Shown here: piece by piece, positions 1 through 64,000 of the stretch | Layout of the letters: every line of letters starts with the position of its first letter | How positions within the stretch are numbered: position 1 is the first letter of the stretch | Origin: Nitrosopumilus sp. | GTDB lineage: Archaea > Thermoproteota > Nitrososphaeria > Nitrososphaerales > Nitrosopumilaceae | Assembly (NCBI GenBank): GCA_965205425.1 | Contig: CBDBGZ010000005.1 | Span: forward strand, 168,670 to 232,669 | DNA length: 64,000 bases | Direction: 5' to 3' | Notes under the pieces: model-generated | Seen by the model: only the letters and a program-made list of their open reading frames with translations | The model's database searches: none | What the model was told of the DNA's origin: nothing | Translations under genes and position numbers: made by a program

Positions 1-612
1 CTTGAGGTATTTCTTTCGTAGTTTCTGATCTAGAGGAATAATTTTCTCTGCAATGGATACAGCCTTTGGTACATTTGATACAATTTGATATAATCTAGTA
101 CAATCATCTCTAGATAACTCCTTTGGAACAAATTGTTTCAATTTCTCAGGAACTGCTGCAAATCCCAGATATTTTTTCAAGGTCTGAGATGAAATCCCTA
201 ATGACTTTGCAGATTTACTTTTGCCTATAGATTCACTCAAGAACACACATGCTGCCGTCATATCTTTTGTGTTCATTTTATTTCTATGTAGATTCTCAAC
301 AACTGATGCTGCCTTTGCATCCTCTAAATCATATTTGGTACTATTTGTTAACAGTAATACGGGTATCTTTTTTGCACCTAGTCTTTTCAAAGCTGCAAGC
401 CTTCTCTGGCCTGACATTAACAGATAAGAGTTCTTTCCATCTTTTTGGACCATCGGAGGATTTTGTAATCCGTCATTTTTTATTGACTTTGCAAGTTCTA
501 CAATTCCATCTCTGTCTAGTTTTCGAGCCTGTGCATCACGCCAAACTTTGATGTATTTTACAGGGATTTCTCTTAATCTATATGTAATTGGTGAATTATA
601 TTTTTTAGCCAT
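1..612 (-). CDS. ParB/Srx N-terminal domain protein (runs off the window start)
   Basis: Hand-translated, not in ORF track: ATG at 612, MAKKYNSP...ELAKSIKNDGLQNPPMV...LMSGQRRLAALKRLG...VVENLHR; GxRR and ENLxR ParB motifs; open to base 1. Confidence 0.8.
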   Translation of the reverse strand, partial: MAKKYNSPITYRLREIPVKYIKVWRDAQARKLDRDGIVELAKSIKNDGLQNPPMVQKDGKNSYLLMSGQRRLAALKRLGAKKIPVLLLTNSTKYDLEDAKAASVVENLHRNKMNTKDMTAACVFLSESIGKSKSAKSLGISSQTLKKYLGFAAVPEKLKQFVPKELSRDDCTRLYQIVSNVPKAVSIAEKIIPLDQKLRKKYLK

Positions 613-719
613 AATGTATCATATTTTTTTATTTTTGATAAAATGTAAAGTGATCAATAATTGACAAATGATCAAAAAATAACACATAATTTTCAAGTGT
701 GTATACTGTGGATTGATAA

Positions 720-1133
720 TTAATTAGCAGGTATTTTGTTTTGTTGCTGTAGTTTTAATTTTTCAGATTCATGTTTCAAACATAATTCTGCAAATGCAAC
801 ATTATCAAAATGAATGTCCTTTAATGAATTCTTTTTTGATATCTTTGGGTATTCACTATATTTTCTATGGTTGATTATTCTGCCTCCCGATTTTGGTCTA
901 AATCCACCCCACTGTTTGAAAAATACGGCCACCTTTTGCTTTTTACACTGTTCAATAATTTCTAGAATCCACTCTTTTTCTACTGATCGGTAATGATATC
1001 CACTCTCACCGCCAATTATTGCCCAATCAATTCCTTTCAGATTTACTTTTCCTACATATCCAATTAATGGCTCAAAACTTATGAATCGTGTATGACATTT
1101 TACTTTGCGCAAATCATTAATTCTTGATCGCAA
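720..1133 (-). pseudogene. DUF5131 (phage Gp37/Gp68-like) protein, C-terminal part only
   Basis: RFISFEPL, WAIIGGESG, FFKQWGG motifs; the N-terminal Cys-motif half is absent and ISH3 ends lie just upstream. Confidence 0.75.
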
Positions 1134-1216
1134 AATCCTGATCCGATTTATAACTCTGAAAATATGTAGGTGATTGGGTAAATCTTACCCTAGATTATTA
1201 TGGAATATTTTATGAC

Positions 1217-1242
1217 CAGTAGATGGGAAAGTAACTCAAGTT
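1217..1242. repeat. Orphan ISH3 terminal stub (26 bp)
   Basis: CAGTAGATGGGAAAGTAACTCAAGTT, identical to the end of the ISH3 copy at 33242-33267 and directly abutting the ISH3 at 1243. Confidence 0.85.
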
Positions 1243-2562
1243 CAGTAGATGGGAAAGTACATCAAATTACACATTCTAGAAAATAATTATTTTTGTTATT
1301 TCTAAAGTAATGAATAATTATCTTTACAAAGAAATATTTGAGAATTTCAATTGATATTATTGGTTTGTAATTTTTTACATTGGTTTCTTCTGAGATAATC
1401 AAATTAGCAATTATCCATGCATTGTACAAAATCAACGAATAGTAAAAATACAACAATCTTATGGATTGGTTTGAACTGGTGGTTTTTGGTCTGAACCTTC
1501 CCACACATGCATAGCCTGTTTCAATCCCCCAACGTTTCTTGTAATCAGTTGGAATGTTTTGTATGTTATATGATATTTCTTTTGGTGAAACGTTTGTTGC
1601 AAACACAACATACTGATCAATAATATCTGATTTTTTTCTTGCATTTTTGTTTGGCAGAATAACTAGATTAAATGATTCTACATGTCCTGATGATGATTTT
1701 ATTGTGTATGGCGAGATTGACTTTCTATCTCCATTAACGTATTGTACAATTGCATCTTTGATTCGAGAATTCTTTTTTGCAGGCATTAGAAATTTTAAAT
1801 TCTTTTGTTTTATTTCTGAAATTGTTCCAGCTGTGAAAAACTCCCTATCCACTAGCAATAGTTTAATCTTGATTCCATTATTGATGCCATCAGAGAGTAA
1901 TTTACGCACAAAACCGGCATTTGATATGTTGTCATACAAAGGATAACAACCTAATTGAGCCCTGATTCTTTTTTCAACGCACTGCATGGTGCAGTAACTC
2001 TCAAAATGAGTAGTACTGTTTTTAGATTTTGATTTTATTAAAGAATGATTTGGCAATTTGTCATATCTTGGGATTAGATGTTTGTCAATTGCCACAGTAA
2101 CTGGTTGCTCCAATACTCCCAATTCTTGTAATTTTGATATGGTACTATCCAGTGAACGATGTAATTGAATTTGCATTGTTTTTTGTGATATTTTTGATAT
2201 GATTTTTCTCAACCATGAAACCAGTTGGAGAAGCATTATCTGATTCCATTGCCAGTCTCTTTAATCCAGATTCAGAATATGAATTTCCCAAACACAATGA
2301 CATGACAGAATTGTGTGCATCAGCATTATGGAACCGTGAGTTATTTTTACTAGAGCATGGAAACAATAAGATATTGTACATTATTTTAGTGATAATCTCA
2401 AATGCTTTAGATAGTATCACGCCTTGGTGTGTCATGGTATCAAATGAAGTACAATGCATATTTGATGGAGTGACATACTTTCATCAAGCTTTTTCTATCT
2501 GAATAGATTGATTGAATAATTGATAGTTTTTGATCTAAATTGAGTTACTTTCCCATCTACTG
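1243..2562 (-). mobile_element. ISH3-family IS, copy 1 (1320 bp)
   Basis: 17-bp terminal IR CAGTAGATGGGAAAGTA; transposase split into 2145-2459 and 1262-2236 (VAIDKH, LVDREF, YKKRWGIETGY); no matching TSD. Confidence 0.9.
1262..2459 (-). CDS. ISH3 DDE transposase (two overlapping ORFs, +1 frame offset)
   Basis: 104-aa ORF overlaps a 324-aa ORF with DDE and Y-(2)-R-(3)-E motifs. Confidence 0.8.
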
Positions 2563-2811
2563 AAAATGCGATTCTGGAAAGTATTATCTGATGAGCAGAG
2601 AAAATTTGAGAATATACTTTTTCATTATTGCTTGACTATATGTTGGGGATAAATAATTGATAAGCACCTAATTTATTTTTAGCCAGTATATGCCCAATGA
2701 CTTTTAGAAATCTTGAAAAAACAAAAAATAAGGAACTCATTTCACATATTTGTATAAATTCCAAGATTAGGAAAATGACAGATTTTTATAAAATAATCAT
2801 TTCTAAATTAT

Positions 2812-2931
2812 ATGGAAAAGAAAAAGGAAGAAAAAGAGGCATATGCCACAAATGACCCTACAGATACATCTGCAAAAGAGCAAGAGAATATGGCAAGAGA
2901 AGCAATTAAAAAATTCAAATCTTTAGGTTAA
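2812..2931 (+). CDS. Small hypothetical protein (39 aa)
   Basis: MEKKKEEKEAYATNDPTDTSAKEQENMAREAIKKFKSLG; hand-translated. Confidence 0.45.
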   Translation: MEKKKEEKEAYATNDPTDTSAKEQENMAREAIKKFKSLG

Positions 2932-2968
2932 GCCAAACTTTCATTAGCAATATCATTGTTAAGAAATT

Positions 2969-3790
2969 ATGGGATTATTTGGTTCCAAAGAAAATGTGGA
3001 GGATTTACTATACAATGCAATGTCATTAATGGAAAAAAATCAGCCAAAAGGGGCCATATCACTATTTAACAAAGTTCTAAAACAAGAACCAAAAAATACA
3101 TCTGCATTATACAATAAAGGCCTAGCACTAAACCAGATAAAAAAATACAGTGATGCAATCACTTGTTTTGATATTTTATTGGAAATAAATCCAAAAGATT
3201 CCCAAGCTTGGAATAACAGTGGAATTGCAATGGCAGAAAATGGAAACATTCAAGCTGCAGCAATAGGATATGACAAAGCAATTGAATCTGACCCAAAAAA
3301 TGCTTCAGCACATTTCAACAAAGGAGTATTACTAGACAAGTTACAAGAATATGAAGAGGCGTTAATTTCATTAGAAAAAGCAATATCCATTGATCATAGG
3401 AAACCAAATGCCATGATTTACAAAGGAATTGTTCTAGGCAAAATGAAAAAGCATGAAGAGGCGTTGAATTGTTTTCAAAATGTTTGTAAAAAATACCCAG
3501 ATAATCAAGATGCATTTTTTCAAAAAGGGGTCCAGTTGGCAGAATTAGGGCAACACAAAAAAGCACTTGATGTATTTGATGAGATTCTCAGAAAATTCAA
3601 AGACAATGTAAATGTCATTTATGCTAAATCACGAAGCAAGGCCGCATTAGAGATGTATCCAGAAGCATTGGAATTGTTAAAACAGGCAGTTGCCAAAAAC
3701 CCCAAAGTAATTCAGTCATGGGCAAAAGAAGAGCCCATATTTACCAAATTACACTCCAATGATCAATTCAAAAAACTTGTGAAACTATAA
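2969..3790 (+). CDS. Tetratricopeptide repeat protein
   Basis: Multiple 34-aa TPR units (ALYNKGLAL...A...FD...P). Confidence 0.9.
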   Translation: MGLFGSKENVEDLLYNAMSLMEKNQPKGAISLFNKVLKQEPKNTSALYNKGLALNQIKKYSDAITCFDILLEINPKDSQAWNNSGIAMAENGNIQAAAIGYDKAIESDPKNASAHFNKGVLLDKLQEYEEALISLEKAISIDHRKPNAMIYKGIVLGKMKKHEEALNCFQNVCKKYPDNQDAFFQKGVQLAELGQHKKALDVFDEILRKFKDNVNVIYAKSRSKAALEMYPEALELLKQAVAKNPKVIQSWAKEEPIFTKLHSNDQFKKLVKL

Positions 3791-3957
3791 CATCCTAGTC
3801 AGAAAACATTGGGCAAATTTCATACGTTAATGTTATCAAAAATCTAGTTTGCATCATTGCAATCTAAAAGAAATCGTCATGAATGTAAATAAGGCAATTG
3901 CTAAACCATATGCAATTCTCTTTTGTCGATATATTAGATAACCAATAGCAAACCCAC

Positions 3958-4956
3958 TTACACCATTATTAGATAAAATGAAGAATTAATGCACACAGCC
4001 TCCCCATTAATTTTTGTACCAAAAAACCATGTTTCGGCATTTATCATTACTATTAAAATTGTTAGACCACAGTGGCCTTGTAGAAACCATGATAAAATAA
4101 CAAAATCTAATTTTCTAATCCTGTAAGCATTGTATGCAATTAACCTGTACAACATCTCATTGTCCTGAGTTGTAACATTTCTTGATGTGACATCTCCTGA
4201 CATTATCTGTTTGATCACAAAAAAGATTGTTTCAGATTTGTTTCTCTGATGGTACAATTGTACAGGAAAGTTCCTCTTCATCTCCTTTCTGTGAATTCCG
4301 CTGGTTCTGTAAATTGGAACTGTTCCATATCGAGTTGGAATTATTGCAGCTGTGTTGATCTGTTCTGCACCAACATGATTATTCTCATCATCAAAACCCA
4401 TGTCACCTAACACAATATCAACTGGAACAATATTGTTGGTTTTGTACAACAATGGCAGAAAATCAGGATTATCATGTTGCATGTTGTGGTGTGTCATGAC
4501 ACAGCAAACAAGCTGTGTATTCATGTCAGCACAAACAACAACTTTTAGGAAATTCCTGCGTAACTGTACTCTTTTTGTATAATAGTATGATGCTGTACTG
4601 TAACTGAATCCGCTACCATCAATTCCAGCTAGAACCAGTCTGACTTTTTTGTACAAAATGAATTCCTGCAACATTTTATGTAACAGATTTCCTTCCAGTC
4701 TTGCAGCTGCCTTTTGTAGTGTGGTGTAATGTGGAATGGTAGACAAACCAAGATATTCCTGAATTCCTACACATTCTTCTAAAAATTCTGTAAATCTTCT
4801 ATAACTCTTTGATTCGTACTGTCGTATTGCCAAGAGTATGAGATGTGTCCAAACAGAATAGATATGATTTGATTTTGGATGTAAGAACCTGGGAATTCTG
4901 CATCTGGTGATTATATTGAGTAGTGTTTTGCACATTTTGACGTATGATGAGACCAT
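3958..4956 (-). CDS. IS5-family DDE transposase (reads through the IR into flanking DNA)
   Basis: GIDGSG, GDMGFD, YHQRNKSETIF motifs; no stop codon inside the element. Confidence 0.85.
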   Translation of the reverse strand: MVSSYVKMCKTLLNIITRCRIPRFLHPKSNHIYSVWTHLILLAIRQYESKSYRRFTEFLEECVGIQEYLGLSTIPHYTTLQKAAARLEGNLLHKMLQEFILYKKVRLVLAGIDGSGFSYSTASYYYTKRVQLRRNFLKVVVCADMNTQLVCCVMTHHNMQHDNPDFLPLLYKTNNIVPVDIVLGDMGFDDENNHVGAEQINTAAIIPTRYGTVPIYRTSGIHRKEMKRNFPVQLYHQRNKSETIFFVIKQIMSGDVTSRNVTTQDNEMLYRLIAYNAYRIRKLDFVILSWFLQGHCGLTILIVMINAETWFFGTKINGEAVCINSSFYLIMV

Positions 4957-5044
4957 ACTGTAATCTGCAAATACAATCCTAATGGATCTAAATTAGCTAA
5001 AATGTATCACAATTGGGTTAAAATCAGATGGTTTCTACAAGGCC
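4074..5044 (-). mobile_element. IS5-family IS, copy 1 (971 bp)
   Basis: Terminal IR GGCCTTGTAGAAACCAT; no TSD; second copy at 60711-61674. Confidence 0.9.
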
Positions 5045-5109
5045 ATTTGATTTACTCTCCTTGACCTCTCCAAATATATTGATTCACTCCTCAACATTGT
5101 CGATAAGAT

Positions 5110-5373
5110 ATGACTGATGATGTTTGTGATTTTTGTAAAGGTGTAGGCTCTTCATCCACAAATGTTTGTGTTTATTGTAATGGAACTGGTGAATGGAATC
5201 AAGCAGCACAAGCATATGTGAAAAACCATATTTGTCAATGTATTGTGCTTGATAGAAAATTTTGTCCTGTATGTAACAAAGCATGCCATCATGATACCTC
5301 TCTGAATCCAAAACAAACCATTGATCCTGGATATGGAGGCATGTCTTCTCCTGAAATTATAGTTGGCGCATAA
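5110..5373 (+). CDS. Small Cys-rich protein with DnaJ-type CxxCxGxG repeats
   Basis: CDFCKGVG, CVYCNGTG, CPVC. Confidence 0.7.
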   Translation: MTDDVCDFCKGVGSSSTNVCVYCNGTGEWNQAAQAYVKNHICQCIVLDRKFCPVCNKACHHDTSLNPKQTIDPGYGGMSSPEIIVGA

Positions 5374-5409
5374 AATCTAAAACTATCTTGTTATTATTCC
5401 AAGAAAATA

Positions 5410-6451
5410 TGTTCTTTCCAGAAATTATTTCGTGTCACTTTCATGAGTAATTCCTCCATAGAATGCTTGGGTCTATGAGTATTTCGTTTGTTATCATCTT
5501 GGAGTGATACGCATCAGATGGTGTCTCCATGTTATCCAAGTCTAGTGCGCCATGAACTCTAATGTGATTGTACCAATGCATAAACTGCTCCACTGACTCA
5601 AAGTATTCTATTTTACACTCAAAGATATCCCAGAACTTTTCTAGCTTACCATTTGTTTGTGGATGTCTCACTCTTGTACGAGAGTGCTTTACGTGATGTC
5701 TCATTAGTTGCTGCTCAAAGTCTACTGGCTTGTTATGATCAAGAGTATTGACATTTGATGTGAACTGTTTTCCATTATCAGATAGTACAGATGCTGGTCT
5801 ACCGTGATTCTTTATTGCATCAGATAGTACTTCAGAAGAATTCACAGATGTTGCCTCATCATACACTCCGAAACCCGTGATAAATCGTGAGGCATCATCT
5901 TCAAATGCAATTAGTTGTTTTCCTGCCCAGCGTGAATCATGTATTGTGTGCCAGTCAGTATGCCACAGTGAATTTGAATATTCACGTTCATACCTGATCC
6001 ACTTTCTTCTCATCTTTTTCCGTGGTTGCTCAACTGATAATCCTTCATCTAGCATAATCTTGTGGATGCGATTGTGGTTTATCTTGGTATTGTACAATTT
6101 TGATATGATTTTCTCAAGGTATAGTGCGTTTGTATGAAATTTTTCTTGAACTTGTTTGACTAGCTCTATCTCGTGTACAGTGACTGGCTTTTTTGGACGC
6201 CCTGGTCTTTTGAGTGTGGGAATCTTTTTGGTTTTTTTGTACTGAGAGTAGACTTGTTGTACTCTTCTAGGCGTTATCTTGAGGATTACTGAAATATCTA
6301 AATTCTTGACTTTTTCATTTTTAGATTGTATAATCCACCTGATCTTATTCTCATCTAACTTTACCATAGGTATGCCACGATACCCACGCATACGATAGTA
6401 TGGGAATGATGCTCTCCTAGTTAAGGGGTGAAATAATTTCCGGAAAAGATA
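5410..6451 (-). mobile_element. IS481-family IS (1042 bp) with 16-bp direct repeats
   Basis: Imperfect 22-bp IR; TTATTCCAAGAAAATA at 5394-5409 and 6452-6467. Confidence 0.85.
5441..6391 (-). CDS. IS481 rve-type transposase
   Basis: WHTDW, DDASRF, SDNGKQF, PQTNGKLEKF. Confidence 0.9.
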   Translation of the reverse strand: MRGYRGIPMVKLDENKIRWIIQSKNEKVKNLDISVILKITPRRVQQVYSQYKKTKKIPTLKRPGRPKKPVTVHEIELVKQVQEKFHTNALYLEKIISKLYNTKINHNRIHKIMLDEGLSVEQPRKKMRRKWIRYEREYSNSLWHTDWHTIHDSRWAGKQLIAFEDDASRFITGFGVYDEATSVNSSEVLSDAIKNHGRPASVLSDNGKQFTSNVNTLDHNKPVDFEQQLMRHHVKHSRTRVRHPQTNGKLEKFWDIFECKIEYFESVEQFMHWYNHIRVHGALDLDNMETPSDAYHSKMITNEILIDPSILWRNYS

Positions 6452-6572
6452 TTATTCCAAGAAAATACTCACCCTTCTTATAGATGAGAATTGCTTCTAA
6501 ATCATGTTTAATTATATTGCTATATCTATTGTTTCAATTATGAATTTCCAAAAAATTGAGGTAAGTTTCTAA

Positions 6573-7472
6573 ATGGACACTCCAGCTTGTGCACGTTGTG
6601 GGAAAAATTCTATTCTGTCTGACGAAGTTACAGGTGAACAATTTTGTGGAAAATGTGGATATGTGATTGATGGTAAATCTCAAGAATCTGGCCCTGAATG
6701 GAGATCATTTCAAAAAGATGGTGGTGCAGATCCTGCAAGAACTGGTGCTCCATCATCCTTGATGATACATGACATGGGATTATCCACTGTGATTAATCCT
6801 CTTAACAAAGATGCATCTGGAAAACCTCTATCCACATCTATGAAAAGTACCATTGAGAGATTACGAACATGGGATAGTAGAAGTCAAGTTCATGCACCTG
6901 TTGATAGAAATCTGAGACAAGCACTTAGCGATTTAAATAAATTAAAAGATAAAGTTGCAATTCCAGCTAACGTTTTGGAGAAAGCAGCTTACATTTACAG
7001 AAAAGCATTGGAGAAAAAATTGGTTCGTGGAAGATCTATCTCTGCAATGATAGCTGCATCGTTATACGCTGCATGTAGAGATACTGAAACTCCGAGAACT
7101 CTAAAAGATGTTGCAGATGCTGCTAATGTTAAACGAAAAGATATTGCAAGATGTTATAGATTGCTACATCACGAATTGGAATTAAAAATGCCTGTGGTAG
7201 ATTCAATTCAATGTATTGCAAGAATATCTAGTAAGCTTGAGATATCTGAAAAGACTAAACGGTATGCAGTTAAAGTTCTAAAAGAGGCACAAGACCGCAA
7301 AGAATCTGCTGGAAAAGATCCTATGGGACTTGCAGCAACTGCACTTTACTTATCATGTGTTAAGAATGGTGTTTCTATTACTCAAAGAGATCTTGCAGAG
7401 GCTGCAGGTGTTACAGAAGTAACCATAAGAAATCGCTACAAGGGATTGAAAGTAGAACAATCAATAAAATAA
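6573..7472 (+). CDS. tfb: Transcription initiation factor IIB
   Basis: Zn ribbon, GPEWRSF B-reader, two cyclin repeats, VTEVTIRNRY. Confidence 0.97.
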   Translation: MDTPACARCGKNSILSDEVTGEQFCGKCGYVIDGKSQESGPEWRSFQKDGGADPARTGAPSSLMIHDMGLSTVINPLNKDASGKPLSTSMKSTIERLRTWDSRSQVHAPVDRNLRQALSDLNKLKDKVAIPANVLEKAAYIYRKALEKKLVRGRSISAMIAASLYAACRDTETPRTLKDVADAANVKRKDIARCYRLLHHELELKMPVVDSIQCIARISSKLEISEKTKRYAVKVLKEAQDRKESAGKDPMGLAATALYLSCVKNGVSITQRDLAEAAGVTEVTIRNRYKGLKVEQSIK

Positions 7473-7590
7473 TTATTTATTCTGTCTTGCAATGTACACA
7501 TGTGTCTACTGCGTGATTATGTCTTAAAATCATCTATTAATTATTGTGCAATAGAAAATCTACTTAAAGTGTAACCAAAGTATCTCAAAT

Positions 7591-10092
7591 GTGGATGTAA
7601 CTCCTAAAAATTACCAATTAACTTTTGAACCTAATTTGACAAAATTTACTTTTGCAGGTACTGAAATCATTACTGTTGATTGTAAAAAATCTACTAATCT
7701 TATCACTATGGATTGTGCAGAACTAAAAATCATATCATGTACTGTAAAATATAAAGGAAAAACTATTCAATCTTCTACAAAAACTAATGAGAAAAAAGAA
7801 GAATTACAAATTAAACTATCTGAAAAAATTAAAGGGACAATTTCGATTGATCTAGAATTTCAAGGTATCTTAAATGATAGATTACTTGGATTCTATCGGA
7901 GTCAATATGTTCAGAATGGAAAGACCAAATATCTTGCAACTACTCAATTTGAAGCAGCTGACGCTAGACGTGCTTTTCCTTGTTGGGATGAGCCTGCGGC
8001 TAAAGCCACATTTGAAATTTCTATAATTGCTGACAATAAATTTACTGCTGTTTCAAACATGCCAGTTAAATCAAAGAAAAAAATTGGTACCAAGACTCTT
8101 TACAATTTTTCCAAAACTCCTGTTGTTTCAACATATTTGATTTATCTTGGTGTTGGAGAATTTGAATATCTTACAGGAAAGGTAGGAAAAATACAGATTA
8201 GAGTAATAACCACAAAGGGAAACAAATCCAAAGGAAAGTTCTCTTTAGAATTGGGAAAGAAATTACTCACTTCTTATGAAAAATATTTTGGAATAAAGTA
8301 TCCATTACCTAAATTAGATTTGATTGCAGTTCCTGATTTTGCTGCAGGGGCAATGGAGAATTGGGGTGCAATTACGTTTAGAGAAACTATTTTACTATAT
8401 GATCCTAAAACATCTTCTACTAGAACTAAACAATTTATTGCAGAAGTAATTTCACATGAAATTGCACATCAATGGTTTGGAAATCTTGTAACCATGAAAT
8501 GGTGGAATGATTTGTGGTTAAATGAAAGCTTTGCAACTTTCATGGCCACAAAATTTGTTGATAAATTTTACCCTGAATGGGATTTGTGGAATCAGTTCGT
8601 TGAAGATGCAATGAATGTTGCGATGGGACTTGATTCACTAAAAACAACTCACCCGATAGATGTTACAGTTAATTCCCCTGCTGAAATTAGAGAAATTTTT
8701 GATGCTATTTCTTATGATAAAGGTGGATGTGTATTGAGAATGCTAGAACATTATGTTGGAGAACCAAATTTCCAAAAAGGTTTGAAAAAATATCTTTCTG
8801 ACTTCAAATATCAAAACGCTAAAGGACAAGATTTGTGGAATGCGATTGGAAGAGCATCAAAAATGCCTGTCTCTTCCATGGTTAATACTTGGTTAAAACA
8901 GCCTGGATTTCCACTAGTTGAAATCACTCAAGATGGAAGTTCATTGAAACTAAAACAAAAAAGGTATTTGCTTGAATCCGATAAAAAATTCAGTAAGGGA
9001 TTGTGGTCAATTCCACTATCTTTGGGTTTGGACTCTGAAATATCCAAAAAATTGTTTACCAAGAAATCTATGAATGTGAAATTGCCAAAAAATACTATAG
9101 GTTTTGTTGCTAATTATGGGCGCAAAGGATTCTACCGTGTAAAATATGATGAAGGAATTTTACTTGATTTGAAAATGTTGGTGGATGAAAAACGTATTCC
9201 TGCAATAGATAGGTGGGCTATACAAAATGATTTGTTTTCACTATGTGTTTCTGGGGATGAACAAGTAAGAAATTATCTTGATTTCTCTGATGCATATTTT
9301 GAAGAAGATAGTTACCTTGCATCTGTAAATGTTGCACATAATTTGGCATCATTATATTTCCGTTCATTTGACGAACCCTTTGCAGAAGAAATTCGTGGAT
9401 ATGCTGTGAATTACTTTAAAAAAATTTTATTTAATTTGGGATGGGATCCACAAAAATCTGATAAACATACTGATGCATTACTGCGTGGATTTGCAATTTC
9501 TGTATTAGGTAAAATGAGTGATGAAGACGTAACTGAAGAAGCCCTTAGAAGATATAAAAAATTCTTAAAATCTCCTAGTTCAATTTCTCCTGACTTGGTA
9601 GAGCCAATTTGTTCTATTGCTGCATGGAATGGAAATTCTAAAACACACTCTGAACTAACTAAACTATACAAAACTGCAAAAACAATGGAAGAAAAACTTC
9701 GATTTTTAGGTGCACTGTGTGGTTTCAAAGATAAAAAATTACTTTTAAAATCACTCGATTTTTCCCAAACCTCTCAAGTTCGCTCTCAAAATATGCAATT
9801 ACCGATAATGAAAGTTGCAGCAAATCCATACGGTGAAAAAGTTTTGTGGCCTTGGCTAAAGAAAAATTGGAAAAATATCAATAAAAAAGTTGGACATGGA
9901 AATCCTCTTTTTAACAGAATTGTTGCAAGTATTACATCTGTAGCTGACGATTCTATGGAAAAAGAAATTAAAACATTTTTCAAAAAGAATCCTACTCCTG
10001 GTACGGAGCGAACTCAATCTCAAACTTTGGAGAGAATTAGAATAAATTCAAAATTTCTTAGACGTATGAGAAAAGAATTCAAAGATGGCTAA
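7591..10092 (+). CDS. M1 family aminopeptidase
   Basis: GAMENWG and HEIAH-x18-E motifs; ERAP1-like C-terminus. Confidence 0.95.
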   Translation: MDVTPKNYQLTFEPNLTKFTFAGTEIITVDCKKSTNLITMDCAELKIISCTVKYKGKTIQSSTKTNEKKEELQIKLSEKIKGTISIDLEFQGILNDRLLGFYRSQYVQNGKTKYLATTQFEAADARRAFPCWDEPAAKATFEISIIADNKFTAVSNMPVKSKKKIGTKTLYNFSKTPVVSTYLIYLGVGEFEYLTGKVGKIQIRVITTKGNKSKGKFSLELGKKLLTSYEKYFGIKYPLPKLDLIAVPDFAAGAMENWGAITFRETILLYDPKTSSTRTKQFIAEVISHEIAHQWFGNLVTMKWWNDLWLNESFATFMATKFVDKFYPEWDLWNQFVEDAMNVAMGLDSLKTTHPIDVTVNSPAEIREIFDAISYDKGGCVLRMLEHYVGEPNFQKGLKKYLSDFKYQNAKGQDLWNAIGRASKMPVSSMVNTWLKQPGFPLVEITQDGSSLKLKQKRYLLESDKKFSKGLWSIPLSLGLDSEISKKLFTKKSMNVKLPKNTIGFVANYGRKGFYRVKYDEGILLDLKMLVDEKRIPAIDRWAIQNDLFSLCVSGDEQVRNYLDFSDAYFEEDSYLASVNVAHNLASLYFRSFDEPFAEEIRGYAVNYFKKILFNLGWDPQKSDKHTDALLRGFAISVLGKMSDEDVTEEALRRYKKFLKSPSSISPDLVEPICSIAAWNGNSKTHSELTKLYKTAKTMEEKLRFLGALCGFKDKKLLLKSLDFSQTSQVRSQNMQLPIMKVAANPYGEKVLWPWLKKNWKNINKKVGHGNPLFNRIVASITSVADDSMEKEIKTFFKKNPTPGTERTQSQTLERIRINSKFLRRMRKEFKDG

Positions 10093-10492
10093 AAAATTAG
10101 GCCCTCCAATATTCCTTGGAGTTTTTACTGTTATTGCACTTGTATTTTTAACCGGAGGTGCATCTGATGATAAGGATGTGTATAGAGAAACATTTCAAGT
10201 AGAAGCAATTTACTATGATACTGGACATGTTGAAGTTTCATATTTTGATAAATCCGAAAAAACAACAAACGTTGTTTTAGAAATTTTAGGAATGAATGAA
10301 TCTTTCCAAAAATCATTTTCAAATTCCGAATTTATAGAAATAGTTCCATTCCCTAATGTGCCAAAATATGGGTGGGAAGTTCATCCAATAGTTTTAGAAA
10401 TTGATCATAAAGATTTTGGCCATATTCAATTAAAAACTGAAATCCATTCTATCGGAGATTCCCTCCCTCCTGTAATCTATTCAATACCTTAG
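10085..10492 (+). CDS. Hypothetical protein with N-terminal TM/signal segment
   Basis: 135-aa ORF overlapping the stop of the aminopeptidase. Confidence 0.7.
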   Translation: MAKKLGPPIFLGVFTVIALVFLTGGASDDKDVYRETFQVEAIYYDTGHVEVSYFDKSEKTTNVVLEILGMNESFQKSFSNSEFIEIVPFPNVPKYGWEVHPIVLEIDHKDFGHIQLKTEIHSIGDSLPPVIYSIP

Positions 10493-10537
10493 ATCGAACA
10501 CAAGATTTTATTGCACCTCTAATTCATTTACATTATC

Positions 10538-11455
10538 TTGGATTTGCTTGTAGATCTAAAAAAAGGAAAACGAGGAGCAATTGCAAAAGCAATAACTATT
10601 GTTGAAAATGATCAAAAAGAATCAAAGAAATTATTGAAAAAAATTTTCAAAGATAGTGGTAATTCTATGATTATTGGAATTACTGGTCCAGCTGGTGCAG
10701 GAAAAAGTTCTTTGATTAACAAAACCGCAATTGCTATGAAAAAATTAGGCTCAAAACCTGCTGTCTTGGCAGTTGATCCTACTAGTCATGTAACTGGAGG
10801 TGCCATTTTAGGTGATAGAGTTAGAATGAGTGAATCTACTGATTCAGGAACATACATTCGAAGTATTGCATCTAGAGGTGCAACTGGGGCTGTATCTCGT
10901 TCATTACGAAATAGTATTCGTGTTTTAGAGTATGCTGGATTTAATCCAATCATAATTGAAAGTGTTGGAGCTGGACAAACAGAAGTTGAAATTTCAAATA
11001 TTGCAGACATTACAGTTGTTGTTTTTAATCCAAACACTGGAGATAGTATTCAAACTATCAAGGCTGGTTTAACTGAAATCGGTGATATCTACTTGGTTAA
11101 CAAAAGTGACCTTAGTGGAACTAATCAATTGTTTGATGCTGTCCGTGATTTTATTGGAGATTCTGAGAGGAACCCTGTCATTCTTAAAACATCTGTGAAA
11201 AAAAATTCTGGAATTACTGTATTTGCCAAGACTCTAAAAGATATGATGAAATCTAAAAAGAAACTAAAGGATGAAAAAGACCATGAACGACTTGAGACTG
11301 AACTAAAAGATATTGTTTTAAATAACATTAAAGAAAAAATTGATGACATGCTGATTTATGATAAATCATTTTCAAAATATCTTAAAAAATTACAATCCAA
11401 AAGTATTGATCCATATGACGCAGGAGACAAAATCACAAAATCTTTGTTAAAGTGA
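10538..11455 (+). CDS. meaB: Methylmalonyl-CoA mutase-associated GTPase MeaB
   Basis: GPAGAGKSS, VDPTS, GAILGDRVRM, ESVGAGQ, NKSD; next to the mutase. Confidence 0.93.
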   Translation: MDLLVDLKKGKRGAIAKAITIVENDQKESKKLLKKIFKDSGNSMIIGITGPAGAGKSSLINKTAIAMKKLGSKPAVLAVDPTSHVTGGAILGDRVRMSESTDSGTYIRSIASRGATGAVSRSLRNSIRVLEYAGFNPIIIESVGAGQTEVEISNIADITVVVFNPNTGDSIQTIKAGLTEIGDIYLVNKSDLSGTNQLFDAVRDFIGDSERNPVILKTSVKKNSGITVFAKTLKDMMKSKKKLKDEKDHERLETELKDIVLNNIKEKIDDMLIYDKSFSKYLKKLQSKSIDPYDAGDKITKSLLK

Positions 11456-11461
11456 GATATT

Positions 11462-13063
11462 ATGGCCGCAAAAAAATCTACTAAATCTAAAACACCTGAG
11501 AAGAAAATTTTCACAGATTCTACATACCCTGTAAAACGCGTCTATCAAAAATCCAACAAAAAACGACCCGTTGAGGATGCTGGAAAATATCCTTTCACTA
11601 GAGGAATTCATCCAGGAATGTTCCGAGAAAGATTTTGGACTATGCGGCAGTATTCTGGATTTGGAGATGCCAAACTTACCAATGAACGATTCAAATTCAT
11701 GCTTGAAAAAGGTCAAACTGGTCTTAGTATGGCATTTGACTTGCCAACTCAAATTGGTTATGATTCAGATTCTCCTCAAGCTGAAGGTGAAGTAGGAAAA
11801 GTTGGAGTATCCATTACATCAATCAAAGATATGCAGATTGCCTTTGATGGCATTCCATTAGGAAAAGTTAGTTCATCAATGACCATTAACTCTACAGCAT
11901 CTACATTACTTGCATATTATATTGCAGTTGGAGAATCGCAAGGGTTCAAAAGTCATGAACTTCGTGGAACTACTCAAAATGATATTCTCAAAGAATACAT
12001 TGCAAGAAATACCTACATCTATCCTCCGCAACCATCAATGCGATTAATTGGTGATATGATAGAATATTGTGCAGAAAAAGTTCCTTCATGGTATCCTGTA
12101 TCTATATCTGGGTACCATATGAGAGAAGCTGGTTGTACTGCAACACAAGAAGTTGCATTTACATTGGCTAATGCAATTGCATATATTCAAACTTGTATTG
12201 ATAAAGGATTAAAAATTGATGACTTTGCACCTCGTTTGTCATTTTTCTTTTGTTGTACAATTGAGTTCTTTGAAGAGGTTGCAAAGTTTAGAGTTGCAAG
12301 AAAAGTTTATGCAAAAATATTAAAGGAAAAATTCCATGCAAAGAATCCCCGTTCATTACAATTAAAATTCCATACTCAAACTAGTGGAGAATCATTAACT
12401 GCACAACAACCAAACAACAATATCGTTCGTGTTGCCATTCAGACAATGGCTGCAGTGGCCGGCGGCACTCAATCATTACATACTAACTCTCGTGATGAAG
12501 CACTTGCACTTCCTACTCAAGAGTCTGCCAAAATTGCACTTAGAACCCAGCAAATTGTAGCCCATGAAAGTGGTATTACAAAGACTGCAGATCCACTTGC
12601 TGGTTCATATTATTTGGAAGAATTATGTGATCAAATTGAGGCTGATGTTTGGAAATATCTTAAAAAAATAGAAAAAATGGGTGGCTCTGTAAAGGCAATT
12701 GAGAAAGGATTCTTCCAATCTGAAATCCGTGCAAATGCATACAGATTGAAGAAAGAAACTGATGATGCTGAAAGAGTAATTGTTGGTGTAAACAAGTATG
12801 CCGAAGAAGAAGAACAACCTGAATTATTGAGAATTGATGGTAGAATTGAGATTCAACAAAAGAAAGCACTTAAAAAATTACGTTCTGATAGAGATTCTAA
12901 AAAATTAGAAAAGGCATTATCTGCAATGCAAAGTGCAGCTGACACTGAAGAAAACTTGATGCCCTACATCGTAACTGCTGCTAAAGCATTTGCTACAACT
13001 GGGGAAATTAGTAACACATTCAGAGAAGTCTTTGGTGAATATCGTCCAAAAGAGGTCTTTTAA
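11462..13063 (+). CDS. mcmA: Methylmalonyl-CoA mutase, large subunit
   Basis: YPFTRG, WTMRQY, GTTQNDILKEY, GGTQSLHTNS. Confidence 0.95.
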   Translation: MAAKKSTKSKTPEKKIFTDSTYPVKRVYQKSNKKRPVEDAGKYPFTRGIHPGMFRERFWTMRQYSGFGDAKLTNERFKFMLEKGQTGLSMAFDLPTQIGYDSDSPQAEGEVGKVGVSITSIKDMQIAFDGIPLGKVSSSMTINSTASTLLAYYIAVGESQGFKSHELRGTTQNDILKEYIARNTYIYPPQPSMRLIGDMIEYCAEKVPSWYPVSISGYHMREAGCTATQEVAFTLANAIAYIQTCIDKGLKIDDFAPRLSFFFCCTIEFFEEVAKFRVARKVYAKILKEKFHAKNPRSLQLKFHTQTSGESLTAQQPNNNIVRVAIQTMAAVAGGTQSLHTNSRDEALALPTQESAKIALRTQQIVAHESGITKTADPLAGSYYLEELCDQIEADVWKYLKKIEKMGGSVKAIEKGFFQSEIRANAYRLKKETDDAERVIVGVNKYAEEEEQPELLRIDGRIEIQQKKALKKLRSDRDSKKLEKALSAMQSAADTEENLMPYIVTAAKAFATTGEISNTFREVFGEYRPKEVF

Positions 13064-13070
13064 TTATATT

Positions 13071-13889
13071 CTATTTATTGGATCTTGCAATATAAAAATC
13101 GGCATAAAAATTACCATCATCTTCATATTTTTCAGTATTAATTCCCATGTCCTGTAATAAAGAAACAGTCTGTGCTTTTTCTTTAGAATCTGAAAAATTT
13201 CTTTGACGTATTGGTTTTATGTCGCTTTTTACAATAGAGTAATCATACATCTCAAAAACTTCTTCAATGTCTTTCATACCAAACATTCTAAGAACAGAGA
13301 ATGCAAAAATTGGAGCAGTATATTCTGTTTCAGATTCATTTGAATTAGATTGTCTATTTTTAATTACTTTTAGTAGATTCAAAAATGCCTTGTATCCGAT
13401 ATAACCTACACAACCAGTTGCAATTACTATGTCCATCTTCGGTAATGATTCTAATAAATTTAATTTTTCAGCTTCAAGATCAATATCTATACCTCTTTCA
13501 CACAAATCCATTTCTTCAGAGAATTTTAGCGCCTCTTTTGAAATATCTATTTGATAAAAATTGATGTTATCGTTACTTGTGCATTTTTCAAAGAATTGTT
13601 TAGTTTCTTTCTTTGTAGGTTCAGATCCATTTAAGAAGAAATCACTTAATTCTAACATTGTTAAATTGTATTTCAACAGTGATGAGTTGATACCATACGA
13701 ACTTCCTAAATCTAAAACATTAATGGGTCTAGATAATTTATTTTCAATTTGTTCTATGATGGATGTGTACAGCGGTTTTGTTGAATCTGATATAGAATAT
13801 TTCAACCGCTTCATTTCTTTTAGATATTCATATGGAGAATCCTGTGTGTAGATATCTGTAAAATCTTTTTTCACTTTTAATTCATTCAT
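13071..13889 (-). CDS. Class I SAM-dependent methyltransferase
   Basis: VLDLGSSYG motif I, IDIS, ATGCVGY. Confidence 0.7.
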   Translation of the reverse strand: MNELKVKKDFTDIYTQDSPYEYLKEMKRLKYSISDSTKPLYTSIIEQIENKLSRPINVLDLGSSYGINSSLLKYNLTMLELSDFFLNGSEPTKKETKQFFEKCTSNDNINFYQIDISKEALKFSEEMDLCERGIDIDLEAEKLNLLESLPKMDIVIATGCVGYIGYKAFLNLLKVIKNRQSNSNESETEYTAPIFAFSVLRMFGMKDIEEVFEMYDYSIVKSDIKPIRQRNFSDSKEKAQTVSLLQDMGINTEKYEDDGNFYADFYIARSNK

Positions 13890-14014
13890 GTTGGAGTTAT
13901 AGTATTGTTTGACCCTTAATAAAACCCAATACTGTTACTGGGCACAAAACAAAAATTTTGTAATTTTAAAATTAAATAAATCCATTAATACTGTAAGTTA
14001 AGAAAGTCTTTTAG

Positions 14015-14413
14015 ATGAAAATAGATCATGTTGCCATTGCAGTAAATGATGTTGAAGAATCAGCCAAAGTATACCAACAAGCATTAGGTGTTGATAGTGT
14101 AGAATTTGAAACCGTTGAATCTGAAGGTGTTAAAGTTGCAATTATTCATCTAGAAAATGGTCGAGTAGAGTTAATGCAGCCAACAAATGATGAAAGTCCA
14201 ATTAAGAAATTCTTAGATAAAAAAGGACAAGGACTACATCACATGGCATTGGATACTGATAACATTGAAGGTGAAGTCGAACGTATGGAAGGTTGTGGAA
14301 TCCAGTTTCTAGGTAAGATACGACCTGGTTCAGCTGGCACTAAAGTTACTTTCATTCATCCAAAATCACTTCATGGTGTTTTAGCAGAATTATGTTCCCA
14401 TCCTAAAGAGTGA
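14015..14413 (+). CDS. mce: Methylmalonyl-CoA epimerase
   Basis: IDHVAIAV, GLHHMAL, FIHPKSLHGVLAEL. Confidence 0.93.
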   Translation: MKIDHVAIAVNDVEESAKVYQQALGVDSVEFETVESEGVKVAIIHLENGRVELMQPTNDESPIKKFLDKKGQGLHHMALDTDNIEGEVERMEGCGIQFLGKIRPGSAGTKVTFIHPKSLHGVLAELCSHPKE

Positions 14414-14604
14414 ATTCATTTTTGAGTGACACTGATACTATATCTAAAATTAAATCTCATTTAGAAAAAACAAATGAAATCATTGAAGCTTCAATTGAAC
14501 AAGATTCTTTATTTCACGATTCTTCTAAAAATAAAATTTTCAAACTGTGGCTGGAATCTAATCATTTTGCATTAAATATTTTAAAACAAAATTCTAAAGA
14601 ATAA
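14410..14604 (+). CDS. Small hypothetical protein
   Basis: 64-aa ORF overlapping the mce stop (GTGA). Confidence 0.5.
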   Translation: MNSFLSDTDTISKIKSHLEKTNEIIEASIEQDSLFHDSSKNKIFKLWLESNHFALNILKQNSKE

Positions 14605-15162
14605 TTATTCCATCATTTTCAAAGTATCTGAAGCTGTAATTATGCCTATGATTTTAGACTTTTTTGAAACTAGTATACATTTGGAATATCTTATCAATGG
14701 AACTAAAACGTTTGCCGGTGTATCAAAATCTACAATTGGTGGAACTGATTCCATTGTATCTGCTAATTTTGCTTTTTTTAATTCTGCTTCACCTAAATCT
14801 GCCAAATGCTTTACAATTCCATCTTCTGATACTACTCCTACTACGTCTGAATTATTGAAAATTGGAATTTGGCTAATTGATGATTGATGCATTTTTTTAA
14901 TTGCATCGTGTAGTGTATTTGTTGGTTTTAATTTCACAATATCCTTACTACAAAAATCTCCGGCTGTATGTGATGATGACTCTCCCTCTAGTTTTGCGAG
15001 ACTCTCAAAAATCTTTTTAGCAGTATCATAACTTGGTTGACTTCTGCCTGATTCAATTTGATTAATCATTGAAGTACTAACTCCTGTCATAGTTGCTAAT
15101 TTTTTTTGAGTAATGCCAATTTTTTGCCTGATTTGTTTAATGGACTCTATTCTTGGAAGCAA
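14605..15162 (-). CDS. XRE-HTH / CBS-domain transcriptional regulator
   Basis: ITQKKLA...SMINQIESGR HTH followed by a CBS pair. Confidence 0.9.
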   Translation of the reverse strand: MLPRIESIKQIRQKIGITQKKLATMTGVSTSMINQIESGRSQPSYDTAKKIFESLAKLEGESSSHTAGDFCSKDIVKLKPTNTLHDAIKKMHQSSISQIPIFNNSDVVGVVSEDGIVKHLADLGEAELKKAKLADTMESVPPIVDFDTPANVLVPLIRYSKCILVSKKSKIIGIITASDTLKMME

Positions 15163-15199
15163 TTAGATTTGAAATAGATGTGGTTGGTTTTAAAATGTA

Positions 15200-17872
15200 T
15201 TATTTTTTAGATTTCTTTTTTGGTTGCTCAATTGCTGCCTGTGCTGCTGCTACTATGGCAATTGGAATTCTATGTGGGGATGCACTAACATAACTTAGAC
15301 CTGCACCGTGGCAAAATTTGATAGAACTAGGATCCCCTCCATGTTCTCCACAAATTCCAACTTCCATGTTTGGTCTGAGTGTTCTTCCTGCAGCAACTCC
15401 AATTTTGATTAAACTACCTACACCGTTGACATCAATTGATTGGAATGGATTTCTTTCAAGTAACTCTTTTTCTATGTATTCTGGAAGGAATTTCCCTTCT
15501 ACATCTTCTCTACTGAAACTAAATGTCCCTTGTGTAAGATCATTTGTACCAAAACTAAAGAATTCTGCTGTAGTTGCAAGTTCATTTGCAGTAAGTGCTG
15601 CCCTTACAACTTCAATCATGGTTCCAAAGTTAATCTTTAATTTCATTTTGTGCTTTGATTCTGTTTCTTTCTTGATAGCATCATAAATTTTCTTGATATG
15701 ATTTAGTTCTGCAATACTACTAATTTGTGGAATCATAATTTGAGGATGTGCTTTGACTTTCTTTTTTGTCAATTCCACTAATGCATCAAAGACTGCACGA
15801 ATTTGCATTTCATAGATTTCGGGATATGTAATTCCTACACGAACTCCTCTATGTCCCATCATTGGATTAATCTCTGCTAGTTCTCTTGCTCTTTTCAAAA
15901 CAATTTTTGCTTGTTTAATTTCATTTGTTTTTCCACTTGATTCTAATTTCTGAATCTTTTCAACTAATTCTTCTGGATTAGGTAAGAATTCATGTAAAGG
16001 CGGATCTAATAATCTAATTGTCACTTCATAACCTTCCATAGCTTTTAGAATTTCAATAAAGTCACTTTTTTGTAATTGACCTAATTTCTTTAATATTTTA
16101 TTTCGTTCTTCAATGTTTTCAGCCATGATCATTTCTACAAACAAGTTAATTCTATCGCTACCGTTGAACATTCTTTCTGTTCTACATAATCCAATTCCTT
16201 GACCTCCAAACTGTCTTGCAAGCTTTGCACCTTCTGGAGTATCTGCATTTGCTCTAATTCCTATCTTTTTTGCTTTTTGGGCCCAATCTAAAATCTGTTC
16301 AAAGTCTTTTGTTACTTTTGGTTCTACTGTTGGTACCCCTCCGATAAAGACAGTACCTGCACTTCCATCGATGGTAATTGTTTCACCACCATTGATTGTC
16401 ACTCCATTTGCAGTACATGTGTTATTATCATAATCAATTTTTAATTCCGGACATCCTACTATACACGGCTTTCCCATTCCTCTTGAAACAATTGCTGCAT
16501 GGGATGATTTTCCTCCTAAACTAGTCAAAATCCCTTCTGATGAAAAGAATGCAGGAACGTCCTCTGGTTTTGTTTCTTTTCTTACTAAGATGATTTTATT
16601 TCCAGCGTCTCCTAATTCTATTGCTTTTTTAACATCAAATTCTACTATTCCACTTGCTGCTCCTGGAGAGGCTGCAATTCCTTTTGCTAATTGTTTATAA
16701 TTTTCAATTTTAGACTCATCCATTGTTCTATGTAGTAGTGCTTCTAATTGTTGTGCTGGAATTCTTGTAAGTGCTTTATCTTTACTGATTAATTTTTCTT
16801 TAACCATGTCAACTGATGTTTTTACTAATGCAGATGCACTCATCTTTGCAGTTCTTGTTTGTAATAGGTAAAATTTCCCTTGTTCAATAGTAAATTCAAT
16901 ATCTTGCGGTTCTCTGAAATGTTTTTCTAGTTTTGTGCATGCATTGCTTAATTCTTTATGTGATTTTGGCATGTCTTTCTTTAGTAATTCTATACTCTTT
17001 CCTGTCCTTACTCCTGCAACAACATCTTCTCCTTGGGCGTTGATTAGGTATTCTCCCTCGATCTCTTTTTTACCATTATGACCATTTCTTGTAAATACTA
17101 CGCCTGTTGCACTATCATCTCCCATGTTTCCAAATACCATTGTAACTACGTTAACTGCAGTTCCATTTGCAATATCTTTAGTAATGTTATTTTTCTCTCG
17201 ATAAACTATTGCTCTTTCTCCCATCCAACTTTTGAAAACAGCTTCTATCGATAATACTAATTGCTCATCAGGCGTATCTGGAAATTTTCTTTTGGTATGT
17301 TCCTCACAGATTTTTTTATATTCTGATACAATTTTTTTTAATGATTCTACATTTAGTTTACTATCATCAGAAACTCCTTGTTTCGTTTTTGCTGAATCTA
17401 AGACATGATCAAATTTTTCATCATTTACTCCAAATACTACTTTTCCAAATAATTGAATAAATCTTCGATATGAATCCCATAAAAACCGTGGATTCTTTGT
17501 TTGTTCTGCAAATCCTTCTACTGTTTTTTCATTTAATCCTAAATTCAAAATTGTATCCATCATTCCTGGCATTGAGATTGCTGCCCCTGAACGAACTGAA
17601 ACTAATAATGGGTTCTTTGTTGAATTCCATTTTTTACCTGTCTTTTTTTCCATTTTTGCAATATTTTTCATTACTGCTGGCATGACATCTTTTGGAAGTT
17701 TTTTGTTGTTATCATAATACTTGTTACAAACTTCAGTTGTGATCGTGAATCCTGGAGGTACTGGTAGTTTTAGTTGAGTCATCTCGCTTAATCCTGCCCC
17801 TTTTCCTCCTAGAAGCATTCTCTTTTTACTGTCTGCTTCTTCAAATGCATAAACTGGTTTGTTTTTTACCAT
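15200..17872 (-). CDS. ppdK: Pyruvate, phosphate dikinase
   Basis: LGGKGAGL, SVRSGA, GGKSSHAAIVSR, FSFGTNDLTQ, GICGEHGGDP. Confidence 0.97.
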   Translation of the reverse strand: MVKNKPVYAFEEADSKKRMLLGGKGAGLSEMTQLKLPVPPGFTITTEVCNKYYDNNKKLPKDVMPAVMKNIAKMEKKTGKKWNSTKNPLLVSVRSGAAISMPGMMDTILNLGLNEKTVEGFAEQTKNPRFLWDSYRRFIQLFGKVVFGVNDEKFDHVLDSAKTKQGVSDDSKLNVESLKKIVSEYKKICEEHTKRKFPDTPDEQLVLSIEAVFKSWMGERAIVYREKNNITKDIANGTAVNVVTMVFGNMGDDSATGVVFTRNGHNGKKEIEGEYLINAQGEDVVAGVRTGKSIELLKKDMPKSHKELSNACTKLEKHFREPQDIEFTIEQGKFYLLQTRTAKMSASALVKTSVDMVKEKLISKDKALTRIPAQQLEALLHRTMDESKIENYKQLAKGIAASPGAASGIVEFDVKKAIELGDAGNKIILVRKETKPEDVPAFFSSEGILTSLGGKSSHAAIVSRGMGKPCIVGCPELKIDYDNNTCTANGVTINGGETITIDGSAGTVFIGGVPTVEPKVTKDFEQILDWAQKAKKIGIRANADTPEGAKLARQFGGQGIGLCRTERMFNGSDRINLFVEMIMAENIEERNKILKKLGQLQKSDFIEILKAMEGYEVTIRLLDPPLHEFLPNPEELVEKIQKLESSGKTNEIKQAKIVLKRARELAEINPMMGHRGVRVGITYPEIYEMQIRAVFDALVELTKKKVKAHPQIMIPQISSIAELNHIKKIYDAIKKETESKHKMKLKINFGTMIEVVRAALTANELATTAEFFSFGTNDLTQGTFSFSREDVEGKFLPEYIEKELLERNPFQSIDVNGVGSLIKIGVAAGRTLRPNMEVGICGEHGGDPSSIKFCHGAGLSYVSASPHRIPIAIVAAAQAAIEQPKKKSKK

Positions 17873-17899
17873 GCAAAATTTTGTAAATTATTTGGCTTT

Positions 17900-18556
17900 T
17901 TAAACTAATGCCTTAGCAAATTCAGAAATTACTTTATCCCAGTTTTTTGCTTTAATTATTCCGCTTGCTACTAGGATCCCCTCTGATCCTAACTCTGCTG
18001 CTTTTGATACATCTTCTCCTGATACAATACCTGCACCACAAAGTAATTTTGTTTTATTTTTTGAATTATTTACTATGCTTGCAGCTTTTGCAATTAATTC
18101 TGGTTTTTCTTTAGAAACTGCCTTACCTGATCCAATTAATTCTGGTGGCTCTATTGCAATATAATCTGGATTTAATCTTACATATTTTTTGACTTCTGCA
18201 ACATCTTTTACACATAGAATTGATATCATTTTTAGTTCTTTTAATTTCAAAATCAATTTTTCAATCTCTTTACTTGCAATTCTATGTTCGCTGTGGTTAA
18301 TCAATGAACCTTTTACTTTGGATTTTTTTAATAATTCTGGAATAACAAAACCTGTTGTACTTCCAACTTTTGAATCATCAACATGTTGAGCTAAAATTGG
18401 AATTGAACTATTTGATACTAGACCGATTAAATGTTGTGGTGGAGAAATTGCTATTTTTACTTTGTATTTTTTAGAAATTTTTTCTGCTGTTTTTACAAAT
18501 TTAATTATTTTATCTCCTGCAATTTCTTCATAATTTTTACAATTAATTACAAACAT
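17900..18556 (-). CDS. tpiA: Triosephosphate isomerase (archaeal type)
   Basis: INCKNY, NHSEHR, EPPELIGSG, LVASG. Confidence 0.95.
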   Translation of the reverse strand: MFVINCKNYEEIAGDKIIKFVKTAEKISKKYKVKIAISPPQHLIGLVSNSSIPILAQHVDDSKVGSTTGFVIPELLKKSKVKGSLINHSEHRIASKEIEKLILKLKELKMISILCVKDVAEVKKYVRLNPDYIAIEPPELIGSGKAVSKEKPELIAKAASIVNNSKNKTKLLCGAGIVSGEDVSKAAELGSEGILVASGIIKAKNWDKVISEFAKALV

Positions 18557-18600
18557 CTTTCTTTGAAATTTTCTGCATTGTATTTATTCCTTGATTATAA

Positions 18601-18885
18601 TTATGGTGTTTTTGCTTGTCTGTCATATCTTTTTTTCATTCCTAATACGATTATCATTAAGATTAATCCTGACATGTTTGTACCTATGATAAATACATCT
18701 TCTACGATAATTCCATAAATCAGCCACAAAATTGAACCTGCAGCAATGAAAATCATTAGGAATTTTGAAACATCTTTGAGTCTTTTTGTCTTGTACCCTT
18801 TGTAGATTTGTTCGACCCATCCCATCAAAATCAAAATTCCTGCTGCTATTCCTAACATTGTTAGAAGTGTTCCATCAACTTCCAT
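18601..18885 (-). CDS. SemiSWEET / PQ-loop family 3-TM protein
   Basis: QIYKGYKTKRLKDVS...LWLIYG...IIGTN. Confidence 0.8.
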   Translation of the reverse strand: MEVDGTLLTMLGIAAGILILMGWVEQIYKGYKTKRLKDVSKFLMIFIAAGSILWLIYGIIVEDVFIIGTNMSGLILMIIVLGMKKRYDRQAKTP

Positions 18886-18893
18886 TTTTTATT

Positions 18894-21452
18894 CTAACTC
18901 CAAAAGAATTCATCTAATCCAGTTTGTTTTGGTTTTCCTAACATTGTATCAAAATCCAAATCCATTGAAGCTGTAATTTGTTCTAGCGTTGATTCTAAAA
19001 ATTCCATATATTTTTTGGAATCAATCTCTTCTTTTTTTGCCAGTTCTACTGGTTTTACGCCTGGTTTGTTTAGAATTTTGATAAACGATATTTTATCTCC
19101 TTTTTTTATTTCTCTAATTGATTCTAATTGTTTTGCAGCTCTGATGTGCTGAGGAATAGTTTTAATATATTCTGATGGTGCCTTGCTTAGCATCACATTG
19201 AATGTTAAATCCTCTAGTGGGATTTCTTTTGCTTCTACTTTTTTACCACATGTTGCAATTTTTTCTGAAATTTCTTGTTTTGCTTTTACAAAGTCTTCCA
19301 TAGTTTGAACTTTGGATAGCACATCAATTAATTCATAGAATAAATTTTTGATAAATGCTGGAGTGTGTGATTTTTTACCTGTTAATCCTTTGACATCTAC
19401 TTTGCCTGATTTTGTAACCCCTAGATAGTTTTTCTTTCTATTACTTAATACACAATATCTGTATGTTTTATCAATCTCTAAATCTACTCCGTGGTCTTTC
19501 TTTGCTTGGTCTATTACAATCTGAATTTGTTCCTTTGTTGGATTTTTGATAAACAGTGAATCTGTATCTCCATAAAGAACTTCTATTCCAGCTTCTTCAC
19601 ATTTTTTAATTGTCTCTAAAATTGTATGTCTCCCAATAGCTGTAGTTGCCTCTGCTACTGGTAGGAAATACAATGGAAATATTTCAGCACCCATTACCCC
19701 ATAGCTGGCATTTAGAATTACTTTGAGTGCTTGACTGACTACTGTATACTGCTGTCTTTGATCATCCGTAAGTGTCTCTTTTTTTGATAAACTCTTGTAA
19801 TAATTTACTCTCAAATCCCTCAATGACCCAATGATCATTGATGTTAGACCATTTTTCTTTGTACAAGCCCAATGATTCGTTCCTGGTATTGTATTTGTTT
19901 TACATTCTTCATGAGGGCATCTTACTGTTTCATATGATAGATTTCGAACTTTGATAATACTTGGATATAGACTTGCAAAATCCATCACGACAACATCAAA
20001 ATGAATTCCTTCTTTTGGCTCGACAACAAGACCTCCTCGATATTTTTTATCTTTGATGACTGCATCTGACATAACTCCTTCTGATCTTCTTTGCAATTCT
20101 TCTCGTTTTGGAATTAAGCAGTTTCTTCGTCTATGTTCATAATACAATAAACTTCTAATCCATTGCGATACTCCCATCCTTGCAATATCATCAATTGGCA
20201 TTCTGCCTATTCTTGCAATGATTACAAGCAAGTCCATCATCAAATCTTTGTTAAAACTGGTTAGTTCGTATGTTAGCAGGGCATCATTGTAACAATAATT
20301 TGCAGTTTGATACAATGATAATTCATCAAACTCTAATCCATAGTCTATCTTTTCTTTTCCTAACAATGCCTTTGATACACTGTTTAGAGAAAAATCCGTA
20401 TACTTTTGACTAAATGCATAGATTTGAAATGAACGATTTGAGAGAACTTTGTACAAATCAAGATGAACTCCTTCTTTGAGAGTGGCTGAATCTCTCATCA
20501 TGTATAATGGATTTTCTATTTTTTTTATTCCTAATCTTTCTGCTCTGTTATACAGGTATGGTAAATCAAATTCATCTCCATTGTATGTGAGAACAAATGG
20601 AAATGATTTGATGATTTGAAATGCATCTTGTATCATTTCTTTTTCTTTATCTAAATCATAAAATGTGACTTTGATGTTTTGCTCTAATTCATTTGTTCCT
20701 TGTTCAGTTCCTTCTGTTTTGAGCACAAAAATCTGATCAAATCCATCAGAACCTTTCAATCCTATGGCTGTAACTTTCTTTTCTGCTAGTTTTGGGTCTG
20801 GAATCCTGCCAATTTCTGCCTCTACTTCTATATCTACACTTAATCGTTTTATTTTTGGAATTGGTTGGTTTAACAAATCTGCCCATTCAGAAATATATTT
20901 TTTAAACTCTTCTGCATCAACCATACTTTCACTATCTACTTTATCCCAGAGTAAACTTTTCAGAGCTAGTTTGACTTCATCTGAGATTTCTAGATCATGT
21001 TGTTTTATTTTTCCATCTACAATTTCATAATATTTTCCAACGATTATTTTTCTATCATACAAATAATTTTCATAATATTTGATATCTGATTCCCATGTTT
21101 CTATCACATTTCTGATACTTTTATCTCCTGCAGTTCCTCCTATGGTGAGAGGATCTGCAACAGTAATCTTTGACATGTCTATTTCATTGTCTTTCATCAA
21201 ATCATATCGTTGCACCGTTTTAATCTCTAAAACATCTTCTCTCTCTTGAAGAAAATCTAACTCATCTGGTGCTAATCTTGAATAACAATATGGTTTATGA
21301 CCAATTTCATCTTTCCATAAGAATAATTCTTTAGATTTAGGTTCATAGAATTTTAAAACTGCTGATCTTGAAATGTTGTCATATGTTGCAGATACTAACA
21401 TTGATGCTGGCATTGAATCAATCTTTTTAGTTTCTGGCAAATTTACTTGCAT
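18894..21452 (-). CDS. polB: Family B DNA polymerase (PolB1 type)
   Basis: DIEV exonuclease motif, DFASLYPS, KVILNASYG, YGDTDS. Confidence 0.97.
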   Translation of the reverse strand: MQVNLPETKKIDSMPASMLVSATYDNISRSAVLKFYEPKSKELFLWKDEIGHKPYCYSRLAPDELDFLQEREDVLEIKTVQRYDLMKDNEIDMSKITVADPLTIGGTAGDKSIRNVIETWESDIKYYENYLYDRKIIVGKYYEIVDGKIKQHDLEISDEVKLALKSLLWDKVDSESMVDAEEFKKYISEWADLLNQPIPKIKRLSVDIEVEAEIGRIPDPKLAEKKVTAIGLKGSDGFDQIFVLKTEGTEQGTNELEQNIKVTFYDLDKEKEMIQDAFQIIKSFPFVLTYNGDEFDLPYLYNRAERLGIKKIENPLYMMRDSATLKEGVHLDLYKVLSNRSFQIYAFSQKYTDFSLNSVSKALLGKEKIDYGLEFDELSLYQTANYCYNDALLTYELTSFNKDLMMDLLVIIARIGRMPIDDIARMGVSQWIRSLLYYEHRRRNCLIPKREELQRRSEGVMSDAVIKDKKYRGGLVVEPKEGIHFDVVVMDFASLYPSIIKVRNLSYETVRCPHEECKTNTIPGTNHWACTKKNGLTSMIIGSLRDLRVNYYKSLSKKETLTDDQRQQYTVVSQALKVILNASYGVMGAEIFPLYFLPVAEATTAIGRHTILETIKKCEEAGIEVLYGDTDSLFIKNPTKEQIQIVIDQAKKDHGVDLEIDKTYRYCVLSNRKKNYLGVTKSGKVDVKGLTGKKSHTPAFIKNLFYELIDVLSKVQTMEDFVKAKQEISEKIATCGKKVEAKEIPLEDLTFNVMLSKAPSEYIKTIPQHIRAAKQLESIREIKKGDKISFIKILNKPGVKPVELAKKEEIDSKKYMEFLESTLEQITASMDLDFDTMLGKPKQTGLDEFFWS

Positions 21453-21456
21453 TTTC

Positions 21457-21984
21457 TCACTCTAATTTCTCGTATTTACTTACTAGTTCTCTTGCCCATT
21501 TTGCAATTTTATTTTTATCTAAATGAATTACTTCCACTCCTGCTTCGTTTAACAAGTCATAATCTGTTTCAGGATATGCATCAAGACAAACAAATTTTCT
21601 AATTCCTATGGTGATTGCCATTTTTGTACATTCTAGGCATGGCACAAATGTAGTGTATAGAATTGCACCTTTTACTCCAGCTTCTATTCCTAAAATTGCA
21701 CAATGCATTATTGCATTAGCTTCTGCATGATTACATAAGCAGCGGTCTAATGATGCCCCTGATTCAATTTTCCCTTCCATTCTGAGTTGACACCTTTTAC
21801 ATCCCCCTTCAAAACAATTCTTGATGCTAGGTGGAGTTCCGTTGTATCCTGTTGCTAACTGTCTGTTGTTTCTAACAATTACTGCACCAACTTGTCTTGT
21901 TATGCAGTTTGAGCGAAGTTTGGCAAGTTCTGCTTGAAGCATGAAATATTCATCCCAACTTGGTCTATCAAAAGAACTACTCAC
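21457..21984 (-). CDS. dCMP deaminase family protein
   Basis: RPSWDEYF, GYNG, HAEANAI, PCLEC. Confidence 0.92.
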   Translation of the reverse strand: MSSSFDRPSWDEYFMLQAELAKLRSNCITRQVGAVIVRNNRQLATGYNGTPPSIKNCFEGGCKRCQLRMEGKIESGASLDRCLCNHAEANAIMHCAILGIEAGVKGAILYTTFVPCLECTKMAITIGIRKFVCLDAYPETDYDLLNEAGVEVIHLDKNKIAKWARELVSKYEKLE

Positions 21985-22082
21985 ACAAATTCTGTCTGTC
22001 TGTTCAATATATGGATCACGCTAATTCACATTTGATGTGCGATCAAACATAGTTATTATCAAGATGAGATTAAAATTCTGAT

Positions 22083-22241
22083 ATGGGATTCAAAAAAGGC
22101 ATTCACAAATGTGTCGAATGTGAGAAAAAAATGAAAGAGAATCCTGATGAAGCAGGTATGTGCAGTAAATGTGGTGCAGCAGAAACCCGTATTGAAAAAA
22201 CTGTATACAAAGAATTAATCGACGAAGGACGATTCCCATAA
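22083..22241 (+). CDS. Small Zn-ribbon protein (52 aa)
   Basis: MGFKKGIHKCVEC...CSKC; hand-translated. Confidence 0.6.
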   Translation: MGFKKGIHKCVECEKKMKENPDEAGMCSKCGAAETRIEKTVYKELIDEGRFP

Positions 22242-22280
22242 CCTAATTTCTAACATATTATTTTCTAAAATTTATCAAAA

Positions 22281-22410
22281 GTGAGATTGAAAGAACTGAA
22301 GAGGCTCTTCCAATCCCATGAAGAATGGAGAGAATCCGTTCTTCATAATTGCGTTTCGATTACCCGATTTGGTAATCGCGATTTTTGGAATCACGCAACA
22401 GATTATCTGT
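22281..22410 (+). ncRNA. Candidate structured ncRNA
   Basis: GC-richer intergenic tract with four adjacent inverted repeats. Confidence 0.4.
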
Positions 22411-22505
22411 ATGGTGCTGTAAAAACTTAGATGAATAGCACTCATTAGCTAACATTAGACTATACGAAAGCATAAAATCAACAAATTACGATCTTTGTAT
22501 ATCTG

Positions 22506-24014
22506 ATGACTGAATTTGTTGAAAAAAAATATGTGAAAAAAAATTCTATTGAAAAGCGAGATTATCAAATCAATCTTGCAAATCAGGCAATAAAGGAGAA
22601 TTGTATTGTGGTTTTACCTACTGGCCTTGGAAAAACCGCTGTTGCTTTACATGCGATTTCTGAATTTCTGGCAAAAGGAACTGGCGGCATTTTATTTTTA
22701 GCACCTACACGAGTTTTAGTAAATCAACATTATGAATTCTTGAAAAATAATTTGACATTAGATGACATATCGTTAATTACTGGGGAGGATACAATACCAA
22801 AAAGAACAAAACTTTGGAATAATAGTATTGTTTGTGCAACTCCGGAAATTGCTCGAAATGATTTGAATCGAAAAATAGTTTCTTCAGATCAATTCAATTT
22901 AGTTGTGTTTGATGAAGTTCATCGAACTGTAGGTGATTATGCATATTCTGGGATTGCTGAATGGTTTGCAGATTCTCCTGCTAGATTAATTGGAATGACT
23001 GCAACTTTACCTAGTGAGAAAGAAAAAGCAACTGAGATTTTAACAAAATTGCGAATCTCCAGTGTTGCAGAACGTACAGAAGATAGTCCTGATGTAAAAC
23101 CTTACACTCAAGAAACAAACACAGAATGGATTAACGTAGAGCTTCCACCTGAATTAAAAGAAATACAAAAATTATTGAAATTAGCGTTAGATGAACGATA
23201 TGATATTCTAAGAAAGAATGGAATTCGTTTGGCTGAACAACAATCACTTTCAGCATTACTTCGAATTAGACAATTTGTTCTTAATCAAAATAGGCGTTCT
23301 GCAAAACCTTTGTTCACTGCAATCCGAATACACTATGCTTTGAATATGCTTGAAGCTCATGGTATCACTCCTTTTCTAAAATTTTGTGAACGTGCCAAAG
23401 CGAAAAAAGGAGTTGGTGTAAAGGACTTGTTTGAACTCGATCCTAATTTTACTAGGGCAGTTCGTTTAGCAAATGAAGCACAATCAAAAGGAATTGAGCA
23501 TTCCAAGATTCCAAAACTTAAAGAAATTATTGAATCCGTTCCTGGTAAAGCCCTAATTTTTACGAGTTATAGGGATTCTGTTGATTTAATTCATTCAAAA
23601 CTTACAGAGTTGGGAATTCCTGCCGGAATATTGATTGGTAAGGCTGGAGATACTGGACTAAAACAGAAAAAACAGATAGAAACCGTTCAAAATTTTAGAG
23701 ATGGACTATTTCGTGTTCTGATTGCCACACGTGTTGGTGAAGAAGGGTTGGATATTGCTGAAGTCAATCAGGTAATTTTTTATGATAATGTTCCTAGCTC
23801 TGTTAGACATATTCAAAGACGAGGACGAACTGGTCGAAAAGATACTGGAAAACTTGTTGTTTTAATTGCTAAAAATACTATTGATGAGACATATTATTGG
23901 ATAGGAAAACGAAAAATGACTGCAGCAAAATCAATGGGAGATAAAATGACCAAAGTTTTAGAAAAAAATCAAGAAATTGAATCAAAAAAATCTGGTATGG
24001 ATGCTTTTCTCTAG
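22506..24014 (+). CDS. Hef/FANCM (Mph1)-like SF2 helicase
   Basis: RDYQ, LPTGLGKT, DEVH, TAT, EEGLDI, QRRGRTGR. Confidence 0.9.
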   Translation: MTEFVEKKYVKKNSIEKRDYQINLANQAIKENCIVVLPTGLGKTAVALHAISEFLAKGTGGILFLAPTRVLVNQHYEFLKNNLTLDDISLITGEDTIPKRTKLWNNSIVCATPEIARNDLNRKIVSSDQFNLVVFDEVHRTVGDYAYSGIAEWFADSPARLIGMTATLPSEKEKATEILTKLRISSVAERTEDSPDVKPYTQETNTEWINVELPPELKEIQKLLKLALDERYDILRKNGIRLAEQQSLSALLRIRQFVLNQNRRSAKPLFTAIRIHYALNMLEAHGITPFLKFCERAKAKKGVGVKDLFELDPNFTRAVRLANEAQSKGIEHSKIPKLKEIIESVPGKALIFTSYRDSVDLIHSKLTELGIPAGILIGKAGDTGLKQKKQIETVQNFRDGLFRVLIATRVGEEGLDIAEVNQVIFYDNVPSSVRHIQRRGRTGRKDTGKLVVLIAKNTIDETYYWIGKRKMTAAKSMGDKMTKVLEKNQEIESKKSGMDAFL

Positions 24015-24283
24015 TTTTTGTATTGTTTTAAAATATTTTCAAAAATAGATTGCTTTTTTTGAATCACTTTATTTTTCATACCTGATTCTAAATGATGAAT
24101 GCTACTTTTCTTTGCAATTAGCAAATTTTCTAATCTGATGTCAAATTGGCTTTGTAGGAATTCTTCAACTCCTTGAAATCCTCCCCCTAATTCTAAATTC
24201 TCAAATGCCTCTTTTGCTAAATTATTGATCGAATTATCTAAATATGATAAAATTTCATCTAATATCTTTCCAGTCAAAACCAT
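24011..24283 (-). CDS. Hypothetical protein
   Basis: 90-aa ORF convergent with the helicase. Confidence 0.65.
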   Translation of the reverse strand: MVLTGKILDEILSYLDNSINNLAKEAFENLELGGGFQGVEEFLQSQFDIRLENLLIAKKSSIHHLESGMKNKVIQKKQSIFENILKQYKN

Positions 24284-24390
24284 GATTGAGATTAATTTAG
24301 AACTGAAAAAATGTTGTGTATTTTATTTTGGTTTTTTAGGTGTGTAAATTGATAATGATCTTCTAAACTGTTAATCTCTAATTCTATACA

Positions 24391-24537
24391 TTGCCTGATA
24401 TTGACAAATCAAAAGAAATGAAAGATTTAGTTGAAAAAGAAAAAAAACTCCATAAGGAAATAAAGGCAGATTTTAAGAAAATTAGTCAAAAAATAAACGA
24501 TGATTTTGAAAAGGTAAAAGAATCAAAATCTCACTAA
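24391..24537 (+). CDS. Small charged coiled-coil protein (48 aa)
   Basis: TTG start, LPDIDKSKEMKDLVEKEKKLH...; hand-translated. Confidence 0.4.
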   Translation: MPDIDKSKEMKDLVEKEKKLHKEIKADFKKISQKINDDFEKVKESKSH

Positions 24538-24538
24538 A

Positions 24539-24823
24539 TCATGCAAATCTTTTGATAATATGATAACCAAATTCTGATTTAATTGGTTCTGAGATTTCTC
24601 CTACTTGAAGTTTGAATGCAGCTTCTTCAAATGGTTTTACCATCATTCCTTTTGTAAAATAGCCTAAACTGCCTTCCTTTTTCCCACTTCCAGTATCTGT
24701 TGATAATTCTTTAGCCAAAGTACCAAATTTTTTCCCACCTTTGATCTTTTCCAAAATCGTAAGTGCTTCACTTTGTTTTTCAACTAGGATGTGGGAGCAT
24801 TTTATTTTATTACTCATTTTCAT
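24539..24823 (-). CDS. Parvulin-type peptidyl-prolyl isomerase
   Basis: CSHILV, GSLGYF, MVKPFEEAAF, SEFGYHII. Confidence 0.93.
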   Translation of the reverse strand: MKMSNKIKCSHILVEKQSEALTILEKIKGGKKFGTLAKELSTDTGSGKKEGSLGYFTKGMMVKPFEEAAFKLQVGEISEPIKSEFGYHIIKRFA

Positions 24824-24890
24824 ATTTGATTCATTTCTAGTCTTTATTTGTTAGGAATATGCTTAAGTTCCTAGAAAATTTGTTATTGTA

Positions 24891-25115
24891 TTGAGTTATC
24901 GACGTACAGGTTTAGCTGTGATAATTGTTTCAGCCATTATTGGGATTATTGCTATCGGTTTGGATAGTTTGCCAAAAGAAGCAATTATGCCACTTTTAGT
25001 AATTAGTGGTTTAGGTTTTGTCATCGGTGTAGTTCTGCTAAATTACAAAGCAAAACATTCTAAACGAGATAAAGGTAATTTTAAAAGAACAAACACCAAG
25101 TTTTGGGATACATAA
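24891..25115 (+). CDS. Small 2-TM membrane protein
   Basis: Two hydrophobic segments and a basic tail. Confidence 0.65.
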   Translation: MSYRRTGLAVIIVSAIIGIIAIGLDSLPKEAIMPLLVISGLGFVIGVVLLNYKAKHSKRDKGNFKRTNTKFWDT

Positions 25116-25276
25116 TTTTCCTTTTTTAGTATAAATATACACGATTAAACTCAATTGAAATGAATTGGATGATAAAATGATAATGATAACTATTACTCAT
25201 CAGAACAAACTAGTAAATTACTGTGTGTTCAAATGAGCAAACTTGTTTTTATCAATTTAAACATATTTCATATAGT

Positions 25277-25642
25277 ATGAAAATCCTTCACATTGAAGAC
25301 GTACCTGAAATAAGTCAGATTTTTGCAGATATTTTATCTACTAAAAATTATGATTTTGATAGTATCTCTGATGGACGAGCTGGACTAGAATTGGCAGTTT
25401 ACAAAGACTATGATTTAATTTTACTTGACATGTGCATGCCAAAATATAGTGGAGTGGATTTCCTATTGGATTTAAAACATAGGATGCCTACAGAAGTATC
25501 TAAAGTGGTGATTGTAAGTGCTTTGGAGATGAATCCTGCACAAGAACAAGAATTATTGAATTTAGGAATTCGTTCTGTTTTGAGAAAGCCAATATCTGTT
25601 CAGGGATTGCTTTCACAAATTGAACAACAAATTATATCCTAG
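25277..25642 (+). CDS. Single-domain response regulator receiver
   Basis: MKILHIED, LLDMCMP, VSA, RKP; likely start ATG 25277. Confidence 0.88.
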   Translation: MKILHIEDVPEISQIFADILSTKNYDFDSISDGRAGLELAVYKDYDLILLDMCMPKYSGVDFLLDLKHRMPTEVSKVVIVSALEMNPAQEQELLNLGIRSVLRKPISVQGLLSQIEQQIIS

Positions 25643-26037
25643 TTTAATCCCCAACTCACTTTATTATTTGGAATTATTTTTAAAAACGGTGCCTCTTTTT
25701 CTGTCCAAGGGTCTTTCCTGACCCATGCAAATTTATTGTAAAAAATATCGTAAAATTTCTTAAACTCTTCTCCATCTTCTATTATTTTTGTATCTCCTTG
25801 AACACATACTGCTTTATGATCTCCTGATTTGTAAATGTCTACTACTATTCCTGTTTTAGAATTTAATTTAATATTGTTAAATGTACGAGTATTGTAATCT
25901 GTCGCTACGACAAATGTATTATCCACAAATACAAAAGATACTGGTTTTACATGTGGGATGTTGTCATGAGATGTTGCTAGTCTTGCCTCTTCTATTTTTA
26001 TTAGAAAATCTTTTTCTTTACTAGTAAATTCTATCAA
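25639..26037 (-). CDS. Pyridoxamine 5'-phosphate oxidase family (split-barrel) protein
   Basis: ARLAT...PHVKPVSF...VQG. Confidence 0.8.
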   Translation of the reverse strand: MIEFTSKEKDFLIKIEEARLATSHDNIPHVKPVSFVFVDNTFVVATDYNTRTFNNIKLNSKTGIVVDIYKSGDHKAVCVQGDTKIIEDGEEFKKFYDIFYNKFAWVRKDPWTEKEAPFLKIIPNNKVSWGLN

Positions 26038-26312
26038 TTGAAAATTCGTTCTCTAATTTCTGGAATGTGTTTGTATACAATGTCTCTAATTTTCATTTGA
26101 TCTTCTGCAGTAGGTGCTTCATTTTGAGCGCTAAGAATTGCTCCTCCCATACCCAGTGCCATACCCATTACTATTCCGTAGACGAATTCTTTTGGGTCTT
26201 CTACTTTTAACACTTCTTTATTTTCTTTAATCTCATCTAAATATGATGGAATTGTAGAAACTGCTCCGTTAATTACTTGGATAATTAATGCCTCTAGTTG
26301 GTCTTCACTCAT
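26034..26312 (-). CDS. Hypothetical protein
   Basis: 92-aa ORF coupled to the downstream gene. Confidence 0.7.
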   Translation of the reverse strand: MSEDQLEALIIQVINGAVSTIPSYLDEIKENKEVLKVEDPKEFVYGIVMGMALGMGGAILSAQNEAPTAEDQMKIRDIVYKHIPEIRERIFN

Positions 26313-26383
26313 GTTTTCACTCTAATTGATTTCTTAATAAATTTGCACCTAAGATTTTTAATCTCTATTTCATGAGATAACTT

Positions 26384-26785
26384 ATGTTCGCATTTTTTAC
26401 TACGAATGAAGCAAATTCCGCATTACCTGATGTAATTAAAAAATTTGAATATGCTCTAGCAAAAAATACCGAAGTAAAAAAAATAGAACAAGAATTACAA
26501 ATCAGCGTCTCAACTACAAACTCTTTTGAATCTTATGTGAATTTGAAACAAAAATTGAATTCAGCCCTCACGAAATTCTATGAATCAGTAGAAATGTTGG
26601 AAAATACTGGGGTGGTTGTAAAAAGCATAGAGCAAGGATTACTTGATTTTCCTTCAAAAAGATTTGATGAGGAAGTTTGGCTGTGTTGGAAATATGGTGA
26701 AACTGAAATAAAATTCTGGCATGAAAAAGATTCTGGTTTTATGGGACGAAAACCCATTGAAGTTAGTGATGATACATTAATTTGA
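26384..26785 (+). CDS. DUF2203 family protein
   Basis: FTxxEAN, GLLDFP, LCWKYGE, WHE...GF.GRKP. Confidence 0.85.
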   Translation: MFAFFTTNEANSALPDVIKKFEYALAKNTEVKKIEQELQISVSTTNSFESYVNLKQKLNSALTKFYESVEMLENTGVVVKSIEQGLLDFPSKRFDEEVWLCWKYGETEIKFWHEKDSGFMGRKPIEVSDDTLI

Positions 26786-26886
26786 TATTTTTAAATCGTG
26801 AATAGATCTAAGATCATCCCAAGTATTTGCTAAATGTGCACAAAACTCGTCTCTACATTTGGTACTATATCCACAACTACATCTAC

Positions 26887-27186
26887 TCATTGCATATCTA
26901 CCTCAGATGAATCCGTTTTTGACCAAATATTGTTGAACAGTAATGCTTTAGAGTAAATTATGGTTTCAGAGTTTGTCCATATTGCTCGCATCTCTTTGTT
27001 GTTTCCTTCGTTTTTAATGAAAAATAATACTTCATCATCATCATCTTTGATCAAAAAGCAAAGATTTTCTTTTACAGATGGGAATAATTGTTTGATTTTT
27101 GTTTTGTCAATATCTTCAAAAATATATTTTGATTTTTTTGAAATTGGTGTTAATAATTTGTAATCAATTTTGTGCTCCTCTAATTT
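26887..27186 (-). pseudogene. TrmB-like regulator, C-terminal remnant
   Basis: Hand translation ...KENL / CFLIKDDDDEVLFFIKN...AIWTNSETIIYSKALLFNNIWS with a frameshift and no 5' end. Confidence 0.5.
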
Positions 27187-27235
27187 GATGGGTACGATGC
27201 AACAGATGTGACTAACCTATAATTACACGATGGTA

Positions 27236-27366
27236 TAGCGAAAAGATAAAGTTCGTGAACTAAAAATCATCAAAAAACTAGAGATTAGATGATTTTACCT
27301 AAGGTAAATACGAATAAACAATCTGAAACACCTTGAAAATAGTTCATGAACATATGCTTCTCGCTA
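27236..27366. mobile_element. MITE copy 1 (131 bp, IS630-related)
   Basis: TA-flanked, ends TAGCGA...TCGCTA; identical to 31939-32069. Confidence 0.9.
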
Positions 27367-27470
27367 TACATTGTGGTTGGTGGAATTTTAATGGTTGGTG
27401 TTGTAGTCTTTATGTTTTTGAGAAAATCAAAAACCAATTTAGAAGAAGAATGGGAAGAAGAGGAAGAACT

Positions 27471-27713
27471 CTAATTTTTTTCTACTCTTTTTTTATCTCT
27501 ACAAATTCCACAAAGGTAATTTTCCATAAATTCTTTAATTTCAATTTTAAATTCTTTAGTTTGGTAATACTTTTCTCCTGTTTTTAACCCTCCAGTAACT
27601 TGTTTGTGACAATTGATACAATGAATTTCTGCATTAAATTTGATAATTTTCTCATTTTTTGATATTTTACCTATGATCATTGAGTCTGTTTTGATTAATT
27701 TTGATATAAACAA
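27471..27713 (-). CDS. Small Zn-finger-like hypothetical protein
   Basis: CINC ... CGIC. Confidence 0.65.
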   Translation of the reverse strand: MFISKLIKTDSMIIGKISKNEKIIKFNAEIHCINCHKQVTGGLKTGEKYYQTKEFKIEIKEFMENYLCGICRDKKRVEKN

Positions 27714-27764
27714 TTAGTTGTTTCCAAAACTCATGAATATTATATTGAAAAATTAACAATTTTT

Positions 27765-28652
<888 letters not shown>

Positions 28653-28681
28653 CATAAATTTGGTAACAAATTGAAAAGAAT

Positions 28682-29782
28682 ATGATTCCTGGTAATGCTA
28701 CCTGTGAAGGAACTGAGAAATTTGCCAAAAATTCAGGCGTAAATCCAGGCAATTTTAAAACTTTTGAAAATCTATTTCTTTCAAATGTTGGAATTGGAAC
28801 TTATCTTGGTGATCCCGATGCTAGAACTGATGAATTGGTAACTAGTGCTGTAAAACAATCAATTCAATCAGGTATCAATGTAATTGATACTGCAATCAAT
28901 TATCGATCTCAAAAAGCAGAACGTTCTGTTGGTAAGGCTATTGCGGAGTTAATTCAAGAAGGAAAAATCACTCGTGATCAACTATTCATTAGTTCTAAAA
29001 ATGGCTATGTTACAAATGATGCAGATGTTCAATTGGGTTTTTGGGAATATGTAAAAGAAGAATATTCTCAAAAAGGTGTCATAAATGAAGGTGATGTCAC
29101 ATCTGGATATCATTGTATGACTACTGCATATCTATCTGATCAACTCGATAGAAGTTTAAAAAATTTAAACATAGATTGCCTTGATTTGATGTATCTTCAT
29201 AATGGTATTGAGGGACAGATTAAAGATATTTCAAAAGAAAAATTCCTAGAGAATTTAAAATCTGTTTTTGAATTATACGAACAAAAAAGAAAAGAAGGAA
29301 AAATTAAATTTTATGGAATGGCAACTTGGGAGTGTTTTCGAGTTTCATCTGATAATCCACAATATCTTTCACTAGAAGATGTAGTTACTATGGCAAAAAA
29401 AATTGGTGGTAATGATCATGGATTTCGTTTTATTCAATTGCCTTACAACATGCATTATGATCAAGCATTACTTACAAAAAACCAATTATTTGGAACAGAA
29501 AAAATTTCTATTTTAGAAGCAGCTGTAAAATTGGGAATTGGGGTTTTCACTAGTGTTCCATTCATGCAAGGTAGGCTGCTAACTCCTGGAACAATGCCTG
29601 AATTTAATGAATTAAAACCCTCATTACGGGCTTTACAATTCATTCGTTCTTCTCCTGGTGTTCTGGCTCCTCTTGTAGGTCAGAAATCTTCTGAGCACGT
29701 ATCTGAAAATCTTGAAATTATGAACATCCCTTCATTATCTGAAGATGAGTTTCTTGCATTGGTAAAGAAATTAACTTCATAA
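28682..29782 (+). CDS. Aldo/keto reductase
   Basis: GIGTY, IDTAINY, DLMYLHN, IQLPYN. Confidence 0.9.
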   Translation: MIPGNATCEGTEKFAKNSGVNPGNFKTFENLFLSNVGIGTYLGDPDARTDELVTSAVKQSIQSGINVIDTAINYRSQKAERSVGKAIAELIQEGKITRDQLFISSKNGYVTNDADVQLGFWEYVKEEYSQKGVINEGDVTSGYHCMTTAYLSDQLDRSLKNLNIDCLDLMYLHNGIEGQIKDISKEKFLENLKSVFELYEQKRKEGKIKFYGMATWECFRVSSDNPQYLSLEDVVTMAKKIGGNDHGFRFIQLPYNMHYDQALLTKNQLFGTEKISILEAAVKLGIGVFTSVPFMQGRLLTPGTMPEFNELKPSLRALQFIRSSPGVLAPLVGQKSSEHVSENLEIMNIPSLSEDEFLALVKKLTS

Positions 29783-29853
29783 TTTTTTAATTACTAGCCT
29801 CAAGAAATTGTATAAAGATAATAAATGAGTGATTTTTAGGTTGACATAGTAAT

Positions 29854-30219
29854 TTGTCTGCAAAAATTTATGATTATACAAAAATTTGTAATTCTATTTT
29901 TGGTATTGACCCTAAAATACGATTTGCTGGAGTGATCAATGAAAGAGGACGTTTAGTTGCTGGTGGAATGAAAGAAAATGTTGAACCTTTAGAAAGTGAA
30001 AAAGATGATGAGATGATTTTCATGGAACTAGCTTTGCGTGTAAAAATGAGAAAAGAATTTGATAAACAACTAGGCCCCGTAAACTTTGCTATGGCTTCCA
30101 GAGAACGAGCTCTTGCAATCAGTGTCATAATTAATGAAGACATTTTGTATGTTGTATCTGAGCCTGATACTGACTATGGTGCATTACCAAAGAAAATTAT
30201 TGAAATAATTCATACATAA
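29854..30219 (+). CDS. Roadblock-like (DUF6659-type) thaumarchaeal protein
   Basis: IRFAGVINERGRLVAGG, EFDKQLG. Confidence 0.75.
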   Translation: MSAKIYDYTKICNSIFGIDPKIRFAGVINERGRLVAGGMKENVEPLESEKDDEMIFMELALRVKMRKEFDKQLGPVNFAMASRERALAISVIINEDILYVVSEPDTDYGALPKKIIEIIHT

Positions 30220-30323
30220 TACCTAGTTTCCATTTTTGGGACTTTATGATCTTCTTAATTAACAATAAAATTTTAGATCGCTTACATGAATACGATCACA
30301 AAACTTGATTATGATTATTTAGC

Positions 30324-30479
30324 ATGTCTGAATTGACAAAAGAAATTGGGTCAATCGTACAAAATTCCTTCAATCAAGGACGAAATAATTTAACATCTTC
30401 TGATATTGAACATATTTTAAAAATTACTTCTGATGTTACATATAGAATAAAATCACAAATTCCGGAAATCCCAGTATGA
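30324..30479 (+). CDS. Small hypothetical protein (51 aa)
   Basis: MSELTKEIGSIVQNSF...; stop overlaps next start (ATGA). Confidence 0.55.
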   Translation: MSELTKEIGSIVQNSFNQGRNNLTSSDIEHILKITSDVTYRIKSQIPEIPV

Positions 30480-30730
30480 ATAATTGTCATGATCGACATG
30501 ACCCAATGTACAAAATAAAATACAAACCACAACAATTTGGTGGATTAATGAGTGAATGGTTAGTTTGTGAAAAATGTTTTGGACGACAAGAATTTTTTGG
30601 AGAATCTGAAGAGATCGAATCTATTATTTCATTAAGAGATTTTACCGAGATTAAGCTCGAAATTGATCATCTATCCATCATGACTAGAACTGTTACTAAA
30701 AAACTTAAAAAAATTCTTTTAGTTAAATGA
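30476..30730 (+). CDS. Hypothetical protein
   Basis: 84 aa with CEKC. Confidence 0.6.
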   Translation: MNNCHDRHDPMYKIKYKPQQFGGLMSEWLVCEKCFGRQEFFGESEEIESIISLRDFTEIKLEIDHLSIMTRTVTKKLKKILLVK

Positions 30731-30781
30731 CTCTGCATTTTTCAGCTGAAACTATAAATTGAATTTAAAAGTGAAAAATTT

Positions 30782-30928
30782 GTGCCAGTAGATCCTGTAT
30801 GTGGAATTGAACTAGATGAAGATTTAGCATTATTACATGATCATAATGGAAAAAAAGTCTATTTTTGCTGTTCGGGATGTAGAAGAATTTTTCTCAAAAA
30901 GCCTCGAAAGTATAAAAATAATAGGTGA
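30782..30928 (+). CDS. YHS/TRASH metal-binding domain protein
   Basis: DPVCG...YFCCSGC...F..P.KY; stop codon lies in the IS1595 IR. Confidence 0.8.
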   Translation: MPVDPVCGIELDEDLALLHDHNGKKVYFCCSGCRRIFLKKPRKYKNNR

Positions 30929-31833
30929 TTATCAATTATTCACCACCAACACATAATCAAGCAATAATGAGAAAGTATCTTCCATCTCTGTTGTTGTATC
31001 TCCACTCCATCTCTTTGATGTATAACAAGAATTTATCTGGACTTACACCATGATGCTTTGCCATGTTCTCTTTTGCAAAACTCCAAAACCCTTCAATCCC
31101 ATTGATGTACACGTCGCCTTTGCCAAACATCTTGCTGTGATCAACTGAGAGATGTTTGTAACCGTTGAAAATTAGAGAATCATATCCTCTCCACTTGTCC
31201 GTATACACAATGCTTCCTTTCTTTACTTTCTTGATTGTTCCTGCAAGAAGAGTTTTAGCTTTGACATTGTTTACAATCTCAACGTGAACTTTTCCCTTTC
31301 TTTCCAGTATGCCAAATACGATGGTCTTGTTCTTGGCACCTCTGCCACGATTTCCCTTTCTTTTTCCTCCAAAATAGTCGCCTCGTCAGCCTCAATTTTA
31401 CCTTTTAATTTCTTGTCTGATTCTGCCAGATGATACAGTATGGCATATCTAATACAATCAAAAGCATTTAGTGCAAGTTGGATAACTGACATCTGCTTCT
31501 ATAGCTGCACGTCTTGCACTAATCCCAATATCAAATAGTTTGACTAGGGCCAACCATTTTGTAAAATTAATGTTGATGATATCAAACCATGTTCCAGCAA
31601 ACGGTCTATAATCTGTCTTGCAATCTTTGCATCTTAGTTTCCCTCTTGAAATAATATAGTAATTCTCAGAGTTACATGATGAACAATGAATTGTGTTTTT
31701 CTTTTTGAATTGGTTGCAGAGAAATTCCAATGCAGTTGATTTGTTGTGAATTATTTTAGATAACTCAATTATGTTGATTGTTTTTTCCAATAATTACTCA
31801 AAAATAGTTGGTGGTAATAGGTTTACAATCACC
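30924..31833 (-). mobile_element. IS1595-family IS with frameshifted transposase
   Basis: ~27-bp imperfect IR GGTGATT...CCACCAAC; fragments with Zn ribbon, EADE, YTD, INGIEGFWS, EMEWRYN; no TSD. Confidence 0.85.
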
Positions 31834-32233
31834 CCGAATTAAATAAATCATTTTTGGCATATATTTTTCATATACAATTTCAGAACGAGTGATCTTATCC
31901 ATATCGGATGTTAATTCAGGATCAGATAATAATTGATATAGCGAAAAGATAAAGTTCGTGAACTAAAAATCATCAAAAAACTAGAGATTAGATGATTTTA
32001 CCTAAGGTAAATACGAATAAACAATCTGAAACACCTTGAAAATAGTTCATGAACATATGCTTCTCGCTATACATGATGATTCCATTTGAAATCATTAATC
32101 CTGATACAAATATTACAAAAATTACGGCAGTAGGTTTCTTTTTGTTAAGTTTTGTAGTAGCATAGTAATCCAATCCAGGTATTATTGCATATAGTGTAAA
32201 TCGTCTCACATTTACAGGGCCGCCATTATTCAT
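31834..32233 (-). pseudogene. Membrane protein gene interrupted by a MITE and cut by IS1595
   Basis: Removing the MITE and one TA restores ...GIIMYQLLSDPELTSDMDKITRSEIV. Confidence 0.6.
31939..32069. mobile_element. MITE copy 2 (131 bp)
   Basis: Identical to 27236-27366, TA duplication. Confidence 0.9.
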
Positions 32234-32263
32234 AATGTAGGATATTCTTAAGAGGTATCATAA

Positions 32264-33133
32264 TTACAAATCTCTAAATTTTACTAAATTGTAAAAATAT
32301 GATGCATTAGTCTCAATTGTTCCTTTTTTAGGGATTTTTTGCAATCCAACATTATTAGATTCTAAAGCAGCCTGTGCTGCACCACCAGCAAAGCATAGAG
32401 CCCACAAAAAGTCTTTTTCTTTTAACATGGTACAAGTAAAAGCAGAACAGAAAATATCCCCAACCCCAGTAGTATCATGAATATTTCGATTAGGTAAAGT
32501 GATAGAGTAAATCTTGTCTTTTACCAATAGAGAAACATCAGTTTTGTTTGTTAGTATTACATGTTCAATTCCTTTTTTTTGTAATGCCAACATCATTTCA
32601 TCAGAAGTTCCGTTTACAAGTTGATTTGATTCTTCAGGGTTTACCTTAATTGCATTTACCTCAGATAAATCAAGATCAGTCTTCTCTAAAACAACATTAT
32701 TTTGAGAATCTATCCTTCTCAAAAACCCTTGAGGATCAACAAAAAGAAAATTGGAATCATCCTTGATTTTTTTAAATGTATCATGGGAAAGTTCATGATA
32801 AATTGGACTAACAATATGTCCATCTGCATCAACATTTGAATATTCAATAGGCTCACATTCATTTTCAAGTTTTAACGTTCTATCTGAACCAGTAATAGAA
32901 ATAGAGAATTTGGTGGTATTTTTATCGGATTCAGAATTTTTAAAATTGATTTTTTGTTCAGTCAAATACTGTTTGGGAAAATCAGAACCAAACTTTGTAA
33001 ATAAATCCACATCAAATTTGAATTGCCTGGCAGTTATTCCACAATAACAAGCAGCGCCTCCAATTTGTTCATAATTATTTCCATCAATTGTTATGGTATC
33101 AATTGCACAGTGAGAGAAAAGAGCTAATTTCAT
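32264..33133 (-). CDS. PfkB-family carbohydrate kinase
   Basis: GGAACY, DPQG, DTTGVGDIF. Confidence 0.88.
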   Translation of the reverse strand: MKLALFSHCAIDTITIDGNNYEQIGGAACYCGITARQFKFDVDLFTKFGSDFPKQYLTEQKINFKNSESDKNTTKFSISITGSDRTLKLENECEPIEYSNVDADGHIVSPIYHELSHDTFKKIKDDSNFLFVDPQGFLRRIDSQNNVVLEKTDLDLSEVNAIKVNPEESNQLVNGTSDEMMLALQKKGIEHVILTNKTDVSLLVKDKIYSITLPNRNIHDTTGVGDIFCSAFTCTMLKEKDFLWALCFAGGAAQAALESNNVGLQKIPKKGTIETNASYFYNLVKFRDL

Positions 33134-33159
33134 TTTTCTTAATTTTATTTAGTATAGAT

Positions 33160-34591
33160 TTAGTTTTTTGCATTGGTTTCTGCTATACAATCATGACAAA
33201 TGATCTCGCCCTTAATTATCTCCACTTCTACTCCAGATCTTCAGTAGATGGGAAAGTAACTCAAGTTACACATTCTAGAAAATAATTATTTTTGTTATTT
33301 CTAAAGTAATGAATAATTATCTTTACAAAGAAATATTTGAGAATTTCAATTGATATTATTGGTTTGTGATTTTGTACATTAGTTTCTTCTGAGATAATCA
33401 AATTAGCAATTATCCATGCATTGTACAAAATCAAGGAATAGTAAAAATACAACAATCTTATGGATTGGTTTGAACTGGTGGTTTTTGGTCTGAACCTTCC
33501 CACACATGCATAACCTGTTTCAATCCCCCAACGTTTCTTGTAATCAGTTGGAATGTCCTGTATATTTTCAGATATTTCTTTTGGTGAAACGTTTGTTGCA
33601 AACACAGCATACTGATCAATAATATCTGATTTTTTTCTTGCATTTTTGTTTGGTAGAATAACTAGATTAAATGATTCTACATGTCCTGATGATGATTTTA
33701 TCGTGTATGGCGAGATTGATTTTCTATCTCCATTAACGTATTGTAAAATGGCATCTTTGATTCGAGAATTCTTTTTTGCAGGCATTAGAAATTTTAAATT
33801 CTTTTGTTTTATTTCTGAAATTGTTCCAGCTGTGAAAAACTCCCTATCCACTAGCAATAGTTTAATCTTGATTCCATTATTGATGCCATCAGAGAGTAAT
33901 TTACGCACAAAATCGGCATTTGATTTGTTGTCATACAAAGGATAACAACCTAATTGAGCCCTGATTCTTTTTTCAACGCACTGCATGGTGCAGTAACTCT
34001 CAAAATGAGTAGTACTGTTTTTTGATTTTGATTTTATTAAAGAATGGTTTGGCAATTTGTCATATCTTGGGATTAGATGTTTGTCAATTGCCACAGTAAC
34101 TGGTTGCTCCAATACTCCCAATTCTTGTAATTTTGATATGGTACTATCCAGTGAACGATGTAATTGAATTTGCATTGTTTTTTGTGATATTTTTGATATG
34201 ATTTTTCTCAACCATGAAACCAGTTGGAGAAGCATTATCTGATTCCATTGCCAGTCTCTTCAATCCAGATTCAGAATATGAATTTCCAAGACACAATGAC
34301 ATGATAGAATTATGTGCATCTGCATTGTGGAACCGTGAGTTATTTTTACTAGAGCATGGAAACAATAAGATATTGTACATTATTTTAGCGACAATATCAA
34401 ATGCTTTTGATAGTACTACACCTTGGTGTGTCATGGTATCAAATGAAGTACAATGCATATTTGATGGAGTGACATACTTTCATCAAGCTTTTTCTATCTG
34501 AATAATTTGAGAAAATGATCGTTATTTTTTGATCCGAATTGAGCACTTTCCTATCTACTGATCTTAGACAAGTATGGCATAAACCACGCAT
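33160..34591 (-). pseudogene. 35-aa CxxC...CxxC microprotein gene split by ISH3
   Basis: Removing the IS and one ATCTT gives MRGLCHTCLRSGVEVEIIKGEIICHDCIAETNAKN*. Confidence 0.65.
33242..34560 (-). mobile_element. ISH3-family IS, copy 2 (variant, 1319 bp)
   Basis: IRs CAGTAGAT(G/A)GGAAAGT; 5-bp TSD ATCTT; transposase ORFs 34144-34458 and 33261-34235. Confidence 0.92.
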
Positions 34592-34718
34592 GATGTATCA
34601 ATGAGATTTATTCGATCTAGAATTAAAACATGAGTATTTTTTCCTAAAATCTAGGCATAAATTAACAATTTTTAGGAAAATTCTACAAGAATATAAGTAG
34701 GCAAATTTGCTCATGTTC

Positions 34719-35006
34719 ATGCCACTTAAGCGTGCAAGTAGAGGTCGTACTAAAGGAGGAAAAGGTTCCTCAGGTGTTGTACAATGTACAAACTGCGGAC
34801 AAACTGTCCCAAAAGACAAGGCAAAGAAAGTTACATCAAAATTAAATTTGGTTGAACATACTTTGGCAAAAGAATTACGTGCACAAGGAGCATACATTGC
34901 ATCACCAACAGTTTTGAAACATTACTGCATTTCATGTGCAATTCACTTTAAGATTCTAAAAATTAGATCAGCAGACAATAGAAGAAAACGCGGTAAACTT
35001 CGTTAG
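34719..35006 (+). CDS. rps26e: 30S ribosomal protein S26e
   Basis: MPLKRASRGR, CTNC, VPKDKA, YCISCAIH. Confidence 0.95.
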   Translation: MPLKRASRGRTKGGKGSSGVVQCTNCGQTVPKDKAKKVTSKLNLVEHTLAKELRAQGAYIASPTVLKHYCISCAIHFKILKIRSADNRRKRGKLR

Positions 35007-35008
35007 TA

Positions 35009-35611
35009 TTATTCTTTAATATTTTTAGCAGTGTAAATCATTCTTTGAACTAGAGTTATTCCAGCAATAATTATCACAATGATTACGGCATATTCGATAA
35101 AACCCATAATTCCAATTATTGCAATTACCAATAGTCTCTCAGCTCTTTCCCCAATACCGATTCCTTGAAGTTTAATGTTAATAATATCAGATTTTGCTCT
35201 AGCATAGCTTACCAATAATGATAGAGTGATTGCAAGTAATACAAGATATGGTTCAGCATAGCCTCCTACTAAAATTCCTAAAAATATTGCAACTTCGGAT
35301 ATTTTATCAAACACTGAATCAAGATATTCGCCTTTTTTGGAAGTTTTTCCAGTAACTCTTGCAACTTGCCCATCGACCATATCAAAAAATCCAGAAACAA
35401 GTATCAAAATACCACCAATAATTAATCCAAACTCAATTCCCATTCCAAAAATTAATCCAAATTCAGCTCCCAATCCATAAACAACTGCAGAGACAAGAGC
35501 AAATCCCAATCCAACGAAAGTCCAAAAATTCGCAGACAATCCAGTAGCTACAAATCCTTTACCAATTTTTTCTAGAGTTGGACGCAAGGTTTCTCTTAGA
35601 TTATTTAACAC
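35009..35611 (-). CDS. CDP-alcohol phosphatidyltransferase
   Basis: DMVDGQVAR...G.YLDSVFD. Confidence 0.92.
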   Translation of the reverse strand: MLNNLRETLRPTLEKIGKGFVATGLSANFWTFVGLGFALVSAVVYGLGAEFGLIFGMGIEFGLIIGGILILVSGFFDMVDGQVARVTGKTSKKGEYLDSVFDKISEVAIFLGILVGGYAEPYLVLLAITLSLLVSYARAKSDIINIKLQGIGIGERAERLLVIAIIGIMGFIEYAVIIVIIIAGITLVQRMIYTAKNIKE

Positions 35612-35719
35612 GAGTTACACCCAAAATACCATCTAATAAAGTGAACAGGCGTAAAAACAAGGCAACAGAGGCTAAAAATCAATTAAATTAAAAAATTATC
35701 AAAAAACAAAGATACTGAA

Positions 35720-36595
35720 TTATTTGTTTTGCGATAAATTAATTGCAATTAAAGTAGAGATGATTTTGGCTGCCAATGAAGCAGTTGACCCATTATCATG
35801 ATAAGGGTTTAATTCAACAATATCTACACCAGTAACTTTTGTTTCTTCAAAAGTATGAATCATGTCAAATAATTCTCTAGAGGTAATCCCTACAGCTTCG
35901 GGGTTGCCAACACCAGGAGCAAATGCAGGATCTAAAACATCAAGATCAAAACTAGAATAAATGGAATCAAATGTAAATACATAGTCTTTTAGAAGTGCAG
36001 GTCCTTGTCCATCTCGGATTTGTTTATCTGAAATAGTTTTAATTTTATTTTCTGTTAAAAATTCCAATTCTTCTTTTACAAAAGCTCTAGCGCCCACATG
36101 TAAAATATTTTCAGCACCTCTCTCTTCAACTATTCTTCGTAAATATGATGCATGACTTAATTTAATATCTGCAAATTCATCACGTAAATCATAATGAGCA
36201 TCAAATACAACATATCCTGTTTCTTTTGGAAAACTAGTATAGGTACCATATGTGATAGAATGCTCACCACCTAAAATGAACAATTGTTTTTGTTTTGCAA
36301 CAAGCTCAGTTGTAATTTTTTTTACCATATCAATCATTTCAGATGCAACTACAGTATGTCGAGTATTTCCTAAATCCTCAATGTTTACAGTTTCTAAATC
36401 AATTCCAAGGTCGGGGTGGAAAATTTCAATATTATTAAAAGAATCACGAATAGAATCAGGTCCAAATCTACATCCAGATTTGTATGAATGAGTGGAATCA
36501 AAAGGAATTCCAAAGATTGTTGCAACAGGCCCAGAATCATCCTCAGAGGCAGTAATCAGAGGATTTTTGTTCATGTATAGATCAAGAAAGCTCAT
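35720..36595 (-). CDS. speB: Agmatinase
   Basis: GGEHS, DAHYD, DLDVLDP, VELNP. Confidence 0.92.
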   Translation of the reverse strand: MSFLDLYMNKNPLITASEDDSGPVATIFGIPFDSTHSYKSGCRFGPDSIRDSFNNIEIFHPDLGIDLETVNIEDLGNTRHTVVASEMIDMVKKITTELVAKQKQLFILGGEHSITYGTYTSFPKETGYVVFDAHYDLRDEFADIKLSHASYLRRIVEERGAENILHVGARAFVKEELEFLTENKIKTISDKQIRDGQGPALLKDYVFTFDSIYSSFDLDVLDPAFAPGVGNPEAVGITSRELFDMIHTFEETKVTGVDIVELNPYHDNGSTASLAAKIISTLIAINLSQNK

Positions 36596-36597
36596 TT

Positions 36598-38466
36598 TTA
36601 CACCATCAGTTTTGGTCTCTTTGAGAGATGCTTTGGTAAATTCAAACCAGAGAAAGGTTTTCCTTTAGTCTGCTCATTAAACTCAGATATAAAATCATCA
36701 AAAGATAATTCTCTCACATCACCTGTTTGTCTATCACGAATACTAAGATTTTGTGAATTTGCTTCTTTTTCACCAATAACTAGAATATATCGAATCCATT
36801 CTTTTTCAGCTTCACGAATTCTTTTGCCAATGCTTTCATTTTGGTCATCAATGTCAACACGAATGTTATTTGCAGAGATTTTATCACAAAGAGTCTCAGT
36901 AAAGTCATTAAATTCTTCCTTAAGAGGAATAATTCTAACTTGTGATGGAGCTAACCAAAGAGGGAATTGAGGTTTACGCCCCTCATAGGAATCTTTTGCA
37001 GCTTTTTCCAATAATGCATAAATTATTCTCTCAATTGCACCACTAGGAGAATTATGTAAAATTATTGGATGTTGTTTTGTGTTATTTTCATCAACAAAAT
37101 CAATTCCATAACGATCTCCATTTTCAACATCTATTTGATCAGTTGATAATGCTGATGCTTTTCCAAGACCATCAACAAAATTAAATTCCCATTTTAAAAC
37201 AAAATAAAAGAATTTTTCCATCCACATTTCAACTAAAACTGGACGTCCATGTTTCTTGACTAATTCTTCAACAGAGGATTTATTTTCATTGTAAAAATCT
37301 TCAGTAAATCTAATTGCCATATCATAATCAGAATCATTGATTCCAAGTTCTCTAAGAACACTTTGAGATAAATCAAAACGAATCTTAATTTCGTCAATTG
37401 CTTGTGGCATATCTTTGCAAAAAGCGTGACAATCAGGCATGGTAAATGCCCTTAGACGTCTTAAACCGACTAATTCACCAGATTGTTCTCTTCTAAAACT
37501 ATAACGGGTTAGTTCATAGAGTTTGTAGGGTAAATTCTTGTACGATAACTGATATTGATTTGCCATTAAAAATTGGCCAAAACAAGCAGCAAATCTCAAA
37601 AAGAGCTTTTTTCCTTCTGAATCAATATTGTATTGTCTTGCAGGAAATCGATTAAAGTAACTAACCATACTAGGATGTTCAGAGTCATACATAATTGGAG
37701 TTTCAACTTCATATCCCCCATATTCTTTTACTCTGTCAGAAACATAACGTTCAATCAAAGATTTTATCAAACGACCATTTGGATAGAATCTCATATTACC
37801 TGAATCAGATGCAGGTTCATAATCAGAGATGCCCATTTTTTTCATCAATGCAACATGAGGTGGAGGTTGGTCCACTTTACGAATTTTTGCAGATTCATAT
37901 TTTGCTAAAATTTCTAATTTAGGATAATTTGAAAAATCAAAATCACCAATGTTAGTCATTGTTCCATCAGGTGAAAGAATTTTCCAATAAGAACGAATTT
38001 TAGATTCTCCTTTGAGAGCATCAGAGGTGATCTCCTCATCAGGTTTTGAATCTGCTGAATCTTTTGTTACAACTTTAGAGCTTTCAGCAAGAGGATGTCC
38101 TTTTACTTGAATTTTATAAGATTTTGTCCAACCAAATGGAGAATGAGATACTTCAAGTTCAGATGCACCATCTTCCAGTTCTTTGAGCAATGTCATTGCA
38201 GTTGAAGGCTTTGCAAGATTTGAGCTAAGATGAGCATAAGGATATAGCAATAATTTTTTACATCCAATTTTTTCCATGGATGCTTTAATTTGAGAAATTG
38301 CATTTTGTGCCACTGAAGAATCATCACCATCTTCAATTGCAACAAATACAACTACAAGTTCTTCCAATAGAACCGTTTCAGGATTTTCAATATCCTCAGC
38401 AGATTTAATCTCCTTTTTGGTAGGAGTGTATTCTATATGATCACAGTGTAGTTGCAATATACGCAT
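36598..38466 (-). CDS. thrS: Threonyl-tRNA synthetase (archaeal editing domain)
   Basis: MRILQLHCD start, YPYAHLS, LRFAACFG, FRREQSGE, HNSPSGAIER. Confidence 0.96.
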   Translation of the reverse strand: MRILQLHCDHIEYTPTKKEIKSAEDIENPETVLLEELVVVFVAIEDGDDSSVAQNAISQIKASMEKIGCKKLLLYPYAHLSSNLAKPSTAMTLLKELEDGASELEVSHSPFGWTKSYKIQVKGHPLAESSKVVTKDSADSKPDEEITSDALKGESKIRSYWKILSPDGTMTNIGDFDFSNYPKLEILAKYESAKIRKVDQPPPHVALMKKMGISDYEPASDSGNMRFYPNGRLIKSLIERYVSDRVKEYGGYEVETPIMYDSEHPSMVSYFNRFPARQYNIDSEGKKLFLRFAACFGQFLMANQYQLSYKNLPYKLYELTRYSFRREQSGELVGLRRLRAFTMPDCHAFCKDMPQAIDEIKIRFDLSQSVLRELGINDSDYDMAIRFTEDFYNENKSSVEELVKKHGRPVLVEMWMEKFFYFVLKWEFNFVDGLGKASALSTDQIDVENGDRYGIDFVDENNTKQHPIILHNSPSGAIERIIYALLEKAAKDSYEGRKPQFPLWLAPSQVRIIPLKEEFNDFTETLCDKISANNIRVDIDDQNESIGKRIREAEKEWIRYILVIGEKEANSQNLSIRDRQTGDVRELSFDDFISEFNEQTKGKPFSGLNLPKHLSKRPKLMV

Positions 38467-38587
38467 GTTTAGAGATGTTAAATTGGGCATAAATATACGA
38501 TTCTCAAAAATAGAAAAATTCCTCAAATTATTGATAAATGAGAAGAATTTAGGTTGAAATTCAGTCTTAATCATCAAATGAAATTAT

Positions 38588-38788
38588 CCATGTGAATTGT
38601 TTTTATACATTTCCTCTCTTTCCATACATCAGGGCATGGCTTTCGCTAGAGAATGGTTTCAATCAAAAGATGGCAGACATGTATCCATACGAGACTATTC
38701 TCTCAATGCTATCTTCATCCTAGTTAGGATTATTCGCAGTTATCAGACGAGGCCTTGTCCCTCAAGCATTTTAACGCGACTTGCAGTC
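38588..38788 (-). ncRNA. Candidate IS110 bridge/seek RNA (non-coding region downstream of the recombinase)
   Basis: ~200-nt non-coding tract inside the element with stems and short matches to donor and target arms. Confidence 0.55.
38600..38614 (-). promoter_or_regulatory. BRE/TATA-like box at the IS110 right end (candidate circle-junction promoter)
   Basis: GGAAATG-TATAAAAA on the minus strand, 12 nt from the core. Confidence 0.45.
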
Positions 38789-39880
38789 CTAACTATAATT
38801 TTGCACAAATTCTCTCCTCTCCTTTAGCATCCAATAAATTACTCGCAGAATCTTTGATGCGCCAGCAACTGCATCTTTGGATGAACCTCTCTTCTTTTTA
38901 ATGCGATTATAAAATTTGGTAATGTCGCTGTTCTTGGTATGTATTGCATGGGTGTGTATGCATTCTGTTAGAACCCATCTCAATGTCATGCTTCCTCTCT
39001 TTGTAATTCTTCCATGATGTATTGTATCTGCAGAATTTCTCACCGATGGAACAATCCCTGCATATGCACATAACTTGCGAGAATTTGAAAATCTACTAAT
39101 CTCTGCAATTTCTGAGAATATGCTCAATGCAGTGTATGGTCCAACTCCAGGTATTGATGTCAAAATACACACATCAGGATTATCATTTACCATGCGACGT
39201 ATCATGGAATCTATTTTTGCAACCTCCTTTTTGTGAAATTTTATGCTTTGTAGGTACGAATCTATTCTATAACTCTCCAATTTTCCAAGTGCACGTATGT
39301 GTTCTGAGGAAAATGGTGTTGCTTTGATATGGATTCCCTCCTGTAGTGTAATACCATGTATGGAATTCTTCATCTTTACAATAATGCGCACAATCTTGTG
39401 TCGATGTCTTACAAGCTGTCTGTATTGCACAATTGTGTGATCTGGCACAAATGATTCTGCAATGTATCCTCCTCGTAGCAAATTTGCAAGATGGTACGCA
39501 TCAATTTTATCAGTCTTTTTGAGTGATGATGCTATTATCTTTGTGTTGTATGGATTAGATAGTATAACATCAAGATGTAATTTGTCTGTCATGTGTCTAT
39601 AAAGGCCATACCAGACAGATGATGACTCTAAAACATATTTTGCGTTCTTTGGAATTTTGGATGTAATTTTGCTAATAGCAGAAAAATCACTGGAAATCTT
39701 TTTGTTAAATAATAATTTGCCAATCTCATCTACTGCTGCCACCTGTACAGAGTTCTTGTGAACATCCAATCCTACAAACATCAAATATTTTTTTTCAGGA
39801 AGGGTAGTGTGTTTGTTTGCATTTCTTACTTTCTTGATACGAATGCAAGTACCATCTAATTTCCTAGCTGATTTTGGCAC
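38789..39880 (-). CDS. IS110 DEDD recombinase
   Basis: VGLDVHK, VLESS, KTDKIDA, SIPGVG, YAGIVPSVRNSA. Confidence 0.95.
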   Translation of the reverse strand: MPKSARKLDGTCIRIKKVRNANKHTTLPEKKYLMFVGLDVHKNSVQVAAVDEIGKLLFNKKISSDFSAISKITSKIPKNAKYVLESSSVWYGLYRHMTDKLHLDVILSNPYNTKIIASSLKKTDKIDAYHLANLLRGGYIAESFVPDHTIVQYRQLVRHRHKIVRIIVKMKNSIHGITLQEGIHIKATPFSSEHIRALGKLESYRIDSYLQSIKFHKKEVAKIDSMIRRMVNDNPDVCILTSIPGVGPYTALSIFSEIAEISRFSNSRKLCAYAGIVPSVRNSADTIHHGRITKRGSMTLRWVLTECIHTHAIHTKNSDITKFYNRIKKKRGSSKDAVAGASKILRVIYWMLKERREFVQNYS

Positions 39881-40083
39881 ATATGGTTATAGTTATTACA
39901 AAATAACAATTCATTATATTCTGATCAAGAAAAATCTCTATATCTTACAAATTCACATCCAAAGTAAAATTTTGGGCCACAGATAAAATTGGTAATCAAT
40001 GTCGAATTGCGTTAGGCGATTACCAAAATCCAGCTATTCCATGGCAATATTGATGCTTTGATTATTCTTTTAAAATAAAAAAA

Positions 40084-41494
40084 GTAACTGTCTAGAGTTT
40101 TGAAGTACTTTCTTTAATATTTTTTATCTATATCTTTTCTGATCAGTGACAAATTACAATATACAATTGTCAGTATATGATGAGCTGGAATATTATCGTA
40201 ACAGATGTCACTCGTTGGAGCAAGAAAACCGTCAGTTACGCAAAGATATTGAATCACTACACAGAGAAATTGCAGAACTAAAACAAACAGTGTCTACACT
40301 TGTTGCAAGAAATATCAAAGCAAAACCAAACCAGACTGAAACTGCAAAAAAGAAGAAAACATCAAGACATCCTAGAAAAAGCAGAAGCAGACGGGCACAC
40401 ATTGATGATGCCATTACAGTTGACCAAAAAGAGTGCAACACATGTGGCAAATCACTCTCAGAACCAACTGATTCATACACCAGAATAGTAGAAGACATCA
40501 TTCCTGCAAAAGCAGTTGTGACAAAATATACGATAGTTAGACGATACTGCACAAACTGCAAAAAACAAATCTCGGGTAACATTCACACTGTACTGTCAAA
40601 TGAAAGGTTTGGAATTAGGCTCATGGTGCTAATCACATCACTAAAAACTATCGGATTATCGTATGGTAAAATATCTCATCTTTTGCAGATGCTCTTCTCA
40701 CTGCACATTACAGAATCTGCAATTAATCATGCAGTATCAATAGTATCAAAAGCATTTGGGAGCAGATATGATACAATGATTGTAGAGTTAAAAGAAGATC
40801 TAAACATACATGGTGATGAGACAAGTTGGAGGATAGATGGCCAGAACCACTGGTTGTGGGCATTTGTGAGTAAATGGACTGTAATTTACGAGATTGACAA
40901 ATCACGTTCAATGGATGTTCCCAAGAGAATTCTCAAGGAGTATAATGGCAACATTACAAGTGATTCGTACCCTGCATGGAACCATGTTGGAACAACTCAC
41001 CAGAAATGTCACATCCATTATCTCAGAGAGGTTAATGATACCATTAATCACAAGAATCCCGGACCAGAATTTGCACCATTTGCCAAGAATCTCAAGAAAA
41101 TAATTTATGACTCTCATGGTGTGGCAAAAATAAAATCAGAATCAGAAAGAATCCATGCAAAAAAGAATCTTGAAAGGAGAATTAATCACATCATATCAAA
41201 AAAATACACAGAGAAAAACTGTATCAGGTTTGTAAAAAGATTGAAACGTGAGAGAAAAATGCTTTTTACATTCCTAATTACTGGAACTGATTCACACAAT
41301 AACACAGCAGAGAGGGCAATCAGACCAAATGTGATAATTCGTAAAATTACAAACGGTCATAGAACCATTCATGGTGCCGATTCTCATAAGATACTGATGA
41401 GTATAAAGGAGACATGCAGATTACGAGGATTAAACTTTCATGATTATTCTTTAGAATATCTTGGAGATTTTACTTCAAAACTCTAGACAGTTAC
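40084..41494 (+). mobile_element. IS66-family IS, TnpC-only (ISBst12-like)
   Basis: Perfect 24-bp IR GTAACTGTCTAGAGTTTTGAAGTA; 8-bp TSD TAAAAAAA. Confidence 0.93.
40146..41486 (+). CDS. IS66 transposase TnpC
   Basis: Coiled coil, CxxC pairs, HGDETSW, QKCHIHYLR, NNTAERAIR. Confidence 0.92.
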   Translation: MTNYNIQLSVYDELEYYRNRCHSLEQENRQLRKDIESLHREIAELKQTVSTLVARNIKAKPNQTETAKKKKTSRHPRKSRSRRAHIDDAITVDQKECNTCGKSLSEPTDSYTRIVEDIIPAKAVVTKYTIVRRYCTNCKKQISGNIHTVLSNERFGIRLMVLITSLKTIGLSYGKISHLLQMLFSLHITESAINHAVSIVSKAFGSRYDTMIVELKEDLNIHGDETSWRIDGQNHWLWAFVSKWTVIYEIDKSRSMDVPKRILKEYNGNITSDSYPAWNHVGTTHQKCHIHYLREVNDTINHKNPGPEFAPFAKNLKKIIYDSHGVAKIKSESERIHAKKNLERRINHIISKKYTEKNCIRFVKRLKRERKMLFTFLITGTDSHNNTAERAIRPNVIIRKITNGHRTIHGADSHKILMSIKETCRLRGLNFHDYSLEYLGDFTSKL

Positions 41495-41603
41495 TAAAAA
41501 AAGTGTTTTAAAATTGATTCAAGTAATTTAAAAAAAACCCATTGAGCCTATCACTGGTAATTCAATGGAAAGTTTTAGGTAGTATCCTATTTCTGATATA
41601 TCA

Positions 41604-42506
41604 TTGAAAGCAATTTTTGTATTGATAATTGTAGCTGGAATATTTGGATATGCCTGGTATGCTGATTTACTTCCATTTGGGTTTGAAAAATCTTCAACTG
41701 GTTTATCTCCTTCAATAGAAAAAATACAACAAATTTCTAACGTTGTCACTTCAGAGGAACACCAAATCATTTACTATTCATTTGAGGATGTACGCGATGT
41801 TCCAGATGAACAAATTCCTGTTAATGCATTAAAAAAAGCAATTGATTCGTGGGAAAAATCAAATCCTAATTTAGAATTTATACAATCTGAAAATTCTAAC
41901 ATTGAAATTAAATGGCAAAAATATGCTTCATCTACTCATACTGGTTTAGCAAAATGTAATTCTGTTCTCTTTGGAATTCTAAGTCATTGTGTATTAGAAA
42001 TTTCTATTGGTGCAGAAGATTGTAATTCTGATTTTGTTCAAAATGATGAAAACATGGTGGCAAATATTTTGATGCATGAAATTGGTCATGCATTGGGTCT
42101 AGGTCATACTAGTGAAGAAAATCATTTAATGTATTCTACAGAGTCTCCTGAAATACAATATGATACTCATGGATATCATATTCCAGTTAGATTTGAAGAA
42201 CTCTACGTTGGTCAAAATTTGTTATTGTTTAATGAAAAAGAATTAAAATCTCAAATAGAATTACTGGATACTAAAATTTCTAGAGAAGAATCCCAATATG
42301 ACGAATATTACAAACAATACGAATACTATGAAGAAAAAACTCTTTCTCCAAAAGAATATGAAAAAGCTGAAAAAGCATTTACAATATTAACTTCCCAGGG
42401 AGAAAAAATCAATGCGTTGATTACAGAACAAAATGAACTAATTGATCAAATAAATGAAATTGTAAATCAGTTAGGTTGTAATCCTAATTTTGATGTTACT
42501 TCTTAA
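41604..42506 (+). CDS. Matrixin (M10-like) Zn metalloprotease, membrane-anchored or secreted
   Basis: HEIGHALGLGH plus Met-turn LMY; N-terminal TM; C-terminal coiled coil. Confidence 0.88.
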   Translation: MKAIFVLIIVAGIFGYAWYADLLPFGFEKSSTGLSPSIEKIQQISNVVTSEEHQIIYYSFEDVRDVPDEQIPVNALKKAIDSWEKSNPNLEFIQSENSNIEIKWQKYASSTHTGLAKCNSVLFGILSHCVLEISIGAEDCNSDFVQNDENMVANILMHEIGHALGLGHTSEENHLMYSTESPEIQYDTHGYHIPVRFEELYVGQNLLLFNEKELKSQIELLDTKISREESQYDEYYKQYEYYEEKTLSPKEYEKAEKAFTILTSQGEKINALITEQNELIDQINEIVNQLGCNPNFDVTS

Positions 42507-42580
42507 CCAAATAACAGAACTAATCCTACAATTAATGCTGATACTGAAATTCCCATCCACACATAAAATTTTGTCATCAT
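42503..42580 (-). CDS. 25-aa single-TM peptide
   Basis: MMTKFYVWMGISVSALIVGLVLLFG. Confidence 0.4.
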   Translation of the reverse strand: MMTKFYVWMGISVSALIVGLVLLFG

Positions 42581-42623
42581 CGTAAATTGTTGATTTTCTC
42601 TGAAATTAATAGTTTAAAATTGA

Positions 42624-42706
42624 GAAAGCAAGCAAGTTTGATATCTGTTATCATCGGCCCTTTGGGGGTTACAGTTAGATATCAAACAAGCAATCATCTT
42701 GCTTTC
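42624..42706. ncRNA. Candidate long-hairpin ncRNA
   Basis: Nested perfect stems of 9 bp and 11 bp plus an apical CCC/GGG stem. Confidence 0.4.
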
Positions 42707-43054
42707 AATATTTGTATTGATTAGTATTTTCAAAAATTCTTAAAATAAAACATGTCTTGAAATGTGATCAAAAAGGGTTGAAAAAATGATCTATTTCTGA
42801 TTATTTTAAAATCTGAGCCTAGTGATGAACAAAATCACTCATCTAACAATTTTGTTCATTATGGACACACATTTTCTTTTAGACTAATCTGTTAACTCAT
42901 AATAGAGTCATTTGTTTGACGGCGTCATACATTTGCCTTATCTGACCATGCCTTAGAATTCGTTTGCCGTCAAACACTCTTTCTTTAAAGAAACATTGTG
43001 GTTCTATGTCTTTAAAAGAAAAATAATTTTATTCTCATACATTTCAGTCCCTTT

Positions 43055-43591
43055 ATGGGTGAAAACATTGTTTTGCAATGGAATCCAGATTTTACTCTAA
43101 AATGGTCTGATTTTCAAGCCGAATCTAACCCTGCTGTATATGAAGACTCACACAGTGTCATAAAATATCGATTCACATGGACTGTAAATTCTGACAAAAT
43201 AGATGCTGAAATTGTTTTCTTGATTGAAAACATATGCATATTTGTAGAATTTCATCCGTTACTTTCTTGGGTTAGATTATCTGATGCAGATATGCAGTTA
43301 CTCCACCATGAACAAGGAACTTTTGATTTGGCTGAATCTGTAAAACGTGAAAATATCAAAAAATTGCAAGATATTTTTTACAACAAACATTTCTCTACAC
43401 GTGGTCAAAATGAAGAGCAACGAAAACAATTTGCAAAAGAAGATTCTGGAAAAATGATAAATTTGGAAGTTGAAAAATTACAACAATTGTTTGATGAAAA
43501 ATGTCTAAAATACAAAGATGATACAAATCATGGTCAAAATTCACAGGCACAATCAAACTATGATCTAATTTTTAAACAATTAAAAATATAA
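43055..43591 (+). CDS. DUF922-like putative Zn protease
   Basis: LKWSDFQ, SWV, LLHHEQGTFDL, DTNHG. Confidence 0.7.
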   Translation: MGENIVLQWNPDFTLKWSDFQAESNPAVYEDSHSVIKYRFTWTVNSDKIDAEIVFLIENICIFVEFHPLLSWVRLSDADMQLLHHEQGTFDLAESVKRENIKKLQDIFYNKHFSTRGQNEEQRKQFAKEDSGKMINLEVEKLQQLFDEKCLKYKDDTNHGQNSQAQSNYDLIFKQLKI

Positions 43592-43645
43592 TTTGTCTTG
43601 CAGTGTAATCCCATTTGTTATATCCTAATTCTAAAATATTATTTT

Positions 43646-43789
43646 ATGGAAACTGCAAAGTTGTCGAAATTTAAATGGCATGAATTATCTGAACATAACT
43701 CTGGCCATACTCCTAGTGAATGGGGGTTGCAAAAGAAAAAATCAAATCCTAAAACTTTTGTATCTTACACTGTATCGTGGGATGATTAG
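43646..43789 (+). CDS. Small hypothetical protein
   Basis: METAKLSKFKWHELSEH...VSWDD. Confidence 0.5.
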   Translation: METAKLSKFKWHELSEHNSGHTPSEWGLQKKKSNPKTFVSYTVSWDD

Positions 43790-44052
43790 GATCTATTTTC
43801 TATAATTTTATTTTCAGGAACTGAATTAATATAATTCACAAGACTTCTATAATATTTTAAATGGAAATCTAAATCTCTGATTTCTGTTTGTTTCAATTCT
43901 TCAAGTTCTGGACCAAAATCTGTTTTATTTGTTTGAATGTGATTTAATGTAGTTTCATTTACTTCAATCATGTGAAATAAACTGTGAAGCACTTCCCCTT
44001 TTGTTAGAGTTCTATTGCATGATTTTTCTAATATTTTTTCAACCCAATCCAT
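43786..44052 (-). CDS. Hypothetical protein
   Basis: 88-aa ORF. Confidence 0.65.
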   Translation of the reverse strand: MDWVEKILEKSCNRTLTKGEVLHSLFHMIEVNETTLNHIQTNKTDFGPELEELKQTEIRDLDFHLKYYRSLVNYINSVPENKIIENRS

Positions 44053-44139
44053 ATTATTTCTTAAAATTATTCTTATATCCCCTCCAGAATTTGAATAATT
44101 CTGACTTTAGCTCTATTTTTTTAGTCTAGTTTAAAATAA

Positions 44140-44271
44140 TTATTTTTTTCCAGCTTTCTTTTTCCTATTCATGATTTCTTTGTTACGCTCATTATCTGAA
44201 TGAACTTCTACATGATCATACAAATCTTCTTTTGAATCAAATAGTTGCTCACAATAGTAGCACTGATGCAT
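44140..44271 (-). CDS. C2H2 zinc-finger microprotein (43 aa)
   Basis: CYYC-x3-F-x5-L-x2-HVEVH; hand-translated. Confidence 0.65.
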   Translation of the reverse strand: MHQCYYCEQLFDSKEDLYDHVEVHSDNERNKEIMNRKKKAGKK

Positions 44272-44382
44272 TGCTAAATTACAGTCATCTTAGATAAATT
44301 GCTTTTCTTAAAAAACCAGTAGTTTGTTCCTAACTTGATATAATAAAAATTGAAAATAATGTGGATGATAATCTGGACTAGA

Positions 44383-44625
44383 TTATCTTCCATTTTGTTC
44401 TCTAACTTTTTGTGCTAAGTCGCCAAAAGGATCCTCGTGCCATTTTTCCCTATTCAAATCCGCTCCCAAAGCTCCTGTTTTTGGTAAAAGTCCTTCTTCT
44501 GCTGCGTGTGATAAAACAGCATCTTCTGGAATGTAATTTTTTTGGTTTTCAGTACCATATGCAATTACTGCACCCATTGCAATAACGCCTACGGCAATTC
44601 CAATGTAAATCATCGCGTTTGACAT
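44383..44625 (-). CDS. Small membrane-anchored protein
   Basis: N-terminal TM, 80 aa. Confidence 0.65.
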   Translation of the reverse strand: MSNAMIYIGIAVGVIAMGAVIAYGTENQKNYIPEDAVLSHAAEEGLLPKTGALGADLNREKWHEDPFGDLAQKVREQNGR

Positions 44626-44688
44626 GAAATAATATATTGTTTTTTTCTATTAATCATGTAAGACTTCAGTGCAATGCAGTGAAATTAT

Positions 44689-45006
44689 CTAATGTGTTTC
44701 TATCTTAATTTCTCCATTACAAATAGGAATATTCCCAGTTTGATTTTTAAAATCTTCAATTAATTGCAGTTTCATCTCTTTTGGATTATCTGAAAATACT
44801 CTCTGATAGAATGATGTTTTTTGTTTACATTCATCGCCTTCAAATTCTGTATCTACATATTTTGCGAATTTTGCTTCCAGGCTATCTGTTTCTCCAATGA
44901 ATATTGCATCTCGATTTCTATTATACAAGACATATACTCCTGGGTTTGGTTTCACATATTGGGAGCTATCTGTCCATACTCTCATTTTATCATCTAATAA
45001 TTCCAT
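44689..45006 (-). CDS. GIY-YIG-like small protein
   Basis: PGVYVLY...IFIGE...L...P.CN. Confidence 0.6.
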   Translation of the reverse strand: MELLDDKMRVWTDSSQYVKPNPGVYVLYNRNRDAIFIGETDSLEAKFAKYVDTEFEGDECKQKTSFYQRVFSDNPKEMKLQLIEDFKNQTGNIPICNGEIKIETH

Positions 45007-45105
45007 GATCTAACATAGTAATACTAGATATTAAACTAGATTACAAAAATTATGATACTCCAATAACCCTTATGCTTTTAATACTAAGTAAAAAAAGATG
45101 TAATC

Positions 45106-46785
45106 CTGTCTTTACTAGAAAAATTCCCGGATCATTTTACTCCTAGAGGAATTCAAAAAGAGATCATTTCTCAAATAGAAGAGAAATTTAAATCTGGATT
45201 CAAGAAAATTATTTTATGTGCACCTACGGGTGTTGGGAAATCTCTTGTAGGTGCCACTATCTCAAATTACTTTGATAGCTCATTCACAGTAACTGCATCA
45301 AAACATCTTCAAGATCAATATATCAAAGATATCCCCTTTCTGAAACCTGTCAAAGGTAAGCAAAATTTTTCCTGTCTGAAACTTATGGAATCTGAAAAAG
45401 TTGATAATGATAGAAGGGCTATGAGATGGGGTTTAACTTGTGATAAAGGTGAATGTCAAGAAAGAGTCTCAAAAAATGGTAAAGAAGTCTTTGACGTCTG
45501 TAAATTCAAGCCTACACTAAAACAAGTAGAAGATAACACTACTGATGCCAAATCATGTCATTACTATATGCAAAAATATGATGCCCTAGTTTCCAATCAC
45601 TCTCTTTGGAATTACCATGCATTTTTTACTATTATGAAATTCAACAAAAAACTCTTTGAGGACTATCTTGATAGAAAAGTAACTGTTTTTGATGAAGCTC
45701 ATAAAATTGAAGATCAAATTATTCAGTTTGTTGGTTTTGATATTTTTGCAGGTCAAGTTGATGAATGTAATCTAAATTCAGAAAAATATGATTTTACCGA
45801 TTTGGATTCTATGATTCAGTTAACTGATGATATGGCATTTTCATATGCCAAAAAAATTAAAGATATCAAAGAAAGTGCATCTTTTCAAAATGATCCTGAT
45901 TATGAATTACTTACAGGATTAGAAAGAAGACATGATAGATCTGCACAGGCTAAAATTGATATTATGACTGACAAGGATAATTTTATTGTAAATGATCCTG
46001 TTAAAGATTTGAATGGAAATTTTAGAACAATTTCTGTTAAACCTATTGATGTTTCAAAGTTTGCAAATTCTTTTTTTGAAACAGAATATCAATTATTCAT
46101 GTCTGCTACAATTGACAAAAATAGTTTTTGTGAAAATATGGGATTGGTAAAAGATGATGTTGCATTTGTTGATACACCAAAATCTCCTTTTCCAATTGAA
46201 CATAGAAGTATAGATCTTCTAAACATTAAGAGACTTAGCTATGGCTCTACTGAAGAAGATGAACTTGAAGTCATTAAAACAATTGATAGAATAATGGATG
46301 AACATTCAAACGAGCGTGGGTTAATACTTACCTCATCGATTCCTAGATGTCAAAAGATTATCCGCTATCTTTCTCCAAAAAATACTCAAAGAATTAGACT
46401 ATGTCATAGTAAAAACAAGGATGACAAAACTCAGGATGAGGTCATTTCTGAACATGCAACTGATCCTACCGGAGTTCTATTGTCTTCTTCTTTGTGGGAA
46501 GGTGTTGATTTGAAAGATGATTTATCTAGGTTTCAAATTATTGCTAAAGTCCCATACCCTAATTATACTGAAAAGAGAACAAGAGCAAAAATGAATAAAT
46601 TCCCTTTATGGTATACTTCACAAACGTTAACAAAAATTCTACAAGGATTTGGTCGTTCGATTCGAGGTGATGATGATTGGGCAAAAACATATGTTTTGGA
46701 TACAGCCGTAAACAATGTCTTCTTTAAAGGTCAACCAATGATTCCAAAAGCATACTATGATGTTTTAGGTATGGATAGTATTTGA
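45106..46785 (+). CDS. DinG/Rad3-like SF2 helicase (probable CTG start)
   Basis: Frame is open from 45088 and contains Walker A APTGVGKS upstream of the called ATG; DEAH, SAT, WEGVD, QGFGRSIR. Confidence 0.88.
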   Translation: MSLLEKFPDHFTPRGIQKEIISQIEEKFKSGFKKIILCAPTGVGKSLVGATISNYFDSSFTVTASKHLQDQYIKDIPFLKPVKGKQNFSCLKLMESEKVDNDRRAMRWGLTCDKGECQERVSKNGKEVFDVCKFKPTLKQVEDNTTDAKSCHYYMQKYDALVSNHSLWNYHAFFTIMKFNKKLFEDYLDRKVTVFDEAHKIEDQIIQFVGFDIFAGQVDECNLNSEKYDFTDLDSMIQLTDDMAFSYAKKIKDIKESASFQNDPDYELLTGLERRHDRSAQAKIDIMTDKDNFIVNDPVKDLNGNFRTISVKPIDVSKFANSFFETEYQLFMSATIDKNSFCENMGLVKDDVAFVDTPKSPFPIEHRSIDLLNIKRLSYGSTEEDELEVIKTIDRIMDEHSNERGLILTSSIPRCQKIIRYLSPKNTQRIRLCHSKNKDDKTQDEVISEHATDPTGVLLSSSLWEGVDLKDDLSRFQIIAKVPYPNYTEKRTRAKMNKFPLWYTSQTLTKILQGFGRSIRGDDDWAKTYVLDTAVNNVFFKGQPMIPKAYYDVLGMDSI

Positions 46786-46793
46786 TTAAAAAA

Positions 46794-46994
46794 TTAAAAT
46801 TTTCTTTCTGAACAATTGCATTTTACATAAACCATTTTGAATTCTCCATCTGATTTTACGTTATGTGACATTGGTTTTCTGCATTGTTGGCATTCATTAA
46901 ATCCAAAATATTCTTCAACTTTAATGATTTTGTAATCCCATGATTTTCTCTCTTCGTTCCAAAATACCGAATTTATTTCAGATGGTCCATCCAT
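46794..46994 (-). CDS. Small Zn-ribbon-like hypothetical protein
   Basis: CQQC...CNC. Confidence 0.6.
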   Translation of the reverse strand: MDGPSEINSVFWNEERKSWDYKIIKVEEYFGFNECQQCRKPMSHNVKSDGEFKMVYVKCNCSERKF

Positions 46995-47028
46995 ATATTC
47001 AATAAATTTAGATTCATTAATTAATTTT

Positions 47029-47241
47029 CTATTTATTCAGATTTTTAAAATCTAAACATTTTTGATTAAATTCGTTAAGATATTGTTTTGCGTTAATTTG
47101 GGAATCTATAATGTATAATTCACATGTTTCAGAGTCTATCATCTGATTTGAATTGTTACTGTTGGCCATTACTTGGATTGCAAGAATGGTGACTAGTGCT
47201 ATGATGACAATTATTGCAAATTTCCTAGAGTAAATATCCAT
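47029..47241 (-). CDS. Small membrane-anchored protein
   Basis: N-terminal TM and two Cys. Confidence 0.6.
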   Translation of the reverse strand: MDIYSRKFAIIVIIALVTILAIQVMANSNNSNQMIDSETCELYIIDSQINAKQYLNEFNQKCLDFKNLNK

Positions 47242-47286
47242 TAATTTTCCTTGATAATTTCTAACTTAAGTTTAATCCTTGGAATT

Positions 47287-47502
47287 TTATTTTCTATTTG
47301 TTAAAATATCTATGATTTCAGTATTGGTTTTAATCCAAATTTTTAGATATGGTAAAAACAAATCTTCCAATTCATCCATTGGTAAATCCTTGTATCTTGG
47401 GTCTGCACGAAGATCATCGAATTGTTCATGTAATTGTTCCAAATTCTCTTGTTGTTGTTTATTATCACTCTGTAATTTTTCAACTGCTTCCAAAATACCC
47501 AT
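47287..47502 (-). CDS. Hypothetical protein
   Basis: 71-aa ORF beside the IS630 end. Confidence 0.5.
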   Translation of the reverse strand: MGILEAVEKLQSDNKQQQENLEQLHEQFDDLRADPRYKDLPMDELEDLFLPYLKIWIKTNTEIIDILTNRK

Positions 47503-47519
47503 ATTTTTTTAATGATATA

Positions 47520-48594
47520 TAGCGACGATCAAAAGTTCGCAAACATCTTTGCAGGATTTCTAAAGATATAATTTGCAACATCAAGCTTGAACTTTGTCAC
47601 TCTGAAATATTTTGACACTGCCTTGTTCATTATTGTAAACATTGCATAATACTCTGAAACCAACAATGCATATTTGCTTATCTTCCAGCACTGCTCTATC
47701 ATGTTCTTCAAATATGGTGATCCCTTTGGCAACCAGATTAGTTTGACATCTCTATTGTTTGCAAGGTATTCCTTTACCTTCTTTGATTTGTGAACTGATG
47801 CTCTATCTAAAATGATTGCAATCTTGCCGTATTTCTGATGCAATTCCTTTAGGTACTCTACAAATGTCACAGCGTTGAATTTGTCATAAACTCTGAATAG
47901 TTGATTGCCATTTTCTGTAATTGTACCATACACTGCCAGACTCTCATGTCGTCCTGTATATGGAAGAAATATTCTCTTGGCAACTGGTGACCAGTACTTT
48001 TTTCCTGTTTTTGTATCCCTTACAAAGAATGCTTCATCTGCCATTGCAATGGTAAAACCATCTTCTTTTAGGCGTGAAATTCTCTTTTTGGTGCGTTGCT
48101 GCCAGCTTCTCACAGCAGATATACTTGCATGGTTGATGTGATATTTTTGTGCAGTTTTTGCAGACATGCCGTATTGGTGCATTATCTTTCTGATGTGGGT
48201 TATGTGAAATTTTACTCCAGTGGAATAAAAGATACTTTGTTGCAACATTATGGGGGTAAACAAAGTTAGCATTGCTTTTGACATGATAGCATCCATTCGA
48301 GTCTGGGAGATTGTTCTTGGCCTGCCACTTCTTGGGAGATCGTAGAGGCCATCTATCTCAAAACGACTCGTCCATTTTCTCACCCAGCTTGTGCAGTGTC
48401 TTTGCAGTGTGTTCTAATTCCTTACCATCTTTTAGAATCATCAACACTGCAAGCATCATTACTGCAACCTTGGAGTTTTTTTTGTATGCTGCTTTCAAGG
48501 GATTCTAACTTGTTCATCAAATTTTACCATACATAGTGATCAAAAAGTTTTTTGTTTTGGAATTATTTAGTTCACGAACTTTATCTTTTCGCTA
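47520..48594 (-). mobile_element. IS630-family IS type A, degraded 5' transposase region
   Basis: TA-flanked, IR TAGCGA...; DLPRSGRP, ADEA, LDRASVH, SPYL..IE; frameshifts upstream of 48383. Confidence 0.85.
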
Positions 48595-48696
48595 TACTAC
48601 TCTAAATTCCTCCTTTTTTGATAAAAGCCATGTTTTGAATTATCATAATGTCATTTTTATCGATTTTGCTTATTTTATGCGTATAATGTTGCTGAA

Positions 48697-48939
48697 TCAT
48701 ATTATTTTTTCAATCTCCTCGATTTTGTCATGGTTTAACGAATATTGAAATCCATATCCTGTAGGATGCCTCAAAACCAAATTCATTTTCACTAATTTCT
48801 TCATTGATTTTTCTACATCTCCTTTGACATGAGATGGAAATCCTCTTTTCAAATCATCTAATCCAGGATGTTTTCCACCACAAACATTATGCAGTAACAT
48901 TTTCTTGAGAATCTTTTTTGATACTGAATCTAATGTCAT
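48697..48939 (-). CDS. Small winged-helix-like protein
   Basis: GGKH...KRGFPSH...KKLVK..LV..HPTGYG..YSLN. Confidence 0.6.
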   Translation of the reverse strand: MTLDSVSKKILKKMLLHNVCGGKHPGLDDLKRGFPSHVKGDVEKSMKKLVKMNLVLRHPTGYGFQYSLNHDKIEEIEKII

Positions 48940-49041
48940 TATGTAATTAAATACATAACAACTATATTAGTATTATGAAACTAATTACATAATATTAAGG
49001 AACTAAGTAAATAATAAATAGATGGAAATGTTACCAGTGAC

Positions 49042-49395
49042 ATGATGTCTGAAACAGTATCTAAAACAATCGCTGAGTCTGATGGGAAAGTTCTGGAACT
49101 TGGACCATTAGAAGATACATTTCCATGTTCCAGATCAAAGATTCTGGACTTTCTAATTGTGTTTGATGATTATGACTATTCGATTTCAGATATTGCGAGA
49201 CATTCTGGAATATCATTCAAAACTGCTCTGAATGAAGTACGAACACTTGAATCAGAATCTCTCATAACAAGAACCAGGAGATCAGGTAAGGCAATAATGT
49301 ACAAACTTAATTTGGATTCAAAACAGGTCCAACTAACCAGTCAACTTGCAAAAGAGATTGCAGTTAGACGGATAAAAGAATCAAAGAAAAAATAA
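49042..49395 (+). CDS. Winged-HTH transcriptional regulator
   Basis: YSISDIARHSGISFKT...LITRTRRSGKAIMYKLN. Confidence 0.8.
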   Translation: MMSETVSKTIAESDGKVLELGPLEDTFPCSRSKILDFLIVFDDYDYSISDIARHSGISFKTALNEVRTLESESLITRTRRSGKAIMYKLNLDSKQVQLTSQLAKEIAVRRIKESKKK

Positions 49396-49546
49396 TCTAA
49401 GGTTTATTTTTAATTAATGCTTTGATTTGAAAAATACTAATCAGGAATTTGTACTATATGAAAATTATGTCGCTTATCCATTTGTATCCTCTTTGGCCCA
49501 ATTGGGGTTATCATCTCTGATCGTTTTTGTGGCAATTCTGTATGTA

Positions 49547-50692
49547 TAGTTTAGGCATATAAATTTTGAATAAACTGTCAAGTATTTTAACCCAAAAGAT
49601 CTAGATCGTAGAATCAATTCATGAAACCATGTCAAAGAGTACAAGACAATCCAAGGTTTCCTCTGGGAATCAATTCATGAAAGGTACAAGCATTAATTTT
49701 TTAAGAAAAACATGCAAGAATGAAAAAAATGCAAAAGCAAAGATAAGACTAAAGGCTGCAATACTAAGAAAACAAAATATTCCGTATTCTGTGATATGTG
49801 CAAGTCTGGATGTCATACCATCAACTCTGTCCTACTGGCTAAATCGAATGGATGAAGAGGGAATATCTGCATCACGCCGCAAGAAATATTCTGGTTCTAG
49901 ATGTTTTCTAAATGAAAAACAACTAGTATCATTAAGAAATGATCTGATTTCAGGTCCAGAAAAGTTTGGATTTAACCAATTCATGTGGAGTACAAGAATG
50001 GTAATTACACATGTGAATAAAAAATACAACACCCTATACTCTGCAAGAGGAATGCGTGAATTGCTGCACAGAATTGGATTCTCATCAAAAAAACCACGTC
50101 CCACACATCACAAATCAGCCTCAAAAGAGGAACAAACCCGTTTTAAAAAAACGCAAAAAGGAGTATCAAAAAATATTCCAAATTGGGATACACCACACTA
50201 TGTCTGGATGAGTCAACAAACAAGATAGCACCTAACATAAAGCGCGGATGGTATCTTGCAGGCAATAACATTACCACACCAATTAATTACACTCGAGAAA
50301 AATTTCAATCATTTGGTGCATTGGGGGATGACGGCGTATTTTTTTGTAGGTTCTATGATAAATCAAACACAGACTCATTTCTTGATTTCTTAAAATCCTT
50401 GCAGAAACAATTTGGCAAGAAACTGTTATTATTTGCAGACAATGCATCATACCACAAAAGTGTCAGAGTAAAAGAATTTCTCAAGGTATCAAAAAGAAAT
50501 GTAATCATAAGATATTTTCCTGCATACACCCCAGAACTCAATCCAATTGAGGTACAGTGGAGAGAAGAGAAAAATGGTAATGCCAATACATTCTTTGCAA
50601 ATGGAACTGAGATGAGAAAACACATGCAGAAGAGACTAGATAATGGAGACGTTCGAGTTGTGAAATTATTCAAATATTTAATGCCTTAACTA
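49547..50692 (+). mobile_element. IS630-family IS type B, copy 1 (1146 bp)
   Basis: TA duplication, ~27-bp IR; ORFs 49629-50228 and 50183-50689 in -1 relation across TTTAAAAAAA; LDES, DNASYH, PELNPIE. Confidence 0.92.
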
Positions 50693-50742
50693 TATCAAGC
50701 ACTTTAGATGTATTTTGCCATCTCAGAAAACATATTCAACTC

Positions 50743-52062
50743 CAGTAGATGGGAAAGTAACTCAATTTAGATCAAAAACTATCAATTATTCAATCAATCT
50801 ATTCAGATAGAAAAAGCTTGATGTAAGTATGTCACTCCATCAAATATGCATTGTACTTCATTTGATACCATGACACACCAAGGCGTGATACTATCTAAAG
50901 CATTTGATATTGTCGCTAAAATAATGTACAATATCTTGTTGTTTCCATGCTCTAGTAAAAATAACTCACGGTTCCATAATGCTGATGCACACAATTCTGT
51001 CATGTCATTGTGTTTGGGAAATTCATATTCTGAATCTGGATTAAAGAGACTGGCAATGGAATCAGATAATGCTTCTCCAACGGGTTTCATGGTTGAGAAA
51101 AATCATATCAAAAATATCACAAAAAACAATGCAAATTCAATTACATCGTTCACTGGATAGTACCATATCAAAATTACAAGAATTGGGAGTATTGGAGCAA
51201 CCAGTTACTGTAGCAATTGACAAACATCTAATCCCAAGATATGACAAATTGCCAAACCATTCTTTAATAAAATCAAAATCAAAAAACAGTACTACTCATT
51301 TTGAGAGTTACTGCACCATGCAGTGCGTTGAAAAAAGAATCAGGGCTCAATTAGGTTGTTATCCTTTGTATGACAACAAATCAAATGCCGGTTTTGTGCG
51401 TAAATTACTCTCTGATGGCATCAATAATGGAATCAAGATTAAACTATTGCTAGTGGATAGGGAGTTTTTCACAGCTGGAACAATTTCAGAAATAAAACAA
51501 AAGAATTTAAAATTTCTAATGCCTGCAAAAAAGAATTCTCGAATCAAAGATGCAATTGTACAATACGTTAATGGAGATAGAAAGTCAATCTCGCCATACA
51601 CAATAAAATCATCATCAGGACATGTAGAATCATTTAATCTAGTTATTCTGCCAAACAAAAATGCAAGAAAAAAATCAGATATTATTGATCAGTATGTTGT
51701 GTTTGCAACAAACGTTTCACCAAAAGAAATATCATATAACATACAAAACATTCCAACTGATTACAAGAAACGTTGGGGGATTGAAACAGGCTATGCATGT
51801 GTGGGAAGGTTCAGACCAAAAACCACCAGTTCAAACCAATCCATAAGATTGTTGTATTTTTACTATTCCTTGATTTTGTACAATGCATGGATAATTGCTA
51901 ATTTGATTATCTCAGAAGAAACCAATGTACAAAATCACAAACCAATAATATCAATTGAAATTCTCAAATATTTCTTTGTAAAGATAATTATTCATTACCT
52001 TAGAAATAACAAAAATAATTATTTCCTAGAATGTGTAATTTGATGTACTTTCCCATCTACTG
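50743..52062 (+). mobile_element. ISH3-family IS, copy 3 (1320 bp)
   Basis: Same IRs as copy 1; ORFs 50846-51160 and 51069-52043; flanks AACTC/AAATC (imperfect TSD). Confidence 0.9.
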
Positions 52063-52088
52063 AAATCTAATATTGCATATATTAATTC

Positions 52089-52274
52089 ATGAAACAAGAT
52101 TCATGTAGACGTTGTGGAAACGAATTAGAAGTAAACAAAAAATGTGATGTTTGTAATGAGGTAAATCAATTTTATTGTCATGAATGTGGATTTGTTTCTG
52201 AAGAACAAATTCATTTTCAATGTCTGATGATTAGTATGGATCATGCATTATTATCAAATCAAGTTCAGAAATAA
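52089..52274 (+). CDS. Small multi-CxxC Zn-ribbon protein
   Basis: CRRC, CDVC, CHEC. Confidence 0.7.
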   Translation: MKQDSCRRCGNELEVNKKCDVCNEVNQFYCHECGFVSEEQIHFQCLMISMDHALLSNQVQK

Positions 52275-52303
52275 TTTACAGAATATTTTTAGAATCAATC
52301 TTT

Positions 52304-52654
52304 TTATTCATTCCATATTGATTGAGTTTTTAGCCATGCGATAAGATCTTGGTATAATTTGCTTTTTTGCATGTTTAGTACTCCGATTTCTAAATTTGTT
52401 GATGATTTTACTGTCTTTGTATAATTTTCATATGTTGCAAAAATTATTTTATCTAAAAACATCTCATTTTGCATCTCTTTTTTTGCTAATTCTTCAGATT
52501 CAGCCATAGCAAAACTGGCAAACAATACTCCATCAACCCAGTAAGCGTTCGCAGCCTCTAGAGATGACATCATACCAATAAGATCATCCAAACTAAGTTT
52601 TATCATGTCTCTGACATAGATTCTGTCATATGGTTTATGGATAAATTCTGTCAT
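52304..52654 (-). CDS. Hypothetical protein
   Basis: 116-aa ORF, YWVDGVLF. Confidence 0.7.
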   Translation of the reverse strand: MTEFIHKPYDRIYVRDMIKLSLDDLIGMMSSLEAANAYWVDGVLFASFAMAESEELAKKEMQNEMFLDKIIFATYENYTKTVKSSTNLEIGVLNMQKSKLYQDLIAWLKTQSIWNE

Positions 52655-52723
52655 GAGATGTCATTTTTGTTTGGCTTAAAGAATATTTGGAAATTTTATA
52701 ACTAGTTTCACTAAATTGATTTC

Positions 52724-52951
52724 ATGAACAACACTGATGAATCATCTAAACATGAGATGTTTGTAACTGAATTCCCAAAACAAGGGTTTGGAATAGTAGA
52801 TTATCTTCAAGGAAGAGTTCATTTTTCTCTAATGGATCAGATGAAACTAATGCATAAATCTGGAATGAGTCAAGAGGAAATAAAAAAAACAATAATTGCT
52901 AGTGTAACTGAGATTGTTGAAAATTTTGAACCTGAATCAAAAAGTCCTTGA
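52724..52951 (+). CDS. Hypothetical protein
   Basis: 75-aa ORF. Confidence 0.6.
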   Translation: MNNTDESSKHEMFVTEFPKQGFGIVDYLQGRVHFSLMDQMKLMHKSGMSQEEIKKTIIASVTEIVENFEPESKSP

Positions 52952-53051
52952 TTCCATTTTTGAAGATTCTGCCATGATTATTTTATGACATTGGCAATAA
53001 CAATTAGTATGTGGCATGTCGTTATCCATTCTATACTTGCATTCTTTGGTA

Positions 53052-53183
53052 TAGCGAAAAGACAAAGTTCGTGAACTAAATAATTTCAAAAAACTAGGAA
53101 TCAGTTGATCTTGCCTATAGGTAAATACGAATAAACAAATTGAAACACCTAAAAAATAACTCACGAACTTATGCTTCTCGCTA
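53052..53183. mobile_element. MITE copy 3 (132 bp, diverged variant)
   Basis: TA-flanked, same ends and internal GGTAAATACGAATAAACAA as copies 1 and 2. Confidence 0.88.
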
Positions 53184-53263
53184 TATGTTCTATCATTGCC
53201 ATTTAGATGATAATCCATTTGTTGTTTCAAATTTATAATCTTCTTAAAATATTGATTTTTGTT

Positions 53264-53656
53264 TTATTGTTTAGTAGGATCCTTGCTCAAAATATTCAAC
53301 ACATGTTCAATAATCTGTTTTTGACCTCCTTCATGTACATCTGTTCTTACTACATCTGAACCCATACTAACAAAAATTAAATTTTTATCACCTAGTGGAA
53401 ATGTCATTCTTGTAATTTTTTCAAATGTTGCAACTGCATACAATCCATGACCTATTTTTGGAGCCAATTCATTCCTACCTTTCCATGCTACTGATGCTCT
53501 CTTCAATGATGCAGCTGTTTCTTCTGTCGATAGATAATTTGTAATCCCTTCTCTGTGACTTGTGGCTAAAATATTGCCCTCACTATCTGTAACTAGACTA
53601 TGTCTAATATTTACATCCGAATTCATTATTCTTTTCAAGAGATTTTCAAAATTCAT
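53264..53656 (-). CDS. Roadblock-like (DUF6659-type) protein
   Basis: IRHSLVTDSEGNIL...KIG...FEKITRMTFPL. Confidence 0.7.
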   Translation of the reverse strand: MNFENLLKRIMNSDVNIRHSLVTDSEGNILATSHREGITNYLSTEETAASLKRASVAWKGRNELAPKIGHGLYAVATFEKITRMTFPLGDKNLIFVSMGSDVVRTDVHEGGQKQIIEHVLNILSKDPTKQ

Positions 53657-53715
53657 CTCAATTTGTTACGTCAAAATAATACTTAAGATCTACCTCTAAA
53701 ACCATACGTAGGTTC

Positions 53716-53874
53716 TTATTCTGATGATAATTTACATTCAAAATATTCTGTTATCGTATTGTTGAAATCTTCTAGTTGTTGTTGATCTGCAAATCCTGAT
53801 TTTTCAAGCAATTTCCACGATTTTTCTATTTCTTCTTTTAACACATACAAAGTTCGCTTATCATCACAGTGCAT
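53716..53874 (-). CDS. Small hypothetical protein (52 aa)
   Basis: MHCDDKRTLYVLKEEIEKSW...; hand-translated. Confidence 0.55.
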   Translation of the reverse strand: MHCDDKRTLYVLKEEIEKSWKLLEKSGFADQQQLEDFNNTITEYFECKLSSE

Positions 53875-53912
53875 ATTGTTATTATTTCAAAATAGAATTT
53901 AATCTTTGTAGT

Positions 53913-54971
53913 CTATAATGTAGATTCAACAGGGACTGATATTTTCTTTTTAGCTAATTTTACAGCTAGTATTCCCATTATGGCCCCAGGTATGCTCATC
54001 CATCCTAAAATCATTAGCAGTGTTTCTGAAAATTCTGGTAATAGAGAATACCCTGACACTCCACTGAATACATAAAATTGAATGTATGCCATTCCCACTA
54101 ATGGCATGCTATACACTAAGAATACAGCTCCAACTATGGCCCCAGATGCTATCTCGCCAAATTTACCAATTTTAATTTTATTTGTTAAAATCCCGTCTGC
54201 AATTATTGCAACAATCATTGGTAAAACATACCATGGTAAATAATTCCACAAGGCCTCTGCAGGAATCACATTTGCTGTAATGTTAAAAAATATCAGTAAT
54301 GCTGTCACCGAACTTGCCCAACCAAATTTTCTCATTGACTTTGATGCTCCCCAGAAAATTAATGCGCTGAAAAATGGCATAGTTACTGCTAAAATAACTC
54401 CTGCAACATATGGATCTGGATTAAGATTTATCGTTTCTCCTTTAGATATTGGCAAAGTGAATTGGAAAATAAACGCAATAACGATAAACCATAATGCTGA
54501 AAATGAAACTACTGTTGCAGGTTTTACAATTTTGAAATTATGTGGAATCAATCTTGTTAATCCCACCATAATTCCTACTGATTGTATCAATATACCTGTG
54601 ATTAAAGTAAGATGAGTTGGACTAAGTAATCCATCCGTTCCAAACAATTCGTGCCATGTATAGTCACTTGGCCCTGCAAAGATCTGAATTACACTTCCAA
54701 CTATGATTAGCTTCATTCCTAATGATAGTGACGAATTACGTAATTCTCGATTTTTAAATAATGTCACACTTGCAAGAATTGCTGCAATTACTCCAATTCC
54801 AACTCCTGAATACAATACTGTGTGTGGTGGTGAAAAAAATGTCTCAGGTGCTCCAAGTAAATGAGTTGTTATGTCCCAACTTCCGCCCCAAATTTCTAAA
54901 ACACTTCCTACTAATGATAAAATGAAAATAAATACAATAATTTTTGATGGTTTGTTCATACACACAAACAA
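53913..54971 (-). CDS. Polytopic membrane protein with two D-x3-H-x12-H motifs
   Basis: WDITTH...FFSPPH and SDYTWH...LLSPTH; about 9 TM segments; start may be 54959. Confidence 0.85.
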   Translation of the reverse strand: MFVCMNKPSKIIVFIFILSLVGSVLEIWGGSWDITTHLLGAPETFFSPPHTVLYSGVGIGVIAAILASVTLFKNRELRNSSLSLGMKLIIVGSVIQIFAGPSDYTWHELFGTDGLLSPTHLTLITGILIQSVGIMVGLTRLIPHNFKIVKPATVVSFSALWFIVIAFIFQFTLPISKGETINLNPDPYVAGVILAVTMPFFSALIFWGASKSMRKFGWASSVTALLIFFNITANVIPAEALWNYLPWYVLPMIVAIIADGILTNKIKIGKFGEIASGAIVGAVFLVYSMPLVGMAYIQFYVFSGVSGYSLLPEFSETLLMILGWMSIPGAIMGILAVKLAKKKISVPVESTL

Positions 54972-55354
54972 AAATATGAGTTTATGAATATTGTTAATTA
55001 AAAAAAATTAATGCCTTAGATATTTCTAAAGCTGGTCGTCGGTGTTACCTGATTTGTTCATTTTACACCAACAATTTGGGCTACAAATTGAATTAAAACT
55101 TGACATTTTAATCATCAGATACTAGCCAAGAAAGGCCAATTGCTTCTTCCCAATTTGATTGATAATTGTTATCTTGCATATTTCACTCTGGTAAAATTTC
55201 TATTTAATATCGATGAACGATTTGTTAGTATGATTTCTCAGTATCAATTAGTAGTGATTCTTTATATTAAATTTGAAGTGTACATAGTACCAGACCATAC
55301 CTGGTGACGATTCAAATCCTAGATTCATTTTTGAATCTCACCTTTTTCTTAATT

Positions 55355-55816
55355 CTAAGAATTTGCTGATTTCTCGTAATAGTATTCTTGCCTTTTCAAA
55401 TCTTTTTCTGAAATAATTCGACATTTACGCATTGGAACTAGTCGTGAAATTTGTTCATACGTATTCATATCTCTGACATCTGCAGCATATGCAATTTGTA
55501 ACAATGGTGATTTTTCTTCAATCATTGGTTTTGCCTGTTCATACCCACCACTTTGCCTCATACCTGTTCTAAATAATCCTAAATGGTTTTCATTTTTTGA
55601 AATTAACGGATCTTGATATACACAAATTGCAAATTCATCATTTTCTTTTTCAATAATTGTTAGTCTGGTAAATTTATCGCTCCAATCTTCTATTTCTTTG
55701 GCAATGGACATGGCCTCTTTTTTATCCTCAAATACAGTGGATACTACCAATCTGTCTTTTTCATATGCCCAGGAAATACCGTAGAAATTCTTTTTCCAAT
55801 TAATCTCTAATGACAT
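55355..55816 (-). CDS. Hypothetical protein
   Basis: 153-aa ORF. Confidence 0.7.
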   Translation of the reverse strand: MSLEINWKKNFYGISWAYEKDRLVVSTVFEDKKEAMSIAKEIEDWSDKFTRLTIIEKENDEFAICVYQDPLISKNENHLGLFRTGMRQSGGYEQAKPMIEEKSPLLQIAYAADVRDMNTYEQISRLVPMRKCRIISEKDLKRQEYYYEKSANS

Positions 55817-56044
55817 GAATATTGGTAAAAAAATATCAAATTAATGCTTTCTAATTATTTTGTTTCATCACAGTCGACATCGTGATCTCCAGAATGAGCT
55901 ATGTCTAACTCACATCTGCAATTATTTTTTCTAAAATAACATCTTGGTGGCATTGGAAAAAACATGATAATTCCACTTTCCTAGGTGGAATTAAACCCAT
56001 CCTCCAAATTACATCCAAATCTATACGTAAAATAAAAAATGTGA

Positions 56045-56276
56045 CTAGCATGTTTTGTCACATTCACATTGTCGACTAGTAAACAAATTCTTGAATGTTT
56101 CAAATTTTGACTGATCTATTGTCGGTTTTTGTCTTCCGACAATTTTGAATAGATTAATTCCAGTCTCAGCGCTAGTTCCTTTGTGCCCACGATCCATTTT
56201 TCATTAGATATGGTTGTGGGTTCTTCATTGACACTTTTTTTCGTACTTTGATATCGTATGCCTCTATTTTTGACAT
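56045..56276 (-). pseudogene. DUF5679/CC1-like small basic protein, frameshifted
   Basis: MSKIEAYDIKVRKKVSMKNPQPYLMKNGSWA / KGTSAETGINLFKIVG; frameshift near 56183. Confidence 0.6.
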
Positions 56277-56562
56277 GTGCCATTATGGAGAAATTACTAT
56301 TACTAATTCAAAGTAATTTTTTTCTTATTCATTAGCTGAAAAAATCTTTGAACTTGGTCGTGAGAAATTTACTGTTCCCTCAAAGTACATAAATTCATTT
56401 TTTTGCCATCATACTAAAAATAATAATTATTTTTTAATCTAAATTAAACAAATGTTTGGAAAATGAATAATTCTTCTTTTATATCTCGAGCCTGTAAAGT
56501 CATTGACGCCTTCGTTTAGTGGTCTAGGCATGCTATAAACGACCACTATTCCAAGTCGTTGA

Positions 56563-56709
56563 TTATCGTTTTTTTAACAAAGCATCTTCAGGTGTTTTAT
56601 TTTTATTTGATTCCCAATGCCAACTATGATGTTTCTTCCAGTGCGTCTCTAGTTCTTCTGTAGTTGGTTTTTTCCCTAATGGGGTTCCGCATAATTTACA
56701 CTGTATCAA
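56563..56709 (-). CDS. C2H2-like zinc-finger microprotein (48 aa)
   Basis: MIQCKLCG...LETHWKKHH; hand-translated. Confidence 0.6.
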   Translation of the reverse strand: MIQCKLCGTPLGKKPTTEELETHWKKHHSWHWESNKNKTPEDALLKKR

Positions 56710-56834
56710 TTTTTACATCCTTTGACTTTTTCTTTTTTGATTTTGTAATTGGATGACATTGTACAGGTAAATTTTCATTTTCCATGTTTTAATCTAATGA
56801 TGATTTGAAATTAAGAGTTTGCATTGTGTATTGA

Positions 56835-57164
56835 TTATTTCTTTTTGTTTTGGTTTTTATTTTTATATTTGTCTCGTTTTCTTTTTATTTCCATATCTTT
56901 TATGACGTATACTTTACCTGTCTCACAAAGTTTCATTTCTCCTGTATGTTCATCATGAATAGAATCAAATAATCCACTCGATAATAATTCCCCAACAATA
57001 CTCCATGCCATATCTGCAGATACATCAAATTTGTATGAAATGGTAGATACTTTGGTAAAAAAACCGTTTTTTGAATTTCTAATTACAAACTGTTCTACTT
57101 TTTGTTCCGTTGTTAAACTTGGTTCACGCTTTTTGAAATTTCTATATGGTTTGTTATCTGACAT
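56835..57164 (-). CDS. Hypothetical protein (possible wHTH)
   Basis: 109-aa ORF with basic tail. Confidence 0.65.
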   Translation of the reverse strand: MSDNKPYRNFKKREPSLTTEQKVEQFVIRNSKNGFFTKVSTISYKFDVSADMAWSIVGELLSSGLFDSIHDEHTGEMKLCETGKVYVIKDMEIKRKRDKYKNKNQNKKK

Positions 57165-57172
57165 TTTTTATC

Positions 57173-57760
57173 TCAAGCCTCAACATTAATTGTATCAGGA
57201 TCATTATTTCCTGGCATGTATTTGTTTCCTAATTTGTTTTTCATTTTCTCATCAAATTCTTCTTGTAATCTGGTAAGGTACATCTCAGCCTCTGTTTCGT
57301 CATCTGGAATACCTGTATCTGTGTCGAAATTAAATCCTGTTGCCAAATGATAAAACTCCTCAAAAAATTCTTTACAGTCAATCACGTCTGCCTTTTCATC
57401 AATTACAGCTATTAGACAATCGTTTTCTATTCTAAAATTGAGACAAATTTCTTCTTCAATCATGACATCGACCATGACTGACATGAGATATGTTATGTAT
57501 TTTTTATCTAATTTGCCCTCGTCTTTGTCCGCAATCCATAATTCATTTCCGTCCAAAAAATCATCAAAAGTTCTAACCATCATCTCTCGAATGTCTGAAT
57601 CTGGATGAGACAATTTTGATTTCCAAGATTCAAAATTCCCATATTCTGCATATACTGCATCAAATGTTAAATTTTCATTAATCTGTTCAAATTCCCAAAT
57701 TTCTCTATTAGTCCACATGGGAGAAAATTCTGAAATTAATTTTCTAGTGTTTTGATCCAA
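57173..57760 (-). CDS. Acidic hypothetical protein
   Basis: 195-aa ORF, D/E rich. Confidence 0.65.
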   Translation of the reverse strand: MDQNTRKLISEFSPMWTNREIWEFEQINENLTFDAVYAEYGNFESWKSKLSHPDSDIREMMVRTFDDFLDGNELWIADKDEGKLDKKYITYLMSVMVDVMIEEEICLNFRIENDCLIAVIDEKADVIDCKEFFEEFYHLATGFNFDTDTGIPDDETEAEMYLTRLQEEFDEKMKNKLGNKYMPGNNDPDTINVEA

Positions 57761-57802
57761 TGTTTTTGTTGTTTTTTATCCATTGTTTAATCTTATCTTG
57801 AA

Positions 57803-58036
57803 CTAATTGTTAATTCCTGATTTGAGAAATTCCAATGTACATTCTGCTAATTCCTTACTGGAGTGTTTCTTGATATTATGTTTGCAATTAGGACATATTC
57901 CTGATTCCTCATCTGAGAATCCTTCTCCAACCTGTTTCATACAACATTCCATCAATTCTTCAGTTGAATGTGATTCCATTGCAAGTTTGCATGTGGGGCA
58001 TTCTGTCAAATTATAACAGTATGAAGATAATTTCAT
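57803..58036 (-). CDS. Small protein with a duplicated CPxC-x5-H-x7-C motif
   Basis: CPTCKLAMESHSTEELMEC / CPNCKHNIKKHSSKELAEC. Confidence 0.65.
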   Translation of the reverse strand: MKLSSYCYNLTECPTCKLAMESHSTEELMECCMKQVGEGFSDEESGICPNCKHNIKKHSSKELAECTLEFLKSGINN

Positions 58037-58074
58037 TGTTAATAAATTATATTTGATTTTTTAATAGAATCAAT

Positions 58075-58253
58075 ATGAATTTGAACCAAAAATTCCAAAA
58101 TAAATTACATTGTATTTGTAACGAAGATGTAGTTTTTGAAATTATTGAGGATATAGAATGTGATTGGGGAACTCATCTTGTAATTCAATGTCCAAAATGT
58201 GAAGAATTGTTTTCTGCTGATTGTGAATGTCCTGCTTTTGGAAATATTCTAAA
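58075..58253 (+). pseudogene. Cys-rich protein gene truncated by IS110
   Basis: HCIC...QCPKC...CPAF then runs into IS110 sequence at 58254. Confidence 0.65.
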
Positions 58254-58381
58254 TTATCCATGTGAATTGTTTTTATACATTTCCTCTCTTTCCATACATC
58301 AGGGCATGGCTTTCGCTAGAGAATGGTTTCAATCAAAAGATGGCAGACATGTATCCATACGAGACTATTCTCTCAATGCTA

Positions 58382-59527
58382 TAGTTAAGGCATTAAATAT
58401 TTGAATAATTTCACAACTCGAACGTCTCCATTATCTAATCTCTTCTGCATGTGTTTTCTCATCTCAGTTCCATTTACAAAGAATGTATTGGCATTACCAT
58501 TTTTCTCTTCTCTCCACTGTACCTCAATTGGATTGAGTTCTGGGGTGTATGCAGGAAAATATCTTATGATTACATTTCTTTTTGATACCTTGAGAAATTC
58601 TTTTACTCTAACACTTTTGTGGTATGATGCATTGTCTGCAAATAATAACAGTTTCTTGCCAAATTGTTTCTGCAAGGATTTTAAGAAATCAAGAAATGAG
58701 TCTGTGTTTGATTTATCATAGAACCTACAAAAAAATACGCCGTCATCCCCCAATGCACCAAATGATTGAAATTTTTCTCGAGTGTAATTAATTGGTGTGG
58801 TAATGTTATTGCCTGCAAGATACCATCCGCGCTTTATGTTAGGTGCTATCTTGTTTGTTGACTCATCCAGACATAGTGTGATATGTCCCAATTTGGAATA
58901 TTTTTTGATACTCCTTTTTGCGTTTTTTTAAAACGGGTTTGTTCCTCTTTTGAGGCTGATTTGTGATGTGTGGGACGTGGTTTTTTTGATGAGAATCCAA
59001 TTCTGTGCAGCAATTCACGCATTCCTCTTGCAGAGTATAGGGTGTTGTATTTTTTATTCACATGTGTAATTACCATTCTTGTACTCCACATGAATTGGTT
59101 AAATCCAAACTTTTCTGGACCTGAAATTAGATCATTTCTTAATGATACTAGCTGTTTTTCATTTAGAAAACATCTAGAACCAGAATATTTCTTGCGGTGT
59201 GATGCAGATATTCCCTCTTCATCCATTCGATTTAGCCAGTAGGACAGAGTTGATGGTATGACATCCAGACTTGCACATATCACAGAATACGGAATATTTT
59301 GTTTTCTTAGTATTGCAGCCTTTAATCTTATCTTTGCTTTTGCATTTTTTTCATTCTTGCATACTTTTCTTAAAAAATTAATGCTTGTACCTTTCATGAA
59401 TTGATTTCCAGAGGAAACCTTGGATTGTCTTGTACTCTTTGACATGGTTTCATGAATTGATTCTACGATCTAGATCTTTTGAGTTAAAATACTTGACAGT
59501 TTATTCAAAATTTATATGCCTAAACTA
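58382..59527 (-). mobile_element. IS630-family IS type B, copy 2 (inside the IS110 non-coding region)
   Basis: 1146 bp, TA duplication at GC-TA-TC; ORFs 58846-59445 and 58385-58891. Confidence 0.92.
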
Positions 59528-59606
59528 TATCTTCATCCTAGTTAGGATTATTCGCAGTTATCAGACGAGGCCTTGTCCCTCAAGCATTTTAACGCGACTT
59601 GCAGTC

Positions 59607-60698
59607 CTAACTATAATTTTGCACAAATTCTCTCCTCTCCTTTAGCATCCAATAAATTACTCGCAGAATCTTTGATGCGCCAGCAACTGCATCTTTGGAT
59701 GAACCTCTCTTCTTTTTAATGCGATTATAAAATTTGGTAATGTCGCTGTTCTTGGTATGTATTGCATGGGTGTGTATGCATTCTGTTAGAACCCATCTCA
59801 ATGTCATGCTTCCTCTCTTTGTAATTCTTCCATGATGTATTGTATCTGCAGAATTTCTCACCGATGGAACAATCCCTGCATATGCACATAACTTGCGAGA
59901 ATTTGAAAATCTACTAATCTCTGCAATTTCTGAGAATATGCTCAATGCAGTGTATGGTCCAACTCCAGGTATTGATGTCAAAATACACACATCAGGATTA
60001 TCATTTACCATGCGACGTATCATGGAATCTATTTTTGCAACCTCCTTTTTGTGAAATTTTATGCTTTGTAGGTACGAATCTATTCTATAACTCTCCAATT
60101 TTCCAAGTGCACGTATGTGTTCTGAGGAAAATGGTGTTGCTTTGATATGGATTCCCTCCTGTAGTGTAATACCATGTATGGAATTCTTCATCTTTACAAT
60201 AATGCGCACAATCTTGTGTCGATGTCTTACAAGCTGTCTGTATTGCACAATTGTGTGATCTGGCACAAATGATTCTGCAATGTATCCTCCTCGTAGCAAA
60301 TTTGCAAGATGGTACGCATCAATTTTATCAGTCTTTTTGAGTGATGATGCTATTATCTTTGTGTTGTATGGATTAGATAGTATAACATCAAGATGTAATT
60401 TGTCTGTCATGTGTCTATAAAGGCCATACCAGACAGATGATGACTCTAAAACATATTTTGCGTTCTTTGGAATTTTGGATGTAATTTTGCTAATAGCAGA
60501 AAAATCACTGGAAATCTTTTTGTTAAATAATAATTTGCCAATCTCATCTACTGCTGCCACCTGTACAGAGTTCTTGTGAACATCCAATCCTACAAACATC
60601 AAATATTTTTTTTCAGGAAGGGTAGTGTGTTTGTTTGCATTTCTTACTTTCTTGATACGAATGCAAGTACCATCTAATTTCCTAGCTGATTTTGGCAC
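59607..60698 (-). CDS. IS110 DEDD recombinase, copy 2
   Basis: Protein identical to 38789-39880. Confidence 0.95.
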   Translation of the reverse strand: MPKSARKLDGTCIRIKKVRNANKHTTLPEKKYLMFVGLDVHKNSVQVAAVDEIGKLLFNKKISSDFSAISKITSKIPKNAKYVLESSSVWYGLYRHMTDKLHLDVILSNPYNTKIIASSLKKTDKIDAYHLANLLRGGYIAESFVPDHTIVQYRQLVRHRHKIVRIIVKMKNSIHGITLQEGIHIKATPFSSEHIRALGKLESYRIDSYLQSIKFHKKEVAKIDSMIRRMVNDNPDVCILTSIPGVGPYTALSIFSEIAEISRFSNSRKLCAYAGIVPSVRNSADTIHHGRITKRGSMTLRWVLTECIHTHAIHTKNSDITKFYNRIKKKRGSSKDAVAGASKILRVIYWMLKERREFVQNYS

Positions 60699-60710
60699 AT
60701 ATGGTTATAG

Positions 60711-61674
60711 GGCCTTGTAGAAACCATCTGATTTTAACCCAATTGTGATACATTTTAGCTAATTTAGATCCATTAGGATTGTATTTGCAGATTACAGTAT
60801 GGTCTCATCATACGTCAAAATGTGCAAAACACTACTCAATATAATCACCAGATGCAGAATTCCCAGGTTCTTACATCCAAAATCAAATCATATCTATTCT
60901 GTTTGGACACATCTCATACTCTTGGCAATACGACAGTACGAATCAAAGAGTTATAGAAGATTTACAGAATTTTTAGAAGAATGTGTAGGAATTCAGGAAT
61001 ATCTTGGTTTGTCTACCATTCCACATTACACCACACTACAAAAGGCAGCTGCAAGACTGGAAGGAAATCTGTTACATAAAATGTTGCAGGAATTCATTTT
61101 GTACAAAAAAGTCAGACTGGTTCTAGCTGGAATTGATGGTAGCGGATTCAGTTACAGTACAGCATCATACTATTATACAAAAAGAGTACAGTTACGCAGG
61201 AATTTCCTAAAAGTTGTTGTTTGTGCTGACATGAATACACAGCTTGTTTGCTGTGTCATGACACACCACAACATGATAATCCTGATTTTCTGCCATTGTT
61301 GTACAAAACCAACAATATTGTTCCAGTTGATATTGTGTTAGGTGACATGGGTTTTGATGATGAGAATAACCATGTTGGTGCAGAACAGATCAACACAGCT
61401 GCAATAATTCCAACTCGATATGGAACAGTTCCAATTTACAGAACCAGTGGAATTCATAGAAAGGAGATGAAGAGGAACTTTCCTGTACAATTGTACCATC
61501 AGAGAAACAAATCTGAAACAATCTTTTTTGTGATCAAACAGATAATGTCAGGAGATGTCACATCAAGAAATGTTACAACTCAGGACAATGAGATGTTGTA
61601 CAGGTTAATTGCATACAATTCCTACAGGATTAGAAAATTAGATTTTGTTATTTTATCATGGTTTCTACAAGGCC
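60711..61674 (+). mobile_element. IS5-family IS, copy 2 (964 bp), frameshifted transposase
   Basis: IR GGCCTTGTAGAAACCAT; 8-bp TSD GGTTATAG; one CAACATG unit missing relative to copy 1. Confidence 0.92.
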
Positions 61675-61742
61675 GGTTATAGTTATTATTGTTGATTTCT
61701 TTAGGAGAATAAAATCTCAATACTATTTGGAAGATGTCAGGT

Positions 61743-61762
61743 AGTTACTTTCCCAAGTACTG
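61743..61762. repeat. Solo ISH3-like terminal repeat
   Basis: AGTTACTTTCCCAAGTACTG versus AGTTACTTTCCCATCTACTG (18/20). Confidence 0.6.
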
Positions 61763-61826
61763 AACTTAACATGAGTACAAATCCATGGGGATTCAGCCAC
61801 CAAATTGAGGATGAAATGAACGCAGG

Positions 61827-62894
61827 TTAGTCAATCATTGCATAGAAAACCATTGTAATGCAGTTTTCTACAGGATAAACATCAATATCTTTTAGATCTG
61901 AATATTGTTCAACAGTTAATTCAGCACATTTGTTTGCCAAATCACCAAAGTAATTTGCACTTGGTTGAGTAGTTTGCATTGCAGCAAATGCATTATCCAA
62001 AACTGACAAAGTGAATTCTTTATTGAATTTCAGATGTTCAGGAGTTCCCAAGATTGGTTCGTGTCCTGAAATTATTATTTTCCAATCCATTGTCAACAAT
62101 TTGTCATGTACTGCAAGATGTTCACCGACATCTCTTGTGATTCCCATAAATTGGAATGGTGCTGCATTTGGATGAAACAAATCAACTGCCATAACAACTT
62201 CGTGTACTGGGGAATAAATCACAATGTCGCCTTTAGAATGAAATGGACCCAAGTAAGATAATTCCAATATTTGATCACCTACCATCAAAGTAAAATCATC
62301 ATGAAAAGTTACAGTTGGAACTGGACGTTGAGGATCATTTTTCATCATCAAATGTTCAGCAGTATCAATATGTGAAATGTAGACTGTATCAGTAGGAAGT
62401 AAACTTGCAGAACCAACATGGTCTTTGTGGATATGAGAGTAAACGAAGTGGGTTACCTTCTCTGAAGTTACTTCAGATATTGCTTGCTGAATTTTTGTAC
62501 CCATACCCATAGGTGCATCAACTAAAATTACTCCTTCACCTGTTGTTAGAAACATTATTTGATACATTCCGTCAGTAACCCAATAGAGTCCATCTCCAAT
62601 CTCAATTACGGCATATCCTTTTTCAGGATCTATTTCAGGTCCTGCAATTGTGTAATCCATTGCAGATGCAAACAATTTCTTTTCAGATTTTATTGTCATC
62701 GAAGGAGAGATATTTTTTGTTCCAGAAATTTCTGAACATAATTTATCTCCACAAACTTTTTTTGAACCAATTTCAGTCAGAGAATTTCCTTTGGACTTTG
62801 CAGCATTAGCTTCTGGAAGAAAATCAGATGATAAAGCAGGAACAATTCCTATTGAGAGGATTAAGGGGATTAATGCAAAAATAACAAACTTCAT
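61827..62894 (-). CDS. Secreted MBL-fold metallo-hydrolase
   Basis: Signal peptide, KVCGDKLC segment, SHIHKDH, HSKGD, SGH. Confidence 0.88.
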   Translation of the reverse strand: MKFVIFALIPLILSIGIVPALSSDFLPEANAAKSKGNSLTEIGSKKVCGDKLCSEISGTKNISPSMTIKSEKKLFASAMDYTIAGPEIDPEKGYAVIEIGDGLYWVTDGMYQIMFLTTGEGVILVDAPMGMGTKIQQAISEVTSEKVTHFVYSHIHKDHVGSASLLPTDTVYISHIDTAEHLMMKNDPQRPVPTVTFHDDFTLMVGDQILELSYLGPFHSKGDIVIYSPVHEVVMAVDLFHPNAAPFQFMGITRDVGEHLAVHDKLLTMDWKIIISGHEPILGTPEHLKFNKEFTLSVLDNAFAAMQTTQPSANYFGDLANKCAELTVEQYSDLKDIDVYPVENCITMVFYAMID

Positions 62895-62999
62895 AAAATA
62901 AAATAATTCTAAATCAAATTTAAAGGTGTGTGTTTGTATGTATCAAGCCTCATGCCTAGAATTTGTTTTTAGTTTCCATTTTTGTTCCTGATGGGGTAG

Positions 63000-63257
63000 A
63001 TGACCTTGATTCATACAGTTAGTTCTATTTTTATGACAGATAGATTTGTGATTTATCAAGACATTCCAAAATCTCATGAAATCAAAATTCATCGCATTGG
63101 TTGTTCAACATATGTAAACAGAAATCAGAGTGCAAAAAATTCAATTTGGTATACTGCACATACTTTTGAAATTGCTGTAAACATTGCAAAAAAACTAGCT
63201 AATGAAGATAAAATAAATTATAGAAACTGTAAATTATGCAATCATTCAACACCCTAA
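63000..63257 (+). CDS. Hypothetical protein
   Basis: KIHRIGC...CKLC; start may be the internal ATG (MTDRF). Confidence 0.55.
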   Translation: MTLIHTVSSIFMTDRFVIYQDIPKSHEIKIHRIGCSTYVNRNQSAKNSIWYTAHTFEIAVNIAKKLANEDKINYRNCKLCNHSTP

Positions 63258-63268
63258 TTGCACACTCT

Positions 63269-64000
63269 GCTGTGTTTCCCAACATGACTAGTTGATCCAA
63301 TTAATTTCATCACCCAAGCTTTAGATCAGAATATTCTGTATTATTCCATGAACAGAAACTGGAAAAATTACAACAAAACACTAGTTAGACGTGGAGAAAT
63401 CATGTTGTCCTTTGACGCAATGGAATCATGGAGTATGGAACTAAAAGAGATGAATCACAAAAAGGAAGGTCATCGATTTGTCTATCCTGAATCCTTCATG
63501 GAGGCACTAGGATACTGTCATCTCTATTTGCATCTTCCATTCAGACAAACAGAAGGTCTGATAAAATCACACCTCCAATCCAAAACAAAGACTCCCACAT
63601 ATTCTGCCATTTGGAAACGTGTCAACAAACTTGACATCAAGATGAATCCAAAACTAGGAAAAGACATTGTCATTGCAATAGACTCAACTGGAATCAAGGT
63701 TGCAAACAGAGGTGAGTGGATGAGACAGAAATGGCAGAAGAGAAGAGGATTTCTTAAAATTCATGTGGCAGTAGATGTGAAATCTAAACAGATCACAGGG
63801 ATTGATATTACAGATGACAAGTCACATGATTCAAAACATTTCATATCGCTAGTTGAGCAATCAAAACAGTTTGGCAATGTCACTAAAACTTTGGCTGATG
63901 GTGCATATGATACAAAGGATAATTTTTCATATCTGTATTATGATAATGATATTCTACCTGCAATTAAAACAAGAAAAAACTCATCAGTTGTAACTGATTG
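63269..64000 (+). mobile_element. IS5-family (IS903 group) IS, truncated by the window end
   Basis: ORF from ATG 63348: NWKNYNKTLVRRG, PFRQTEG, IDSTGIKV...GEW, KIHVAVD, ADGAYD; left boundary approximate. Confidence 0.85.

Follow-up and report, generated by a model that had tools for sequence, protein, structure and literature searches.

A candidate IS1111-type bridge/seek RNA encoded behind an IS110-family recombinase gene in Nitrosopumilus

Introduction

RNA-guided recombinases of the IS110/IS1111 type are under development as programmable genome-writing tools, and to our knowledge those characterised so far are all bacterial. Among the closest described systems are the IS1111 elements ISEc11, ISPa11, ISKpn4 and ISPst6, which are guided by seekRNAs (Siddiquee et al. 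2024, PMC11187229). As described there, their DEDD recombinases carry PF02371, a long noncoding region lies 3′ of the gene, the elements have subterminal inverted repeats, and the seekRNAs were measured at 82–96 nt. The complement of the top strand stands 5′ of the match to the bottom strand, both guide parts meet at the insertion point, and related elements have been naturally reprogrammed. The bridge RNA of IS621 (Durrant et al. 2024, PMC11208160), encoded in the left end of its element, is described as having two internal loops, target first and donor second. The left half of the DNA is read by one loop strand and the right half by the other; only the target loop is programmable, the donor loop being fixed, and the core is CT. 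ISPpu9, an IS110-family element of the bacterium Pseudomonas putida, is reported with a small RNA, Ssr9, downstream of its transposase and with repeated REP-sequence targets (PMC12288879).

Bridge RNAs have been predicted in 93% of the ISfinder IS1111 elements (Durrant et al., PMC11208160), and the IS1111 elements of bacteria and archaea are said to use seekRNA (Siddiquee et al., PMC11187229). One preprint counts 662 archaeal IS110 recombinases (10.1101/2024.06.21.599552), and the most IS-rich archaeal genome in a 2026 survey is that of a Nitrosopumilus (PMC13343696). Our literature search returned no detailed account of an archaeal bridge/seek RNA; supplementary tables, which lay outside the search, may list such elements. 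Here we analyze an IS110-family element of Nitrosopumilus whose 202-nt 3′ tail, as comparison with its relatives suggests, very probably encodes a bridge/seek RNA of the IS1111 type.

Results

An archaeal IS110-family element with a long downstream noncoding region

The window is the whole stretch of DNA that was analyzed, 64,000 nt of a Nitrosopumilus genome (contig CBDBGZ010000005.1, positions 168,670 to 232,669). The ends of the element were located by self-comparison, by the junctions of six full-length genomic copies and by empty sites of sister families. Its main features, in window coordinates, are as follows.

38587 to 39894, minus strand: IS110-family (IS1111-type) element, copy 1, 1308 bp
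38789 to 39880, minus strand: recombinase ORF, 363 aa from a GTG start, with a shorter form from M33
39878 to 39894, minus strand: left end AACTATAACCATATGTG; its tip, AACTAT, is that of the sister C-type element and is followed by AACCATATGTG, an A2-type left end
38587 to 38596, minus strand: right end, holding the subterminal inverted repeat TTCACATGGA, whose partner in the left end is CCATATGTG

In gene orientation copy 1 reads flank-T-AACTATAACCATATGTG ... TTCACATGGA-T-flank (here and below a hyphen marks a junction), with one T common to both junctions (39895 and 38586).

The ORF has the domain composition of the IS110 family, an N-terminal RuvC-like DEDD domain (PF01548, E 1e-21) followed by a C-terminal PF02371 domain (E 9.7e-23) with a conserved serine. 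We take its DEDD residues, assigned from motifs, to be D39, E85, D124 and D127, and the alignment with ISCro4 places S283 opposite the serine of its ...ESG... motif. The protein scores 226 bits against the NCBIfam model NF033542, "IS110 family RNA-guided transposase," above the curated cutoff of 140; the model describes a protein family only and says nothing on the RNA. The C-terminal half of the recombinase also matches the solved structures of IS621 (E 4e-8; 8wt6–8wt9) and ISCro4 (E 1e-8). The gene beside the element encodes a threonyl-tRNA synthetase with the archaea-specific editing domain, and the relatives of the recombinase in public genomes come nearly all from Nitrosopumilus, Nitrosopumilaceae or Cenarchaeum assemblies. 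Because of this neighbor and the hosts of these relatives we regard the element as archaeal, which, together with the two Pfam domains, bears out the first-pass annotation of an archaeal IS110.

Between the recombinase stop and the end of the element lie 202 nt of noncoding DNA (38587–38788), close to the ∼200 nt estimated earlier. Upstream, the noncoding stretch measures 14 nt to the GTG start, or ∼110 nt to M33, so that the longer noncoding region is the downstream one, as in the IS1111 group. The recombinase motif GIVPSVRNSA ends in SA, compared with GL-P----S(T)G in that group. The subterminal repeat of copy 1 (CCATATGTG against CACATGG) is imperfect, consisting of 5 bp, ATGTG, plus CCAT with a 2-nt gap, as against 7–17 bp in IS1111 elements; that of the sister C-type element spans 8 bp, ATGTGAAT/ATTCACAT. 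The right end also holds an archaeal TATA-like box (38600–38607), which might be the source of a circle-junction promoter.

Copies in the window and in the genome

Self-comparison revealed two copies in the window that are 100% identical (38581–39892; 58251–58382 joined to 59528–60710), the second of them interrupted.

58257 to 60710, minus strand: copy 2, interrupted and missing the first two left-end bases (AA)
58383 to 59527, minus strand: nested IS630-like element in copy 2, 1145 bp, with two overlapping ORFs

The ORFs of the nested element match DDE_3 (E 1.7e-23) and HTH_33 (E 1.9e-15), and a TA is duplicated; from these domains and the duplication we take it to be IS630-like. Its insertion point in copy 2 is the TA within AUAG, the right-donor guide (equivalent to 38710–38711), and R1, the covariance model described below, detects the RNA of this copy in two pieces, 59492–59612 (71.4 bits) and 58343–58410 (29.4 bits). 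Since the nested element splits its RNA, copy 2 would be unable to make that RNA intact; its ORF is intact, and the identical RNA of copy 1 could serve its recombinase.

The genome comprises 9 contigs and is 99.55% complete. It contains six full-length A copies, 95–100% identical, and several fragments, the A copies reading flank-T-AACTATAACCATATGTGCC ... AATTCACATGGA-T-flank in gene orientation. Three related lineages are present: A2, with a gene 95% identical and a different tail; B, with 54% amino-acid identity; and C, with a hybrid frameshifted gene and an A-like tail.

The tail belongs to a family with a conserved predicted fold

In 49 of the 64 related loci the motif GGATGAAGA follows the recombinase gene. 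We aligned 25 representative tails, from which RNAalifold predicted two stem-loops, and fixed a five-helix model on a 134-column part of the alignment.

38673 to 38794, minus strand: predicted bridge/seek RNA core with two stem-loops; R1 score 122.9 bits (with this sequence part of the seed); helix P1 shares bases with the final codon of the recombinase gene and with its TAG stop
38723 to 38793, minus strand: stem-loop 1, with the predicted target-binding loop; P1 38788–38793/38723–38728, P2 38775–38779/38734–38738, P3 hairpin 38749–38763
38675 to 38720, minus strand: stem-loop 2, with the predicted donor-binding loop; P4 38716–38720/38675–38679, P5 hairpin 38690–38705
38637 to 38648, minus strand: tentative third hairpin, UAGC-GAAA-GCCA, with a GNRA-type loop

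Across the five helices (25 pairs, 625 cells), 95.7% of the cells are paired, compared with 33–47% when the 3′ partners are slid by 1–3 columns. Two-sided changes occur at eight pairs and in 34 cells (shuffle mean 11; equaled in none of 500 shuffles), and the covariation score is 0.257 against 0.186 in shuffles (0 of 500), although such shuffle and permutation controls are too favorable because the sequences are kin and the structure was partly built from them. Part of the "covariation" is moreover block exchange of whole tail modules, as in the A2 tail of this genome, which carries a B-type stem-loop 2 and right end together. In P1, three pairs have changed on both sides; P2 has one compensatory pair (17-66: CG in 11, UA in 8, UG in 5); P5 is 100% paired with three compensatory pairs; and P4 is 99.2% paired with one-sided changes only. 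The tentative third hairpin is 85% paired with two compensatory pairs, compared with 4–44% in slid controls. Conservation extends through the final ∼85 nt of the tail, which show no clear fold and contain the subterminal repeat, presumably a protein site.

Folded as a single sequence, the tail is no better than shuffles (z = −0.77), and the structural evidence therefore comes from comparison only. An Rfam 15 scan of 38400–40100 at E ≤ 10 found no family for the tail, its only match being a chance U6 hit inside the ORF (17.6 bits, gathering score 44). R1 gave 71 hits at E ≤ 1e-3 in 84 loci, and hits in 8 of 151 genomes drawn evenly from the order, these belonging to three families. The fold and covariance model that had been proposed as a check on the first-pass annotation thus yielded a conserved five-helix structure with relatives in three families, and by this sequence comparison the tail is a member of a conserved RNA-like family behind IS110-family recombinase genes of the Nitrosopumilaceae and two further families of the order.

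The stems named in the first-pass annotation, AGAGAAT/ATTCTCT and ATCCT/AGGAT (38717–38730), are both present in the window copy; over the 25 relatives, however, they are 81.4% paired and compete with P1, P4 and P5. We rejected the long-range AGAGAAT/ATTCTCT pairing as the main fold: it is 76.6% paired with some two-sided changes, and it excludes P5. It may form in an alternative conformation.

Loop 1 follows the DNA flanking the element

The inner loop of stem-loop 1 holds two variable segments.

38764 to 38774, minus strand: predicted right-target guide UUAAAAUGCUU (inner loop, 5′ side); in relatives, the complement of the top strand just right of the element
38739 to 38748, minus strand: predicted left-target guide, 3′ side of the inner loop, GUCUGAU plus AAC, in the same sense as the left DNA plus the shared T

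The AAC of the left-target guide is invariant, and the left end starts with these 3 nt. Among 13 close relatives, the variable columns number 8 of 11 and 4 of 8 in the target guides and 0 of 12 and 0 of 12 in the donor guides. We scored the longest exact match of each guide to 12 nt of flank and permuted the guides among guide types. On the right side (21 guide types, 41 distinct flanks) the mean longest match was 5.76 nt, compared with 3.52 (sd 0.22) after permutation, and on the left side (14 guide types, 45 flanks) it was a short 3.85 nt compared with 2.83 (sd 0.20); none of 10,000 permutations reached the observed value on either side. Covariation of loop positions with the target had been named at the outset as a check, and both strands of loop 1 do follow their flanks, the right flank of the window copy being an exception.

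Individual pairs illustrate the match. The right guide AUGAAUCAU pairs with the flank ATGATTCAT in 10 of the 12 scorable copies of the family inserted at TTGCT(T)GATTCATAC; elsewhere UUAUAUG faces ACATATAA, AUGAUUG faces ACAATCAT, GCAGUAUAU faces ATATACTGCG, and AAAUUGC faces GCAATTT (locus L049). On the left, GGUUGAU-AAC stands against GGTTGAT-AAC, ACGCAU-AA against ACGCAT-AA, and CUUGCU-AA against TTTGCT-AA. Out of sample, in ten hits that belong to other families of the order and lay outside model building, the guides show a similar relation to their flanks. Among them the guide complement ATCCCAAAA fits its flank at 9 of 9 positions (L135), two other right guides match over 8 nt (L134) and 7 nt (L141), and the left guide GAGCCU-AAC corresponds to GAGCCT-AAC (L133). 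Within the genome of the window, two A copies fit their own flanks, C9:39k with AAUUACAA (8 nt) and C9:1144k with AACTCT (6 nt). The AATAAT at 38729–38734, formerly proposed as the target guide, was discarded: its position is the outer internal loop of stem-loop 1, and it is the inner loop (38764–38774/38739–38748), not this hexamer, that tracks the flanks.

Loop 2 follows the ends of the element

38706 to 38715, minus strand: predicted right-donor guide, 5′ side of loop 2, AAGAUAGCAU; its AUAG complements the CTAT of the left end AACTAT
38680 to 38689, minus strand: predicted left-donor guide, 3′ side of loop 2, UAUGGAUACA, which holds ATGGATA (38682–38688)

ATGGATA spells out the circle junction: ATGGA from the right end, then the shared T, then the A with which the left end opens. 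The earlier reading of this heptamer as a match to the left arm of the donor stands, since it lies in the left-donor guide and fits the right end CACATGGA-T-A. Elements with the right end CACATAGA have the loop AUAGAU and those with CACATGGA have AUGGAU. AU(G/A)GAU is matched to CACAT(G/A)GA in 59 of the 61 hits for which a right end was found, although this agreement is partly inheritance of whole tail modules, and at least two independent switches, not 59, can be argued. In the remaining two, either the end is mutated or a guide base has been deleted. A third donor variant, CACATGGG with AUGGGU, occurs in four of five distant hits. Where a left end was found, AUAG accompanies an outermost AACTAT (29 of 29) and AUGG an innermost AACCAT (24 of 24). 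Loop 2 thus tracks the element ends, as the proposed covariation between loop and donor would have it.

As a lead only, we observed that, in the 3′ strand of loop 2, what follows the shared T tends to agree with the start of the right target (2.84 of 4 bases, compared with 2.23 permuted; 0 of 10,000), an agreement that resembles a guide for the recombined product.

Junctions, empty sites and the crossover

The target of copy 1 is TGTAA-T-AATTTCA, which includes the TAATAATTT read earlier. The right flank of copy 2, T-AATTTAG, is the only flank it has in common with copy 1; its left end adjoins unrelated sequence, caaggcc-CTATAACC, and lacks the AAT-AA of copy 1. The agreement claimed for all four junction flanks therefore holds for three of the four. 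The circle junction deduced in the first-pass annotation, cacATGGATAActat, is identical to the one derived here.

Empty sites are available for two sister families. B elements are inserted in ...GG-T-ATGTGTTTAGGTC, and six uninterrupted copies of that site, the end of another repeated element, read gtaTGTGTTTAGGtcacgcc. The second family, with at least 13 copies in another genome, sits in TTGCT(T)GATTCATAC, a motif with 142 occurrences in that genome and none in the reversed control. In both families the element runs AAC(C/T)AT...CACAT(A/G)GA, and a single T is common to both element and target, followed in most cases, though not in all, by A. A 4-nt core (ATAA; TTAT on the other strand), as in the earlier target AAA-TTAT-TA, had been considered, and we dropped it in favor of T(A) because of these empty sites. 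The crossover is accordingly inferred to lie at T or TA from a few empty sites, all of them of sister families and none of the window element.

For copy 1, the region upstream of thrS in 30 relatives could be aligned only to ∼59 nt from the element, and its left flank was not found alongside. The copy C9:39k interrupts an IS66-like element that has diverged from its paralogues. Five of these are intact, read ...GTGACAAATTACAA and fit the C9:39k guide over 9 nt, but several bases near the insertion differ in the targeted copy, which hides the exact crossover. A search of sequencing runs for the sequence of the element gave no RNA run among the matches listed. Contigs of four DNA runs, a form of data that drops rare forms, contained other insertion sites and one variant tail, and neither a circle junction nor an empty site.

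The guide of the window copy does not fit its own flank

In the register of its nearest relative (L049, AAAUUGC at T-GCAATTT), the window guide UUAAAAUGCUU predicts the target ...CTGA-T-GCATTTT. The actual flank is T-AATTTCA, not T-GCATTTT. All three copies with the loop AAAAUGCUU, namely the window copy, its twin and C9:86.7k, stand at T-AATTT(C/A), which their guide does not explain. Comparison of the window guide with its flanks in every register, the left side included, gave only AT-rich matches of 4–5 nt, the longest of them out of register. Sites that do fit the guide exist in the genome, three of them exact CTGATGCATTTT and 15 TGATGCATTTT, and all are unoccupied. A GAAAUU-type loop, which would suit the flank actually used, was found in none of the copies in the 9-contig assembly. 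In another species, the copy L027 at the C9:86.7k site carries GAAAUUUAU, a near fit to the flank (6 nt). The right flanks of C9:86.7k and L027 are 91% identical over 400 nt and the elements 94.7% identical, while the closest copy to C9:86.7k is the window copy (97.7%) and the closest to L027 is C9:39k (97.3%).

Discussion

The compensatory changes, the covariation of loop 1 with the flanks and of loop 2 with the element ends, and the IS1111 strand order, all computed here together with the fold, support the reading of this locus as an RNA-guided recombinase system. By analogy with the described systems, the tract would be made as RNA and bound by the recombinase, the element would form circles, and recombination would depend on the RNA. 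Since P1 overlaps the last codon and the stop, the RNA is probably either cotranscribed with the 3′ end of the recombinase mRNA or processed out of it. It would fold into two stem-loops with an internal loop in each. The 3′ strand of loop 1 would pair with the bottom strand left of the element, and loop 2, arranged likewise, would read the joined ends of the excised circle (...CACATGGA-T-AACTAT...; CACATGGA-T-AACTATAACC). The RNA-bound DEDD recombinase would then exchange strands at the shared T, often TA, and insert the circle at the specified site. The ORF and the fold of the window copy are intact; the likeliest course, in our view, is that its guide region was overwritten after insertion, by gene conversion from a sister copy or replacement by one.

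A different reading of the tail as a whole is that it acts in cis, as DNA or as an mRNA 3′ structure (a terminator or stability element) combined with recombinase sites, and that the target is chosen by protein–DNA contacts, with the loop matches incidental. The unremarkable single-sequence fold and the ∼85 terminal nucleotides that are conserved without a clear fold and hold a presumed protein site would suit such a tail. It would leave unaccounted for a pairing preserved by compensatory changes, and hypervariable positions that are confined to the two loop strands and change with the flanks on both strands; RNA guidance is, moreover, established for the protein family (NF033542; PMC11187229, PMC11208160). 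We consider this reading very improbable.

Within an RNA-guided system, the mismatch between the window guide and its flank calls for an explanation of its own, and the one we prefer, tentatively, is that gene conversion or homologous replacement from another sublineage overwrote the guide after insertion. C9:86.7k and L027 occupy one site in two species and are each nearer to copies elsewhere, which we take as a sign that resident copies were overwritten, and tails and recombinase genes have visibly recombined among lineages, lineage A itself joining an A2-like gene (95%) to a C-like tail (90%). Parallel insertion by a site-specific element would give the same two-species pattern, however; the conversion tract is not delimited, and overwriting alone leaves unexplained why all three copies with this loop stand at similar AATTT sites. 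A second explanation is that the RNA family is real and the window copies were placed at their T-AATTT(C/A) sites in trans by a GAAAUU-type sister RNA, or off target through mismatch tolerance, with no later change of the loop. The A-type copies have identical donor ends and donor guides, so that any A-type RNA could move any A-type circle; the GAAAUUUAU copy of the other genome nearly fits the flank in question; and copies 1 and 2, being 100% identical, are recent. Yet the copies in the 9-contig assembly lack the GAAAUU-type loop that placement in trans calls for, the three CTGATGCATTTT and 15 TGATGCATTTT sites that fit the guide are all empty, and guide and flank are concordant in most other families, so we regard placement in trans or off target as rather unlikely and retain overwriting as the working explanation.

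The guide order found here, with the top-strand complement 5′ of the bottom-strand match, is that of the seekRNAs. Because of this strand order and the downstream noncoding region, the element is provisionally best filed with the IS1111 type, like which it would by analogy work, the subterminal repeat of the window copy being short and imperfect. It resembles the elements described by Siddiquee et al. (PMC11187229) in its DEDD recombinase with PF02371, its long noncoding region 3′ of the gene, the meeting of both guide parts at the insertion point and the natural reprogramming among related elements. It differs from them in its archaeal host (Nitrosopumilaceae), in its serine motif, SA and not SG/TG, in a subterminal inverted repeat that is present but, in the window copy, imperfect and just ∼5–7 bp long, and in an apparent shared crossover of a single T, often TA; the RNA here is predicted only, at ∼122 nt for two stem-loops, whereas theirs are measured.

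With the IS621 bridge RNA, as described (PMC11208160), the predicted RNA shares two internal loops in the order target then donor, the reading of the left half by one loop strand and of the right half by the other, and a fixed donor loop beside a programmable target loop. Unlike that of IS621 it lies at the right end behind the gene, the order of its loop strands is reversed, with the 5′ side assigned to the right half (top strand), its core is T(A) in place of CT, and its right-target guide is long (7–9 nt) and its left one short. ISPpu9 (PMC12288879) offers a parallel to the sister family whose target motif is present 142 times in its genome, with the difference that ISPpu9 is bacterial. The mechanism itself is not new: NCBI already names the protein family RNA-guided, and the seekRNA authors, in the account cited, already include archaea (PMC11187229).

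The elements also appear to act on one another. Each of the 12 distinct A2-type insertions has landed in another IS110-family element, within its left end, at AAC(T/C)AT-ATGTGAATAA, and the A2 guides UUCACAUU and AAACUAU-AAC match these sites; this targeting of sister left ends by A2 guides explains the tandem A2–C arrays. The window element is chimeric in its left end, with a C-type tip before an A2-type left end, as it is in gene and tail, and its donor guide AUAG fits the AACTAT tip. It looks, from its sequence, like the product of a nested A2–C pair. It is possible, if still doubtful, that in these IS-rich Nitrosopumilus genomes the elements are not independent copies but form an interacting population in which A2 lands in sister ends, nested pairs collapse to chimeras, and guide loops are exchanged or overwritten. 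If so, the guide of a copy would no longer record its own landing site, and the family would exhibit natural, recombination-driven reprogramming and hyperparasitism among RNA-guided recombinases.

The present model gives the predicted RNA coordinates for its fold, four guide segments, crossover and strand order, in a family so far confined to ammonia-oxidizing archaea. Its at least 21 natural right-target guides and three donor variants would constitute a reprogramming series for the targeting rules of the IS1111 type, including the single-T/TA core, and such a system may account in part for how some Nitrosopumilus genomes came by their IS load and their nested IS arrays.

Mobile elements beside and inside the IS110-family copies

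Both IS110-family copies of lineage A in the window (copies 1 and 2) keep company with other insertion sequences, one of them nested within copy 2:

40083-41495, compact IS66-family element with a 446-aa ORF carrying zf-IS66 and DDE_Tnp_IS66
58383-59527, minus strand, IS630-like element inside copy 2, inserted at TA, with DDE_3 and HTH_33 ORFs
60757-61700, another IS, a broken ORF pair with a weak DDE_Tnp_1 match

Some 190 bp separate the IS66-family element from copy 1's left end. A perfect inverted repeat of 25 bp (40083-40107 and 41471-41495) delimits it, and the genome has five more intact copies. A sixth, diverged copy is the target of another lineage A element, C9:39k. Copy 2's truncated left end and the start of the IS at 60757-61700 are ~45 bp apart, and the same IS end adjoins the right end of C9:483k, a further lineage A copy. 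This shared IS end may account for the aberrant junctions of copy 2 (left) and C9:483k (right). In the nested element, which we take to be IS630-like, the DDE_3 and HTH_33 ORFs overlap in a frameshift-like arrangement. On contig C2, an IS110-family element of the related B lineage has landed in another copy of this IS630-like type.

Repeats serving as landing sites

Two of the related families have targets that are themselves repeats. Example sites are:

G001:C1:79949-79962, motif TTGCT(T)GATTCATAC
G000 contig C4: 208446, 225773 and 258259, and C2:54608 of the window genome, sequence gtaTGTGTTTAGGTCACGCCTAGATTAAACCGAATAATTTAGA

The first motif is present 142 times in a single Nitrosopumilus genome (G001, which holds locus L054), compared to 0 times in the reversed control, and is preceded by the conserved sequence GGCATAAAACATGTTATTTGCT. 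One IS family uses this repeat, presumably a REP-like or regulatory one, as its landing site. The second, gtaTGTGTTTAGGTCACGCCTAGATTAAACCGAATAATTTAGA, is the repeated end of another mobile element (at least six occurrences) and the specific target of the B-type family. At L027, a locus of a related element in another species, a ~145- to 150-nt repeat with at least seven copies in genome G000 lies to the left of the element (~145 nt), where it separates the left end from the orthologous flanking DNA in the other species. This repeat terminates in GGTCTAAT, which is the same sequence as GUCUAAU, the left guide in the predicted RNA of the L027 copy.

Conserved sequences, possibly signals, at the element ends

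The 32 codons preceding M33 of the copy 1 recombinase (39785-39880, minus strand) show partial conservation when the A and B recombinases are compared (R-LDGT), and they overlap conserved DNA of the left end (GAAATTAGATGGT). They could encode an extended N-terminus of the protein or act as a signal at the DNA or RNA level.

At the opposite end, the motif AAAUGU(A/U)U(A/U)AAAA is almost invariant among the tails of relatives (alignment A2, columns ~201-213). Its form in the window copy is:

38600-38607, minus strand, TATAAAAA, conserved in alignment A2

Located ~13-20 nt inward from the right end, TATAAAAA looks, by its sequence, like an outward-reading archaeal TATA box. In the chromosome it is oriented toward thrS, ~115 bp away. 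Bacterial IS110/IS1111 elements have a junction promoter. In a circularized element, both the left end and the GTG start (39880) would lie downstream of the TATA-like box, which would make the box an archaeal counterpart of that promoter.

Follow-up and report, generated by a model that had tools for sequence, protein, structure and literature searches.

Lying between positions 38584 and 39896 of the window (the whole 64,000-nt stretch of Nitrosopumilus sp. DNA that was analysed) is an element with an IS110-family recombinase gene, an IS1111-like layout and a predicted bridge RNA in its right end (Table 1). The 363-residue open reading frame matches PF01548 (DEDD) and PF02371 (Transposase_20), both above the Pfam cut-offs, and its catalytic residues, assigned by motif, are D39, E85, D124, D127 and S283. 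The first Pfam domain begins at residue 36, and ahead of an internal ATG (39781) is a basic, variable N-terminal tail of 33 amino acids. Non-coding DNA measures 202 nt downstream of the gene and 13 nt upstream; a long downstream non-coding region is a mark of the IS1111 group. The two ends share a short core and are without terminal inverted repeats or long target duplication, as is characteristic of IS110. The nearest plasmid matches to the recombinase are haloarchaeal IS110 elements (32–37%).

Table 1. Features of the IS110-family element and its surroundings, in window coordinates.
Feature	Position	Strand	Remarks
thrS BRE/TATA-like site	38490..38503	-	23 nt ahead of ATG 38466; host sequence, outside the element
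Right-junction core TA	38585..38586	-	placed by flank comparison and empty sites
Right end	38587..38599	-	sub-terminal repeat 38594-38590, then 3 terminal nt
TATA-like box	38600..38607	-	13 nt from core, outward-facing
BRE-like purine-rich hexamer	38608..38613	-	A at two positions in 22/26 and 20/26 types
Small 3' hairpin of non-coding region	38635..38649	-	
Donor-binding loop	38674..38720	-	right-donor guide 38712-38706, hairpin, left-donor guide 38688-38682
Target-binding loop	38723..38793	-	right-target guide about 38772-38765, hairpin, left-target guide about 38747-38740
DEDD recombinase, IS110-family	38789..39880	-	363 aa from GTG
7-mer, codons 9-11	39849..39855	-	from A' in this chimera; mismatches the C-type guide
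Left end of sibling A'	39878..39887	-	GTG start codon within left sub-terminal repeat (39882-39878)
Extra 6 nt	39888..39893	-	first four bases of sibling C's left end plus second core, where A' inserted
Left-junction core TA	39894..39895	-	placed by flank comparison and empty sites
Second copy of element	58251..60710	-	100% identical where aligned

Nine full-length copies of the open reading frame (at least 94.7%) are present in the genome together with fragments, as are two sibling families at about 54%; the sibling labels A', B and C used here were coined in this analysis. The second copy in the window carries other elements in its donor loop (58377–59529) and left end (60711–61674), and each of these inserts has another copy in the window (49545–50697 and 4074–5044, respectively). 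One insert is presumably IS630-like, judging by its TA duplication.

Anchors retrieved 12 left ends and 9 right ends from this genome. An earlier note on this DNA had taken ATAA as the core, with 12 nt to either side; the core is TA and each distance is 13 nt, leaving the sum of 28 nt from box to start unchanged. ATAA was rejected on the grounds that G precedes TA in two left flanks and C follows it in one right flank, and some relatives have just the T of the core in common between their ends. The sub-terminal inverted repeats are 5 bp long in this copy and 7–8 bp in the parent types B and C, against a usual 11–13 bp for IS1111 (7–17 bp in the available text of PMC11208160), so that the element is described here as IS1111-like and not as a filed IS1111 member. 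The repeats stand 7 nt from the left and 3 nt from the right end in the parent types, and 13 nt and 3 nt, respectively, in this copy. In the right ends of three relatives (L016, L086 and L171) the terminal part is directly duplicated, the duplication including the box described below in L086 and L171.

The right end folds into two loops, with compensatory changes in 14 of 24 predicted pairs across 20 aligned sequences. Guides in both loops covary with the sites they would read, as established by sequence comparison, with the significance of every count inflated by kinship among the rows: matches to the left flank number 81/115 against 30.5 after shuffling, to the right flank 115/147 against 67.9 (21 of 27 rows used, the other 6 being poorly aligned), to the left donor 167/175 against 149 (two rows left out) and to the right donor 102/115 against 87. 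The left-donor guide is identical to the terminal 5 nt of the right end followed by the core. The region is thus a predicted bridge RNA with loops matching target and donor, as in other IS110 elements, and the top-strand target match lies 5' of the bottom-strand match, the order of the IS1111 group according to the text available from PMC11187229. A search of Rfam returned just a chance U6 match, far below threshold.

Between the bridge RNA and the right terminus is a BRE/TATA-like box. The earlier note had reported a 15-nt box on the minus strand pointing outward, and it is indeed there, at 38614–38600, with an identical box in all nine anchored right ends of this genome. For a yardstick, 1,751 crudely called open reading frames of the host were reduced to 797 with a free upstream region, and a 14-column BRE+TATA matrix was trained on host upstream regions. 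Measured on the identical box of L071, the score on this matrix is 5.6 bits. That places it in the top quarter of 480 host promoter-like sites (upper quartile 4.78), and among 50,000 random genomic 14-mers about 0.1% score as high. A neutral matrix seed gave the same gap distribution and the same right-end profile.

Conservation of the box in related archaeal IS110 elements, which the earlier note had named as a check, was examined in 104 related loci, of which 103 have a recombinase match, 79 the right-end motif and 63 the left-end motif, the misses being fragments or distant elements. Right ends were placed by their terminal motif, independently of the box, and after two with less than 36% identity had been dropped the remaining 77 collapsed to 26 types, which are kin and not independent. 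Averaged over these types, the matrix score reaches 4.8 bits at a distance of 13 nt from the core, falls to 0.7 at 12 and 14 nt, and is below zero at all other distances up to 119. A box pattern, written after the boxes had been viewed and for which the matrix serves as the independent test, matches 24 of 26 types at a distance of 12–14 nt (mostly 13 nt) from the core, against 0.24 in other position ranges. Comparison of the sequences therefore shows both the box and its distance from the right end to be kept; it persists even in right ends of 54–63% G+C (L011, L016 and L017), and it is mutated in the closest chimeric relative, L002 (1.7 bits). The box is not part of the predicted RNA structure: it belongs to the final 55 or so alignment columns, which are unpaired. 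More distant archaeal IS110s (L156, L166 and L173 from other Thermoproteota, L177–L183 from haloarchaea), with undefined ends, have a similar terminal motif and A/T-rich boxes at other distances. Among seven haloarchaeal and four bacterial plasmid IS110 loci, also with undefined ends, several seem by eye to have the RNA upstream.

Opposite the box, in the left end, is the start of the recombinase gene. The GTG at 39880, proposed as the start by the earlier note, opens the 363-residue frame, and a GTG in frame and stop-free to the catalytic motif is shared by 58 of the 63 loci with a left-end motif and, counted by left-end type, by 19 of 20. Since this GTG lies inside the sub-terminal repeat, its presence alone is no proof of a start. 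Its frame, shown by the alignments to be conserved, is nonetheless held over 15 different tail lengths of 54–222 nt among the GTG-frame types, and an in-frame ATG ahead of the catalytic motif is absent in 5 of 20 types; from a frame kept in this way, GTG is likely to be the recombinase start. Left flanks supply no box to the integrated gene, whose start the earlier note had judged too close to the end to leave room for an internal promoter: among 18 integrated left ends of this genome none exceeds 3.3 bits at gaps of 21–23 nt, and this copy scores 0.7.

Joining the ends of the usual element gives 13 + 2 + 7 = 22 nt from box to GTG. In the 797 host upstream regions, TATA-like 8-mers stand at gaps of 21, 22, 23, 24 and 25 nt from ATG in 25, 36, 24, 18 and 16 cases, over a background of 4.7 per gap, making 22 nt the commonest distance. 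The amoA/amo boxes of these archaea are placed 23–24 nt upstream in the portion of PMC3379541 available. Of 218 host GTG codons upstream of the first ATG, 26 are found 21–23 nt from a strong box, compared with 479 of 20,441 other codons, and a leaderless GUG mRNA has been used in Saccharolobus work (PMC11698992, available sections). For this copy, joining by coordinate gives 28 nt. The earlier note had considered this a fitting spacing; the joined gap is indeed 28 nt, but the family spacing and the host peak are both 22 nt. Host gaps of 27, 28 and 29 nt have 10, 11 and 7 sites (28 in total, where 14 are expected; P = 6e-4). Two bases ahead of the GTG, a 6-nt leader would contain an ATG, out of frame, that opens an 8-codon reading frame.

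The six additional nucleotides reflect the origin of this copy, which sequence comparison shows to be chimeric: it derives from two sibling elements, of which one had inserted in the left end of the other. Its 5' part is that of A' and its 3' part and right end are those of C; within the recombinase gene the first 890 nt or so come from A' and the rest mostly from C, with the switch near 38990–39010. Two composites in this genome (C9:246004-248655 and C8:46869-49517) have A' inserted at the TA just ahead of the GTG in the left end of C, with the right-end box of A' 16 nt ahead of the sibling recombinase GTG. In one related genome, a sibling's left end follows each of the nine A' loci checked, and the target guides of A' match the sibling left-end site (loci L058–L065 and L089 among the A' cases). 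This copy is a deletion product of such a composite, retaining 6 nt of C's left end, and owes its spacing of 28 instead of 22 nt to that remnant. The four left-end bases of C within it are the right donor read by this element's guide. Two other copies keep 12 nt of C's left end, for a spacing of 34 nt. Switch points vary among the six chimeric copies (about nt 900, 1000 and 1100), which rules out a single origin of the 28-nt chimera and suggests that the chimeras may be dead-end recombinants. The donor guide of this copy still fits the outer end, and its target guide fits the right flank worse than the parent's guide does.

Beyond the right end is an archaeal-type thrS, whose ATG (38466) is separated from the core by 118 nt and from the box by 133 nt. 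Alignments of thrS start at or next to this ATG in many of the 52 matching genomes (61 searched), and its own BRE/TATA-like site occurs at a gap of 22–23 nt in 20 of 20 loci, scoring 2.4–5.9 (3.7 here). The earlier note had suggested that this copy would fire toward thrS, about 120 bp away; the box does face the gene, but with a conserved promoter-like site of its own thrS is predicted not to need the element's box. Two codons in frame with thrS, a TTG (38577) and an ATG (38574), also follow that box, at 22 and 25 nt respectively. A start at 38574–38577 could yield an N-terminally extended protein, or may be chance; an open frame of at least 39 codons upstream of thrS is also found in 2 of 19 relatives, so that the in-frame TTG here may be fortuitous.

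In 7 of 7 relatives tested, thrS is preceded by host DNA that here lies on contig C4 (23651–25500), beside another left end, and not at window positions 39896–40080. The two ends of this copy therefore come from different sites, brought together by either rearrangement or misassembly. Several copies likewise have left and right flanks from different sites, through either rearrangement across the element or misassembly.

Junction promoters are established for bacterial IS110/IS1111 members (PMC11187229, PMC13626964 and PMC12288879, in the text available from each). Closest in layout are ISEc11, ISKpn4 and ISPa11 of the IS1111 group, as described in the accessible part of PMC11187229: in them, as here, the guide RNA is downstream of the gene, the top-strand target match comes before the bottom-strand match, and sub-terminal repeats lie 7 nt from the left and 3 nt from the right end, as in the parent types. 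Their circle-junction promoter is presumed to transcribe gene and RNA, the same layout as predicted here. They differ in having a -35/-10 pair where this family has a BRE/TATA wholly in the right end, in lacking the placement of the start codon inside the left repeat, and in having SG where SA is found here at the serine motif.

IS621 (PMC11208160 and PMC13626964, in part) shares the two-loop bridge RNA with target and donor guides and the dinucleotide core, and has a junction promoter that boosts expression after excision, a likeness to the promoter predicted here. In IS621 the left end carries the RNA and the promoter straddles the junction, whereas here the RNA is in the right end, the guide order is reversed and the predicted promoter is intact in the integrated state. 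ISPpu9 and ISPpu10 of Pseudomonas putida are modular, with alternative ends and several circle types, ISPpu10 having a hybrid junction promoter and ISPpu9 internal promoters in place of a junction promoter (available portion of PMC12288879); modularity here, unlike theirs, stems from insertion of a sibling into another's left end.

For archaea, the single statement on a junction promoter found in the text available to us concerns Sulfolobus ISC1229 (PMC10883916) and is conditional ('If this mechanism is conserved'); the available part of that paper gives no promoter sequence or spacing, and the comparison is by description, not sequence. Nowhere in the literature searched, which lay outside subscription papers, ISfinder entries and supplements, is a TATA box described for the end of an archaeal IS110, and nothing there combines IS1111, archaea and a TATA box.

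We consider it probable that, after excision, the joined ends place an intact outward BRE/TATA before the GTG and so provide one transcript for recombinase and bridge RNA. In the integrated element, the complete box closing the right end would point into flanking DNA, and the recombinase gene would have no promoter of its own. Circle formation is inferred from bacterial relatives: on excision the ends would meet at the TA core, bringing the box 22 nt ahead of the GTG, and the resulting leaderless mRNA would encode the recombinase with the bridge RNA downstream, driving reinsertion. From this copy, with its 6 extra nucleotides, the mRNA would have a leader of about 6 nt. Transcription, start site and translation from GTG are likewise deduced from the arrangement of the ends.

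The earlier note's interpretation is partly supported, being right in outline for the family and in need of correction for this copy. It had called the box the archaeal BRE/TATA equivalent of the bacterial junction promoter, and sequence and position are kept accordingly, but the promoter is not split; with the entire box inside the right end, circularisation would relocate a promoter and build no hybrid. Its proposal that the recombinase is driven only after circularisation agrees with the lack of a box before the GTG of integrated copies, but 'only' is too strong, because the linear form of IS621 is expressed by read-through, which supports excision (PMC13626964, available text), and because insertion of a sibling can put a box 16 nt before a GTG. 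The circles themselves were sought as joined ends. No such junction is among the joints listed for 4 of 24 runs (Logan contigs), the one joint listed not being end-to-end; a degenerate junction pattern was found in 0 of 401 family genomes, and its 25 metagenome matches include none near a recombinase. Assemblies and contigs drop rare circles, so these counts weigh little either way.

An A/T-rich box at a fixed distance from the core could also be expected of a donor-site part, bound by the recombinase or a chromatin protein or serving in bending, in which case the match to promoter spacing would be coincidence. A second conserved A-tract about 10 nt further in from the box (positions -36 to -33) also fits a binding site. 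We regard this as unlikely: the sequence of the box varies as TATA boxes do and is not fixed, the BRE-like A residues are on the proper side, the left end has no equivalent box, and the distance of the box plus that of the left end equals the modal host gap to an in-frame start. The box might instead be a promoter that matters mainly in the integrated state, driving transcription either inward, in antisense orientation to the bridge RNA, or outward into a host gene or a sibling, with the recombinase expressed by read-through. The box is near-palindromic, outward exceeding inward in just 19 of 26 types, with scores (5.4 and 4.1 bits) that differ little, and A' directly precedes another recombinase gene both in the related genome with nine such loci and in the two composites here. 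The read-through reported for IS621, a cryptic internal promoter reported within a Sulfolobus IS110 (PMC11894787, available text) and the in-frame TTG 22 nt from the box before thrS all lend this some weight. It is nevertheless improbable, as it leaves unexplained the constant sum of about 22 nt from box to GTG across types; moreover, the 16-nt gap of the composites would place the start downstream of the GTG, and thrS has its own box, with upstream open frames recurring in relatives.

Alternatively, the internal ATG could be the translation start, served by a leadered mRNA or an internal promoter, with GTG kept just as part of the repeat. The repeat does offer another cause for conservation of the GTG, the tail's amino acids are poorly conserved, the Pfam domain begins downstream of the tail and many database gene calls are about 330 residues long, often starting at the internal ATG. 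The earlier note had set an ATG start (MFVGLD) with its own promoter as the case that would overturn its reading; the best score at promoter distance from that ATG is -2.4, and the frame held over so many tail lengths, together with the types that have no in-frame ATG, makes an ATG start very improbable. We therefore retain the relocated right-end promoter with a GTG start as the preferred reading.

Within the 5' coding region is a 7-mer that, in non-chimeric relatives (L003–L121), lies at left-end position 32–44 and repeats, in the same sense, the element's own right-donor guide together with 2 further nt. Agreement between 7-mer and guide extends to 149 of 161 positions in 23 types (106 after shuffling, s.d. 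5.5), and the 7-mer tracks the first 5 nt of the guide better than the donor does (111/115 against 102/115). Rare variants common to the two sit on separate branches of a FastTree phylogeny with five partial rows and without support values. The 5' coding region showed no preference for pairing with the non-coding RNA of its own element (-40.5 against -38.5 kcal/mol). A second motif in the 5' tail (39804–39819, minus strand) has conserved nucleotides though the frames differ between elements, which points to a role at the DNA or RNA level.

A wider picture may tentatively be drawn, more speculative than the promoter reading, in which these Nitrosopumilaceae IS110 elements form a self-contained archaeal circuit: a right-end BRE/TATA and a start codon in the left repeat would let the circle make a leaderless recombinase/bridge-RNA mRNA, integrated copies would be portable outward promoters, the guide copy in the 5' coding region would be autoregulatory, and the target loop of one sibling would be aimed at the left ends of its relatives, hitch-hiking on them and making chimeras. 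The comparison shows how the two-part sigma-70 junction switch of bacteria could work with TBP/TFB in archaea, and with box, core and spacing now named the question is directly testable. As the box is complete when integrated, any copy could activate host genes beside it, in ammonia oxidisers whose genomes are rich in IS elements. Trying such recombinases as tools also requires that ends, core, guides and start codon be defined.

The window is rich in other mobile DNA. It contains three copies of a 1.3-kb element (1241–2562, 33240–34543 and 50743–52064), with PF01609 in the one scanned, an IS66-family element (40083–41495) and MITE-like short repeats (27231–27378, 31934–32081 and 53047–53185).

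Follow-up and report, generated by a model that had tools for sequence, protein, structure and literature searches.

Features of the locus

The window, i.e. the whole stretch of 64,000 nucleotides of a Nitrosopumilus sp. genome that was analyzed, carries an 18.4-kb segment between two direct-repeat copies of an IS110-family element. The copies, already recognized in the initial annotation and confirmed here, extend over 38585..39892 (copy 1, minus strand) and 58255..61682 (copy 2, minus strand), and sequence comparison showed them to be 100% identical over the parts in common. The transposase of copy 1 (363 aa; 38789-39880) contains the DEDD (RuvC-like) and Transposase_20 domains (PF01548 and PF02371, both above cut-off) and matches NF033542 (226 bits vs a cut-off of 140). 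The non-coding stretch on the 3' side of the transposase ORF measures 203 bp and is long, as in elements of the IS1111 type. Copy 2 is broken up by two nested elements, one of the IS630 family (element b) in its 3' non-coding region (58380..59529, minus strand) and one at its right end that we take to be IS5-like (60711..61674, plus strand; 8-bp duplication GGTTATAG).

To the left of copy 1 lies the ORF of threonine-tRNA ligase, thrS (36598..38577, minus strand; NCBIfam PRK03991 and TIGR00418 above cut-off, and synteny), which had been taken as the 'A-left' side of the insertion. It is separated from the element by the intergenic left half of an IS110 target site, site A (38578..38584, plus strand). 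To the right of copy 1, the 3' part of a Cys-rich gene, here called gene B (39893..39967, plus strand; 24 codons and the stop), opens block X2 (39893..47517), which contains genes for a matrixin-like peptidase and a DinG/XPD-like helicase, hypothetical genes and an IS66-family element with a matched 8-bp duplication (40084..41494, plus strand). Block X2 is followed by an IS630-family element a (47518..48596, minus strand), an accessory piece of ~1.0 kb (48597..50742; an 80-aa ORF and a 117-aa HTH ORF) interrupted by another IS630-family element b (49545-50694), and an element that is presumably of the ISH3 family (50743..52062, plus strand; Pfam DDE_Tnp_1), which forms the joint from X2 to block X1 (52063..58254). 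The 5' part of gene B (58075..58254, plus strand; 60 codons) closes X1. Beyond copy 2 lie the 80-bp right end of a second ISH3-like element (61683..61762, plus strand) and a metallo-beta-lactamase-fold gene (61827..62894, minus strand) with a 90% paralogue on contig C9. No tRNA or Rfam match at gathering score was found in the window.

Thirteen repeats (from the window and contig C8) account for 10.5% of the genome, and the region is scrambled at many IS families, IS110 not alone. The ISH3 and IS110 copies are mosaics of common variants, which suggests repeated exchange between copies. A crossover point could not be located from sequence variants, neither for IS110, where copies 1 and 2 do not differ and all others are mosaics, nor for ISH3.

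Ends and insertion register of the IS110 element

The register was tested with an unrearranged copy on contig C9, compared with the relatives G012 and G017, and with the thrS site, compared with G012 and G019. In these three genomes the empty target contains three T's (AAATTTAT), and filled sites have two T's on each side, a single T being shared. These alignments show that the family uses a preferred target without target-site duplication, the one shared T being assignable to the element. The target at the ISH3 end is a misfit, its empty copies carrying one T fewer. A sub-terminal inverted repeat of 11-13 bp is absent from the element; the best one is 7 bp long with one mismatch and is placed asymmetrically, 3 and 6 bases in from the element ends. 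A three-base common core at the ends was also considered and was rejected, since it gives no full-length gene B and the empty sites of the relatives disagree with it.

The split gene B

According to the initial annotation, the gene at 58075 is cut at copy 2 and its C-terminus lies right of copy 1; the tails of its homologues and a contig of a related strain bear this out. The cut falls at 58254, and positions 39893-39967 encode the true C-terminus. Of the 17 relatives with a match, 15 have the gene intact; counted by loci, 16 of 18 (15 of 17 genomes) have an in-frame matching tail, and the remaining two are broken copies. In X4 and X6 (two of the four runs examined, X4, X6, X7 and X8, out of 12 runs listed; short-word contigs), 58254 is followed directly by 39893 on a contig from a strain that is ~94% identical. 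Because it comes from the ~94% strain, this contig shows the ancestral state and not the state of the strain studied here. The earlier caveat that the join is one A short of the frame dissolves as an artefact of where the IS110 ends had been drawn: the IS1111-like element makes no target duplication, and the join is therefore in frame. In the true register it yields an 84-aa ORF, which aligns gap-free in 9 of the 10 loci compared (8 of 9 genomes). Gene B was found in 17 of 24 members of the genus searched and in none of 16 genomes outside the family. Its 60-aa part has no Pfam or NCBIfam family, and the intact homologue in G012 has no NCBIfam family.

The thrS site

The ATG at 38578 had been read, together with the right flank of copy 2, as the start of a signal-peptide gene. 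This candidate was rejected by an early stop (after 11 codons, or 22 in the true register) and by the thrS junction of the relatives. Nor is the right flank of copy 2 the missing half of the thrS site ('A-right'), as had been supposed; positions 61683-61762 are the last 80 bp of the second ISH3-like element, and the genome has four further occurrences of this end, one of which follows a different IS110. The thrS-side flank runs on in relatives into DNA now found at C4:23667 onward, to the right of a third IS110, a MITE-truncated half copy. In 5 of 6 relatives the join of thrS with the C4 sequence is matched across the breakpoint, scoring 437-541 vs 200-254 for either flank in the window; the exception, G020, is without the matching stretch. 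The metallo-beta-lactamase-fold gene has only weak (67-79%) partial matches in relatives and is thus regarded as accessory DNA unrelated to the thrS site. The layout accordingly reads as A-left[IS]B-right...B-left[IS]Z-right and not as ...[IS]A-right. Since the outer flanks of the segment fail as two halves of a single target, at least three IS110 loci took part.

Origin of the 18.4-kb segment

Compared with its relatives, the segment is circularly permuted: all six relatives compared have the order X1-X2, and in all six both blocks are syntenic and chromosomal. In relatives, X1 follows the sequence at C2:39232, and the segment lies 27-30 kb from thrS. A query spanning the end of X1 matched 109 of 150 other genomes of the genus, a few of them via the IS part only. 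None of its scanned ORFs codes for an integrase or replication protein, and the segment is neither missing from relatives nor plasmid-like, as a cargo island would be. It is native, ordinary chromosomal DNA and not an incoming element. Its only patchy part is the ~1-kb accessory piece, present in 10 of 120 genomes; from 48950 on, G093 has this piece uninterrupted by element b, at 99% identity. The IS families and the accessory piece of G093 are 95-99% alike to those studied here, whereas its native DNA is just ~82% alike, so that G093 is not a sister strain.

The right-side 5-bp duplication (AAATC) of the ISH3-like copy at 50743..52062 pairs with the left flank of the ISH3-like copy at C2:37912-39231, which is the scar at the donor locus. 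Both products of an ISH3 exchange are present in the assembly, the duplication being divided between the window and contig C2, and the empty site aligns gap-free to G012 over 202 nt. Together with its reciprocal counterpart on C2, the joint at ISH3 would also offer a way of circularizing the segment.

Probable exchanges between IS copies

We consider it probable that the arrangement is genuine and specific to this lineage, the organism's own chromosome having been reshuffled by exchange between IS copies. The relatives show the ancestral order to be C2 block, X1, gene B, X2 and next C2 block, with thrS about 25 kb from these, beside the C4 block. Two proper targets are occupied by IS110, one within gene B and the other upstream of thrS, and an ISH3-like copy adjoins the start of X1; a second ISH3-like copy may once have lain on the far side of X2. 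A crossover between ISH3 copies and another between IS110 copies would move X beside thrS and open it within gene B, the simplest means being homologous recombination by RadA across 1.3 kb of nearly identical sequence. In a later exchange with a further IS110 copy, the native partner of thrS would have been replaced by the ISH3 end. It is the ISH3 joint, with its duplication split between the window and C2, that points to two exchanges (ISH3 with ISH3, IS110 with IS110) plus later swaps.

The initial annotation had explained the swapped flanks at IS110 by the integration of an 18.4-kb circle. The exchange of flanks and the permutation of the segment stand; the outer flanks are not one site, and the segment is native. 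Two features that the circle model calls for are present, namely identical direct-repeat IS copies around the segment and a permutation with a scar at the donor locus. The route is not readable from the product, however. One possibility is a circle released at ISH3 and inserted at IS110, another is a pair of overlapping inversions, the first at IS110 and the second at ISH3, and a third is unequal exchange between sister chromosomes; because inversions, a different circle or unequal exchange yield the same layout, integration as a circle is not implied. Two observations stand against the simple scheme of exchanges. The two sides of the putative second ISH3-like copy lack a matching duplication, which implies more events than those reconstructed, and copies 1 and 2 are identical, yet the C4 half copy differs from them at 2 positions, which no single crossover explains.

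That the RNA-guided recombinase of IS110 itself catalyzed the exchange seems rather unlikely. In that case a head-to-tail dimer at the thrS site, with an intact donor junction, would have reacted with an empty target in gene B, a single step that inverts or integrates and leaves two identical copies with swapped flanks. Copies 1 and 2 agree with this, as they are identical and carry variants that most other copies lack (the other full copies in the genome are 95-98% alike), and so do the A and B joints, which lie exactly at the target register with zero flank loss, and two longer composite IS110 copies elsewhere in the genome. Inversions, translocations and tandem duplications at bacterial IS110 loci are reported by Hu et al. 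(10.64898/2026.08.14.744561). Matched flanks were found in just 2 of 8 IS110 copies vs 47 of 78 copies of four DDE families together, a difference that is not significant (Fisher p = 0.07; copies not independent) and is a weak hint of an IS110-specific process. In the counts of ISH3 flanks, unpartnered ends (6 left, 9 right) are omitted. Against catalysis by the recombinase, no dimer junction was found in the genome (G000). Plain excision, in which the left junction of one copy meets the right junction of a second, would yield a hybrid joint free of any IS, unlike what is observed, and two recent sister copies followed by homologous recombination give the same sequence. Recombinase catalysis is thus possible, and is not something that sequence alone can show. 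It is likewise a doubtful reading that the thrS/gene B exchange and the 2 of 8 matched flanks are traces left by an RNA-guided IS1111-type recombinase of archaea that rearranges the chromosome of its host under natural conditions.

A misassembly, in which the interleaved IS110 and ISH3 repeats permit an alternative path through the graph, is improbable. It would fit the observations that undoing both joins restores the order of the relatives around X, that IS110 copies 1 and 2 are 100% identical, that the window ends at a contig end within a repeat in an assembly of 9 contigs with 5.23% contamination, and that the runs containing the strain of the window contain a second strain too. However, flanks were correctly paired at longer, equally identical repeats: all six two-ended IS66 copies, the element in X2 serving among these controls, carry matching 8-bp duplications (a 1-in-720 outcome if ends were paired at random), and matched duplications also occur in 14 of 23 IS5-like copies and in 19 of the 30 members of a 1,042-bp family. 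Furthermore, 22 differences separate the two ISH3 copies, whose longest identical stretch is 166 bases, and a three-way IS110 misjoin would be needed, one within the final ~180 bp of the half copy on C4. In the short-word contigs of runs X4, X6, X7 and X8, flanks were not pairable across the 1.3-kb repeat, and the 15 of 24 joints listed include no IS110 circle joint.

A foreign or self-mobile circle of 18.4 kb that integrated via the IS at one site and split a signal-peptide gene would agree with the identical direct-repeat copies and the permuted gene B, but is highly improbable in view of outer flanks that are not a single site, an ORF that ends after 11 codons, the chromosomal synteny of X1 and X2 and the wide occurrence of the X1 end described above, and scanned ORFs that include no integrase or replication protein.

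Relationship to known systems

The exchanges between IS copies favored here resemble IS-copy recombination in IS-expanded genomes, such as an IS1 evolution experiment with E. coli (PMC12065110) and the ISH3-rich Sulfolobaceae (PMC13343696), in which blocks moved between copies, target duplications were separated, elements were nested and multi-step routes were unreadable from the end state; here, in contrast, one pivot is an IS110/IS1111-like element without target duplication, in an ammonia-oxidizing archaeon. The translocatable unit of IS26 (PMC4196232, PMC4676283) shares the geometry of the circle model, a segment with one IS entering beside an existing copy to give an IS-segment-IS direct repeat, but differs in that here the transposase is of another family, the outer flanks do not form a single site, a housekeeping region makes up the cargo and a circle was not observed. 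Relocation of native DNA lying between two copies of IS110 is also described for ISPpu10-Cargo-ISPpu10 (10.64898/2026.03.19.712850) and by Hu et al.; unlike at such IS110-bounded cargo loci, there is no duplication here, the flanks are swapped instead of intact, and the other joint is a second IS family. The element itself is like the IS1111-family seekRNA elements (PMC11187229) in its DEDD transposase, 3' non-coding region, preferred target, lack of added bases and asymmetric ends (3 and 6 bases outside the short inverted repeat), and unlike them in the length of this repeat (7 bp with one mismatch vs the usual 11-13 bp).

No IS110 flank exchange in archaea was found among titles and abstract openings, in a search that covered few subscription papers, and the word 'archaea' is absent from the main text of Hu et al. 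(10.64898/2026.08.14.744561). The rearrangement is most likely ordinary reshuffling in an IS-crowded genome and not the arrival of a foreign circle. As such, it is a well-resolved example of IS-driven scrambling and shows that loss of a conserved 84-aa Cys-rich gene can occur. The exact insertion register of this archaeal IS110 family, without duplication, is now fixed, which aids the reading of its guide RNA. If the recombinase did make the swap, the case would matter more, as an archaeal bridge/seek-RNA system would then have rearranged a chromosome in nature.

Gene order of the segment

In all six relatives fetched, a block that in the source Nitrosopumilus genome (2.2 Mb, 9 contigs) lies on contig C2 is followed by X1 (52063-58254), X2 (39893-47517) and the next C2 block, with the thrS block about 25 kb away and in the same relative orientation as in the window, the right edge of which coincides with the contig end. 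In the source genome the two C2 blocks adjoin around an ISH3-like copy, and X2 precedes X1 across another ISH3-like copy (50743-52062); X2 is separated from the latter copy by an IS630 element and by an accessory piece of 1 kb that occurs in 10 of 120 genomes. The order X1-X2 is ancestral, and the 18.4-kb segment X, judged from synteny, is native chromosomal DNA that is circularly permuted in the assembly.

The 5-bp duplication AAATC is divided between the left side of the C2 copy and the right side of the window copy; it also begins one other ISH3 right end in the genome, and synteny selects the window copy. The reconstructed empty site aligned with the comparison genome G012 over 202 nt with no gap, which together with the split duplication indicates that the genome contains both products of an ISH3 exchange. 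The remaining two flanks of these copies are mismatched, so additional events took place. Beyond X, most neighbour relations over 220 kb of G012 are broken in the source genome, at several IS families.

IS110 copies and insertion register

Copy 1 (38585-39892) and copy 2 (58255-61682), which is interrupted by an IS630-family element within the 3' non-coding region and by an IS5-like element at the opposite end, differ at no shared base, while the four remaining full-length copies in the genome are 95-98% alike. Both Pfam domains of IS110 are present in the transposase, which passed the NCBIfam cut-off. The two flanks of a copy on C9 are adjacent in G012, G014 and G017; the empty site has three T's (G012, G017) and the filled site two on each side, and the thrS target, empty in G012 and G019, has three T's too. 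A single T is therefore shared and belongs to the element, which thus inserts without target duplication. The exception is the target behind copy 2, an ISH3 end with one T fewer in its empty copies. The register deduced from these sites agrees with PMC11187229, in which ISEc11 insertion adds no bases and element ends extend beyond the inverted repeat by 7 and 3 bases, or by 6 and 3.

Different IS630-family elements occupy an identical position in the IS110 3' non-coding region, the proposed guide-RNA site, at window 58380 and C9:75607. A 2.67-kb composite that combines a partial variant of IS110 with some 0.6-0.8 kb of other DNA and with a second IS110 is present in two copies 98.6% alike (C9:245994-248655, C8:46859-49517) and may have moved as a single expanded IS110 unit. 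Positions C9:1144810 and C9:484949 both lie behind an IS110 right end; adjacent in G012, G014 and G017, they are 660 kb apart in the source genome, which marks a further IS110-linked breakpoint. The IS110 right halves C4:23022-23663 and C4:98336-98975 have the same start position and are each preceded by a MITE; no left half matching them turned up in the assembly.

The divided Cys-rich gene

The initial annotation held that the Cys-rich gene at 58075 (gene B) is cut at copy 2 and has a plausible C-terminus right of copy 1, and this was borne out. Of 40 relatives, 17 carry a homologue of its 60 codons (17/24 within the genus, 0/16 outside the family), and a tail resembling 39893-39967 continues in frame at 16 of 18 homologue loci (15 genomes), the other two being broken; the match between loci extends past the stop codon. 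One contig links 58254 to 39893 in two (X4, X6) of four sequencing runs examined, and the X4 contig differs at 27 positions in 427 nt, so it derives from a related strain with the whole gene. The concern that the join is one A short of being in frame falls away, since without duplication the single-T register gives an 84-aa ORF, aligned without gaps at 9 of 10 loci.

A conserved element of about 85 nt follows the gene (39968-40083, minus strand), with a TATA-like box, immediately upstream of which lies an IS66 copy, and then a GCCA/TGGC-closed stem with an inner hairpin of 7-9 bp and a conserved loop word. It aligned at 19 of 22 homologue loci tested, gave no Rfam match at gathering score and is possibly a small non-coding RNA.

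The thrS flank

The proposed reciprocal join, of the ATG at 38578 to the flank right of copy 2 as a signal-peptide-like start, did not hold: the ORF stops after 11 codons, and the 80 bp bordering copy 2 on the right form the terminus of a second ISH3-like element, which recurs at four other places, in one of them with a further IS110 at the identical base. The DNA on the upstream side of thrS runs on, in relatives, into sequence now at C4:23667 onward, which adjoins on its left a third IS110, a half copy truncated by a MITE; this intergenic join was aligned over the breakpoint in five of six relatives. Given these two partners, at least three IS110 loci have traded flanks. Of the postulated integration of a circle, the permuted segment stands, with the circle as one possible route, and the single-circle account is not supported.

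A metallo-beta-lactamase-fold gene (61814-62924) has a paralogue 90% identical at C9:430692-431802, and 48 bp of the accessory module reappear 2 kb from that paralogue (C9:428618-428665).

Insertion sequences of the genome

Thirteen repeats, drawn from the window and from contig C8, make up 10.5% of the genome, a lower bound on its IS content. The labels ISH3, IS5 and IS630 for window elements are our presumptive assignments from domain content and end structure; the Pfam matches are DDE_Tnp_1 and DDE_3. The target duplications of a 1,042-bp integrase-core (rve) element (5410-6451), which has about 30 full copies, are unusually long at about 15-16 bp, and some copies with mismatched flanks can be paired crosswise with inverted copies nearby (e.g., C4:147690 with C4:175956). 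The genome G093, only about 82% alike in native DNA, shares the IS66, ISH3-like, IS630 and IS110 families (95-99% identity) and the accessory piece of 1 kb (99%), which suggests that the species have recently exchanged mobile DNA. PMC13343696 puts the upper end of archaeal IS content at about 15%, a value seen in a Nitrosopumilus genome, and links remodelling in Sulfolobaceae to ISH3.

Origin of the rearrangement

Two exchanges, ISH3 with ISH3 and IS110 with IS110, would be enough for X. ISH3 direct repeats could release X as a circle, which, as initially proposed, would integrate through its IS110, by recombination with the thrS copy. Alternatively, two overlapping inversions could act, the first between ancestrally opposed IS110 sites, yielding the thrS-X2 joint, and the second via ISH3 copies, by then opposed, yielding the X2-X1 joint, each intermediate being an entire chromosome; or sister chromosomes could exchange unequally. 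All three give an identical final sequence, and a later exchange would have placed the ISH3 end behind copy 2. The whole rearrangement is probably explained, without special chemistry, by homologous recombination over 1.3 kb.

An unlikely alternative is that the IS110 recombinase itself acted, the donor junction of a tandem dimer reacting with an empty site in gene B. This would account for the identity of copies 1 and 2, and Hu et al. (10.64898/2026.08.14.744561) describe tandem copies, inversions and translocations at IS110 loci, in a main text that lacks the word 'archaea'. Part of 10.64898/2026.03.19.712850 reports native segments >100 kb between ISPpu10 copies, its authors leaving open whether the IS is the driver, and part of PMC13626964 reports that IS621 inserts more efficiently than it excises. 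Flanks judged from host-repeat empty sites and relatives match in just two of eight IS110 copies having both ends, one of the two with a variant host end, against 6/6 for IS66, 14/23 for IS5-like, 19/30 for the 1,042-bp family and 8/19 for ISH3, but the difference has a Fisher p of 0.07 over non-independent copies, and no dimer junction is present in the assembly. A variant, excision between hybrid junctions of two copies, was rejected because it would leave a joint without an IS. The chance that natural RNA-guided recombination is recorded here in an archaeon is modest.

Interleaved repeats such as these IS110 and ISH3 copies are a classic assembly trap, and the old order returns once both joins are undone; misassembly is nevertheless quite unlikely, as flanks are correctly paired in all six IS66 copies (identity among the five of 1,411 bp being 99.9-100%), 22 differences separate the two ISH3 copies, with no identical run above 166 bases, and an IS110 misjoin would need to be three-way.

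Read as a reshuffle of the organism's own chromosome by exchanges between IS copies, and alongside the complex IS-driven rearrangements described for E. coli in parts of PMC12065110, the rearrangement would be a further case of IS-mediated scrambling, which is a known process.
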